A DNA stretch of 62,962 nucleotides, filler included, from Sluysia triapertura (Eukaryota), in NCBI GenBank assembly GCA_046118255.1. It is 5 parts of 5 records of this genome, joined end to end, with 100 filler letters (N's around TTAATTAATTAA, not from the genome) between each part and the next. Parts side by side here need not be neighbours in the genome. Positions count along the whole stretch, not along the records: positions 1 to 10,851 come from JBJNIA010192672.1; positions 10,952 to 25,034 come from JBJNIA010006439.1; positions 25,135 to 36,129 come from JBJNIA010190397.1; positions 36,230 to 51,380 come from JBJNIA010237108.1; 1 more part is not named here. The stretch is one strand, 5' to 3'. A model generated the notes under the pieces. That model did no database searches, had not been told where the DNA came from, and saw only the letters and a list, made by a program, of their open reading frames with translations. Below, one piece after another: positions 1 through 62,962 of the stretch (its first letter is position 1; every line of letters starts with the position of its first letter). A program made the translations under genes and the position numbers.

Positions 1-2
1 AT

Positions 3-6
<4 letters not shown>

Positions 7-54
<48 letters not shown>
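7..54. repeat. (TA)n microsatellite
   Basis: Uninterrupted TA dinucleotide run at the window start. Confidence 0.95.
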
Positions 55-56
<2 letters not shown>

Positions 57-447
57 CTCAACTTTATGAATCACTATATTTACTATGACACCAATATCAA
101 CATTACATTCAAGTAAATACACGCCAACCGTATTTACACTTAGTTTCTATAGTTGGTGAACTGAACTTTCTTACTATTAAAGCTACTGATCTTAAGCACA
201 TTAGAAAATAGACTTATCACAAGATTCGCCGAAAATATTTTGAATTTATTTGCTTAAACATTAGATTACAAGTTTCAAGACACTTTATGAAAGGTCACCG
301 CTTTAAACATTCCGATAAAGTTGAAAAAAGGTGAAGGAGTATTACTTTGTCTAAATCCGAAAGTTTTCAGATCGTTGACAGAAAGTCGTGGACAATGACA
401 GTCTTAACTCTGAAGAAATTCATTATTTTATTACGGCATACAAACTT

Positions 448-2160
448 TTACCTCAACCTAGTAATAATGTAAAATGAATATATAATATAATATAAAATAT
501 AAAATATAAAATATAAAATATAAAATATAATAATTTTCTTATAGTCTTACCATTTTTTTCTATTACAAACAATGGGTACTTTCGGTTTATTTAAAACACA
601 ATATGTATCCCTAAATATATGACCCCAAGTATCATTTCAGTCATTATTTAAGATTCTGAATTACCAAATGTCAAAATATTTAAAATGGACTGAACCACTG
701 CTATGATTATGTGTCAACCTAACAATTCGCATTTGTATCCTGTTTATAAGAAAGCTTAAATGAGATTTAAGATCATGATTTATTTACAAATGTATTTTTA
801 CAAAATCGAATGCTTTAGTAAGATAATAATACGAGAAAACCCAAACTAAAAATAGTTTTAGTTAACTGTTAAAGTACTCATTGAAAATTGTAGTTTACAC
901 TTATTTTACATTTGTCCTAAAATGTGTCGATAATTTTTACTATTTATCGATTATATGTTGAAAATAAAAAGTTTTCATCGATTCCTTTCCGTCTTAATTT
1001 TGAAAGATAATAAATTATGAATGTACTATATTACATCTAATACCAAAATATCAAAGTTAACTTTAGTGTACGAATGTTGGATGTCTTTTAAATTAATGGT
1101 CATTAATGTTGGATCATTTAAATTAATTGTCAAAATAGGGGAATGTTATATATGTATCTAAACATTTATAAAATTTTTTATGAATCACTATAGTAATATT
1201 TTTTATGAATAAAAAATCGTCCCACAGACAATAGGATTGTTTATAAAAATGGTTTAAGTAGGCAGCATCGAGTTTAAAAAATCGGTTTCCAGAACACTTT
1301 GCAGTTTTATAAATTCGTAGACTAAAAGTTAATATTTTCATTATGTAAACAAATAATTTTAATGATTTTTGCTATTCATTTTTCCTTTTCATATAAGATT
1401 TAGTAATTTGTCGTATGATATAGATTTAAATTATATTTAATAGGCTCCTTCAGTACGTTTATGATTATTTGACAAATATGTTGAAGATGCAATATTATTT
1501 CTACTATTCTATTAAGTATTTGGACTAATATTACTAAAAGCTTTCTCTAGACCTTAATTTTGCATCATTTGCATTTTAATTATCTAAGAAAAAATAAAAA
1601 AAATATTTGAATACAATAAAAGAAAATCAAAGATGTCAATAAAGCTAAACAAAAGTCCAATACACGTATGAAATAATATATTCTATAATGTAATAAATTA
1701 TTCAGTTTTTACCTCCACAAAGAATTTTTAACATAATAGACATAAAGAATAAATTCATTAAAATAAATTAATTGAAATAAAACTAAATTTTTTTATTGAT
1801 TAAATGTTTAAATTCTTAACATAATAAAATTATTTCGACTAAGAAAATACTATTTAGAGTTTAAAAAATATTTATCCTAAATATTTCGATTAAAATTAAT
1901 ATTTAATGTTATACGAAAGTACTGTATAAACTACCACAATACATAAAATCGAATAAAATTTTATTTTATATTAATTTATTAACACATTACATTTGATTTA
2001 TTTCTATTATAACAATGAAAATTAATTTAAAATATATTAAAACTTACCTTGAATCATTCTTCAGAAAATTATTTGCAACTTCATTTAAATTAAAAACAGC
2101 GCATATGTACTCTCGAAACAAATCGATGTAGTTAAACAAACATAAAAAAATCACATTGTT
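448..2160 (-). CDS. Candidate multi-exon orphan gene (3' exons supported, 5' part unresolved)
   Basis: Phase-consistent GT-AG exons 739-665, 610-551 and 457-448 give ...IQMRIVRLTHNHSSGSVHFKYFDIWDTYCVLNKPKVPIVCNRKKWLR*. There is a further GTAAGT donor near 2047 and ORF 1341-1123 upstream, but these could not be joined without an in-frame stop. Confidence 0.4.
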
Positions 2161-2589
2161 ATAATAATTTGTTAAATAAATTATTTAAATGCAAATAAAA
2201 TTAAAAATTAAATTATTACTTCTTAAAATTTAAATTACTAATTATTATGACTTGATTTAACGAATAAATCTAATTAAAATAAAAAGTAATAAGAATAAGT
2301 TTTCCAGGAATAAAATTTTGCACATCAATACTTACCTATAAAATATCTTTTATATAAATGAAACTAATTTGTTATAACACTTTTGCGTTTAGATTTTTAA
2401 AAATATTAGAATATTAAAATTAAGGTTTTTTATAAGATTTATTATGCTTAGCTCTGATTCCCGAATTAAGAATTAATGATATAGTTAAAAATTAAGAATC
2501 ACGAAAGATCTCCAACCAAAGAAAGAAACAATATTCGTTACATATGCGATAATGAAGGTAGTTTAAAAAAATGATGCTCCTTTTCTAAC

Positions 2590-3089
2590 ATGGATAGATT
2601 CACATTTATATGTTTTAAATGATTTGACTAGCTTTATGCTTTTGCTTTTATTGGTTTTATAATCGAAAAAGTTAGATTAAATAAATAAAGATGTAATATT
2701 TCTTATATTGGATGGTAAACATAAAAAAATAAAATTTTCATACAAAAAATCATCATGTAATCTCAGTTTGTTTTCGATGCTTCAAAACATTAGACTGTTA
2801 ATTTTCAAGTATCCTCTAAAAATAGCTCGACCCAAAAATACCTGAAAGTATTAAACTAAATAAAATTACAGTCTACCTCGAGGTCTTTCGATATATAATG
2901 TAATTGTTTAATAATCATCCTATCATTAAACCTTCAGTTTGTATTAGGAATTATTTAACGTATCTTATTTTCGTTGGTGGATGTACTGCTATTAGTTTAC
3001 ATATGTATCTGATATGTATCTTTCAAAGTATCTGATAACTTTTCTGAACAAAGATTTATAGGTTTTGCAATATTTGAAAAATCCTTATA
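2590..3089 (-). mobile_element. Heavily decayed Ty3/gypsy RT-RNase H remnant
   Basis: Minus-strand peptides YKDFSNIAKPI (cf. FIKDFSKIAKPL), FLIQTEGLMIG (cf. FIIQTDASxxG) and FIFYVYHPI (cf. FxLxTDHKPL) occur in the expected order, with many stops. Confidence 0.45.
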
Positions 3090-3480
3090 TGGTGACCAAG
3101 CTTTTCAAAATTTTAACCCTTCATAACACAGCCATATAACACTTAAATCACTGAATACATAAAAATTCAGTAAATTCATGTTTAAAATCTATCAAAAAAT
3201 GCAACGAAATTTCTATAAAAACATCTTCAACTTCTCTTAATTCTCTTCCACAACTCACTTCTCCTTAACCTTCTATCTATTTACTTTCCTAACTTACATT
3301 TTTTTTCTAACACATCATTTTCTCACACGTACTTCTCTTTTTTCGCCACCACATCCACTTGTTCATCATCATGATCATTCAGATTATTATCCGTATCATG
3401 TATAGCAGCATCACTATGATTTACACACTTTAGATACTTACCTACCGCATAACAGTATCGCTACTAAGCTGTACAAAAGT
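3090..3480 (+). mobile_element. TGGTGACCAA motif plus AC/CT-rich leader and decayed basic-hydrophobic mini-ORF (ATG 3178); copy 1 of putative gene-capturing element
   Basis: Motif and layout resemble 12977(-) and 42422(+). Nucleotide similarity to those two copies is weak. Confidence 0.4.
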
Positions 3481-3799
3481 GAAGATAATATTAATATAAG
3501 TTAAGTTACGCTATCTGGAATTGCCAGTAACAGTTAATAGATTTGGAAAATGAAAACAGAGCCGTTGAAGAACATGATGAAAACATAACTCTCACTGACA
3601 ATTTTACACCAATATCAACAAATTCTGATATTGGTAACAGTAGTCAAGGTAATATATGTCAACAAAGACAACTTTCAAATAATATTGAAATGTCACTTTG
3701 CAGACCAGAAATTATTGGACAAAACAATGATTAATTCTTCAAAATTGTCTGAAGAAAACCAATTAAAAACTGGAATATTCAAGTGCATCCAGTGGCGTA

Positions 3800-4575
3800 A
3801 ATCAAGGATACGAATTTCCTCTGTGTGACTTAGATCATTTGCCTGAAACTTCTCATATGCTTAATCAAGTAATCAATTATCCAATTCAACGCGAGAAGAT
3901 AGCGAACGCTTTTGAAAGATTTCAGTATATTAAAAAAGTAATAAATTTATTACACAAGGCTGAAGATGTGATGACACTAAGTCGTTGCATTATTTATATG
4001 AAATAATTCGTTCTCCTATACAATTTAATCGTCATACAATGTTTTCCGAAGATTTCTTAATGGATATGTTAGAATATAACCCAAGTAAGATTTAGAACAT
4101 AGTGACCTTATATTAAATAAATCCAATTATAAAGAAATCATACCAATATGTTTACCATTTAAAACAAAAATTCATCAAACTTATCGAGTTCAATACATTC
4201 AAGATAATTGTTTACATCATCCGTCCTTATTTAATGACAACACAAGTTCATCATTGAATACATCGAAAATACAAGAATCATCATTTTTAATCAATTGCTT
4301 GCTACAGATTTGTCCATGGAAAACAAAAGAGATTTAATGGGCTTACTAAAAGAATTTTGTACTATAATTAGTTACAACCACAACAAAAAGAATTATATTT
4401 TTGTGCTCTTTCGCAAAACAGAGCTCTTAAAGCTTTATTTTATTCTTTTAGAATAGTTCGGCACCGTGTTCAATTGCAGTGTGTAGATCTTTTACAAATT
4501 TTTGTTGAAAATCAACCAAGTATGGTTAGTGATTTCTTTTTAAATAACGCTCGTAAAAGTAGTCAAGATAATCTA
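3800..4575 (+). pseudogene. PPP4R3: PP4 regulatory subunit 3 (SMEK/PPP4R3) fragment, frameshifted, no evident introns
   Basis: Translated peptides in SMK-1-domain order: QREKIANAFERFQYIKK, MFSEDFLMDMLEYNPS, YKEIIPICLPFKTKIHQTYRVQYIQD (~4167-4205, hallmark motif), KRDLMGLLKEFC, LQPQQKELYF, DLLQIFVENQPSMVSDF. Confidence 0.85.
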
Positions 4576-4864
4576 TATATCAGTCTATTAAGTGATTAGG
4601 TACTGGATTTTTAATAATATATATTCTATTCAAAATTATAATAATAATATAGTAATAATAATAATTGTAGGGAAATTACATCAAAATAACAAAGACACTT
4701 CATCCCATAAGAACATTTCTTATATAAACAAACCACTAAATAAACTACTTGACACATTCAAGAACAAACATAGTCATTGTAAATAATTATCAATAGTTAT
4801 ATTCATTGTTATCATAACATCTATCATAATAATCTCATGTCGTCAACATTCAATTTAAATTTCA

Positions 4865-4865
<1 letters not shown>

Positions 4866-4922
<57 letters not shown>
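4866..4922. repeat. (TAT)n microsatellite
   Basis: Direct observation. Confidence 0.95.
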
Positions 4923-5099
4923 ATTTCGTTATTGTCAAACGTTACACCATCTTACCTTTATCTTTTTTTGTTTGTATGCATGTGTATATATAAAATTGTA
5001 TAGATGTCTGCATTTTTTGTATGTATGTTTATTCTTTTTCACTCTTCCTTTTATATTTTATTACTCAAGCTAAATTCCATTTAATACAAATAAAAAAAT

Positions 5100-6525
5100 T
5101 GGCCCAAATCTAATATGTTGCCTGAGCATTACACGTGGTATTGGTATGAATTCGAAACGTTTCTTCAATGAAGCGGTTATTTTGATGTAAAAAAGTTGTT
5201 AGCATCAATGAAAAGTTCAATTATCGATGTTTTATTGCGTAATCAGGAAGAAATTGAAGAAAGACAGAATGCATATGAATTATATGGAGCTGATTTTTTA
5301 TTAGCCGTGAGGACATGTAAATGTGATTAATTGAAATTAATTCGAGTTCGTGTATAGCACTGAGTACTCATGTTATTACACAATTGGTTGAATCTGTCAT
5401 TGAAGATGCATTTAAAGTTGTTTCTGGTTATCCCCCTGATCTTGACTGTGATAATGGAAAATTTCAACTTTTGTATAAGCAAGACTCATTTACAAAACCT
5501 TTTATCGATCAGATACGAGGCTTATTTATCAAAGAATATGCTATTCGAAAATATGTACAAAAGCTTAAATTTGTGTCTGATTCTAACGATGCATATCAGA
5601 TTGAAAACAATCAAACGATTGATGATGTTAATGAAGTCATTAAATGTTATTAAATGATCCCATAAAAAAATTAGCTTTAAAATACAATTTAAGCTCACAT
5701 GTTACAAAAAGTATACTAAGTAAAATCGGTAATTTAGGTGATATGAAAATTAAGAAAACAAAAAGAAAAACTTTGATGCACATTTCATCAGATTTGAACA
5801 AAAGTCAGTCTGTGCCATCTGGAGAAAGTAATAATCGAAATAAATTATATAATATAGTGAGTATTGCAGATAAAAATTTGAACAGAGTAAGAAGCAAATC
5901 TGATGTTTCTAAACAAACTGTGAAACCAAAAATAAACTTCTTACTTGAAATCACTATCAAATCTTTTAAATCAATTGGTAAAAAAGACCAGGACACATTA
6001 CTTGCTATTTCTAGTTACGAAAAGAATAATTCACAAGATATCATTCTTAAATCAGCTTGCTTAAAAAAGGCAAAATACAAGCGCGACCAGTTAGATTATA
6101 TTCCGAACAGTAACACGGAACGTTTAAAATATGGAATCTGCTTTAGTGCCACCTTTGTTTAAAAGATCCCAGTCTTTCAAAAGCGAAACGCATGAACAAA
6201 AAACAAAGAAAACGGAAACAGAAAATTTCAATACAAACTACCTCGTTATGCATCTTTGATTAAAATAAGTAACACTGGAAAAACGAATCTCTTACATCGA
6301 TTAAATAATTTACGCGAAAAGACAAAAATTCGAGATTGCAACAAATTTGAACGCTTATTTACTAAAATAATAGATAAAAATGCTGAAATCCAAAACATAA
6401 AGAAATGTTATTCACATTCAATGATAACGCAATTTTCTAGTACTACCACTACTACTATCACTACTATTAGTACTCGTATTACCACTACTACTGCTGCCAC
6501 GACAACATCTGAAATTATAAAATGA
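5100..6525 (+). pseudogene. Tubulin glycylase TTLL3/TTLL8-like C-terminal fragment with stops and frameshifts
   Basis: SMKSSIIDVLLRNQEEIEERQNAYELYGADFLL, then (W>TGA)LIEINSSS...CDNGKFQLLYKQ, matching the TTL ELYGADF / WLIEIN / DxGxFxLxYKQ motifs of the TTLL3/8 type. Broken tail ORFs 5644-6162 and 6256-6525 follow. Confidence 0.8.
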
Positions 6526-7090
6526 GATAAAATTAAAATAATTAATATTAATAAATTACGATGTTAACAAAAATTTATGGGAAATATTTACTGAACAATT
6601 TGTTTCAACGAAGATTTTATTCCATATGATTATAAAACAATATATTCAAGAGCACTTTTCAATGAAGGTACTGTCAAATTATCTAATTTCTAGGTTAATA
6701 AACTTCATAATGTTCGTTATTTTTATCATGTTCTGCAATAAAAAGCTTTCAAACTGTGTTGTTTTCATATTCATAAAATCAAGTTTTGTTCTCAAAGGCA
6801 TTAAGCCTATTTTGTTTCGTACTTCGTTAATACTTAAAATTTTTATCGTTTTAAATAGTTTCTTCATAAAATTAAAGTTTCAAATAGAACAAAGCCCTCC
6901 AAAATAAAAATAACTATAATGATGAAATTTCAATTTTTTATTTAACGGCAAAGTAGAAAGTTTCCGTTTTGTTGCTATATAAATCAACTACTAAAATTAG
7001 TAGTTATCACAATATTATTCAATTTATTTTCGGCCACAATTTAAAAATCAAATTTTCGTAACACAAATATTTATTCATACAACGTAAAAG

Positions 7091-7570
7091 ATGGCTTTCG
7101 CTCCAAAATCCGAAAGTAACGGCAAAGTTCATTCTGATCAAATGTTAAATTCTCTAATTGAAAATTAGGATGAATTGCAGAGTGATGTTGACAAATTGAA
7201 TACACAAGATTGTGAAGAAATACTAGAACAACATGCTAACTTAGTAAATTCAATGCTCTTATCCGCTGTTAATGACTTTAATTACTCAACACGACGAGTA
7301 TTTACTACAATCTTTAGTTAGCCTTGATGTCAATGAATTTTGATAATATTAAATGATATTAACCATGTACACCAAATGGTTATTTCTCCAATCATCCCAT
7401 TAATAAATTTATAAATATTGATGAGTTAGAAATTAATGCAACTTGTAATGAAAAGATGGAAAAAGTACACCAAAACTATGAATGAGTCAGTTCATAAAGT
7501 TGGTTCCCGTAACAAAGAATCGTATGAGAGTCCATTTAGTTTCATACAATTCAATTCACTAGAAGTAAGC
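7091..7570 (+). pseudogene. Decayed ORF of unknown identity (MAFAPKSESNGKVHSDQML...)
   Basis: ATG-initiated coding-like composition with internal stops; no recognised domain. Confidence 0.3.
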
Positions 7571-8519
7571 TTTCTTATCTGTGTACCTTCTTCTGTCTTT
7601 GGTGATTATTTTCAATTCATTCCCCAATTTTGTAACATTTAAAATATAAGTGTTTAGTGTTTTATTTTAAAATTCTTAAGTTCTTTTATTTTTAAAAGAC
7701 AATAAAATAATTTTTCAGCTCTTAATGGATATTAATGTTAATAACAAACTTCGTTTTGACAAAGAAACTTTAAATCAATACCATTTTATAATTTTATAAC
7801 TTTTCACCCAAACCTTAGAGATGTTAGAATAATTTCGCACCTTAAATTCATTTAAAACTTCAATATTTGTACTATACAAACAGACACATTGATTTGTGAT
7901 TTTGTGAATATACCAATTATTGATTTATGACTTGTATATCGGACACATTGATTTATGATTATTCATATAATTTGTATATTCATTTGTGATTATAATTTTT
8001 GTATTATAAACATTTATAATAATTAATTCGGATTATAATTTATTAATAATAATTAATTCGGATTTTTAATTTGGATTTAAATTAATCAAAATAAAAATAA
8101 AGTAAGTAATTTTATTAGTTAAATTATATGTAAACTTTAATATTTTTTAAAATTATTAATCGAATTATTTTTGTTTTTATAATTAAAATATATAGTTTCG
8201 TTTTAATTTGGTCAAGGCCAGTTAAATTAGGCATATAAACATGCATAAAACTCACAATTTACATACAATTTTTCTACGACTTTGATAGTTTAAAGGAGAG
8301 TTAACCAGCTTTTATAAATATTTCATTTGGAAAAATTGCATACAAGAGTTACATAACTTTTAGAGATTAAGAAGAGACTACAAACTTTTACAAATATTTT
8401 ATTTGGAAAATTGAACATAAAGGACTTGCCAGATTCTTTCTTTTACACGGAATATTACGTTAGTTTATTATACTAAGCTTGGATACGATAAATATCCACG
8501 TAATTTCGAAACATAATAG

Positions 8520-9170
8520 TTTCGCGTAAAATCCATTACTAAATTATTATTATTTGAAGAATTAACCAAGATTAATTCTCCGCAACATATTTATCAATTT
8601 TTATATTTCCTTTGTATGATATTAAGTATATAATATAAATTATTGGAGAGTTCCTTTTTATTAATAATTAACTTCTATAGCTTTAAATATAAAATCACTA
8701 CTGTAGCAAAGTTTTTCTTATTAGAATTTAATTCTGATACCGTAAAATCATTCATTACAAATACTTTTCATAGGATTTACGAAAACTATTTTTAATAATA
8801 CAAAATTTAACTGTTATTTTTCAGTTTGCATTAACTCCCATTCGTTTATAAATTCTATTAAAATACCTCCAGAACTCGACTCAGTTTGACGGATAAGTAT
8901 TTAAGTATTTAATTGTTATTTGATAGAAAGTAAAATATTTGAATAGTCTCGCTGAATATCTTAATAAATTCTCAAACACTTTAAATAGAGCTTTAGGAAG
9001 TTATTCTTATTTTCAATTAAAAAACCTTTTCTCTGTAAATCCAACGGCTAGCCCTAACTGGTAAGCCTAGTACGTTGGTGGACTCACGTAAAAATCATAC
9101 TTTATTCTATAAGGGTCTTATTTACTTTTAAAATCTCACACATATAATCAATACTAAAAATTTAAATAAC
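8520..9170 (+). repeat. Dispersed repeat family B, copy 1 (possibly LTR-derived)
   Basis: AAATCCAACGGCT...CTGGTAAG...GTTGGTGGACTC (9038-9086), CCTCCAGA and CATAGGATTTA match the reverse complement of 35600-36120. Confidence 0.7.
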
Positions 9171-9910
9171 TATTTTATAAATAATACTAAACTCCATACT
9201 AAGCAATTTTCACTACTATTTCCACTAATATTTATAAGTACTCTGGCTTCGTTTATAAGGCATGTCATATTGACGCCACTTAAGATGGTTAATGTTATTA
9301 GTTAGAGTGAAAATAGTAAATTATGAACGTTATAGTCTACGTTGACCGTGATTTGTGTAGATCTGAAAAACATAAGTATGCATGCATCTTATAATATTTA
9401 TTTCGTTTAAAATACTTCATGATAATCTGAGATTTTAAATCACTTTTACTTTTATTAACAATTCAGTATCCTGGGTTTTAAGTTTAACTTTATCTTCAAT
9501 TTCTTTAACTTGATTTAAAAATTCATTGGTGGAACCTAATAGCCTTCTTAGAGCTATCCATCAAATGCAGAAAATCTTTAATTCCAACATTATTAATGTC
9601 TAAAACTAATCAACTCATTTTCAAAATTAGACAAATCAAGAGTAATGAAATTGTTTTAAGCTTCGACAGATTCATGCGTAAAATCCGACCATGTATGTCT
9701 GTATTTACCAAACAGATAATACGTAGGTGAGAAAATATTGGTAAATTTATTTTAAATAAATTTTAAATATAAATACGCATATTTTGAATTTTTGTAAAAA
9801 CAATGTATTTGTAGCTTTTTTTTCAAGTTTTTACACATGTGTATTTATGTTTGTGACAATAAAAGATTTGCAAGCTCCACAAGTTGTATGTTATAATGTA
9901 TTGAAAATAT

Positions 9911-9987
9911 CACGACTATATTCGTGCTGGCAATACGCAACACCCAGCCAACCATGATATATTCGTGGTTGGCAGCGAATGGGTTAA
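9911..9987 (+). mobile_element. piggyBac-type element terminus
   Basis: Ends GGG-TTAA, preceded by a duplicated subterminal palindrome (CACGACTATATTCGTG; GCCAACCATGATATATTCGTGGTTGGC). Confidence 0.55.
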
Positions 9988-10851
9988 GAACATTTTAAAG
10001 ATAATTTTTCGTAATTTCAGAATTTTTATGCTACTTCTTTGAAGATACTGAAACTACTGATTAGTGACCACGTATAATGCATGTATCTTATAATAATAAT
10101 TAATAATTAATAATATTAATAATTTATTAACATTAAATAATTTTACATAAACAAAATATTATTTTTTTACTTTGTCATTGCTTATTTCAAAATTGCCACA
10201 ATTTATGAATTCTACCCAAATTTTATTTATTAATTCACCGTGATCAAACATCATATATAAATTACCTTTTAAACGGTTAATAGTTATTTGAGTTTTTAAA
10301 ACATCAACAAACATAACTGTTGAAATACAAAATTGTGAAAGGCATTTGTGAGTATGTCATATTATTTTGCCAGAAACAACATTTCTAGAAAAAGGAGGAT
10401 GAACTAATTTCCCAGTTTTGCATTTTGAAAAATAAGTTAACGTATTCTTGAATATTCACGTTGAGTATTGGCACGTAAGGTTGTAGTTATGTAATGTTTA
10501 AGATGTGAGAAATGAAAAATGATGAGAAAATTGATATTGATTGACTAAAAAATTGACTAATTATTATCGTGATTATATCAAAATTGTGATTATGAACGTA
10601 ATTATGAATTGTAAATATTATAAAAAGTTATCAATATTATAAAAATTACTGAAACTATAAAATATAAATTATAAAAAATATTATAAAAATTTTTAAATAA
10701 ATTTAAAAATTAAATAAGCAAAATATTAAATAAATTTAAATTTAAATATTTTAAGATTTAAATAAAAAATAAATTTTTGTTAAATTTAAATATTGGATTT
10801 AAATGAATTTTTGTTTAAATAAAGTAAATAAATTAATACGTATAAACAATA

Positions 10852-10951
10852 NNNNNNNNNNNNNNNNNNNNNNNNNNNNNNNNNNNNNNNNNNNNTTAAT
10901 TAATTAANNNNNNNNNNNNNNNNNNNNNNNNNNNNNNNNNNNNNNNNNNNN
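10852..10951. other. Artificial contig linker / gap
   Basis: N44-TTAATTAATTAA-N44, with stop codons in all six frames. Confidence 0.98.
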
Positions 10952-10989
10952 CTTTGAAAACCTACATATACCTTACCATTCAAATCAAA

Positions 10990-12200
10990 ATAGTTCTTGA
11001 TTTTGCATCCAACTTTAATATAAACTTTCTTAGAAAAGCCATATAGATTTTAATAAATTGTTCATGCGTATTACGCAATCGTCATAATTAACGCAACTTA
11101 TTTGTTGATTATTATGAAAATATTGACACGATCTTGCCGATTTGCAACATTGACTAAATTCATTTAATTGATATTGACATTGCACCGATCGAAATAGATT
11201 ATGTTCTTGTGGATTAGAAATGACGTCGGTTAAAGATACGATTATCGGAGGAATATAATAGTTTGTGACACTTGACTTGATGATTGGATGCATGTTAAAT
11301 CTAGAAAGCTGAATCTTTGTTGGATACTTTACTGTATTTTCATCGTGAAACAATTAAGTATTACGTAATTCGTGATAAGAGAGAAAAGTGGTCTACATTT
11401 ATATTTTGTAGAACTATATTTATCTGAAAATTCTTCATTACGGTAAGGAGTATACTTGTAGTTTCAAAAACTGTAGATAATTTAGATCGTGCATTAAACA
11501 TTCATCTATACTTTTTACATTCACTTGATCCCAGTTGAGTACGACTTAGAAGGAAAACATTATAAGGAAGCATTTTATCAATAATTGTCATAGAGTTATA
11601 TAAAATCATACTTACATGTAATTCTCCAAAATTTTTGTCTCTGTCTTTTCTCAAATAGATTACCCACAATATTTCATAAAATAGTCTGTTATTAGATAAA
11701 ACGACGATTTCAAAGATGCTTTATTTATTGCTGGATGTAAATAATTACAGATACGAATAGGATTATATGTTGGCAAAACTCTGAATTTTACATCAGTTTC
11801 ATTAAAAATATGTTGCATGTATTTCTTTAGAACATTGATACTTTGTAGTTTACCACTTTTTGCATTCACGATGAACATTAATAGACGGACTCTAACTGAT
11901 CTATATTCGAATGAATAGTAGATAATCTTATTTGATAAATATTTTGGTTTTTTAATTTAGATTTTAAAAATCGGTAGAGTGACTTCGGTAGTATCTGGAT
12001 TAATTTCATATGAATATGCATACATCTAAGGTTGACTAGTATATCTATTATTTTTTAAAGGCTTGAATATACTGACTTTCTTTTCGAACTTTGTGGTAAC
12101 TAACATAATAGTTGTATTAATTAATTGATCTTACTCTAACTAGGAATCACCATTATGTAAGAACATCTTAAATAATTTTATCAATTGTATTTGTCTGTCT
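10990..12200 (-). pseudogene. Decayed coding fragment, possibly TMEM131-like
   Basis: Broken ORFs 11878-11660 and 11353-11030. QSINVLKKY, ETDVKF, LSTVFETT and VISNPQEHNLFRSVQ loosely follow TMEM131 segments (QSLNIMNSF, SEDVRF, LSAIFEVN, LENPADVPVYVQ) in order; the match is weak. Confidence 0.35.
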
Positions 12201-12329
12201 AAATTTTAAACTTGTCCTTATTTTATTTGTTGTACTCAAATTTTTATGATTATTTTTTATTCAACCAATTATTGATGTTTATTTTTAACTATCTGAGCTA
12301 TAAAATCCCATTGATTGGTCACATAACAA

Positions 12330-12977
12330 AATAATAGGAGCCATGATGTTATGTAATAACAATAAGTAGCAGTACGGTAATTGTAAAATTTAGTGAGAAG
12401 TAATTAATAAAAATTTTAATGAAAAATAATTAAAAATGTCAAAACTGACAGTCTCATTGTTTAAAATTATACAGTAACAAAGATAATGAAAATGATAATG
12501 GCAATATTAATGGTGTTAATAAAATTAAACAAGTAATAAATCAAAATTAGTACAAATAAAATTAAGATTAAAGTGCATAAACTCTTTAAAATTCTTTCCA
12601 CGATCTTTCTTTCCTTTCTCTTGTTTCTTAACATATTACTAAATGAATTTAACTTAAAAAGTGTTTTATTGACGTAAATATTAAAAAATGATTAAGAAGT
12701 GTGAGTTTAATGTTTGTCAAAGGTGTTAAGGATTGTGAATTTGAAATGTCTTGGATTAATTTTAACATCTTCTGTGATAATTTAAGATGTAGATTGTGAT
12801 TCGAATGTTGTAAAATTGTGAGTTGAAATTGTTTTGAATGTTTGGATGAAAATGTAACTTTGGTGTTGTAAGATTGTGAATTTAAGGTGTTTTAGCAAGT
12901 CTGAGAAAGTAATGTAAAATGTTAGTAAATGTTATTAAAAAATGATTTTAAATTTTAAATGAAAAGGTTGGCCACCA
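12330..12977 (-). mobile_element. TGGTGGCCAACC motif plus AC-rich leader and mini-ORF (ATG 12634); copy 2 of putative gene-capturing element
   Basis: Mini-ORF MLRNKRKERKIVERILKSLCTLILILFVLILIYYLFNFINTINIAIIIFIIFVTV* is nucleotide-homologous to 42892 onward; the leader also resembles 42430-42890. Confidence 0.65.
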
Positions 12978-12979
12978 CA

Positions 12980-13445
12980 ACAGACATTATCAGATCTTAT
13001 TTAAATACAAAACGTCACCTTGAGTCTGAGTTTAGCATACAAACAATATTAATTCTTTTAGCTCAACTCGGTTAAGTGAAAAGTTGGATAAGTGGCTGAA
13101 AAATAGAAACATAAGTTGTTTACTCGTCATAAATCTGATTCATTTTGAATCGAAATGTCAATTATGATGAGAAATGGATCCAGTGAGACAATCTCAAACG
13201 TTCAGCATAGTAATGAATGACCAAATGAACAATATTCATCAAAAGAAGCTGATTATGAGTTCTTAATGGTCTAGTGCAAGTTTGATGCATTATGATTCAC
13301 GAAACCTGGCTCATCGATAACAACAGAAATATACTACAACCAAATAGACGAAATGGTGCAAAAAGAACAGCCTAGATTGATCAACTAATCGACTCCTACC
13401 TTATTGCATGACAGCACTAGATTGTACATTGCACAATCGACAATA
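12980..13445 (+). mobile_element. Mariner transposase remnant
   Basis: TIL...QLG*VK..DKW, DEKWIQ*DN (cf. TCDEKW.YDN), HQKKL, KPGSSIT, LLHDSTR (cf. LHDNARPH); multiple stops. Confidence 0.85.
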
Positions 13446-14753
13446 AAATATTTTTGTCACAAGTAAAATCGAAATTTATTTACATTGAAATCAAAATTTA
13501 TTTACAGTTTAGACGTACATTAACTGAATTATGTGATAAGTGATTGTAGTAAGCTGTTACTATTGTTTAAAGTAATGGTGCAATTAAAGTGACGCCGAAG
13601 TTAACATAAGGTTATTGAAATTAAAATTGATTAATCTTGTAACAATGAGAATTAGATGTTGTATGTAGTAAATGATTTGGAATGAATGTATTTAAAATGT
13701 TCTAGGGTTGATATAAGCTAGTATTTGTTTTAAATGATAAGAATGGTAATAGAATTGTGACGCATTGAGGTTATTGATATTTTGTATTGTTTATATGGGA
13801 AAGTTAAAATTGTAAGTTAAGGAGTGAACCACTACTATTTAAGAGCACTAAGAAAGTAAAATTATTAACGCAAATAGACGTAAATTAATTATTCTTCATA
13901 TAACTTAAGTTCTAAAATAAAGAATAAAATACTTTTTTTTACATTTAAATGTTATGGAAACTTCCTTTGAAATTAAACTAAATAACAATTTTTATTTTAT
14001 TAATTATATTTAATTCATAAGAAATAACTTTTCACTTTCGAAATCTTCTGATATGTTATTCCAACGTAAACCTTTTTTGTTGGCGATACCCTTGCAACAC
14101 TTAACGAGACTTATGGACTAGATTAGATATTTAATTTTTGTTTACGCCAACTCATGTTTATGTTAAGTCTCATATTCTTAACCCATTTGCAAAAATAATG
14201 AAAATAATAATAATATTAATAATTAAAAATAATTTTTGTAATAAAAATATTAATATTATCTAAACTTTTAAGCCTACACGTTTTTATAATTATCATAAAA
14301 TGGAGTAATATCGTATATCACGCTATTAAATTAAAGTATTGTCATAAAAATAAAGCAAACATTTTCAATTTCAAGTGATTTTTGCGATCAAATATTATAG
14401 TGTAATGAAATTAATATGAAACTATTCTTAATGTATTTAAATACCTCGTTATATTCGAATGAATGACTATATACCCACAATAATTCAATTGACCAAAAAA
14501 GCCTAAAACCTTTTACAATCGCATAAATTACGCTTTTGGTTATTTATAAAAAACAATAACTATAATAAACATGAGTCTTTGACCAAACAATGTCTAAATC
14601 TTAAGGTGGGAAATACTAAGGTGATTCAACTCCTTACTTTGTATAAAATTTAAACTTTTTTGCCCTACGATACATAACATATTCAGTAATAAAAGAAATT
14701 TGTATTAAAACTTAAACCTGCAAAGGAGTAATTGTAATTTATTATGATTTCAG

Positions 14754-15328
14754 TATGGACGGCTTCTCGAATCTGTATTTTTTTCATCAGAAGCTTCAAA
14801 TAATACAGATTTAAATTCAAGATTAGCATTATTATTTACAGAAACATTTCTACCTGTTAATTTAACTGGTCAAATTATCTCGCCAGAATCACCGGAAACG
14901 AAAACATTTCACCAAAGTAATAATAACCAGTCTAAAATTTATACATCAAACAAACAAACAATTAAAAAAGAGTAAATTTTGATTAAAATAAAAATTTAAT
15001 TTACTAAATAGAATATCACAAATGATGTCTAAAAAGAAAAAACTGGTCAAAAATACAGAATTCAAGAAAACTCATTATACTGAAGAAAGTGAAACTAAAT
15101 TAAAGTCAATTAGACAGTATTACGTTAGTTTACGTATTAAAATTGCCTTGCTTTTTATTTAAACTAAGTTGTTTTTACTTAATCAAATTTATTTTTAATT
15201 ATGTTTTTTTTCAGTGGGACAATGAATATGCTGAAGTAGAAAAGAAAATCGATCAAATTATATTTCATGATCAAAATGAAGATAAAGAACAAAATTCAAA
15301 TAAGCAAGAATCAAATAAAAATGATTAA
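14754..15328 (+). CDS. Orphan spliced gene, 3' three exons (start unresolved)
   Basis: Exons 14754-14971, 15012-15123 and 15215-15328 join in frame through GT-AG introns of 40 and 91 nt: ...YGRLLESVFF...EISQMMSKKKKLVK...RQYYWDNEYAEVEKKIDQII...NKND*. Confidence 0.6.
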
Positions 15329-15932
15329 ATATATTATTGTTTTTCATCATTATAAATAGAAATGACACTTCACTTGAAATATTTATCAAATTCACATATT
15401 AAATGGATAATTTACATTAGGGCAATTTCTTTAAATTGTTTCTTTAAATTTTGCTAACTCTATAAAATTAAAAATTAAAAAAATCTCACAATGATATTTG
15501 TATATTTCACTAAAATTAGACCAACATATAATAAAAAATTAGAATTATATTACACACACTTAAAAAAATTAAATTATAAAGGTAATTGCTATATATAATA
15601 ATTAGATATATAATATTATATTCAAGCATTTTTAGTTTCACTTTCAATCTAATAAATAACTATATATTGCTTCAAGGTTATATATCTAAATTATTAAAAC
15701 AATTTTATAAAAATTATATTATAATTGTTTTTAATTTAAATTAATTGAAAAAATAAATAAAAACTCGAAAATATACAAAATAATTATTTTGCGTAAATAT
15801 TGAAATAAATTTAAGGATTGTTATTTATCGACCAATAGAAATGCATATTAAATATTAAAATTACAAGCGCTGTTTAACTTGTTACTCTATAGTTAATGTT
15901 TTCATGTAAATAATATCTGTTTTTTCTGTTAT

Positions 15933-16688
15933 ATGGGTAAATTAATACTTACGATTTTAACTTATTTTGAAGAAAATCAGTTGCTACTAGAAGAAAGTGA
16001 CGGAACCAATATTCTATCTACAGCAATACCAATGAAAAATTTATTGAGGAAAGACGTATCTATAACAAAAATATCTTCCGACCTGGATAGTTCCATAATA
16101 TCAGATAATAATCTATTTAATGTTAAAAAACAAAATCATTCTTTAAAATTAAGAAAAAATCCAGGTTTATTAATAACACCTCAACAAAAAGCTCATAAGT
16201 TAGGTGTTTGTTATCGTTATCATGTTTTTATTATTTATCATTCATCTGATCGTGTTTGGGTAATGGGTTTAATGAAAAAATTGGAATCACCGCCTCTGGA
16301 ATATAAATGCTGTATTGATAATCGCGATTTTTCTAATTCCATTTCAGAAGTACAAAACATTGTTTGTTGTGCAATGTTAAGTGAACGGATATTGTTAATA
16401 TTATCTGATAATTTTTTGTTAAATAATTGGTCCTATTATGAAGATATTTTCGGCAAAGTATACATGAATAATAATCAGTTAATTTGTAAACTAATTGGTA
16501 TATGGGTTGACAAACCGTCTTTGATTAGTAATACAAGTAAAGTACCATGTATAAAAGGAATCAATGTATTAAATTCTCGTGACGATAATTTTTGGCAGAT
16601 TTTGGAAATGAATTTACGCAGAGATCCAATTGAAATGTACGGTTCTAATAGTACACTGTGGTCATTAGTATCACAAACTACACGTTAG
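15933..16688 (+). CDS. TIR-domain protein (no TM, LRR or death domain visible)
   Basis: YHVFIIYHSSDRVWV (box 1), KLE...CIDNRDF (box 2), SERILLILSDNFLLNNWSYYE. Probable 36-nt in-frame intron 15937-15972; a possible donor at 16684 means the gene may continue. Confidence 0.85.
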   Translation: MGKLILTILTYFEENQLLLEESDGTNILSTAIPMKNLLRKDVSITKISSDLDSSIISDNNLFNVKKQNHSLKLRKNPGLLITPQQKAHKLGVCYRYHVFIIYHSSDRVWVMGLMKKLESPPLEYKCCIDNRDFSNSISEVQNIVCCAMLSERILLILSDNFLLNNWSYYEDIFGKVYMNNNQLICKLIGIWVDKPSLISNTSKVPCIKGINVLNSRDDNFWQILEMNLRRDPIEMYGSNSTLWSLVSQTTR

Positions 16689-19600
16689 TTAAATAAAAAA
16701 ATAATTTTTAGTGATTTACTTCATTTTTATTAATAATAATTAACTAAGTTTATTCAGTATTTCATTAAAATTATTTTTCCATTAAGTTAATCTTGTTTTT
16801 GATATTTCAAATCACAATAATAATTTTCTCAACACATGGATTGAATATCGTTGAGCTATCGATTGAACACTACTTTCGCAAAATCTATCCTCTCTGACTT
16901 TCCTTTTGGGATAGGCTTTTTTGTTTTGTTAATTTGATAAAACGATTTAGTTATCAGGAAATTGATGATGACAATAACCTTTATGCATATAACCTTTTGC
17001 TAATACAAAAGTACATTTATTAATTAATTTAATTAAAAAATTGTTTGCTTTAATAATTTTATGAAAATATCTGTACATGAGAAAATAATATATATGAACT
17101 AAAGTATAATGTTGGAACTCTTAGTATTATTGATATTTAGATTTGGCGAAGATAACGTAAAAATTATTTATTTACTACCCTACCTCATTTTTCAAGCACA
17201 TTCTACGTAAACCCACACTCAGGTTGGAAGCTAAGAAAGACCGCCTAAGAAAGGAGCGCCAGGTAAAAAAAAGTTTTTAGTAAGTCTAAAATTTTATAAA
17301 TTAATTCACTTCATGAACTTTAAAATACACGGAAAATCTTATTTAATGAGGGCTACAATCTTTTTAAAATTTGAATTCAGTTTGATTCAAGATTCACCAG
17401 AATTTTAGTCATAAATTAATTATTTCATCGTTAAAGTTAACGATATATGTTATTAATTCTTGCTGAGCTATAATGATTAATATTTTATTTAATTAGATCT
17501 TCAAAAGAATTAGTTTTTAATTCACAGAAGTTTAAGACAGAATTTATTAAAGAAAGTTTGATAAAATTGTTGGTGTTTTTTTATGTATTTCAACTCAAAC
17601 ATTTATAAAAATTTATTTAGGGTACAATTACAATTACATGATTTTATACTTACAAAAATGCCTCTGTGAAAAGTTTCCCTAAATCTTATTGCAGAATGAG
17701 AAATAATCAGAACATACCTTTGTTATGAGGGTCTTTAAACTCTTAAAAATTTATTAACAATTTTTTGACTTGGTCTTAATTATTTACCTTTATTTCACAA
17801 TTAACGTAATTTTTCCGTCTTTGTTTCTTTTTAACAACTTAATTTTATATAGCTAATTCGAATACTATTTCTTTACTTATTTTAATTATTAGTTTTAAAA
17901 TCTTTCGTTCAAACTACTATTCGAAGGTTCTTTATTGATTAATAACAAAACAAATAACGTAATTTTTATTACAAAACAAGAATGATAAATAACGATTGAC
18001 AAATATATAGAAATTGTAACAAAACCAAGTTTTCAAGTCAAAGTTATAATAAAACAAATGTATATATTAAAAATAAAGGAAATTTTCCTAAATTTAATTA
18101 GTATTTTAATTAAAATTAAATTAAACCAGATGAATACTTGATTTGTGAAACAGTATTAAATTTTAAGTAATAAATTAATTGCTGCTGTTTTAACGCAAAA
18201 GAAACCTAACTAGCAAAATATTTTCTGAAAGTTAGTTCGACTAATTAGGTACGCTTTAAATCTGAGCGAAGACGTCCTAATTAGATTTGCCAACAAAAGA
18301 AAATTAATTTAGATACTCAGGTATGCTATTCAGAAAATACTGTTAAAAATATCTAATGTTGTGTTTAAGTGAGTTGTAATTTAAGTCAGCCTTTATACGG
18401 TCTGACAATTAGTTCTTAGATTTTAAATGTTGAACCAGCCTTTTATAGTCTGGCCAAATATGGATGATTAAAATTAAAAAAAATTAGATAAATGGTAATT
18501 TTATTTATATACAATATACAGCAACAAGTAAAACAGTATTACAAAAATAATTTGTTATAATATCAATAAATATTTTACTAACTTCAGCCTAGTGTTTAGC
18601 TGTAAAAAATTTCGATTTTATAGAGATTTTAAGCTAGCCAGTTACGATCTAGGATCAACAAAAATGATTTTAAACCCTATTCTTTTAAAATTAGGGTTTA
18701 ATATAAACTTTAAAAAATATAATTACTTCTGCATGGATACAATTTCGGGCTCGTGGATTATTTTCTAAAATTAAACTCCTCTTGTTTATAACAAGTTAGC
18801 TCATACAAGATTTTTAGGATGTAACATGTTCAGAACTAAAAATTACCATCATTTTACAATTATTTTTCACATTATTTTTAAGAATTAAAAAGGAACTTTA
18901 TAAAAATATAACTAAAAATTTGTTACACTTTTTCATTAATTTATAATTAGAATAATGAATTTGGACATTGAAAATCATATTCTTTTTTGTTAATTTTCGT
19001 CACTGAAGATTATACTTCTCAAGATTTAATTCATTGGTTCTATAAATTACATTAGCTTTTAAGCGATTAATATCCACTGAATTTTATTTATAATACTTTT
19101 TAAAGGTCACTGTAAATGTGTCTGTAAAATATAAGAAAAAGCAATCGACTTTATCTTGAGTTGATACTTGCAGATGCAACTAATTAAACATTGTTGCATA
19201 AAATATTAGTTCGTTTTTTCTAGTTATTTGCTATTCTTAAATATATCAACCTATTATTAAATAACAGCGCACATTTTCAAGACTATTTTAAATAAATCCA
19301 TAAAATAAGGGAAAATAAATAATCCATCCTATTGGTGTTTTCAAGAGTCATTTTAAAGAGAGCCATAAAATCACTTTTTCGAGGTCCTATTTTAAATAAG
19401 GACTTAAAAAAATAAGTAGATAGTTAAAAAAATTTTAATTTCAAAGTTACTTATTTTTAAAAATATCATTGGTTTAAATCTAGTATAAATCTAATCTAAC
19501 ATACTAGTTTATACTTAATTTTAGAACACCGTTTCATTTTTCAAATATTGGTAGTTAAATATTTTATCAGTGCCTGGATATCGGCCATATTGAAATTTAT

Positions 19601-20244
19601 TAATTTAACTCAAATTATTTAAAGTTAGTAAGTTTTTATTGTAATAAGGCCATTTTATTCTTCGGAACTAAAACTTAGATTGGATTTAAAACCCAATTCA
19701 ATGAAGGTTAAACTCTTAATTCAAATCAATTTACAAGAAAATTAAAATCCCAATCGGCTTTAGTTTTAGTATATTTTATTACATAAAAATTCTACTTCTT
19801 GATTTATATTACATTTGATTTCGTGTGACAATATTGTATTGTATTATTTGTGTAGATTGAAATTACAATTGTTTATCTAATTTTATTTATATTATTTATT
19901 ATTGTGGATAATTAACGTAAATTAATAGGATAATTGAATTGTTTTTATTAATGTAAAACATTGTTAAATGGTAAAGATTTGTACTTAGAATATTTAAATA
20001 AACCAGATCATCTAATCTAAAACACAATGTGTTAAGTAAAAAAATAGATCCTCTTCATAGACTTACTATTAGAATAGATATAGAGAAAATTAAAATTGAT
20101 AAAACAGTAGGAATAGTAGGCTAATTTACATATTAACAATTTTTTCAAACGTCGTAAATCTTACCCTGTAAACGAACTTTGTAGATTAACCTTATAACAT
20201 TAATACAGTCTTACAGATAATACACTTAAATATAGTTAATACAT

Positions 20245-20252
20245 TAATAATG

Positions 20253-20313
<61 letters not shown>
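20245..20313. repeat. (AAT)n microsatellite
   Basis: Direct observation; it is the source of the poly-Tyr ORF on the minus strand. Confidence 0.95.
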
Positions 20314-20314
<1 letters not shown>

Positions 20315-20329
20315 TCGATTGCTTAACTG

Positions 20330-20926
20330 TCATAGATAAGATATGAAATAATAAAATTAGACAATCAGATGTGATTACAAATTTACGATACAAGCGAGAT
20401 GATTTCGCCTTTAATTTCATCACAAAGTTACTGGAATCGTGAACCAAGAATTTTGCACCAAAAATAGCACCACGATCTTATAGAAAAATAAAGAAAGAAA
20501 ATTGTTTTAGAAATAAATTAAAATACACAGTATCACACATTGCAGAAGAGTTTTGAAACAAATGTTAGTAAATGAATAAAGAAGAGCGTTTTAATCTAGG
20601 TGAGAACAGAATTAGAAAATAATGAAAAAGACTTGAGATGTTTCATACAATCTCTTATTTCCGTTGAACAAGATTTAGGAACATTTTACATTTTGAATGA
20701 CAAGTTCCGTTTTCAAAATCAAACATTTAAAGCTGAAGGTATAGATGTTTCTTTTTAAATGATTCCACCCAATTATTTACAGGTGTTATAAGAGTAAAGA
20801 AGTGGAAATATATTTAGAAAAATTGAACTAAATAATAAATAAGTTGGAAAGACAAATTGGAGATTTAGATAAAAGAATTGATAATTTAGAAGAACAATTA
20901 GAATCAAAAAGAAATCGATTGCAATA
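20330..20926 (+). pseudogene. Decayed coiled-coil protein fragment
   Basis: KEVEIYLEKLN*IINKLERQIGDLDKRIDNLEEQLESKRNRLQ* shows a heptad pattern; a short GT-AG intron-like segment lies at ~20739-20782; several stops. Confidence 0.35.
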
Positions 20927-22299
20927 AATTATTGATTCATATTCAAATATTTACATATATTATGTTACCTAATATTTTAAGTAAGTAAATCATCCATTTA
21001 AATATCAACTCAACTTTATTTTACCACAACGTATTAAGTGGCTAAAATAAAGTGATACATATTGGCTACTAAATTTACTTATAGTTATTCAGACATTGTT
21101 GTCCAAACTCTTAATTCAAGAATCTTATAAAGTTATTCAGACATTAATTCAAAAGTATTATAAAGTTATTAAGTCATTAATTGAAAATATTTCAAAGTTT
21201 GTAATAATAAAATTAGATTTGAAACATGAATCAAAAATTAATTCCTAGTTTAATGAATTTTCATATTAGAGATATTTACTTAACTATACTAATGTTCTAC
21301 ATTTCAATTCTGCGATCTCAATCTAAAAGAATATATTATATGTGCAAGACTTGCTTCATATCAAAATTATACAGTCTCAATTAAAATGATACAAGTCCCG
21401 CAATCCATGTTTTCTTTGTGGAATCTTTTATACAACACCCAACACTGTACTATATTCAAAATCAATTTGATATTAGTTCAAGTGGACGCTCAACCATTAA
21501 AACTATTAAATTTAGATTTTTTTCTATTATTGTTTTTGTTCAATTAATTGCAAATATGAAATTTGATATACATATAAATACTCTTCGTATTATTTTATTC
21601 TCCCAAATATTATAAATCGCATAAATTTTTATAATTTAAAATTAAACGATATAAATTTGAAATTAATATTGATAATAGAATTAGAACGTAAATATCGTTT
21701 GATAAACTTAATTAATACATCTCTTTCAAATAATCCAATAACCAAATTAATTTCATTACTTAATGAATCAATAATCTCTCTAAATAAACTACTTTTCCCA
21801 AGAGTAAATGAACACGATGGTCACAATGAAGATATTACCCAAGTAAAAAATGGATAAGAACGAGGGTATTTTACTATTTTTGATGCTGTTGTGATTATCG
21901 TGATCATTAATTTTAATGAGTAGTTATGTCGGTTGATAGGGTTTGTCGTATTAGAAATGATGATAGGTTTAATAGGATTTGTGTTATTTTTGAAATCTTT
22001 AGTTTTGATGTAAAATATAGTTTCTGTAGTGGGATATTTTACATTTTGATAGATGTTGTGGCTTCTATTTGTCTTTGGAAATAATGTTATTTATGTTTTG
22101 TATAATGCAATTTTTGTAAAATTTTCCAATGAATGAGTTTTTGTTTTATTGAAGTCATAGTGTAGCAAAACTGTAATTTGTTCATGTTTGAATATGTTTC
22201 GAAAGTATGGAGTTTAAGATTGCATCTATTGGTTTTTATATCAAATAAGTTTAAAGATAGTCTTATGCAGTTAATATAATAACGTACAACACCAAGTTT

Positions 22300-23900
22300 T
22301 ATGTTGCCAAACTTACTCTTCCATCTTAATTTGACATAAGTATCTTTTATTCATTTTGAACTAATGCTATACTTATTGTACAATATATATTTTATATCTT
22401 ATACTATTTTCTTTGGTAAACAAACTTCTTTATGAATGATAAAATTCAATAAAGCCCATTAAATTCTATACAAAATTTAAATTTATAAACTATTATGAAA
22501 AGGATGAACTTCCCAGTAAAATAAATAAAACTGGAAGAATTTACATACACAATGTGTATCAAATTGAATAAACCATAAAAAGACGCACTTATGAGAATCG
22601 AATTTAATGGTCAAAAATCTAACATAGTCACGATTTTCCGAAGATTGTGTCGTGTTGAAACGGCAAATTTATCTTCTCCTTGGCCACCAATAGCGTTTGC
22701 ATGACTTGATATACCATCGCTCTTTATACTATGTTATTCTATAATGTTTGTTCCTCCTAATTTGAATCATCAAAACATTGCTGTCATTATATCTCTACTC
22801 ATCAATTAACTCTTCGGTGATATTTAATTTTTCAAAATCAGATGAGATAGTCGTTTCAAAGATATAAAAATTCCTGGCTGACATTTATTTGTATTTGCGT
22901 CATTCATGTTCTATAATTTAATCTATACCAACTTTTAATTTTCTACTAACTCTCTTTAATTTGTGTGTTTATTTCGTATCCATTTTGTTTATTATTGCAC
23001 TAGTTTTATTGGCTGTTTTTTAATGGTTAGTTAATCATGTTTCAGATTTAACCAATTGCAGGTGAAAACGATAGACATGCAATTGGCTTTTCAGCCAAGT
23101 TTGCATTTAATATATATCTTCTAAATGTTCTGATGAATCCAGAGGTGACCTTTTTTCTTCATAAATGTTGCTTATGCTTTACATTATGATATTCAAATAA
23201 ACAAGGTGCTGATAAATTCATCCCAATAATTTTAATGGTCATTAGTATACAAAGGTAACATTTATTAAATCTTTCAACCAAATCATCACATTCTGGATAA
23301 TAATCCGGCATTTTTATATTATTATAAGATACAAACTTGTCATTGTTTTTTTGGCGAGCCGTATCCAAAAACGATTTCTTCTACAAAAAATTATCGCTGA
23401 TCTTTGATCCGTAACATCATTTGCTTCAGATCATTTTGTAAAATCATCCTTTTAATGTAATGGATCGACAACATCCATGGAATTTATCTCTATTGGTCAG
23501 GCTGTAGCATTAATAAGATGCAGGTAGTTTTAGTATTTAGTTTTTCTGCCTTTTCAACTCAAAAAACTTCACAATTACCACATCACTTTTAACATCCTTT
23601 TCATATTTTCGTAAAAAATAAATGTATTCCTATAATTCTTCATCATGATACTCGTGTAAAATTTCTGACAAAAATATACAAAATTTTAAAATATCATGTT
23701 GTATAACATAGTCGATACTTTATTTTTAATTTTTAAAATAATTCGTTCTTTTCCTTTATCATATTTATCTTCATTTTTCTATAATTCATTCGCTAATGTA
23801 TTTTTTGTCAAAAACGATTACTTCTCATTTAGTTTAGATGAAAAATTAATATTTGCATTTGACTTTCCTTGTCTATATTTTATTCCTGATTAATCTACAA
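22300..23900 (-). pseudogene. Long decayed coding-like region, unassigned
   Basis: Raised GC and stop-interrupted reading frames including ORF 23368-23159; no confident family motif. Confidence 0.3.
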
Positions 23901-24645
23901 AAATGTATCTGAATGGAATCGGTAAATCATTCAATCACTCCTATACCATATGCATAAGTACAAAAACATAAAAGTAGCACTTAATGCATACGTCAACAAA
24001 CGACAAATAAAAATAAAGAGTTAGTATATGTATAAAAAGTAACTTATTTTTATTTTGCATACATACATGTAGTTATTCGTCACGTAAATAAATATATTAG
24101 ATTGTTTTATCTTATGATTTATAGTTATGTAAACTTATACAACATTCTTTTTTTATTTTTAGTAACTTAATAAATCACATACTTTTGCAAACGCATTACT
24201 CATTAATACATGTTAATTATACATTGTAATAATCAGTAATATCTGAAATATTATATTTTATTGATTTAATACTTCAATTATTTAATTTGGATTTTACTAA
24301 GATAATATTTATTCTTTTTAATATCGAAATGATAATGCATTACATAATTACATTCATGTTGCGAATGTTATATTGGTTCAGCTTTTGATGACGCAATTTT
24401 ACTGACTGCGTTCAAAATCCACAAATAAATAAATTAGTGCATTAACACTGTTTCTACCATGATATAATGTATACCTATTTATTTACCTGTTTGTACGTGT
24501 ATTTAGATATAGGATGAGCTGAAGGAAAATTATACTGCTAAATAAATTTAACAATTAATATACGAAAAGTCAAAACATGAATTGAGAAAAAATGGTTAAA
24601 CTTAGAAAATAATTTCAAATAAAAATGACACCTTTGGTAGAAATA

Positions 24646-24960
24646 TTTGGTTGGTGTATTAGTTCGTGCGTTTTTTACAATGATGAAAAATGCATATTGA
24701 TGAAGAATAAAAACCGTGCAAAAAATTCCAGATAGAAAAATGAATTTATTAAATCATTAGAAAAAACAAATATCCCACTCTCTCAATTGATGAGATATTC
24801 GTCGCCACAATCGATCACTTCCTTCCATCGTTCTGACAGTTTGTCAATCCCACGTTTGAAGAAGCTTGGTGATTTTTAGTCGAATAATTCTTCAATCCAT
24901 ATTGTTATTACTTCTTCGTTTTAAGATGGTTCGATGAAAAATCTGTTTTAATGGGGATAA
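24646..24960 (-). mobile_element. Mariner 3' end with terminal inverted repeat
   Basis: WIEELFD*KSPSFFKRGIDKLSERWKEVIDCGDEYL is a mariner C-terminus; TA followed by TTTGGTTGGTGTATTAGTTCGTGCG resembles a mariner ITR. Confidence 0.85.
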
Positions 24961-25034
24961 TGAAAGTGAAAGTTAGTCTAAAATGATTTAAATAGATAAT
25001 TCAGCTGAATGAATATAACTCAAATCAGTTAAAA

Positions 25035-25134
25035 NNNNNNNNNNNNNNNNNNNNNNNNNNNNNNNNNNNNNNNNNNNNTTAATTAATTAANNNNNNNNNN
25101 NNNNNNNNNNNNNNNNNNNNNNNNNNNNNNNNNN
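25035..25134. other. Artificial contig linker / gap
   Basis: N44-TTAATTAATTAA-N44. Confidence 0.98.
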
Positions 25135-25183
<49 letters not shown>

Positions 25184-25956
25184 GACGAAAAATTGTTTAA
25201 TCTCTGAATAGTGAAAATTAAATTAATAATGAAATTTAATGAAAATGTTTAGATACCTTTTATAAAATGTGTTTAATAAATAGAACGTTATTAAAATATA
25301 GAAATGAACAAAATCGATTAACCTGAGATCCATACTTAATAATTAAATTTGGTTTCTAAAATTAAATATACTTAGTAATTTAATTATGCTTATTTATAAA
25401 AATATTTGTTTCTAAAATGAGTAATTGAGTCAATCGCGGCTGTAATAAAAGAATAAACGGATGTGTCTAGTCTCAAACAGAAAACCGCCAGTACCTTGCA
25501 TGCCCAACTTGAATTTATCGAAGATATTCCTTTTTTCTGGATCTTACATATTTTTTCGAAGAGTATTAATAATAGTAAATGAATAAACAGCATGCCTCGG
25601 GTCATGTTTTCACTAATAAAATGACTATAGATGTGTGCGTGAAAGCCTTTATTTGTTCTAAAAGTGTGATTGCGTATATGGTGCTCTAGTGCACTGTAAA
25701 TGAGTAACATGAAGATTGTAACTTAAAGTACTTTACAAAAGTACGTACGTAAGATAGTGATTATGTTACTAAAAAAGAAATAAAGCAGATACTAAAAATA
25801 GACATGAAGATTTTATAATTTTACAATATGTTTGCAAGAGAAAACAATTCTTCAAACTAATCTTTATTGCATACGGACCTCAGACATTACAAAAAAACAA
25901 TTTAAAATACTATTTTTATTGCAACTATTGTTATTATCATCATTATATTTTTAATA

Positions 25957-26190
25957 TTAAAATGAAGTAGAACAAACTTCATATGATGATGTCTGAAAGA
26001 AATATTTTATTTTTTCTGAATAATTTTATTAAATTAGTATTTATTATTTTTATTATTAGCATTATTATTTGTATTAGTAATAGTAATAGTATTTACGTAC
26101 GATGATTTGTCATAAGAATATAAATTTAATGTTAAACTTTTAACGAATCAAACTTACGGTTTCTCCACTTGAACGCCTACGATGAAATTC
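25957..26190 (-). other. Two-exon 3' gene tail, copy A
   Basis: AG|33 nt (EFHRRRSSGET)|GTAAGT at 26190-26158, then CAG|TSSYEVCSTSF* at 25992-25957. Homologous to 32245-32511. Confidence 0.5.
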
Positions 26191-26416
26191 CTATTAAAAT
26201 TAAATTTGTTATTAAATAAATCATAAGTTAAACTTTGATAAATTTGCATAATATTTGATATTATTAATTTAAAATTGAAATTATTATTCTTCCTCCACTT
26301 CTATGATTTGTAAAGTGTTTGAAAAACTAACACTCAATAAAGTACAATAAATAAATGCTTTTGTACTTGGATAAATCAAGATATCCCACTGAAATATCAA
26401 TCGGAAGTTGTATTAA

Positions 26417-27061
26417 TGTTAGGTTGTCAACACAACCCTACGAAATAACTTTAAAATGCCATAATGACACTTTAACATTATTTAAAACTATCAAAAAATT
26501 AATTGAAATCATGTAAAACGCTTTAAAACCATTTATTAATATTTAACATTACTTAAAAACAATTATTTTCCAAAATAGAAATTTATTTTCCACAAAAGAA
26601 ACTTAAATTCTAAAAATAGAATAGAATTTCCATTTATATATTTTTACGGGTGATTTTAACTTTCGAAGCTAAAATCATAAAATACCAGCAAATTTCATAT
26701 TAATTTATAAAGTTTTTTAAGTCCCAGATTTATTGAAGGGTTAAATCTACTCAAACTATACATATTTAAAAATAATTATTTTTGCCTTCTTAATCTACTA
26801 TCTTAATTGATTAAAATTTTTGTATTTTTGAATAAAAGAATCAGTACTTTTGTGTTGTTTAATTATTTAATTAATACTATTAAGCGATTATAAGACCATC
26901 TACAATTAATTTGTTAGCTAGAGATATTACTTTTTAGGTAACCCTTTAACTTATTAGTTACATATGCGCCAACGATACGATGTAAGACATTTACTGTAAC
27001 CAGACCCTGCTCAAAAATATTTTGCTTAAGTGTTAGGTTAAGTGCTAGAAAAAGCATAGCA
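26417..27061 (+). mobile_element. Solo LTR related to the LTR at 52700
   Basis: TGTTA...AGCA ends and TTAA on both flanks (4-bp TSD). Shares GAAATTTATTTTC, TTCTAAAAATAGAATAGAA, CGCCAAC and ACCCTGCTCAA with 52700-53553. Confidence 0.8.
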
Positions 27062-27599
27062 TTAATAATATTTTTAGTTCTACATATCGTTAGTATCGTT
27101 ATTGGAAAAGCAAAGCTAACAATAATTTAATAATTTGTCAAATTTGTCTCATGTCAAATCAAAAAATCAAATATAAACCATTTTAAAATATTTGCATTTG
27201 ATAAAAAGATAATCAGATGAAAAAAATATCTGAATGAAATCTTATTTGAATTCAATATGCCCTGCCTTATGTTCACACTTGTTGTAGCGTTTATCATATA
27301 TATATATAACCTGAGGTTCATATACAGCAGTTACAGTTTTCTAAAATTAAATATAATTATTGATAAAATTATATTTATGCATAAATTTAACCCTACTGTG
27401 CGCATTGATGCAACTATACACAGCATAAACATTATACAACATTAACATCTGTATTACAATAAAATAACAGCAGCATTGAAGATAATTATTTTACACTTGT
27501 CATTAATATTTTTTGCAATGCAGTGCTGCTTCTGTTTGTTCCGATTTGCAAAATAAGTTTATGTTTTATTCAATAAAATGATTCTAATTTTATATTTAA

Positions 27600-27862
27600 C
27601 CCCTTCCTTGTTTATTTATTTTTCAAGTGTACGGTCGAAAACTGGCTTTTTTTATTAGTGCAAATGCGAAGACAAAAAAACTGGACAAAGAGGGTAATAA
27701 AACATACAATGTAATTTTAAATAATAACAAAAGTAGTGTATGAAGATGTTTTCGTCGTTGTTTTATAAATATTATGAAGATTACACTTATTTTATCGTTT
27801 GCTTGTTTTGCTCTGGCCAGTTTTAGTTACCCCGTAAATATACGGAACAAACAGGGAACGGG
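27600..27862. mobile_element. piggyBac-type MITE
   Basis: TTAA on both flanks; TIRs CCCCTTCCTTGTTT / AAACAGGGAACGGG (12 of 14 match). Confidence 0.75.
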
Positions 27863-28876
27863 TTAATAATTTATTTCATAATCAATTTACATTATATTTA
27901 ATAACAATTTCATTATTAATAAAAATTATATTTATGAGGAAAAATTGTTTAATATGTGAATAAGGAAAATCAAATAAATAATTAAATGTAATTAGTTGTT
28001 TATAATAAGATGATTAGATATCGTTTCTTGAAAGTTAATATATAGTATACATTAATTCTATTTCAATTTTTAAAAAAAATATTTAATAAATAGCAAACAT
28101 CTAAAAGTATGTATATAGAAAAAAAATTGATTTAACCTTATATTTATACTTAACGGTTGAACTTCTTTTCTACAAATTAAATATAAACGTAAAGTCAATT
28201 TTGTTTCTAAAAACAATTTAATAAACATTAAACAAAAAATTAATACAATCAACAGAGTAAACGGATGATCCAATGTGAATGTGTCGAAGAGTTTTAATTT
28301 TTGTAGAACTTAGGTTTTTTTAGGTATTAATAATAAAGTGATAGATCGAAAGTATGTGTGTGGAAGCTGTTCTTTGCCAACAGAGCTAGAAATGTGATTG
28401 TGTATGTGATGTTATAGTGAAGTATTTCTCAAAAGTTGTGTGTAATTAGTAATGTGCTCGCATAATATAGTGAATAGCCATGAAGATTCTGTAATTTCCA
28501 AAGTGAAAACGTACTAATAATTTCATTTTTCCTTTCAACATATTCTTTAACGAATTACAATTCAGAAATTTTACGAAAAAAATGCAGCCTTAATGTAATA
28601 GTCGCCTTTGCAATCTATCATGGGCAGAATTAAGTAAGGACAACTAGTAAATTAGTTGCTCATTGTTCAAGAAGATTGAAGTTTTATACTAATATCAAAA
28701 ATTAATAATCCTAGGAACATAATGGATCCATTTCTTAAGGTGATTATAATTTGAAATAAAAATCACTTTACTCTAATAAGGGTTGAATATGATGAAAATC
28801 TCAAACATGTAGTAACACATACAAAAAAATTAATTCTTTATAGATTTCTGTAACCTAGATTAATCAATTAAATTTA

Positions 28877-28962
28877 CCGTATTTTCCGGAGTATAAAAGG
28901 CACCTTAAAAAAGATTTTTAATTAAATTTCAGAAAGTGTGCCTTTTAATCCGGAAAATACGA
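28877..28962. mobile_element. 86-bp Tc1/mariner-pogo-type micro-MITE
   Basis: TA flanks; CCGTATTTTCCGGA..TAAAAGGCAC pairs with GTGCCTTTTA.TCCGGAAAATACG. Confidence 0.75.
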
Positions 28963-31900
28963 TACATCTTCCTAGTAGACAATTAAAATCTACATTCTCT
29001 GAATAATCACTTAAAGCAGAAACGATATTCAAACATAGACAATGTCGACAAATGTTCAAATTTCAATTCACAATGTGTAGCTATAATTTGCAAAGTAAAA
29101 GTGTTAGCAGATAATTTTATTTCTACCAACGTCTACAAATTATCGTTATTCCATCGTAACCTGGGATTTCATTTCATTTTCTATGGAACACATAAGTTTA
29201 TTCTGTTAGGTTTTATCCCTTTTTTAAAGAAATGATTGCCAACATACTTAAAATCATTTGTTTTTAAATCAATATTAAATGTAATCTTAAATTTATCTTA
29301 CAAAAAAAGAAATAATTAAAAGCGAATATAAGCAGTGTTTATTAATTAAGTTATATAGTTAAGATTACTCCTTCGACATATTCGTTACTACTTAGAAAAT
29401 AAAAGGTTCACAATCAATCACATAGTCTTATTTATTGTTAAGAAAAAATCCTATAAATCCGTCTTTCCTTAAAAGGTATAACTCATCCTCAGAAAGAACT
29501 ATTTTGTAAAATATTAAGCATTAAAATAATTTATCGGTGAGACTAAAAGGAAAAGCCAAAGCAATTTTCAAAAGGATAATAAAAGAAAGCATGTGCTAGG
29601 TGTTTTATATTTTATTAGTAAAATATAAGTAGTTACAGAGTTCGCCTGCACAACGCGGTTTACGCACAAATTTTCAACTCTTAAGCAGAGAGGATGTTCA
29701 TTGTGCGGTTTAAATTACCTAATAATCTGTATGTCACTTAACAGATTGGGAATAAAAATGTTGAAGATATAATTATTTTAGCTGAAAAGTGCAGTAGTAT
29801 AAAATGGAGCTAACATATTAAATAATTATTCTGAAGCCAAGGTTAACTTAACTGGCAGTTGTAGATTGATTTTAGACGTCAGTAAGAAATCACTTAAGTC
29901 ATGACTAGCGCGTTGTTTTTATTCAAAGGACAATAAATTAATATATTAAGTTATTTATCTAATATCAAATTATATTTTAGTGAAATGTTGAAGCTAAATG
30001 TAAACTAGCTGAAAAATTGTATATTTTAAGTGTGTAGTTTAACTCTTAGTTAAACTATTTAATTAAAACTTACTACTGAATGGGAAAACATATTTGTGGA
30101 TAAATTCGAAATCCTAATGATGTAAAGTTTTAGCTCGAATTAAGGTCTTTTAGTATTATGGTTAAAAATTCTTTTTTACTAAACCAAAAATAGGAAAAAG
30201 TTGAATTCTAAATTTATAAAATTAATCGCACTTCCACCACTAACAGAAGAGATATTATAAAGACTAACTTTAAGTAATTTTACACAATAAGATTAATAAT
30301 TATAAACAAACGATTGAGTAACAATTTAAATATCAATAAAATTTATTTTAAACAAAAGAACAATATTATATTAAATTAACAGTTTTCATTGAAATTGCAA
30401 AAATTAAATTATTATACATAATTTATGATGGATTAGATTATCAAATTATTCTGATAGTTAAAATAGATAATCATATATCAAAGTATTAGTTAAACTAATG
30501 TATGTAATTTCTCATTTCATGGACCTATTGTTTATGAATGCAGTCTTCAGGTTCTACACAAAATAATGATTAGTATCAAATGTAGTTCTCGGAGAAAACC
30601 ATAAGAGCTTCATTTCATAATTGTAAATGTAGTGACGCTAAAAGTAGAATGTTTGGTGGCTATCGAGGAATATTATTTTCAGTTACAATTAAATCAGTAA
30701 ATAAATACTTATAATATGTGTCGTAGAATCCAGTGATCGTAAGTGGCTCGATAAAATAAAAATTGATGATTCCATGCAGTTGTTAAAAATGATTATTGAT
30801 ATTATTTGATATTATTTGATTGATGATATTATTTGATTGATGACAACTCTATAGTTTGCGATTTTTGTCCAATTACAGTTACTTTGCTGTGAATCGTATC
30901 TTCAATATCTTAATACAAGAAATATTTCATATTCAAATACAATCTTCATTTCGATGGACATATGTGAAATTGCATTGCATTCGTTTAATATTTAATTTGT
31001 AATATTATTGTATACCATCAATAGGTTGCTTCTGAATCATAATGCACAGTTCGAAAAATAAACAAGATAAAATCGTTACATTCTTCACTATAATGTTTAT
31101 GTTTGTAAGTGTACAACCATTATAAATGGTTTGTTAACATTTATAAAATGAAATTGATTTTTCTATTATACTAAATATTTATCCAAACATTTGTAAAGTA
31201 CTTAAACTTAAATACTTAAAGTATTTAAATTTTTCTGAATTTGAATAAAGTATATAAACACATATTTTCAGTTAAAGTTTATATGATTTATTAATTTAAT
31301 TTATTAATTTATTATTCAAAATAATCACAAAGTACAATTTATACAATTATATCAAAAATATATAAATTTATAGATTCCATTTTTTTATATAGATTATCTA
31401 TATCTGAGTACTGTTCTGTTTTAGAAATGATACTTCAAAGAGGACTGGCGTTAACATTAAGATTTTTAATTCTTTATTAGCAATAGACAATCTGATATTA
31501 AAAAGCACAAAATTCATTATTGATTATTGTGCAATATCATTATGATTAATGTCAATTTCAGCTACCATTGTAGAATTAGATAAATATATACTATTTACAC
31601 TTAATCTTGAAGATCTGTATCATTTATCACGCAAAACTCAACATTATTGCAAATTAAACTATGTTTAAGATACGCATCTATTATGTTCCTTGTGTGACAA
31701 AATAGGAATCTTATTAAACCTTGAAATTTTTCTTTTTCATTCAATTTATGTAGTACCAATTTTTATCTTACCAATTATTATTATGTCCGGATAGTACATC
31801 GAACAAATTTTAGTGCAGCTTTAAGACATTCATTATATAAAATAAAGTAAGCCGTCTTAAAACTTGCATCTTTCAAATGATCCTTGACAAGATTTATTTT

Positions 31901-32185
31901 AAAAATTTAAAACTTAATTATTTAAATTATTAGTGCAAATTTAATTTAATTATTTTACATTTTTTTAAAATATTTATATTCTTGATTTGGTCAAACTATT
32001 TTTAAGCATGTCTTCACTTTGTAAAAGGTTTAATATTGAATTATAGAGTAATTGATATTTATTTTAAATACATTTTTTCAATATTACATATTATTAGATC
32101 AATACTTATTTCTAGGATTCCTACGAATACTTAATTATTAATTACGAATACTTGACTATTAATAATTTTATTATTATTATTATTA

Positions 32186-32186
<1 letters not shown>

Positions 32187-32236
<50 letters not shown>

Positions 32237-32350
32237 ATATTTTCAATATTAATAGAAAATAGAAATACTTCTGCTGATGATGTCTGAAATAAATATTTTA
32301 TTTTTTATATAGAATATTTTTATTAATATGGATAAGTTCTTAGTACTGTT

Positions 32351-32425
<75 letters not shown>

Positions 32426-32430
32426 ATTAT
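32187..32430. repeat. (AAAT)n run and inverted (AAT)n/(ATT)n microsatellite
   Basis: Direct observation. Confidence 0.9.
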
Positions 32431-32511
32431 TAAAATTTTGAATTTAATTAATATTAAAATTTTATTTACTAAACGTACGTTTTCTCCTTTTGAACGATAA
32501 CATTGAGAATC
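32245..32511 (-). other. Two-exon gene tail, copy B
   Basis: AG|33 nt (DSQCYRSKGEN)|GTACGT at 32511-32479, then CAG|TSSAEVF... from 32283. Confidence 0.45.
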
Positions 32512-34364
32512 CTATTAAAAATTAAATTTGTTATTATATAAAGTAAAATTTTCATAAAACTCCATAATATTTTGTATTATTAATTTATCATTTGTTAATA
32601 TATTTCCGTTATTCAAATAATTTTATTTAAAATAATAAATTAATAAGACTATAAAACTGCAAAATATAGGACACATTTTTACCGAACGTCTTTTTTCGAA
32701 ATATTCAGCACAACAGTATTTTAATGACGTTTCTATTCTTCTTCAGATCATATTAATTTTTGATTTTTTATTTAAAATTGAATCATTAGATTACGAAACT
32801 TCTAGTGTAAATGATAGAAAAAAATAATTTAGTCAATTTGTCGACTATAATCACTATAATTTCCAACAAAATTTAACTTAACGTTGGCAGATATTTTAGA
32901 TTTCGATGTCTCCGTAGGTTGGGTAAAACCATTATTGTTTAAGTGCAAAAGGTGTTAATAAACAGCAATTGTGTGTAGTTCCATTATTTCTGGAATGCCC
33001 AAATGAAAGCCTAAAATACTGCGAGATTGTTTATTTACTAGAACCATAATGAAAAATAATTGAACAATTCCTTCCAACAGGTTATCCAATAGTTGATGTC
33101 TTAAATTCTAGTGGAAGGTATCCTTATATGAATTTAACTAATAAAAAAGGAAGTTTAAGTTTATGAATAAGTTACTTAATTAACCTTTTCGGATATCTCG
33201 CGTCTTGCCACTATATTATTTTCTATTCGACCTTTATGAAATTAAGGCGTGAGAATCCAGGCAATATAAATGTCTTTAAGTATTGTATATAAAACTTAAA
33301 GATACAACTTAGTGTTTCATGCACTAAAAATTTAATAATGATTTTTCTGAGGTTCGTTAAAATTAACCTAGTTACTCAATCATTCATGAATTTAAATGAA
33401 AATTGATAATTAAACAAAATGATATATTAATATGATCAAAAGAATTATTCAACATAAATAGCAAAATATCAATAATAATTTGTGAATTTAGAAAAGATTA
33501 TTTTCAATCAATAATCTTATGTAAATAAAATTTAAAAGTATTTCACTTCATTAACAATATAAATGTTAACCCAAAATTTATTCAAGATTTTGAGTTGATT
33601 TTACTTTGCAATACTAAATAATTGCGTTACAACTTATGCAAACAAAACTGACGGTATATTTAATCTTTTACCAGTAATGAATAAAGTTTTTCGTAAATGT
33701 AAAATTTTGTTTACAAGTCCTAATAACACATATAAACTGATGCAAGAAAAAATTATAAAGGAATCCGTACTAAAAAGTGAACATGATTATGTCATAGCTT
33801 AATATCAAGATTCTATGTGGTTACGCATGTTACTTTGAAAATTACGATGTCCTCTTCGACTCAAGTGAACCAGAGAATAACTTACTAAAATTATATAACA
33901 ATGTTCATAAACCGTACACTGAACTTTAATAATGTCTTACGAAATATTTACGCGTTTTTTCGGAACGCGAATTAACTCAAACCTCTACCCTCATTTCAAT
34001 CACACATCTACATATTTCCTATCATTTCTAACAAATCTTTAAGACAATCTTGTCATTAGCGAGTTCACCAGTTAAACTAAAACATTCAAAACTCACTACG
34101 AATTAAAAACAAACTTTCAAACCATAGAACTCAAAACACCTACCGTAATAACTCGTCAGGCTTGAAGTACAAAATCACATTTAAACAATTTTAAACTTAT
34201 TTTTACATTTAATAAATTGATGATTTATTTTGTAATCTTTTGTAATTATTCAATAAGTCTTGTAATAGGTTCACACTTGTAATGTTTGTGTTCATAATTT
34301 ATATTAAATGAATCTTATATCATTAGTTCGAAAAGAAAATTAAATATAAAATATTTTCATAAAT

Positions 34365-35158
34365 TGGTTTCGTTATCATCGCAATCCTTTCGTATCACTA
34401 AATGAGCTACAAAAAAAACTGAAACCAATAAATTTCTAAAAAAAGAAAATTCATTATTAAAAATAGAAAAATAAGTTTCTAGTAACATCCTAGAATGCTA
34501 TTCATCGTTCATTGGCTGCTAGCTAATTTTCCTATTTCTATCCGACAGTGGCGTTAATTTAGTTATTAGTAAATCTGATTCTGTTCACTGAATAGGAAAA
34601 TTTTTTACGGATTACAATACAATTCCACGCAGTAGTAAGTTGTCTTTATAGGATCGAAATACTAAAATCAACATGAAATATTTTAATTATACTGTTTTTT
34701 GACCCCCATTTCCTGAGAGGAATAATATCATACTAAAATCTAAAAAGAGATCAAATGAATATTCAAAACAAGACTTTAACTCTAAATTTATATCATTTTT
34801 TATCACTTCTCATTTTCTAATATCTCATTTATACAGTAATATTAATAAATTTATTATAATAAACCTTTTGTGTTTATTTTGATAATCTTTCGTAAAAGGA
34901 GATTAGTTGTACATAAGTTTGAGAAAGTTAAGATTGAGATAATTTGAGTTTAATTAGAGAGTAAATGTTGATATTTAAGACCCTCTAAAAATAGATATTA
35001 AGTAAACGTATACAAAGTGAAATTTCGTTAGTAAATAGAGGAAACTTTAATCTAAATATGTACTTTTACATGAACGCCAACTCTACAATAAAAGACGATT
35101 ACTGTAACCGTACCATGATCAGTTTTATTTTGACGTAGGTTGTATTCAGAAAACCACA
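34365..35158 (+). mobile_element. Diverged solo LTR related to 26417 and 52700
   Basis: TCATCGCAA start, TTCATTGGCTG, ACGCCAACT, TTACTGTAACC, TTTTATTTTG.CGTAGGTT and AAAACCACA end. Confidence 0.65.
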
Positions 35159-35599
35159 GTTAATTAAAAACGGCCTATGTGTATTCAATAGAATATGTAT
35201 TTATTGTGCAATTATATTAAGTTAACATTAGGCACACTTTCGATAGAAATCATTACTCTCTAAAATTAAATTTAATTATTGATAAAGTTACATTTATAAA
35301 TAACATTAAAATTAAAACAATTTAATGATAATAAAAAGTATAATTGTGAGAAAAATTTATAAAAGTTTATGATTTAATTACAAAATTTATAAATCAATTG
35401 GTTTATTTTAATAACCAATTAAAAAATGAAAATAAAAAACTTCTAATTTAATTTGACAATAAGTAGTTTAACAGTAGTATAAATATCACTTTCTTTACAA
35501 TAAGCCTCACAAGTAAAAGAACAAGATCAAGTTAGAAAACGAAAAAAGCAACACAATTATGAGCCATCAAGAAAAATTAAAAGAACACTTTGAGAAGAA

Positions 35600-36120
35600 T
35601 AGAAATGATTTTAATGTGAGAAATAATAATTAAAGAATAAAGTTAATAGAATAAAAGTTGATTTAAGATATCATGAGTTCACCAACCTACTGGACTTACC
35701 AGCGAGAGAAAGCCGTTGGATTTTGCGTAAAAGAAAAGTAGCTAAAGTCTCGAAAGTTTAACAGTATTTAAATTCTCTACCGGTACACTTTCAACGTCTG
35801 GAGGTTTTCTTACTGTGTCTATTAATTGTCTAGAAGTTTTATCAATTTAATTTTATAGATACTTTACATAAATCCTATGATAAGGATTCTTTAAAATTTA
35901 ATTACTTTGCTTAACAAAAAACAATCTATATCAAGTAATAATTTCTCTACTTTACAACTACTTACTGTAATATGAAAAGGCAATGCTAACCTTACGAAGA
36001 ATTTATTAATTACAAAATTTAGAAAAATACAACTTTAAAATAACGAATAATAATAATAATACAATAATTTACAGGAATTATCTTTTGTAATTCCAAATAG
36101 TAAAGATTTTATAAATAATT
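35600..36120 (-). repeat. Dispersed repeat family B, copy 2
   Basis: Reverse-complement homology to 8520-9170. Confidence 0.7.
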
Positions 36121-36129
36121 TTACAGTGA

Positions 36130-36229
36130 NNNNNNNNNNNNNNNNNNNNNNNNNNNNNNNNNNNNNNNNNNNNTTAATTAATTAANNNNNNNNNNNNNNN
36201 NNNNNNNNNNNNNNNNNNNNNNNNNNNNN
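36130..36229. other. Artificial contig linker / gap
   Basis: N44-TTAATTAATTAA-N44. Confidence 0.98.
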
Positions 36230-39200
36230 TATTTAGTAAGAGTTTTTTGTATAAGTTTCTAAACTTGAAAAGAAATTAAGTTATAAATTCCGACTCAAAA
36301 TCTCATCTGTACGATTGATCCTTAAGATCGATTAATAAAATCATCTTCAAAATATAAATTCACAAACTTTTTGTTGGTCCTTAAGATCAATCACAACATT
36401 GTTATTATAGGGTGGAGTTTTTTAAAAGCTACATCCTTAATATATTAAAGTGCTTATTGTTTATTATACATTTATTATTGTTGTTTACGATCATATTTTA
36501 TAGTAACATTTTTAGTAATTTTTGCGAATATTAATTTGATAATTGTGTACTTTTACTATTATATATTTTATAACATTTATTTCAATAATTGCATTGCGTT
36601 AGTTGTTGTACAATAAAAATTAGGTTTTCGTGTTATTGTTGTTTACTTTAAGAAATAGAACGTTAAAATATAATTTTAATAATAATCTCACTAAATCATT
36701 TTGTGTTTAATACATTGTAATTCACCTTAGGAAGTTTTACATTTATATTATTATAAACATTGCTTTACCGTAAGAGTAACGAGTTTGCTTGATAATATTA
36801 AAGAAAGACGAAGTATTATATTTTTTAAGGAGTTAATTTTGATAATTACTTTACGTGATTTTTACAGGTACGCCATAGGTAAGTCGTATACTGTAAACGG
36901 ACTCATAAATATTATTTATTTTGCTGTAGGGAAGCTTTTAGGTTAAAAAAGAACCCAGCATTTAGTATTTTTCATTGATAATATATTATGATCAATAACT
37001 CCTCAGTTGAACTTATACGATGAAATTGTATGCATAGTTAAAATAACTTAAATAATTTTAATATCGTATTTTAGCTACTTTTCCCCTAAAATGTCGGTTT
37101 GACAACATTATGTAAGAAACAAATAAAATCAAAAAATAAATATATTAATTATAATTTGAGATATGGCTATATAATGAAGGCATATAAAAATGGAAGAAGA
37201 TTGCTAATTACTTTACAACGTATACAATTTTGATTAAAAATCTTTTGGAGGAGTAATTTTTAGACATTGTTTTTGGTACAAAGGTCTACACGTGATAATT
37301 TAATGATTTATTATTTTTCGACAAGAATTAATTATAATAATACGTGGTTATTAAATTAATTCTTTCAACGAGAGAGTATCATTCTTTATCCTTCCTATTC
37401 AAGAAGCACTAATGTCGCAACTAGATTATTAATTGAAAATGGCTGCTTTTGAGTTGTATTCTAGGTTTTTGTAAGTTTATTATCTTAAGCTCCATCCCTG
37501 TTAAGGTAAATTCACAAAACATTAACCTCTCTTGTTTTGGTTAGGAATGATATCTCTCTAAAATTAAAAAAATGAGTTAGAATCTCGAATTCTAATTCTA
37601 ATTTATATTTGATTATGTTTTTATATATTTACATTATTCAATAATTGTACATTCGAGTCAATTTTAGTTGTGTTTAAAAATTTTAGGTATTTTTTTTAGA
37701 TATCTTAATCTTTGTAAATTATTAAAGAATAAGTTAACTCAATAATATAAAAGTAACAATTTGATTTTTTATAATTCATAATTCGATAAGAGAAATTAAT
37801 AAGATTACAATAAAAGTTACTAGAATTAGTAAAGATTTATATTAAGTTAGTCCACTAAAAAAATCAATTAAGAGTCAGACTAAAAGTAAAAATAATTATC
37901 CAAGAAAGGAAATTAATTAAGGTTAAAGAAGTTCAATTGTCGTAAGATTTTTCGAAAGACATATTGATCAATTAAATTTGAAATACCAGATTTATATACT
38001 CGCATTAAGGAAATACCCGAAAAACTCTGTGGATATGTCGCATTAGGCATAAATCATAGATCGTAGGTGAACCCGAAGTATTTGCACAATTAAGAAAATA
38101 AACTTTTTCATTTAAAACCAGTGCACATTGTAGACAAAAATATTACCAGTATTTTAATTGAGTATTACATCAGCATCTGAAAATACATATAAGTTCTCAG
38201 TACTAAGCTTAAGTTATATCTAAACGTTGATTGCAGGTAAACCTAATTAGAATTTATATTTTGCTAAATAGGTTAGGTAAATTATAGTAAAATGCTTTCA
38301 ATGATAATTTAAATGATTCGTAATTTTTCGGACGCTTTATGTATCGCTTAAATTATCCCAAGATTAATTGTGACTTCAAATTTAAAATTAAGGTGAATAT
38401 TAATAATGCTAAATCTGAACGAAGTTCTGAACATTCAGCATTATTATAAGATACATCAATATCCTCTACTGCATCAACAATTATTTGATTCGATTTTTAA
38501 AATTATATATTCAAATTATATATGGTCTCTTTTATTGTATTGAGATTTGATAAAGAATTTAGTTTGTATAAATTTACTTAATTTGTCCGACCATGATATT
38601 GGCAGGTGAACAGGTCACTATTTTGAGAAATAACACCTCAATAGGCAGTAGAGTACAAACAATTGTTAAATTAACAATGAATGATGAAATGCATGCTTAC
38701 TTCAATACTATAATGCCGCTTATTAGTGTATAATCAAATTGTAATACAACCAAAGCAAAAAATATTTTTGATAGAAAACTTCCAAATAATAAGATTTCCA
38801 TCAAAACTCATCTCCGCGAGCAGATATTAAAAGAATCAATGCAAAATAAAAGTTAATGATAATAATAATAATGTATTTTAAAATTTATTAAAAATAATCG
38901 TTTATTTTGAAAATTGTATAAATTTAATATTTTTGATTTTGAGGTATAACATGATGAATAATAAAGTTAATTTCCAGGTTACTAAAATTAAATACAAATT
39001 ATGAAATTGAAATACAAAATTACGAAATTTGTATTATTTTATATTTTTTAGAAATGGAATTGTGTACTAAAATGAAAATATTCTCAAAAAAGCATTGATA
39101 GTTTTATAAAAAGCATAGATAATGACCTTAATTTTCTCTGGGCATTTGGTTTATCTATTACATATCCTCGAAGTGCGAAGACGAACAATCATATTTATAT

Positions 39201-40567
39201 TTATGAATAAATTCGATTGCACAGAAACTTAATAAAAATTTGAGGTAATATGATAATATGCACATTTGCAAGAAATTATGTTAAAACAAATTATATTTAT
39301 TTACATACAAATCTAACTTATGGTCAATATTTTATATTTTTTAATTATAATCTAATACGTTTTCTTTGAAAAGAATTTGATATTCTATATTTATTTACAT
39401 TAATTAAAATCAAAACTTCATACTTAAATATTACATTTGAATAAAATTAGTTCTAAGTAATTAATTAGAATGTGAAAAATAATTGAAATATTGAAAGCTT
39501 GTACATAGATAAAAAATAATCGAAATTATGAATAAAAAATTCGTCATGTTTTTTCTAAAAATAAAAATTTAAATCAACTAATATCATAAACAACAATAGT
39601 ATTAACAATCATTTTTGGCACATAGAAAATTATTAAACTCATACAAACTGTCGATATTCGCATTCATCTTTATATTATCTGTTTATAAATAGATTTTTAT
39701 TGAATGTGTGCTTTAAATTTTTGATATTCAATAATTGATCCAATGATACATATAAATTGTGTTATAAAATAGATTTAGTTTATCATTAAAATTGATTAAA
39801 TTTATTTTGTTGTAAATCATTCTTTACTTGGTCTGCTATCCGAAGTTATTAACGATTGGAGCTGCCAAGAAAAGGGTGATAAACACCAATTTAATCATCA
39901 AAAGTATTGACTTATTTTCTAACAAGAATTTAGAACATTAGGGTTCGATTTTTATTTCTACACATTTTAATTTTATCCCATCAGAAGCATTCAGATTCTA
40001 AACTAATTTGGCCTTAAATTATTGAAGTCATGTGTATATTTCATAAGTTTTTAAATATCCATATAATAAAACAATTTAAGTAATTCTTCAATAGATCTGA
40101 AGTGACAAAAGGCATTACTAAAGTTGTAATTTTGTTTAATACCGATGAAGTCTCGTTCATATGCGCCTAGTTTCAAACAACTAATAATTTTATCTAATAC
40201 ACGATAAATTTACAAGTTTTAAATATTTTTAAAAATTAAATTGTATTCTACATTTACAATACTCTTGGTTATTTGAATAAATTTATTATTGGTTTTATGC
40301 ATTTTATCTTAAAGTTAAATTTCACTGCGTCTTTTGAACTTTTTTAAAATAATTCAAAGACTAATGCATTTCATTTAAAGTCTAAATATATAAATACTAA
40401 ATACTTTAAAAAAATTTCATAATCATATATTATAAATTTATTATTATATATTTTTTAAAAAAATAATCATTCTAATACTCTTTTTAATATAAAATGTGTT
40501 CTATATACTTTTGAATTCAAGGTCGCATTAGTTTGCAATCTTGTGTTTTAAAAATTAAAATTTTACA

Positions 40568-41027
40568 ATGGCACAAAGTGTTTGTTCATCTGCCACTGAA
40601 GATAATCTCTCAAATAACAATGACAGTTTTAAGAAATATTTGGATGTTTTATTATGTGCTTATCAAGTCATGTCATCCAAATTAAATAATAAATTGAAAA
40701 ATATGAGTTATTTTGATATCATTAATTATGATGAAAATATGGTAGTGTTATTTAATTTTATTTTAATTATGTTTTAGCAACAAAAATGTGATGATGAAAT
40801 AAACAGAAAATATCAGACACCTAAAGGAAAAAAAATACTTAATTTGACTTCAACAGCTAAAAAGCGAATTCATGATACATCAGAATTAAGTGAAAAGGTA
40901 AAATTGATTAACGTTATTATTTTGTCTAGATTTTACAAAAGAAAGCAAAATACGATGATATTTCAGTACGAATGCTATGTGGCAAAGTAAGCATTTCTCA
41001 ATTTTTAAAACACTTTAGCGGCAGTAA
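40568..41027 (+). CDS. Small orphan protein (119 aa, 4 exons)
   Basis: Exons 40568-40741, 40778-40897, 40930-40986 and 41019-41027; three phase-0 GT-AG introns of 36, 32 and 32 nt give an open frame MAQSVCSS...RMLCGKRQ*. Confidence 0.7.
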
Positions 41028-41714
41028 ACTTAAGAATGTTAAGAAAAGAAAAAAAGTGTTCTATTTAACTAAAGGTTTAACTTAATTTATACAATCTAGC
41101 ACATTAACAAAACCAAAAGGGAATAATGATAGTATCAATACAGTTAAATAATTTATTATTTATTTAAATCATAATGATGGGTATCTACTTTTAAATTTGG
41201 AAATAGTTTAAAGTTGCTTAAAATTGTATAAGATTTTTTGTCGTGTTTTACGTTTCTTTTAAAAATTTTCAAATAGAAACTAACAGTATTCAAGAACCTA
41301 TCTTTAAATTCTGGGTGGAACTTTTTCGTCGTATCCGTAGATTATTATATAAACGAATTATTAATTGCTTAATTATAATTATTTTATAACCATTTATTAA
41401 TAAATTAATTAACTAATTAAAATACTGATGTCTATTCTTGTCAATAAATCTTCATACTTGGATTTATCATTGTAAAATGTAACAAGGGATAATTCACGAA
41501 CAAAAGATTAAAATTTGTAATTGATAATGTATTATAATTTGATTCTTCAAAATATAATAATGAACAATTGATACGGTATATTGAATAACACAATCCACAG
41601 GTAAACGTTTACAAAACAAATATATAATTAAGGGTGACGTAGGTTCAGAGAAATTTTACTCTTTATAACAATATATAAAAAGGAAGGTTAATATATAAAA
41701 TAAAGAGATTTTAA

Positions 41715-41835
41715 CGCTAAACGTACTACGTTCGGTCAAATAACCGTTTTTAGTTTTTGTATTGGTTTTTACCATTTTGTAATATGAAGGGTGATGGTAG
41801 AAATAGATATACATCAAACTTTGGTACGTTTAGTG
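41715..41835. mobile_element. 121-bp TTAA-flanked MITE (piggyBac-type)
   Basis: TTAA TSD; TIR CGCTAAACGTAC / GTACGTTTAGTG (11 of 12 match). Confidence 0.7.
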
Positions 41836-42129
41836 TTAAAGCTAGTTTATTATAGCTAAAAGTTATTGAAACAAAACTTACGTTTATACTATTGTCGAAT
41901 ATTCGACAGAATCCACTAATTCAATTATTTCTTAAGAGCTGATATATTTGCATTCTATTTATAAAAAAGTTTGCATTCTTCTTCTAAGCACAATTTGAAT
42001 TTCGAAACTTCGAAACATATATTAGAAATGTTATGACATGGGAAAAAGAATTCAAGACTGTTAAGATCACTAAAAGTAAGAGATGGTAGATATTTAAAAG
42101 ATATTACTTAAATCGTCGAGCAGCGATCA

Positions 42130-42400
42130 TTCAGAAACAAAATATTTTTCATCATCCTGTGGAACCACATAATATTGTAAAGTATCAGGCCATGAATCAT
42201 CTTTGATATAAAACATAGCATGTAACTAAAAAGTTCATCATGACATGTAAACCATTGCATGAAAATAATTGGGTTATAATCAAATCCTTTATGATGAGCT
42301 CAAATATGGCTTTATTGTTTTTTTCATATTTTAATAGCATTACTCTCTAACTCAAGAACATGTATAAAATCAGTATTGATAGCATTGGCAGAGTGGTCAC
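42130..42400 (-). pseudogene. SET/NAP-family (nucleosome assembly protein) C-terminal fragment
   Basis: FMQWFTCHD...(frameshift)...IKDDSWPDTLQYYVVPQDDE, cf. SET FFTWFTDH...IKDDIWPNPLQYYLVP. Confidence 0.65.
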
Positions 42401-42421
42401 TTGGTTCAGATGTTATTATTT

Positions 42422-43140
42422 TGGCGGCCAACCTATAACTTTTAACAAATTTTAACAAAATTTTACAAAACCACCTTTCACATTTTTTTTACTTTCAAAC
42501 ACTACAGACATAAAATCCCATAGTCTCAGCATCGGAAATAATCAAACATTACTTCAAAAATCAATCGAAACATTTCAAATTAATTTAACACATTGAGCAT
42601 AAAACCACACACTACAACATCTCACCTATTCTATTATCAAAACATTTTTCATATCTTGTTTCTTTCAAATTCACTAAAACCAGTCTCATTTCAAAACCAT
42701 CAATTTACAATTAAAAATTCATCTAAAACATTTTATTTTTCATTTCATAACAGTTCAATCACATACACATCCTAAATTAATGACTGGACACCTTCAAATC
42801 AATTCAAACATCCAAAATTCATAATCTTTTAATATTCAATCCCTAACATCACAGAAAAATAACTTTACTTAAGGTTATTAAGATTTTAAATATGTTTAGA
42901 AATACAAGAACTAAAAGAAAGATTATGTTAATGATTTTGAAAGAATTTATGTCTTTGTCTTACTTCATTAAATTTAATAATTATTACCATTATTATGTTA
43001 ACCATTTTGTTATTATTTGGTGTCATCATTTTATTATTATCAGAATATTAATAAAACGAACCACATGCTACGATGACTAATTAAATCACATTTAACTGTC
43101 ACCATTGTGATCATCATTCACGCAGTACAACTTCATAGTG
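42422..43140 (+). mobile_element. TGGCGGCCAACC motif plus AC-rich leader and mini-ORF (ATG 42892); copy 3 of putative gene-capturing element
   Basis: MFRNTRTKRKIMLMILK then, with a 1-nt shift, NLCLCLTSLNLIIITIIMLTILLLFGVIILLL; homologous to 12634(-). Confidence 0.65.
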
Positions 43141-43299
43141 ACAGATGTGCATTTTAAGTAACATATTTGTATTACTCTTGTGATTGGGCATTCAATCAGT
43201 TCCAGTTGTGATGTTGAATGTCCAATCAGGAAGCTTTCCTATAGCATGACTAGCAATTTCATTACATATCGTACAATCACCAGTATATGTACTTTAACA

Positions 43300-44470
43300 T
43301 TATTTGTTAAAAGTTATTAACAAATAAACAAAGAAAGGACTAATTTTTTAAGAACAAAGATTGTTAAAAATTTTAATAAAATACTGCTACAATCAATGAT
43401 TTACAACATGAAAGTTAACCAAAAACAATTATTGCTAAATTGTATTTCTTCGAGTAAAATTACCTACTTTTTATTTGTATAAAGATAATTAAAAAAAGAA
43501 ATTCATGATCAATTTCGAATTTTTGATTCACTCAAATGTGTCAGATTCTTCCACGATTTTGTTTTATTAGAACAAGAGTTGAAAATATTTTCGTTCACCT
43601 TTCAACCTCAAGTAATCAAGGTCAGGAACCTTTAGTCTTCCAAATTTCAGAAATTCTTGGCATTAAAATCGATGAAACTGTTGAATTTATAGTGTGTTAA
43701 GTAACAGAGCTTTCAAATGGTCTGTTTCACCACCACAGATCATGTATCATTTTCCATTCATATTAGTCATCTTAAATAAATGCATCGAAATTCGCATGTT
43801 TCCATCATCAATACTCATACAAACCTTAAGTGTGGACAATAATGACAATTGTACTCATCGCTATCGCTATCATTTATTAAACAACAATCAGACATGTTGT
43901 TTAGTTGGTACCCCACAGTTGCAGCTAGTTCAAGTTTATTCACAGAATGAGGATTTCGAGTTAGTTTTAATGTTAGTTAAAATAGCATACCTACTTGGTG
44001 AAGACACAAAAGCACTTTCTAAGATTAATCGTAATTATGCAAGAATGCAAGCTTGAAAAATCAGTCAATATATTCATAAACACGACAATAGTTCCGTTAG
44101 ATATTCTCGCTACTTGCTCAAAAATATGCCCGGAGAATTTAAATAAAGTATTAACTAGATGTTGGAATGATAACTCTAATGAAGAAGGAAACTCTTAGGT
44201 CACAAACTCCTTGAGAAAAATTTTGGTTAAATGGTTAAAGGATTCTCAGAAATGTTGAGATATAAACAGTAATTCTAAAACATCAACTGAAATGCACCAA
44301 TCATTCTATGCTAAAATGTCCTTGTTAAACCCAGAGCAATTAATCAAATGTTATTTATTAATTGACATGTTAACTCAGCAAAACCATCGACAAATACTCG
44401 AAATCAGTTCACAAGTCATAATCTTGCACAAGTATTGAAAATCTCTTATCGAAATATGTTCAGGAAAGAA
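43300..44470 (+). pseudogene. VPS39: VPS39/Vam6-like (CNH domain) fragment, frameshifted, no evident introns
   Basis: GQEPLVFQI, KWSVSPPQIMYHFPFILVILNKCIEIRMFPSSILIQTLSV, QLVQVYSQNEDFELVLML and KLEKSVNIF...PLDILATCSKICP follow the VPS39 motif order. The paralog TGFBRAP1 is not excluded. Confidence 0.7.
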
Positions 44471-44538
44471 ATTTAAATAATAAAACTTTTAGTATTATGA
44501 ATAAATTATAAGTTAATTTTGTTGATCTTTCGATCGAA

Positions 44539-45484
44539 TGTTACATGGATTTAAAGTTAATTAAATGTAAAAATTTTTTTATAATCTATAAACATACATT
44601 AACATTAAAATTAAATCATGTAAAGGTTTCAATTAATAGACAAATCTTATTTAAATTTAAAAATTGTTCATTGCAAAATCAAATACCCATTACAACCAAA
44701 CTCGATTCTTTTATTGCTATTTGGTATTTTTTATTTTTCTGATTTATTATTATTATTAATTTAAAGCGTACCTTGATTATATATGTATTTCAAATAGTTG
44801 CCAATTGATCAAATGTAAAATTATCGAATAATTGTCAATAATCAAATCACTGCTATTGCTAGTGTTTTCTTAAACTTAACTTATTCACTGCAAATTATCT
44901 GAGAGGTCGGTTCGCCTAATATATACGATTTATATCACTAATTGGAGACGTACTATAAGGTTTTCTTAATTACACTTAACTGGCTTTTAACTTATGACTT
45001 AAGACTTATCTTTTATATTTAATCGCTTGAAGTACTTTAATCAGTTTGTATTACAATCCTTTATTAGGTATTGTGAAATTAAACTTTTATATTTTAAACT
45101 TACGCAACCTGTGTTAAGGTGTTGCTTTCTCAAAATAAATAGGTTTCGCAACCCGTGTTAAGGTGTTGCTTCGAAATATATATTAGTATTTTAGAAGATT
45201 CCGCAACCCGTATTAAGGTGTTGCTTTGCAAAACGGATTTTAGGTTAATAACAAAAGAAGCTTAAAAATTCTTTAAGTATATTACAGTACAAAATCTAAA
45301 ACCTACAAAAAATGACTTATATTAAAAATAAGATTTTAGTTCAACCACTCAATTATTAATTGGCTGTTTTGTATTTTAGGATTTTCCGCAACCCGTGTAT
45401 TAAGGTGTTGCATCAAAAAATAAAATCAGTTTAAGTATATTTTAGGTTTCCTTCCTTAAAGTGAAACCGTGCAAGCCTATAACA
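44539..45484 (+). mobile_element. LTR-like element containing hairpin repeat array
   Basis: TGTTA...TAACA ends (no clear TSD); 44855-44945 is homologous to 47760-47840. Confidence 0.5.
45053..45411 (+). repeat. Interspaced 23-25 nt hairpin repeats (CGCAACCCGTGTTAAGGTGTTGC)
   Basis: Copies at 45103-45125, 45147-45169, 45202-45224 and 45387-45411, plus a degenerate one at ~45053; unique spacers of 21, 32 and 162 nt. Confidence 0.85.
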
Positions 45485-47579
45485 ATAATAATTGTTCATG
45501 GAATTGAAAATGAAAATATTCTTCAAATAAAAGTTTCTGCTGGAACGATAAAATTTTGTTGATCACCAAAAACGTTGTGCCAAGAGTTTATTCTAAAAAT
45601 TTGTTCTAAACTGTTGTCAAAATTTTATGTTAAAACTCACCTATTTATATCTAATTTATTTTAAGATGTCTTCCGATAAAATAAATTAACACATTTAAAC
45701 AAATTTGATTTCATATTTTATTTTAATTTCTTAATTTTCTAATTTTAAATTTTATTAATTTCAATTCCATTAATCTTATTTTAATTCATTTAATTTCTTA
45801 TTAAATTAATTTCAATTCCAAAAATTTTATATTTTGAATATTTTATTTAGTAATTTTATAATTATATTTAATATAATAATAATAAATATTTAATAAAAAT
45901 GAAAATACATAATAAACAAAATATTTAATAAAAATACACATTACATGAATTCTTTATACATGACTTGTTAAACCTAACACTATTAATGCAAATGAATAAA
46001 AGAAATCAATTATTTTTCTACTTTATACTACTAAATATCTTTATATTAATTTCTACTGTGCTTATATTGGTTCTGTTTTATAACTATTTTGTATTGTTAA
46101 TTTATTTCTATTATTTTATGTGACAAATTTCTTTCTACAGTTAACTAATTTCATTCTATTTAATGTGGTCAGTTTTATCTCAATTTTTTTAAAAATATCA
46201 AAAAGTGTGAGAAATGCAATTTTTATTCATCTAAAAGTTTTTCGTGTGATATATAATGAAACAGTCGAACAAACAATCCAACATTAAAATCATATATATC
46301 GTGTTTTTTTCTTTTTGAGGGTTTTGGATAAGGCCTATCTCTCAGAAGGTGGTCTTCCTCTTTTACGCGCGCAAACACCATAAAGTACATCCGACACAAC
46401 TTAACCCACTCTCGAAAGATTTTGCATCTTACATATCATCTCTTTACTCACAACGTAAAACCTTATAATTTAACCTTATAATTTTGATGACATTGATAAT
46501 GTTGACAAATTAGTAGAGAATTTTCGTAACTAAACTGCACAGTTTGCAGTTTATACAATAAAAGTCTTGAATCCTGTTGTTACTTTTAAAAGACCAGCAA
46601 AGATCCCAAAAAGAATTATCCTGTTAGAAAAGAATTTGCACGTATATTTCGTTTGATAGATAATAAGACTTTTTGTACTTCAAGTAAAAACCTTAGTAAT
46701 ATTTCTGACGAAACTAATGTAGATGGATCTAGATGCGATAATATTGAAATTACCGAAAATCTAAATTTATCATGAATAGAAATGGACAAATAGGATATTA
46801 ATGATTACTATGGAAATAATGTACCTGATGAAAAAGGTATTCTATGTTGCAAAAGAAGATTGCGATGATTCTGATTATACAGATCAAATTTATTATGAGT
46901 TGTGTGTATGTATATTCAAAGATAATTTCCTACTATTGTATAAATAAGATGATAATAGTGATCTTCCGATCGTTACTTCTCCGTATTCAAGACTTGATCA
47001 TCTTGAAGCCGATCATCTTCTATTTTACTATTTGTACTAACTTTATAATTATTAATTTTTCCAACAAATTCTTTTGACTATCTTAGAAGTAACTCAGAAT
47101 TTCAGTAGTAAACGATGATGCCACGAATAATATTAAATTTTAAATTCATATTACTTGTAGCTATCAGAATCCCAACCAACCTTTTCGATCGCAGTAATAA
47201 TAATTACTCAGTATACAAATAGAGGTTTAGGATATTTAGGATATCCATCAATATATCGAGAAAAGTTATTCTAAACTTTTCCATGAGGTATCTAAAATTT
47301 CAAAAAGTTAATTTTAGTGTTCTTTGCTGTTTCATTTTCTATCCAGGTATAATCCCAAGGTATTTATTAATCCCGATTGAACTTAGTGCAGTAGCTTTAG
47401 TTTCAAAGTGCCTTAACCACTATTCTCGATTAATTCATAACTACAACAATAAAGAGATTAGATTCGATTATGACGAACATGTCATAAAAGCGCCCTCTAG
47501 GCTTATTACTAAATTTAAATGTAAACACCATATATAATTGTACCTAAATGCCTTAAAAATATGTTTCATTTATTATTAT

Positions 47580-48020
47580 TGTTAGGTTGTCATCGCAACC
47601 ATCAAAAATCATTAAACTCCATAAAGGAAAACTTTTAAAGTCATTAATTTCTATAAAAGGAAATTATTTTCCAAAAAAGAAAATAACATTTTCTAAAAAA
47701 AATAAAACCAAAAATTCTAGAATTTTCGAAAGGTAAAACCCTCTTTAATAATTTATTTCAATTGCTAGTATTTCCTTATACTTAACAAATTATCTGAAGG
47801 GTCAGTTCGCCTAGTATATACGTTTTATACCAAACTAGGTTTTAGAATTTTAAAGCTTAACTTAAAGACTAAGTAAATTGATCAGTTATTTTTTGCGCTT
47901 ACACGACAAATTAATTCTATACTTAACGTTTAGTTTATATTGAACAACTAAATAAAATTTGTTTCTTTAAATCGTTGAAGTTTAGGTATATTTCACAACC
48001 CTTTTATTAAGGTGTTGTTA
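47580..48020 (+). mobile_element. LTR-like fragment
   Basis: Begins TGTTAGGTTGTCATCGCAACC like 26417; the distal half matches 44855-45125, including one hairpin copy at ~47995. Confidence 0.6.
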
Positions 48021-48671
48021 TATAAAAATATTTTACTATTTCATTTAGTTGTTACTTAATTAATATATACGAAAACTTATATTTTTTAAATGCGTGAGAT
48101 CAATACACCACTACTGGAGACTTACATTATAGAAATTCGTTAATTAAAAATAGAATTTATCTCTTCCATATTCTATGCAATTAAGATAACATTCGGATGT
48201 ATATGTTGAAAGATTCTTAAAATTTAATTTCTTACCCAAAGTAATTTATCACTAATGGTCATAAAAATAATTTAAATTATACATTCATAATAATGGATTC
48301 AATGACACATTTTCAACTTAATGAAATACAAGTTTTAAAAATTTTACAAATCGTGTAAAACTTGTTTCATTTAACTAAATTGTTTTAAATTTGGTAAATG
48401 AACTTTATGCTGAAAAATTGAAGCATAATGTAATTTTTCAATTTGCATCGATTGCAGTACTGAACCTAAAAAGTATTATTATGAATCTAATACTTAAAAT
48501 GAATAAGCACATTCTTTACATAGTTTATCATTACAGGCTAAATCCTGTAAAGATAGTATACTTTTATTTACTTCATATATGTTAGCTTAATTAAAAAAAT
48601 TATTTTGTAATTAATTCATTTAATAAACAAATTTCACGATAATTATATTGAAAAATCAAGCATATTCTTAA

Positions 48672-49480
48672 TTAAGAATGCAAAATTCTATTGAATGCTC
48701 CATAAGCTGATTCTATGTCGAAAGTCATTTGTCTAGCTTGATTTTCATCCAATACATCAGATGCTTGCATAGCCCCAAGAGTATCAAGCCAGAATTTAAC
48801 TTTAGGTCGACCTTCAAAATTTGAATCTAATATACTCATCCTATTCATTGTTTCATATAAATTTTGTAAATCTGGATGCAGCTAAACTTATTAAACTTAT
48901 TTTTGAAAAAACTTACATCATCCATAGCTCGAATACTTAAACGTAACTTATCAAGTATAGTTATAAAATCCTAAAAATAAATTAAATGTAATTAAAATTA
49001 CCGAAACGATATCAGCTATACATTTACTCATATTTCCTTTATCATCTTTAATCGTAATTGGCCTACCTTCTTTAATTCGTTCTAGTGCAGCAGGACAATC
49101 CATCTTAATTATTTTATGACCTGTTAAATATAATTACCTTATATTTTTTCATAAATAATTCAACTGTTGGAAAATCCTCATCAACTTGTTTTAGTGCTGC
49201 CTTGTATTGAATTAACAATCTACTACATGCAGCAGTATACCTATTTCATACAAACATAAATTATATATAAGTACTCTCTTGAATCTGTAATGTGATCTTT
49301 AATGTAAGCTTTTTCTAAAGATTGTAATGTATTAATAACAGCATACAACTCAGCCATATTATCGTATTTATTTCTTTCTCGGGCACTTCTGTACAGTTTA
49401 ACTTCCTTTAATAAATTAAGATAAATTTAATTTACTTCTAAAAGTTCGGGTTTTGGTGTTCCTTGTATATTAGGAAACAT
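48672..49480 (-). CDS. VPS28: Vacuolar protein sorting-associated protein 28 (ESCRT-I), 214 aa, 6 exons
   Basis: Exons 49480-49436, 49405-49275, 49240-49138, 49103-49002, 48970-48917 and 48881-48672 splice in frame: [37 protein letters not shown]...[13 protein letters not shown]...[24 protein letters not shown]...[10 protein letters not shown]...[22 protein letters not shown]. Confidence 0.97.
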
Positions 49481-51380
49481 GACAATAACAAGTATTTGTT
49501 AAAATAGTAAAATCTTGAAAAAGACTATATAATTATTAAATATCAATTTAGAAATATCGAAATAAATATATAAAGAAATAATAAATATTTTCATAAATAT
49601 TTCTTAAAGAAAAGTAGTTAAATTTTTTTTAAGTTAAAAAATTGTATTTTAATAAATTATTGTAGTTTAATAAACGGAATTAATGAAAATTTAGAGTAAA
49701 TAAACAAGTTCAACAACTAAAATAATAAAATAAAATAATAATAATAACAATAATAATTAGATTTTAAAAAGTCTTGATTTCAATATAGTTTAAATATTTT
49801 AAATTCAAATGAGATTTTTTAAGGTCAAATCTTCAGTATATAAAAGTGATGATGTGCATTAACATACCACCAATTAACATTTTTAAAACAGCTGTCAGTG
49901 CGTTAACGCCCAATTCAAATCAGTAATAATAGAATTATTGAGTGCAAAATAATTATAAATTTTTTATTGAGCTGTAGCACCCAAATTATAATACAATTAT
50001 TTATAAGGTGTGACGCTTATAACAAAAAATACAATAAAATCAAATGAATGAATTATAAGGCATTATGTAAAGTGTAGACAAAAAGTATAAACTTATGATT
50101 AGACAACTGATATAAGAAACGACAAAAAGGTGTTTAATTTTATAATAAGCAAGTATACGTGTACGCTTGACGTGTTATTGCCAAAGTCAGTGGCTGGGAC
50201 TGTTACGCTTAAAAAACTATAAGAATATTAATAAAATTGTAAGAATAATAATTAAATAACAGTAATAATAATTTAAAAAATTAATTGTAAAACTAAGCAT
50301 GTAACGCCATTATTATATTAATATTGTGACATCTTTGTAAGTAAATATAATTATATATTATAAACATTAATAGGCATAGTGCTTTCTTGGAAAAAATGTA
50401 GGATGTAACGCCGAGTTAAGTGGAGACGAAGAAGGCTAAAAACTGCACAAGAGAAAATATGAACAAAATTAGATGAAAGAATAATTGTAATTCCAATTAT
50501 TTGGTTTAATGTTAAATTCCTGAATCAACCTGTCTATCAACTTAAATAAACTTACTATTATTTCTTATTACTGGTCATTTGTTCTATGTCTTCCGATGCC
50601 GATCTGATTCTGTTCTGCTGTTTTACTGTTAAAATAAATCATAAGTTAATTTTGTTAAGTTTCATCCTGAAATAAATTAAGGATTTAAATCATACTAAAA
50701 TCAGTGTTATAGAGTAATACTGTAATAAATCTAGTATTGGATCTCATAAAAATTTATATTTGTTATTAAGAGAAATCTTAATAATTTAATAGCGCATATT
50801 TACTATATTTTTTAAATTGTTATAATTTTTGTATCTTCTGTTGTGCCTCTTATACTTTTTATTTCACAAATGATTAATCAAAACCCAATAATTAAACAAC
50901 TTCAGAATCTCGATATATTCCTTGAATAATCAAAAATAACAATTTAAAAGATAATAATTATTCTTTATGACAACGACAATATAAAATACTCTTTAAACTA
51001 TTCTTTATAAAAAATTGCAAATTACTCTCTTTAACAACGTAAATTACTCTTTAAAAACAAATTAAAAAGCCAGGGATGACATAACTTAAATCCTTGCACC
51101 CGAATTAATGCAAAATGTACTCAATACAAAATAGATCACTAACCCTAGGTCCTCTAGCTCTAAATGTTTATATTGATCAGTTCCTAAAGAATAAGCCCTG
51201 ATATCACCGTTAACCTCAGATGTATCAAGGCAGCGTCCTTCAGCTAGAAAGATTTGATATTTCACTTTAATGCTTATCTCTGTCAATTTTTCTTTCTAAT
51301 TTTATGCAAAAATGTAACTGCTTATATAGCAGTTTTATGATGCCATAGGAAATTAAAATGAAGAACTGAACAATACGGAA

Positions 51381-51480
51381 NNNNNNNNNNNNNNNNNNNN
51401 NNNNNNNNNNNNNNNNNNNNNNNNTTAATTAATTAANNNNNNNNNNNNNNNNNNNNNNNNNNNNNNNNNNNNNNNNNNNN
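51381..51480. other. Artificial contig linker / gap
   Basis: N44-TTAATTAATTAA-N44; followed by (TTA)n at 51481-51550. Confidence 0.98.
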
Positions 51481-51550
<70 letters not shown>

Positions 51551-51832
51551 CATTTTGCCATTTTATGATGCATTTAACAATTGCTTATTCAAAAAGAAGA
51601 AATAGTTTCAGTATTGCAGCTGAATTTATTTATATTAAACATCATGTTTACTAAGATAAAATGAGTTTTGAGATTTGATAGAAACTTATCAACATATGAG
51701 CCAAATTACAATATCGTTTTAAATATTTGGAAAATATATCAAATAATAATATATATAGAATTTCATTATTTTTTGTTTCAATGAACTGTTTTATAATATC
51801 ACCAATTATCATTATTATTATTGTTATTATTA

Positions 51833-51882
<50 letters not shown>

Positions 51883-52699
51883 TAACGATATTTATATAAT
51901 TTATTGAATTTTAGATCTACAGTCTATGAAATTTGTTCAATTATTAACACGGTTGCAAATCGGTACAATATTATATATACTATTGACTTGCCCTTTGTTT
52001 GCGGTTTAGAGAATGAGTCCAATTTATTTATTCCTGTCCTGAATTAAATGTAACTGCAATACTAATCATATTAATTAATAATCAGATACATTAAACTTAA
52101 AATTAGTACGGCACTTAAATAAGGAAAATAATAATAATATATTTAGTTATTTAGTTATTTATTTATTTATTTACATTACGATCATATCTACTACAAAATA
52201 AGTACTCAAAAGCGCTTAAAATAAATCATTCAATATAGTATTTCTGAAACAGAAATAACTTTGCCTTTTCCTTAAATATTTCATAATCTTCTAGTTATTT
52301 GACATTCTCTGGTATCTGTATATTTTTGAAACATAAAAGGTATAAAGCATATCACCGAGCTTAATATCACTGTGGATTCTGTATCAATTATTATGTCTCA
52401 AATTATTTATTATTTTATTATTGTTTCCAAATTATTTATTATTCTAAGAGATAATGTAATGTAAGCATTTGTAAATTATTGTTATGATTTGTAATTCCTT
52501 TAATTTAAAAAAAATTATTTAAATTTAAATATAAGCCCATACTAATGAAATATTGACATAAATTTACGTAAAAAATTTTTCAACAAACTATTGGTGACAA
52601 TTTTATGAATTTTTATGTTTATTTACTAATTTTCCTAGTTCACGAATAAGGAAATAACTATTCAATTCTCATTTTCACTAAAGTCAACTCCATTCCAAT

Positions 52700-53553
52700 T
52701 GTTACATTGTCATCACGACCCTATAAAATTATATAAAATGCTTTAAAATTATTTATAAACCCCTAAAAACACTTTAAAAATATGTTTATTTTTCAAAAAA
52801 AGAAATTTATTTTCAAAAAGAGAAAATTTGCTTCTAAAAATAGAATAGAAGCTTCTAGAATATTATAGATTTTCATTGGCTGATGACTAGTATATAAACT
52901 AGCATCAGTTTAATGAAAATAGCTATTTTACAAATATAATTCAATTTGTCAATAATCAGCGCCATTTTTGAAAATACTATATTTAGCAGCCGCCATTTGA
53001 TCAGCTTTACAAGGATTCGAGGTTTTAGTCAAGTGATTCTTCAGTAAAATATTGCAACAAGGACCTCCTCGTTCTAATTTTATCTGTTTATTCCATGATT
53101 TTATTTTTTCTTAAATCAGAAGCTTAAAATATACGTAAAATCAGAAATTTATCTTTGTATTGTAAGAACTCCGATATATTGAAGGGAAACTTTCGACTTA
53201 AATTCTAAAAGGAAGTAAATTAAAGATCCCAAAAGGATTTTAATCTTAAAATAACAATTGAATTTTTATTTTTTCTGTTGTTCATTGTGTAAATTTTGTT
53301 TTTGAATTTTAGTTACTTTTAAGATTATATTTAATTTAATATAATTAAAGTTGATTAAGTTTTTATTGTGACATAAATTTTAAGATACCCTTAGAAATCA
53401 TTAAGTTATGAAGGTGCTAAACGTGTTTTTTCGAGTAACTATAGTAAAGATATTAACTTATCAAGTGCAGAAACGCCAACTATACGTTTACTCTAACTGA
53501 ACCCTGCTCAATTTTTATTTTGCCGTAGGTTTAGCTTTAACAAAACCAGAGCA
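52700..53553 (+). repeat. 5' LTR
   Basis: TG...CA ends; homologous to solo LTRs at 26417 and 34365; the PBS lies 5 nt downstream. Confidence 0.8.
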
Positions 53554-53558
53554 AAATT

Positions 53559-53576
53559 TGGCACCCGAATTGGGAC
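53559..53576 (+). promoter_or_regulatory. Primer binding site, tRNA-Lys-like
   Basis: TGGCACCCGAATTGGGAC versus the canonical tRNA-Lys3 PBS TGGCGCCCGAACAGGGAC (15 of 18 match). Confidence 0.8.
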
Positions 53577-54834
53577 CAACATAAGTTAGGTATTTACGTT
53601 GAATTTTTAAGCCAGTATTAAGCGAATTAAAGTGTTAAATTTTTAAGTTTTGATATTGTAAAGTATTAGATTTTTATAATTTTTAAGTTTAAAAGTAAGA
53701 TTAAGCTTTGATACTTTGAGTTAAGTTGCATTTTCTACAATATAAGTTATATTTTCATTTGAATTTTTAACATTTTTAAGTGATAAGTTAAGCATTAAGT
53801 TTTTTTGCACCGATTTATATTTTATAAGTTATTTTATAAGTTATTTTGATAAGATTTTCATAAGTTTAAGGTTATAAGTTTGAATTATATTGTTATTCAG
53901 TTATCTAAGTAAGTTAAGATTAAGTTTAAGCTTCTGAATTGTGAATTTTAACGAGTTTAAGTATTAAATTTTGAACTTTTAAGTTATAGGTTTAAGTTAT
54001 ATCGAATATTTTGATAATTAAGTAAAGTTTTCATTAAGTTTAAGTTACTATAAGTAAATATTTCAATTATCCCTTAAATATCTGATAAGTTATAGTTGAT
54101 TTTTATAAGTTTAAGTAAGAATTTATAAGTTTCTTACTTTTTTGTGTTAACTTGATGTTTTTTATTTTTATCATAAGTTTAACATTAAGTTATATAAGTT
54201 TAAGAGTTGTTTTAAGTTGTTTATTAAGAATTTCATTGGGTTTTCATAATATTTGTTAAGTTTCAGTTAATTATTTGAATTTTACATAAGTTTTAAGTAA
54301 GTTATACCCATAATTTTGATAAAAGTTAAGTTTATAATTACGATTTTCCTCGATTTTATTGAATTAACGTATCATTTTGAATTTTATTTAAGTTTCCTTG
54401 ATTTGATTAGTAAAAGTTTATAAGTTTTCCCACATTTGTTAAGTTTTATGAAATATTTGTACGATTTTTAACATTAACTCAATAAGTTTTACATTAATTT
54501 TGATAATAAGTTTTAGTTTTACAGTTTATTTGCTAAGTTACATAAGTTTTAAGTTTGATTACAAGTTCATTTTATTGTAATTAAGTTTAAAATTATTCAT
54601 AAAAGCTTCCCCGATTAAGTGCTATAAGATTTTTATGTATAATTGTTGATATTTTTTCAAGTTTAATTGAATTTAATTAATTTTTCTTGATTTAAGTTTA
54701 AAATATCTTTATTTTGATAAGTTATAAGTTTATATTTAAGATTTTAAGTCTTCACAAAAGATACACCAAGTCTAATTGAATTTACTAAGGATAAGAAAAA
54801 GCTTAGAAGAAATCATCCATTACAAACTAATAAG

Positions 54835-55810
54835 ATGTCTTTGCAGATAGAAGAATTTAGAGACTGCATATTTCAATATTAGGCCTACAATTTTCCCTGA
54901 ATTAAGAAAATTTACTGGTGCAGCGGAAGACCTCGGAGACCTTCTTTTTGAGTACTATAGTATTGCAAATGCAAATGGCTGGAACGAAATCGAAAAGATT
55001 AAACGTATACAAAACTATTTAACTGGAGTTGCAATCCAGACTTATAAGGAAATAGATAATTTATATAATCAAAATAGCTCTTGGCGATAAAGGCAAGTTC
55101 TAAACTAAGATGCACAGTACATGAAGACAAAAGAGTAAGGAAACTGTTTATGAATTTTCATGAGCATTAAAGTCTTTAGTGGCTAGAGCCAAAATTCCTG
55201 ATGATAAGGAAGAAAATGTTTTAGTTGATGAGTTAAAAAATTGCCAACTCTCAGAGTTAAGAGCATATGTAAGTTTAATTGATAATTTACCTTCTAAAGC
55301 TACTGTTAAGAAGTTAAGGGTCATCGAGAGATCTCGAGCCGAAGATAAAGTTATGTAAGTGATAATGAAAATAATTATAAAAATAGAAATTTTAAGAAAA
55401 TCGAATCCCCAAGATTTGAACGTAAGAATTCTAATTTTAATGTTGGATAAGAGTAAATAGTTATAATGCTAGTAATCTTAATTTTAGAGGAAATAATTTT
55501 AATAACGGAAATAATTTCAGAACAAATCGTGCACTAAGGTATGTTGATGAGTTAAATATAATTTTAGAGAAAATAACTCTCAAGCCTTTAGAGGTAATAA
55601 TAATTTCGGTTTTAAAAGTAATAATAAAACCTCAGGCTTTAGTGATTACAAACAAAGACCCGCACAGCGATGGTCAAGTTCTGCCGCCGAATATTTTGAT
55701 AGACAAAAGAATAGTAACGTTAAGACAATAAGACTCAGACAAATATATAAGATTATGTAATATGTAGTAACTTTGGTAATCAAGGTCACTATCTTAAAAA
55801 TTTAGGAAAT
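54835..55810 (+). pseudogene. gag: gag (Ty3/gypsy-type capsid plus degenerate zinc knuckle)
   Basis: PELRKFTGAAED...IANANGWNEIEKIKRIQNYLTGVA; MHR-like ETVYEFS*ALKSLVARA; ICSNFGNQGHYLKN at ~55760; stops and frameshifts. Confidence 0.85.
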
Positions 55811-57699
55811 TGAGATCAAAATCTTACAAAAATGAAAGATTATTCGAGAGGGACAAGCTCAGTTAGAAAAGTAAGGTTTAATGACTGTAAAAATAAGAGT
55901 AAGAGACAGATAAATTATAATTATAATAAAATACAAAATAGTTACAATAATTATAATGAAAAAGCATGTAGGGATTTTGATTTTGAAGAAGAAAATTATG
56001 GGAGACCGAGAGAATGCTCTAAAAGACATTATAATGATGCATTTATCAATGAATTTTCTAGAATAAAGCTAGATGATGACGATGAGGATGAAAAGGAAAA
56101 TAGATATAATAGATGAAAAGAAGAAGATGCTTTTATAAATTACATGCACGAGTATTATCTTAAATATTTAAAAAGAAAACAAGAGTTGAAAGATAAGGAG
56201 TTAAAGAAGAAGGAAAATGCATTTGATGTAAATAATAAAACTCAAATAGATGATAATATTGAAAATTCGAGTGTAACGTCAGATGAAAAAAACCGACACT
56301 AATTCGATTACCACTGAGGAAAATGAATCGAATGTTAGTACCGAATTCAATTTGGAAAAAGATAACAAGTGAATATCTCGAAACAAATACAACAATCGAA
56401 CATAAGTGAAGATGAAATTCAAATGCAAGTGAAGTTAGTATTTCGAATATAACTGACGAGGTTAGTCTAGAAAGCGAAAGTGAATCGGAACCAATAATAT
56501 TATCTGTCAACGAGTTAACTACAAATAACGAAGTTAATGCATTCCTTTCATGTTTAAATCAGTACCGACTAGAAGCAGAAGACATCGAAAATAATTTGGA
56601 AAATTTATGAAAGTCCGACTTACGTCTTCCAGATGGCCATAAAATTAAGTCTATTTTAGTTGCGTTAAGCAGAAAAGAGAGTCCTCGTAAAGTTAAAGCA
56701 AGAAGAATGCTAAAGAAAATACTAAAGGAAAAACCAACAATCTTAATGAATATTAAAATATTAATTAATGATTCAATAAATGTAGTAATGGAACTGCCTG
56801 TCACTGTGAGTGTTGAAATTATTGAGTTAATTAAAATGATTGATTCTAATACTACGGTTGTCACTTATATTTTAATGATAGACATCAGGAACCCTATGAT
56901 TTTTTAAATGATTATTGTAACCCTCTTTGAATTCATAATGATTTATTAAAAGCTAGTATTGTTTATGATACACCCCTTAGTTATTATACTCCCACTAAAG
57001 TTAAAATGGATAGATCTTAATAATAATACTAATACAGGTAATGAGCAATCATATGACGTAATGGATTTAAATGACAACCCACATGTAAGCACATTAAATA
57101 AGGAAACGAATACTCTCAAGAGAATATCAGGCAGAACAAGAAAAGAAGAATACTGAGATCAACTAGTAACTCCTAATTATGTTAATAGGAATACTACAGA
57201 TTTATTGAAAATTATTTACAATGGCGATAAAATTGAATTAGACACAACAAGTTTAATTTACACACTATTGTCAGATAAGTTTGATAAATATGATACGTAT
57301 AAAATATTGTTACCTAAGATTAAGGATTAATAACTAAATATTATTACTAATAACTAAGGATTATTACCTAAATAACTCAACAAATATAGAGATAAGGATG
57401 TAAGTGAGTATATAGAAGTTAGTAATAGGTAAACAAATTAATGCAGGATTAAATAGAGAAAAGCTCAAAATTATTATTTCCTATGTGCTGTTCCAATGCG
57501 ATAAAGCAAAACTTCTTACTAATTAGAAAGTAGATAAGATAATAAATTTCATTGCCAAAAAACTTAAATTATGGATTTAAAACCAAGGTGGTTGGAAAAA
57601 TATAATTAAAGAAAGAGACAAATTAAACTCGAACCAAAATTTCAATAGGTTTACAGATATAATAGGAAATAATAACCTGTTGAATAATATACTACTAGA

Positions 57700-59360
57700 T
57701 TAGGTAACTCCAATAATAATTATTTTGCTTGCTATGTTTGATATAAATATAATTAAAGTATAAATGTAATTAAATTTAATTAAATTAAATGTAATTAAAG
57801 TATTTGATTGGTGTAGACCTCAAATAGGTAGGAAATTTTCATTGCTAGAGTCGAGAAATTGTCCGGAGTCAAGAATAATCGTTAAGGATAATAAGATACT
57901 GAATGTTTATCACGAAAGTAATCTGATAACAACTTTGGTCTGAGAATGTTCAGTAAAACATTGTATTGTGGATATCATAGTCATTCATCAATTATTGAAA
58001 TATCATCCAGTAATTGTTGAACGCATTTGAAACTGGTTATATAAGTTTTAGTAAGGGAGATAAGTTGAAAATAAAAGATAGTGAAAAAATACTTTACAAT
58101 GTAAGAACCGCAGGAAATGTATCAGTATATGGAACATGTGAAAGAGGTTCTATAGAATACGAAGGTAAAATATATTATGAAAGTTGCACAAGAAACTTTC
58201 AAAATCTTTTAATGAAAGTTTCGATATAGAAAAGGTACTATGATGTCACATTCATTTTGTAAAATAGATCAAACTAGTAATGACACAGGATAGTCTACAT
58301 TACTCTATGAATTAAATAAATTTCAGTATCCTTTGATATTTCTAAAAAAAATTAAGGATGTGTATTTCAAAATGATCATGAATTACCGATTGAGGAATAG
58401 ATAAAAAGAAAAAAATAGATAGAGAAAATTTAGAAAGTAAAAGACTTAGAGAGATAGAAACCCCTACGATTCTAATGGCAAATAAGGAAGAAAACGGATT
58501 AATAGTTAATATTTAATATTTAGATGTGGTAACAGAGACTAATTACCAAGGTACTTCTTTGTCTGAACATATAAGCAAAAAAGGGAGTTGATTCTAAGAA
58601 TTTAAAACTAAATACGTACTTTAACAACAAGATTATCAAGCAATGATAGTAAGAGATTGTCAACTAAATAAGGAAATTTTACGAACTAAGTTAGCAATTG
58701 TAATTACTAATCCTAATTTAATAGCACCACTTTTATCTTTAGAAGAGAGTGTATTTGGCAGACTAATAGGTGAAATAATATATACGTATAAATGTAAGAA
58801 AGACGAAGTGCAAATCGGAGTGCGCCAATGAATTACTTGTGACTTATGGAAAATTATAAACATATTTAGAACCGGTAATACTTATTACCAAATGATAAGA
58901 TTAAACCAAAAACTGTGTAATGTCCTAATGCCATGACACCATAATATAGGACAGATTTCACTATCTCACAGAAGTGAACTTAAGACACTAGAAGTAATAG
59001 GCTTAACCGAATTAAGAGGTAAATTAAAATTTTTAGGAACTCAACATATTTTGCACTCAGTTATTTATAATAATGATGATATACAAGCCACGTGGCATGA
59101 AATTTATTCCCAATATGCGATCTAAGGTTTAAACAGATATTGTAGAAAGCTGCTCAAAATACATTGAAAGACATTTGGGGTAGTTTCTTAGTTTTAGGAC
59201 AAGCTGTTTCAGGTCTAATAGAAATTTATATTATTATTGAGATAAAAGCTTTGATCATTTCTCAAATATTTTTTGTAATGGGAATATATATGATATCAGG
59301 ACTAACTTGCGATTAATCATATGATGCTTTTCTTTCTTAGCTAAATATTTACTACATCAC
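57700..59360 (+). pseudogene. env: Envelope glycoprotein, chuvirus-G / class III fusogen-like
   Basis: Signal-like IIIILLAMF; VFDWCRP...FSLLESRNCP; YCGYHSHSS; AGNVSVYGTCERG; DCQLNKEILRTKLAI...GEIIYTYKC; C-terminal membrane segment IWGSFLVLGQAVSGLIEIYIII...GIYMISG. Confidence 0.75.
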
Positions 59361-59569
59361 CACGAAAATTCTCAAATAAATGCATTAAAAATGAACGTAC
59401 ATACGTTAATGAAAACATATTATTACAAACTATACAAAACACAAATATGAATCAAAATGACAAAATTAAGGATATTGAAGAAAATAAAGAACCAAAAGGC
59501 AACAAAATCTTTTATACACTATCATATAATGTATATTATATGATATATTCAAAGAACAATAATTATGGT

Positions 59570-59830
59570 GCGAAACTACCAATGGTTAAGGTTACAATTA
59601 ATGGTCGAGTTATTTCATCATTAATCGACACAGGGTGGGAGCTTCCTTAATAAATGAATCTTTTTTAACAAGTGAAGAACTTAAGAATTTAGCTGATCAC
59701 GTTTCCAATCTTGTAGGTGACAGGAGATTAATAAATTAGGCAAAAATAATTTTGAAATAATGCTAAATGTTATGAGAAATTGCCCGAATATATGATCATG
59801 GGAATGGACGTATTATCACAGCTTGAAGGT
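59570..59830 (+). pseudogene. Retropepsin (aspartic protease) domain
   Basis: LPMVKVTINGRVISSLIDTG (DTG at 59627-59635), SLINESFL, IMGMDVL. Confidence 0.85.
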
Positions 59831-59929
59831 TTAGTTTCCTACTTAGACGAGGTTATATTAAAAGATAAATAAATCACATGCTGACAAACAAATAATAATG
59901 ATGTTAAACTAATCACTTAATCTAAATTT

Positions 59930-60210
59930 GATTAATCATGTAACACAAAGTGTTCAGATAAATCGAAGATGGATAAGAACTCTATCGTTAATTACAATAT
60001 GTTAACTACTTTAGAAATTTCTATTATGCATGAAACAGCTCTAAATGTCTATAGTGGTAACAATACTCCCATTGACATAAATGGGGCATTGCAATGTCAA
60101 ATTACAATCTTAGATACAAATGTTTGTGTTCCAATACTAGTGTGGATAGATGTCCTTACGAAATAATTATATGTTTAAATGTGATCAAACACTTAGAAGA
60201 TATAATAATT
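59930..60210 (+). pseudogene. Second retropepsin-like domain lacking the DTG motif
   Basis: VQINRRWIRTL..., LNVYSGNNTPIDINGALQCQITI, CPYEIIICLNVIKHL (flap-like and IIG.D-like segments). Confidence 0.55.
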
Positions 60211-61189
60211 CATAGCAGATACAGATTTGTAAAATTACCAGTAGACTCACATATAATTTTACCACAAGTGGTTATTCCGTCTGTAAGCGTTCAACCAAAT
60301 CCACCACAAGTTATAGTATATGATTTCATAGCATCACGCATTACTCCACATCATATACATCCAACATCCGAATCTTCATCCGATAATATTTATAACTCAG
60401 ACAACATCAGTTTCTTTCGGAATTTAATCCGATCATCCCAATATAATGCTCCCTTCAACGTATAGTAAAAGTACAACATTCTGGATAAAATCACTTTCTC
60501 TTTTAAGATTACTATTTTTAATTCTACTATTGTGTATTAGAATCACGGGTCCCACATATGGGTGTGATATCGAAGAAGAAATGAGAAATACTAGAAATGC
60601 GTTAAGATATGGCTTCGAACAACCATTTGTGCTTAAGAATTTTTACAACCAATATTGGATAATAAAACCTATGATGAAAATCCCTATATATTCACTGCTA
60701 ATTCATTGTATCTATTTCAAGACGTTACTAATAGGAAAGCCATATATACTTTCTAATAGTTCTCAATGTCTTCATTATGCTAATAGACCAATGTAAATAA
60801 TGGGCAAATCAGTTGTTGAAAAATTTTACCAGACTCTCCATAATGATACAAACAAATCTCGAGACACTTTTACTACAATTCCCAAAATGAGTAAGTAAAT
60901 TTTATAAAAATAACTCTTTAACGGAATATAAGTTACTAAGTAAGGTCACATTACTATTGCTAGTATTTACTACTTTTTACCTTTTTGGACATTATACTAC
61001 ATCTTTACTTTTGAACGACATGTAAGGTTATTTGTTGTTAAGAAATTGCTACCTTCATTAGTTTTGATCATAATAACTTCATCAGCTAACAATGAACAAA
61101 TATTTTAGTCAGAACATTTGAATTTCAAAATTTAGATAGTGAAGTAAAAGTAAAGGTTATGGATAATAATATTCGCGTAAAATTCATTT

Positions 61190-61710
61190 ATGTTTGGACA
61201 ATTCATTACTACTCATGGAAGCCGCTACTAAATTCCAGATTGAATTTGAGGAATATGTTCAAGCAAATGATTTAAAACCCGACCAAATATATAATGCCGA
61301 CGAGACAGGCTTATACTGGAAGTGTTTGCTTACAAAGACTCCGGTTCATAAATCATCTAAAGAACGTATCACAATCATGTGCCGTAGTAACGCATCCGGG
61401 ACTCGTAAAATGAAACTTCTAGTGATTGGAAAAACAAAAAAGCCAAGATCATTTAAAGGAACAGAAGTAAAAAATATAATCATATTGACTACTACAATCA
61501 AAAATGAGCATGGATAAACAAAAGGATCTTTGAACATTGGTTTAGAAATAAATGGGTCCCAGAAATTCGAGTTTTTTTAAAAGTAAAGGATTGCCACTTA
61601 AGCAGTACTGTTATTAGATAATGCTCCTTGTCATCCAAATGAAAGCATACTGAAAACAGACGATGGCCTTATAACAGCAAATTTTTTACCACCTAATATT
61701 GTTGCGTCTT
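61190..61710 (+). mobile_element. pogo/Tigger DDE_1 transposase remnant
   Basis: QIYNADETGLYWK, SKERITIMCRSNASG, KLLVIGKTKKPRSFK, AWIN..IFEHWF, VLLLDNAPCHP, FLPPN. Confidence 0.92.
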
Positions 61711-62169
61711 TAAAAAATTGTTAATTATTAAAACTTAATATTATTATCTTGATCAGTTTAAACCTTCATAATTTCAGTAGTATATATCCAGTATAATTTT
61801 ACCGTAATCTCTTTTTATAACTAATTCAATAACTATTATATCAATTTTAAATTTCTTAACAATCAAATCAGAACAAAAACAATAATGTACTATTAAATAA
61901 AAACCAAAATAGAATTCATTATTATTAATATGAGTCTTCACAAAATGAAACTAAAATAACAAAAATAAAAATAGCGTTTACAATAATAACGAGGATATTA
62001 CAATTTCTTTAAAACAAAACAACCAGGAGTTACGCAACGGATTAAGAATATCAATATCCAGGAAATTCAGAATTTTAATGTTGGATAAATATTATATCTT
62101 AAAAGAATTAACTGTAAAGGGAGATTCTTACTAAGTGATAATAAAATTCCTTAAAACAAGAAGTAAATT

Positions 62170-62540
62170 GAATTTTTAAAATAAAATAACGAAAGGAATC
62201 TTTCCTTAAATGATACTAAAATACCAAAAAAATGATAATAGATTAATATTTTTAAAATAAAATAACGAAGAAAATCTTTCCTTAAATGATGCTAAAATAC
62301 CTTAAAAATGTCAATAAATTTAGTTATTTAAAATAAAGTAACGAAGGGAATCTTTCCCTAAATGATATTAAAAATACCTTAAAAAATGACAATAAATTTA
62401 ATATTTGTAAAATAAAATTACGAAAGGAATCTTTCCCTAAATGATACTAAAATACCAAAAAAAATGTCAATAAATTTAATTTTTAAAATAAAATAACGAA
62501 GGGAATCTTTCCCTAAACAATAACAAAAATTCCTTAAAAA
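62170..62540 (+). repeat. Minisatellite, 76-79 bp unit, about 5 copies
   Basis: CGAARGGAATCTTTCCYTAAA recurs at 62190, 62266, 62342, 62421 and 62497. Confidence 0.9.
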
Positions 62541-62962
62541 ATCAACAACCTTAATTTTAACAAATTTAATATTTTTTAAAAGAAAACAATTATTTTAGTA
62601 ATAAATAAATTAATAAAATTAAATACCTTACACTAAGCATGAATTTTCATATCTATCATCGTCATGGCTGTTATCTGGTTATTGTGTTGTAAAAATTTTG
62701 AAATCTTTATTTTATACTCTCTCATCATCCAAGCAATTCGCAATCTCACAACTAAACACTCTGTCACACAAATCATCCTAACCTCTTTGAGAATCAGACC
62801 GACAATAACAACTTTGACAACTACATGGTACGGTCTGTTCAACTTTATTAGATACAAAACATAAAAATCTGATTTATTATCAACAATCATTTTCTTTTAC
62901 TCTACTCAGTCTATTTTTACTTAAATTACTTCTCACATTAAAATAACAATCAGCAATACTGT

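Follow-up and report, generated by a model that had tools for sequence, protein, structure and literature searches.

A repeated G-poor leader beside intronless host gene fragments in Sluysia triapertura: a possible gene-capturing element

Three leaders and their neighbourhood

The window, that is, the whole stretch of 62,962 nucleotides analysed here, consists of five contigs of Sluysia triapertura joined end to end with N linkers. A preliminary description had reported three TGGYGRCCAA motifs in it, each opening an AC-rich leader with host gene fragments behind, and all three motifs were found where it had placed them, in three of the five contigs (table 1). The five introns that it ascribed to VPS28 were likewise recovered. 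No tRNA genes were found in the window, and a gypsy-like element in the fifth contig carries a TGG primer-site-like motif of its own.

Table 1. Features of the leader loci and their surroundings, with positions counted along the window.
Feature	Position	Strand	Remarks
Copy 1: motif and G-poor leader	3090..3400	+	right end approximate
PPP4R3 (SMEK) pseudogene piece	3812..4590	+	Pfam PP4R3; residues ~133-419; 4 frameshifts
TTLL3/8-type pseudogene piece	5121..5482	+	PDB 5vlq 468-530 and 538-589; Pfam TTL
SET/NAP-family-like decayed piece, without TGG leader	7086..7620	+	weak matches to SET and NRP1 chains in PDB (E 0.1-1.4)
Copy 2 cargo: decayed DAGK_cat-family piece	10952..12110	-	reaches contig end; library support only at 11663-11956
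Copy 2: motif, G-poor leader, purine-rich block, 55-codon ORF	12470..12977	-	
Mariner transposase remnant	12978..13700	+	abuts TGG end of copy 2, head to head; right end approximate
Fourth exact motif	22680..22689	-	without leader, skew -0.08; not counted as a copy
Second SET-like piece	41950..42421	-	antisense to copy 3, ends at TGG; modestly multi-copy
11-nt direct repeat	42411-42421 and 43008-43018	+	possible target-site duplication, 586-nt leader between
Copy 3: motif, G-poor leader, conserved block	42422..43100	+	high copy in run X1
Copy 3 cargo: CNH-domain (VPS39/TGFBRAP1-like) pseudogene piece	43140..44470	+	Pfam CNH; multi-copy
HINE/DINE-1-like repeat	44770..45430	+	very high copy; four 3' hairpin-type motifs; downstream of copy 3 cargo
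VPS28 intact gene	48675..49480	-	five introns of 30-35 nt; intron-density control

Behind copy 1, the PPP4R3 piece breaks off at about residue 419 of 758-912, without poly(A). The EVH1 part of PPP4R3 was not detected upstream of it, and with the N-terminus search at background a 5'-complete PPP4R3 copy is unsupported; no identity was found for the stretch of ~400 nt that separates the PPP4R3 match from leader 1. Open frames reaching to 6525 may be the tail of the TTLL3 piece. For copy 2, Pfam scans of the region gave no support to the TMEM131-like cargo proposed earlier and matched DAGK_cat (E 0.014; Atlas 0.82-0.83, a lead only), so that by its sequence the cargo is likely a sphingosine/ceramide-kinase-type piece of that family, for which PDB searches retrieved no lipid kinase. 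The copy 3 cargo had been named VPS39. Its CNH domain is supported (E 2e-4). The name depends on that match, on one homologue and on general features of the family, by which we take the piece to be VPS39-like and presume the outer limits given in table 1. Protein searches yielded 2 of 72 candidates for the PPP4R3 piece, none of 1,827 for the CNH piece and none of 10 for the VPS28 exon, and a TIR ORF was absent from the searched protein collection.

The mariner remnant beside copy 2 matched Pfam Transposase_1 (E 0.016 and 0.096), and its extent is presumed from translations read against mariner motifs. The second SET-like piece, upstream of copy 3, aligned with 7356-7499 in the first (65.5% over 145 nt, E 1.9e-8; z 10.6), with no PDB match of its own and nothing from Atlas. 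The HINE/DINE-1-like repeat, whose structure was compared with published HINE descriptions (in parts of PMC4067079), has a relative at 47575-48025.

The terminal motif and its G-poor leader

The window contains four exact TGGYGRCCAA motifs. In 300 order-2 Markov simulations the average was 0.11, with one simulation reaching three such motifs and none four; the motif was chosen post hoc. At all three copies a G-poor, C-rich tract begins at the motif, in agreement with the AC-rich leader described before. The C-over-G skew is 0.70-0.74 downstream of the motif against 0.01-0.06 upstream, and among the 813 TGG trinucleotides in the window the three copies are the top three loci by downstream skew. 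The locus fourth by skew, at 13831(-), was considered as a fifth copy and rejected, since it aligned with neither copy 2 nor copy 3 and, judging by mariner motifs, presumably represents the 3' part of the mariner remnant read on the opposite strand. A common TGTGACMAA motif (four sites) was dropped, as one site lies inside mariner coding sequence.

Leader homology was confirmed between copies 2 and 3 (z 9.0 and 6.0, and 7.8 in a separate test), with a best block of 76% over 63 nt (E 6e-6; 42889-42951 in copy 3), but did not extend to copy 1. Compared with copies 2 and 3, copy 1 gave z -1.1 to 1.2 and no alignment beyond its first 18 nt, which match copy 2 at 16 of 18 positions; 18-mer pairs of such quality occurred one to five times in each of 12 simulated windows. 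The leader matched no Rfam family, and a degenerate pattern of the block common to copies 2 and 3 had no match in metagenome contigs. The sequences upstream of the copies share no homology with one another (z -1.9 to 0.3). Because these flanks are foreign, being a mariner remnant in one case and a SET-like pseudogene in another, we take the TGG to be the element's end.

The short basic-then-hydrophobic ORF that had been put forward as a family feature proved to be at chance level. In a strict scan one ORF of this kind was found in the window; 20 shuffles gave 0-3 (mean 0.75). Only copy 2 has it in intact and hydrophobic form (55 codons, 12634-12467), and there the hydrophobic half is AT-rich low-complexity sequence. 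The in-frame ORF of copy 3 (62 aa) is not hydrophobic, copy 1 has an ORF of 20 aa, and the block in which copies 2 and 3 align has accumulated seven non-synonymous and three synonymous changes in 16 codons. We regard the mini-ORF as probably incidental and not as a dependable mark of the family. A further candidate, at 45575 and with a comparable hydrophobic ORF, aligned with none of copies 1-3.

Some of these results would fit a chance neighbourhood, in which unrelated repeat remnants and pseudogenes lie together in a junk-rich genome and copy 1 is no member of any family: the copy 1 alignment stops at 18 nt, comparable pairs arise in every simulated window, one of the four exact motifs has no leader and the mini-ORF is no more than chance would give. 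However, the motif coincides with the top-ranked skew onset, and the alignment of copies 2 and 3, the cargo association and the multi-copy depth described below also speak against chance, which we consider a very unlikely account.

Intronless cargo, missing ends and read depth

Cargo was said to be co-oriented with its leader and to lack evident introns, which was borne out for the PPP4R3, TTLL3 and CNH pieces, all of them frameshifted or broken. Alignments against homologues of other species rather than parental genes, frameshift- and intron-aware in the case of PPP4R3, revealed no intron in the PPP4R3 piece (98 of 257 positions identical), in the TTLL3 piece, which is collinear across a frameshift, or in the CNH piece at 43617-43951 (39 of 111 identical to homologue P0003). 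The 1,482 tested nt thus held no intron against about 11.5 expected at the density of VPS28, the single gene used as baseline, which suggests that the cargo passed through RNA. A scan with the VPS28 exons gave one unrelated locus at 52%. A co-oriented host fragment lies within 1.3 kb of each of the three leaders (p ~2e-4, post hoc), and in a Pfam survey that took in all 220 ORFs of at least 48 aa and 300 of the 612 below that length, broken conserved host genes were confined to the leader clusters. Intronless pieces without a TGG leader are also present, namely the SET-like piece at 7086 and the TTLL3 piece.

We searched for the ends of a mobile unit. No LTR pair was found, and over the 7.7 kb searched behind copy 1 and the 9 kb behind copy 3 the upstream flank does not recur; at copy 2 this search was limited by the contig end, which cuts its 3' side. 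Nor was there a TIR pair with target-site duplication (no inverted partner with matching flanks), a whole-unit flank repeat of note or a convincing repeat flanking leader 1 or 2. Inverted forms of the motif occur with one mismatch 3.1 kb from copy 3, ending at 45568 without a clear hairpin, and as candidates for copy 1 at 3351 and 10070; the only one at copy 2 has two mismatches. No poly(A) follows the cargo, the one A-rich run of the window (1589) lying elsewhere, although old tails can decay. A gathering scan of the window with Rfam gave no match at all and hence no hammerhead, loose core-motif matches did not fall at unit ends, and Rfam E-value scans of 1-25000 and 36230-51380 returned one chance snoRNA match. 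A hairpin at 43181-43229 (z -3.8) had no counterpart in the folded stretches of copies 1 and 2 and no Rfam match.

A TGG start with an A/C-rich tract behind it looks, as we take it, like a primer site with a retroviral-type leader. Ordinary LTR-mediated retrocopies would give such a pattern if the TGG had served as tRNA primer-binding site and the LTRs had since decayed or been replaced by later insertions. Truncated, intronless, multi-gene and re-amplified cargo is on record for such retrocopies in passages of PMC5131818, and the gypsy-like element of the fifth contig has its TGG primer-site-like motif. That motif is a different one, however, and leads into a G-rich rather than a G-poor tract. 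The upstream flanks are without homology, two of them being foreign right up to the TGG, and do not recur downstream of copies 1 and 3 over the distances searched; the flank of copy 3 is shallower in read depth than its interior, the opposite of what LTRs predict. We regard an LTR origin as improbable.

Depth was taken from the contigs of one public run (X1) at 80% likeness and is not copy number. The CNH cargo bins reached 342-519 against ~25-35 for single-copy sequence, about 11-17-fold, and leader 3 reached 800 or more, far above single copy, a value that is probably inflated as its bins are of low complexity. Both leader 3 and its cargo are therefore repeated. Variant sites in the cargo were covered by up to 23 contigs each, most of them carrying another letter than the window. 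The spacer between leader and cargo, in contrast, had a depth of only 104-118 (~4x single copy) beside 828-1011 at flanking sites in the leader and 496-1225 in the cargo, and was crossed by four to five contigs with 81-94 letters to spare. With the spacer so far below both neighbours, depth does not place the leader on most cargo copies. The SET-like flank upstream of copy 3 is close to the spacer (122-204, ~5x), with 148-204 for the SET-like piece itself.

The shallow spacer and the 11-nt repeat around leader 3 fit an independent insertion. Under this alternative the leader is a short interspersed SINE- or MITE-like sequence (~590 nt, ending in an AT-rich low-complexity tail) inserted into a setting of ordinary processed pseudogenes, and the pseudogene mosaics were multiplied by another vehicle, for example a Helentron/HINE or segmental duplication. 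A repeat like the 11-nt one recurs by chance at 48 of 8,269 positions, or 39 of 1,770 AT-rich positions (0.6-2.2%), and the SET-like flank possibly resumes behind leader 3, where it ranks among the best-scoring 1.0-4.7% of windows. The depth steps, from a flank at ~5x to a far deeper leader, a ~4x spacer and an 11-17x cargo, point the same way. For another vehicle speak the HINE-like 3' hairpins directly behind the copy 3 cargo and precedents described in parts of PMC4224331 (bat Helitrons) and PMC4067079 (a Culex Helentron). Yet the SET-like resumption spans only ~22 AT-rich nt, and 20 tile-strand tests downstream of copy 3 (best z 2.9) did not recover the 5' half of the SET-like gene. Copies 1 and 2 lack a convincing flank repeat, the mariner N-terminus was not found across or beyond leader 2 (a weak test), and the co-orientation of all three cargos is left unexplained. 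On this balance an independent insertion seems rather unlikely, though it is the strongest competitor of the reading preferred below.

The preliminary description had proposed RNA-mediated capture. This is partly supported: it fits the intronless cargo, the co-orientation at three of three leaders and the multi-copy state of leader 3, its spacer and its cargo, but our searches found no LTR, TIR pair, whole-unit TSD, poly(A) or hammerhead. We tentatively read the ~0.6-kb repeated non-coding leader as the 5' module of a non-autonomous retroelement, template-switched to spliced mRNAs and re-amplified, which we hold to be quite possible if somewhat short of probable. We counted in its favour the coincidence of motif and skew onset, the alignment of copy 2 with copy 3, the intron-free cargo, the association at three of three leaders, the confinement of broken host genes to the leader clusters, the truncated PPP4R3 piece and the depth; against it, the missing ends, the spacer depth, the 11-nt repeat, the leaderless intronless pieces and the ~400-nt gap at copy 1.

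In the mechanism that we envisage, the leader would be transcribed and packaged, and a borrowed reverse transcriptase would switch template between it and a spliced host mRNA. Reverse transcription would enter the mRNA mid-body, copy toward its 5' end and jump to the leader. This would account both for cargo that is 3'-truncated and has no poly(A) and for the several genes in a row behind copy 1. The TGG end may be a tRNA primer-site-like sequence or the 5' end of the RNA, integrated without a 5' LTR, and leader-cargo chimeras were likely copied again afterwards. A bolder version is an LTR-less, mRNA-packing family whose copies start at a primer-site-like TGG (for example as minus-strand cDNA integrated without a 5' LTR) and repeatedly capture different housekeeping mRNAs behind the common leader, each capture being amplified as a subfamily, so that processed pseudogenes would be spread through an animal genome with 30-35-nt introns; this we think decidedly unlikely.

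Relation to known gene-capture systems

For retrocopies outside mammals, LTR elements are mostly regarded as the source. If the capture reading is true, a shared LTR-less leader in front of different intronless host genes, with each capture amplified, would offer animals a further way of duplicating genes and shuffling exons, and pseudogene families would inflate read depth and gene counts in the S. triapertura genome; should the insertion alternative hold, pseudogenes and short repeats would form a mosaic of an ordinary kind at the locus. A literature search, in which subscription papers were thinly covered and supplements excluded, listed no LTR-less shared-leader capture family, and searches on the motif strings listed no element paper.

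LTR-mediated retrocopies of metazoans, as set out in portions of Tan et al. 2016 (PMC5131818), are partial intronless mRNA pieces without poly(A) and with 3'-biased truncation, may fuse two or more genes, and can form chimeras re-amplifiable as non-autonomous elements. The cargo here shares with them the intronless, truncated host mRNA pieces without poly(A), as judged against homologues of other species. Those retrocopies are flanked by both LTRs in the passages concerned, whereas here no LTR was found and foreign sequence abuts the TGG.

Bat Helitrons amplify nested retrogenes (PMC4224331, in part), and the Culex Helentron carries gene fragments; in HINEs, subterminal repeats can sit in palindromic form a few bases inside the 5' end (PMC4067079, in part). 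As in these systems, intronless host pieces would be multiplied inside a non-autonomous element. Unlike Helentrons and HINEs, however, none of the three units is clearly bounded by a matching subterminal repeat and 3' hairpin, and the terminal motif of the nearby HINE-like repeats differs.

A full-length, fixed-start 5' module joined to variable, retro-copied 3' sequence, which the units here may have, is the plan of LINE template-switch chimeras such as WEIRD-MGL 'MINE' in Magnaporthe and the U6 type, of which tripartite forms exist (from excerpts of PMC2104539). Those chimeras end in a LINE 3' end and have 10-20-bp flanking repeats according to the same excerpts, while the units here end in truncated host coding regions; their 5' module is high in copy number and diverged between copies, and no poly(A) or whole-unit TSD was seen. 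Maize Bs1 resembles the units in being a retroelement with segments of three host genes, but sections of PMC13317346 describe a plant LTR element with one fixed capture set, and here the cargo differs by locus behind a shared leader. The leader-headed units likely represent a variation on gene capture of an already known kind.

Leader tracts and the mini-ORF

Across the five AT-rich contigs (GC ~25%), which N linkers join, exact TGGYGRCCAA occurs at four sites against 0.11 expected (mean of 300 Markov simulations), a figure that overstates significance since the motif was picked post hoc. The three sites first described (copies 1, 2 and 3) were borne out as exact matches, each heading a G-poor tract, with C-over-G skew of 0.70-0.74 downstream versus 0.01-0.06 upstream. 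Ranking all 813 TGG trinucleotides by downstream skew returned the same three as top loci. This onset is an independent feature and supports the unit more strongly than the motif count. The fourth site, lacking a G-poor tract, was rejected as a further copy.

The leader-cargo feature is genuine, but less uniform than first described. Leader homology holds for copies 2 and 3, which align with z 6-9 against 100 local shuffles (best block 76% over 63 nt), but not for copy 1, whose leader gave no alignment to either beyond its first 18 nt (16/18 identical to copy 2). Copy 1 is a candidate member by motif and composition only. The common basic-then-hydrophobic mini-ORF of the preliminary description did not survive: it is intact in copy 2 only, a strict scan found 1 in the window versus 0-3 per shuffle (20 shuffles), and the in-frame product of copy 3 is non-hydrophobic. 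Non-synonymous codon changes prevail in the block common to copies 2 and 3 (7 versus 3 synonymous), and the hydrophobic halves are low-complexity, 81-83% A/T. The mini-ORF is weak and is to be dropped as a feature of the unit.

Identity and RNA passage of the cargo

The first cargo piece of copy 1 matches residues 133-419 of a mollusc PPP4R3 homologue, with four frameshifts and small deletions. An alignment free to open frameshifts as well as 26-60 nt GT-AG introns revealed no insertion and no intron in it. Judged by alignment and Pfam, its identity is secure; the N-terminal domain was undetectable in the 400 nt upstream. Despite the frameshifts and several small deletions, the 257 aligned codons contain zero stops, hinting at decay dominated by deletions, although this reading may partly reflect the aligner's latitude in placing frameshifts. 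The second piece, TTLL3-type, is collinear with PDB 5vlq. Copy 3 cargo contains a CNH domain and aligned, intron-free, to an unnamed protein. It is presumably VPS39-like. The copy 2 cargo, formerly called TMEM131-like, gave no TMEM131 signal and instead matches DAGK_cat (E 0.014); an Atlas match is a lead only. A sphingosine-kinase label is tentative because four PDB searches retrieved no lipid kinase. One cargo was probably misnamed.

The tested cargo (PPP4R3, TTLL3-type and CNH pieces; 1,482 nt) has 0 introns versus ~11.5 predicted from VPS28, a baseline of one gene, with comparison to homologues rather than parental loci. The lack of evident introns first described stands for these pieces. 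This cargo has passed through RNA. VPS28 is the sole clearly intact spliced gene of the window, and its introns are very short for an animal; the source is probably an animal whose introns are generally this short. Co-orientation was confirmed: for every leader (3/3), a recognised fragment in the same orientation lies no more than 1.3 kb away (p ~2e-4 under random placement, distance and fragment list being chosen post hoc). Chance neighbourhood of leaders and fragments is very unlikely.

Termini, copy number and origin

Comparison of the upstream flanks of copies 1-3 revealed no common sequence. The TGG end adjoins a mariner transposase remnant in copy 2 and, in copy 3, an antisense piece homologous (E 1.9e-8; z 10.6) to part of a decayed SET/NAP-like sequence with weak PDB matches. 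Because this foreign sequence lies directly upstream, TGG reads as the element's terminus in copies 2 and 3, not as an internal primer site downstream of an LTR. Ordinary LTR retrocopies whose LTRs were lost are quite unlikely, since foreign flanks abut the TGG end there and no LTR pair was found; nor did we find an inverted partner with matching flanks, poly(A) behind the cargo or a hammerhead. The two SET/NAP-like pieces, diverged and on separate contigs, suggest a pseudogene family of their own.

Contigs of one public sequencing run, X1 (0.65 of words), were aligned over 40500-48500 at 80% likeness; their depth is not copy number, and the results draw on the listed part of the output, which comprised 40 of the 632 difference rows, 15 of the 123 joints and 8 of the 7,065 pieces. 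Single-copy bins show ~25-35, some up to 73, and the 530 nt upstream of the copy 3 motif 148-204. The two bins of leader 3 reach 1,742 and 8,651, values that low complexity probably inflates; individual leader sites, among those listed, stand at 828 (19 contigs) and 1,011 (11 contigs). Cargo bins lie at 342-519, with variant sites covered by up to 23 contigs among the rows listed, where the window carries the rarer letter. Four joints among those listed begin in the cargo and jump over 113-905 nt, as would deletions in other copies. One 368-nt contig is identical to the window's cargo; therefore the matched part is no assembly error. Leader 3 and its cargo are both repeated. In the spacer between them, sites 43109 (depth 104, 4 contigs, 94 letters from contig ends) and 43122 (118, 5 contigs, 81 letters) were covered, and the joined form is likely present in a few copies; most cargo copies may lack this leader.

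We tentatively favour a 5' module, belonging to a non-autonomous retroelement, that became joined to spliced mRNA and was re-amplified. The cargo's passage through RNA, the constant leader start, co-orientation and multi-copy depth are established. We infer transcription, the template switch, a partner enzyme and the integration route: the module would be transcribed, with enzyme supplied by a partner, fused to spliced host mRNA by template switching, and the chimera amplified again after integration. Pointing the other way, an 11-nt direct repeat encloses copy 3's initial 586 nt (chance 0.6%; AT-rich words 2.2%), and behind it the SET-like flank may resume over ~22 nt. Both fit a leader inserted independently among processed pseudogenes that a Helentron-type vehicle or duplication multiplied, a somewhat unlikely alternative; the mariner N-terminus it predicts beyond leader 2 was not found, in an insensitive test.

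Features of the window and relation to known systems

Positions of units, cargo and other features
Feature	Position	Strand	Observation
Copy 1 motif	3090	+	
Copy 2 motif	12977	-	
Copy 3 motif	42422	+	
Fourth motif site	22689	-	
PPP4R3 piece	3812-4590	+	
TTLL3-type piece	5121-5482		
Copy 3 cargo, aligned part	43617-43951		
Hairpin, start of copy 3 cargo	43181-43229	+	pre-miRNA-sized; z -3.8; no Rfam match
VPS28	48675-49480	-	five introns, 30-35 nt each
SET/NAP-like piece	7086-7620	+	homologous part 7356-7499
SET/NAP-like piece	41950-42421	-	
HINE-like, behind copy 3 cargo	44770-45430		
HINE-like	47575-48025		
HINE/DINE-1-like	26415-26640		
HINE/DINE-1-like	52680-52860		
AT-rich block	45575-46370	+	X1 depth 650-2,266; short hydrophobic ORF
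Gypsy-like element, decayed	53550-59700	+	TGG primer-site-like 18-mer at 53559
Fusion glycoprotein matches	58625-58828; 59146-59313		Pfam, Monjiviricetes-type
TIR-domain ORF	15933-16688	+	251 codons, uninterrupted; Pfam E 5e-5
Pogo/Tigger-type DDE_1 remnant	61170-61721	+	transposase
Dispersed repeat pair	9025-9160; 35560-35740		
Dispersed repeat pair	25945-26271; 32237-32587		
75-nt tandem array	62131-62571		

The HINE/DINE-1-like family has a 5' palindrome and a 3' hairpin, and was compared with the HINE/Helentron structure of PMC4067079. Its two members within 40500-48500 are of very high copy (summed X1 contig depth up to 66,781 versus ~30 for single copy). The AT-rich block aligned to none of copies 1-3 and was rejected as a relative. 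The gypsy-like element has a long T/G-rich untranslated stretch and, by eye, presumably gag-like and protease-like motifs; the glycoprotein precedes the latter, which reflects either an atypical order or a nested insertion. The TIR-domain ORF, absent from the protein collection searched, is either a gene lacking introns or a recent retrocopy.

In the mostly open-access literature covered, we found no LTR-less shared-leader gene-capture family. LTR-mediated retrocopies (Tan et al., PMC5131818) work similarly, but no LTR pair was found for the present units, which are therefore not classed with them. Magnaporthe chimeras (PMC2104539) likewise have a fixed 5' module; they also have a LINE end and flanking repeats, whereas our units have neither. 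Gene capture with amplification is widespread, as Bs1 (PMC13317346), bat Helitrons with nested retrogenes (PMC4224331) and giant transposons (review, PMC6431247) illustrate.
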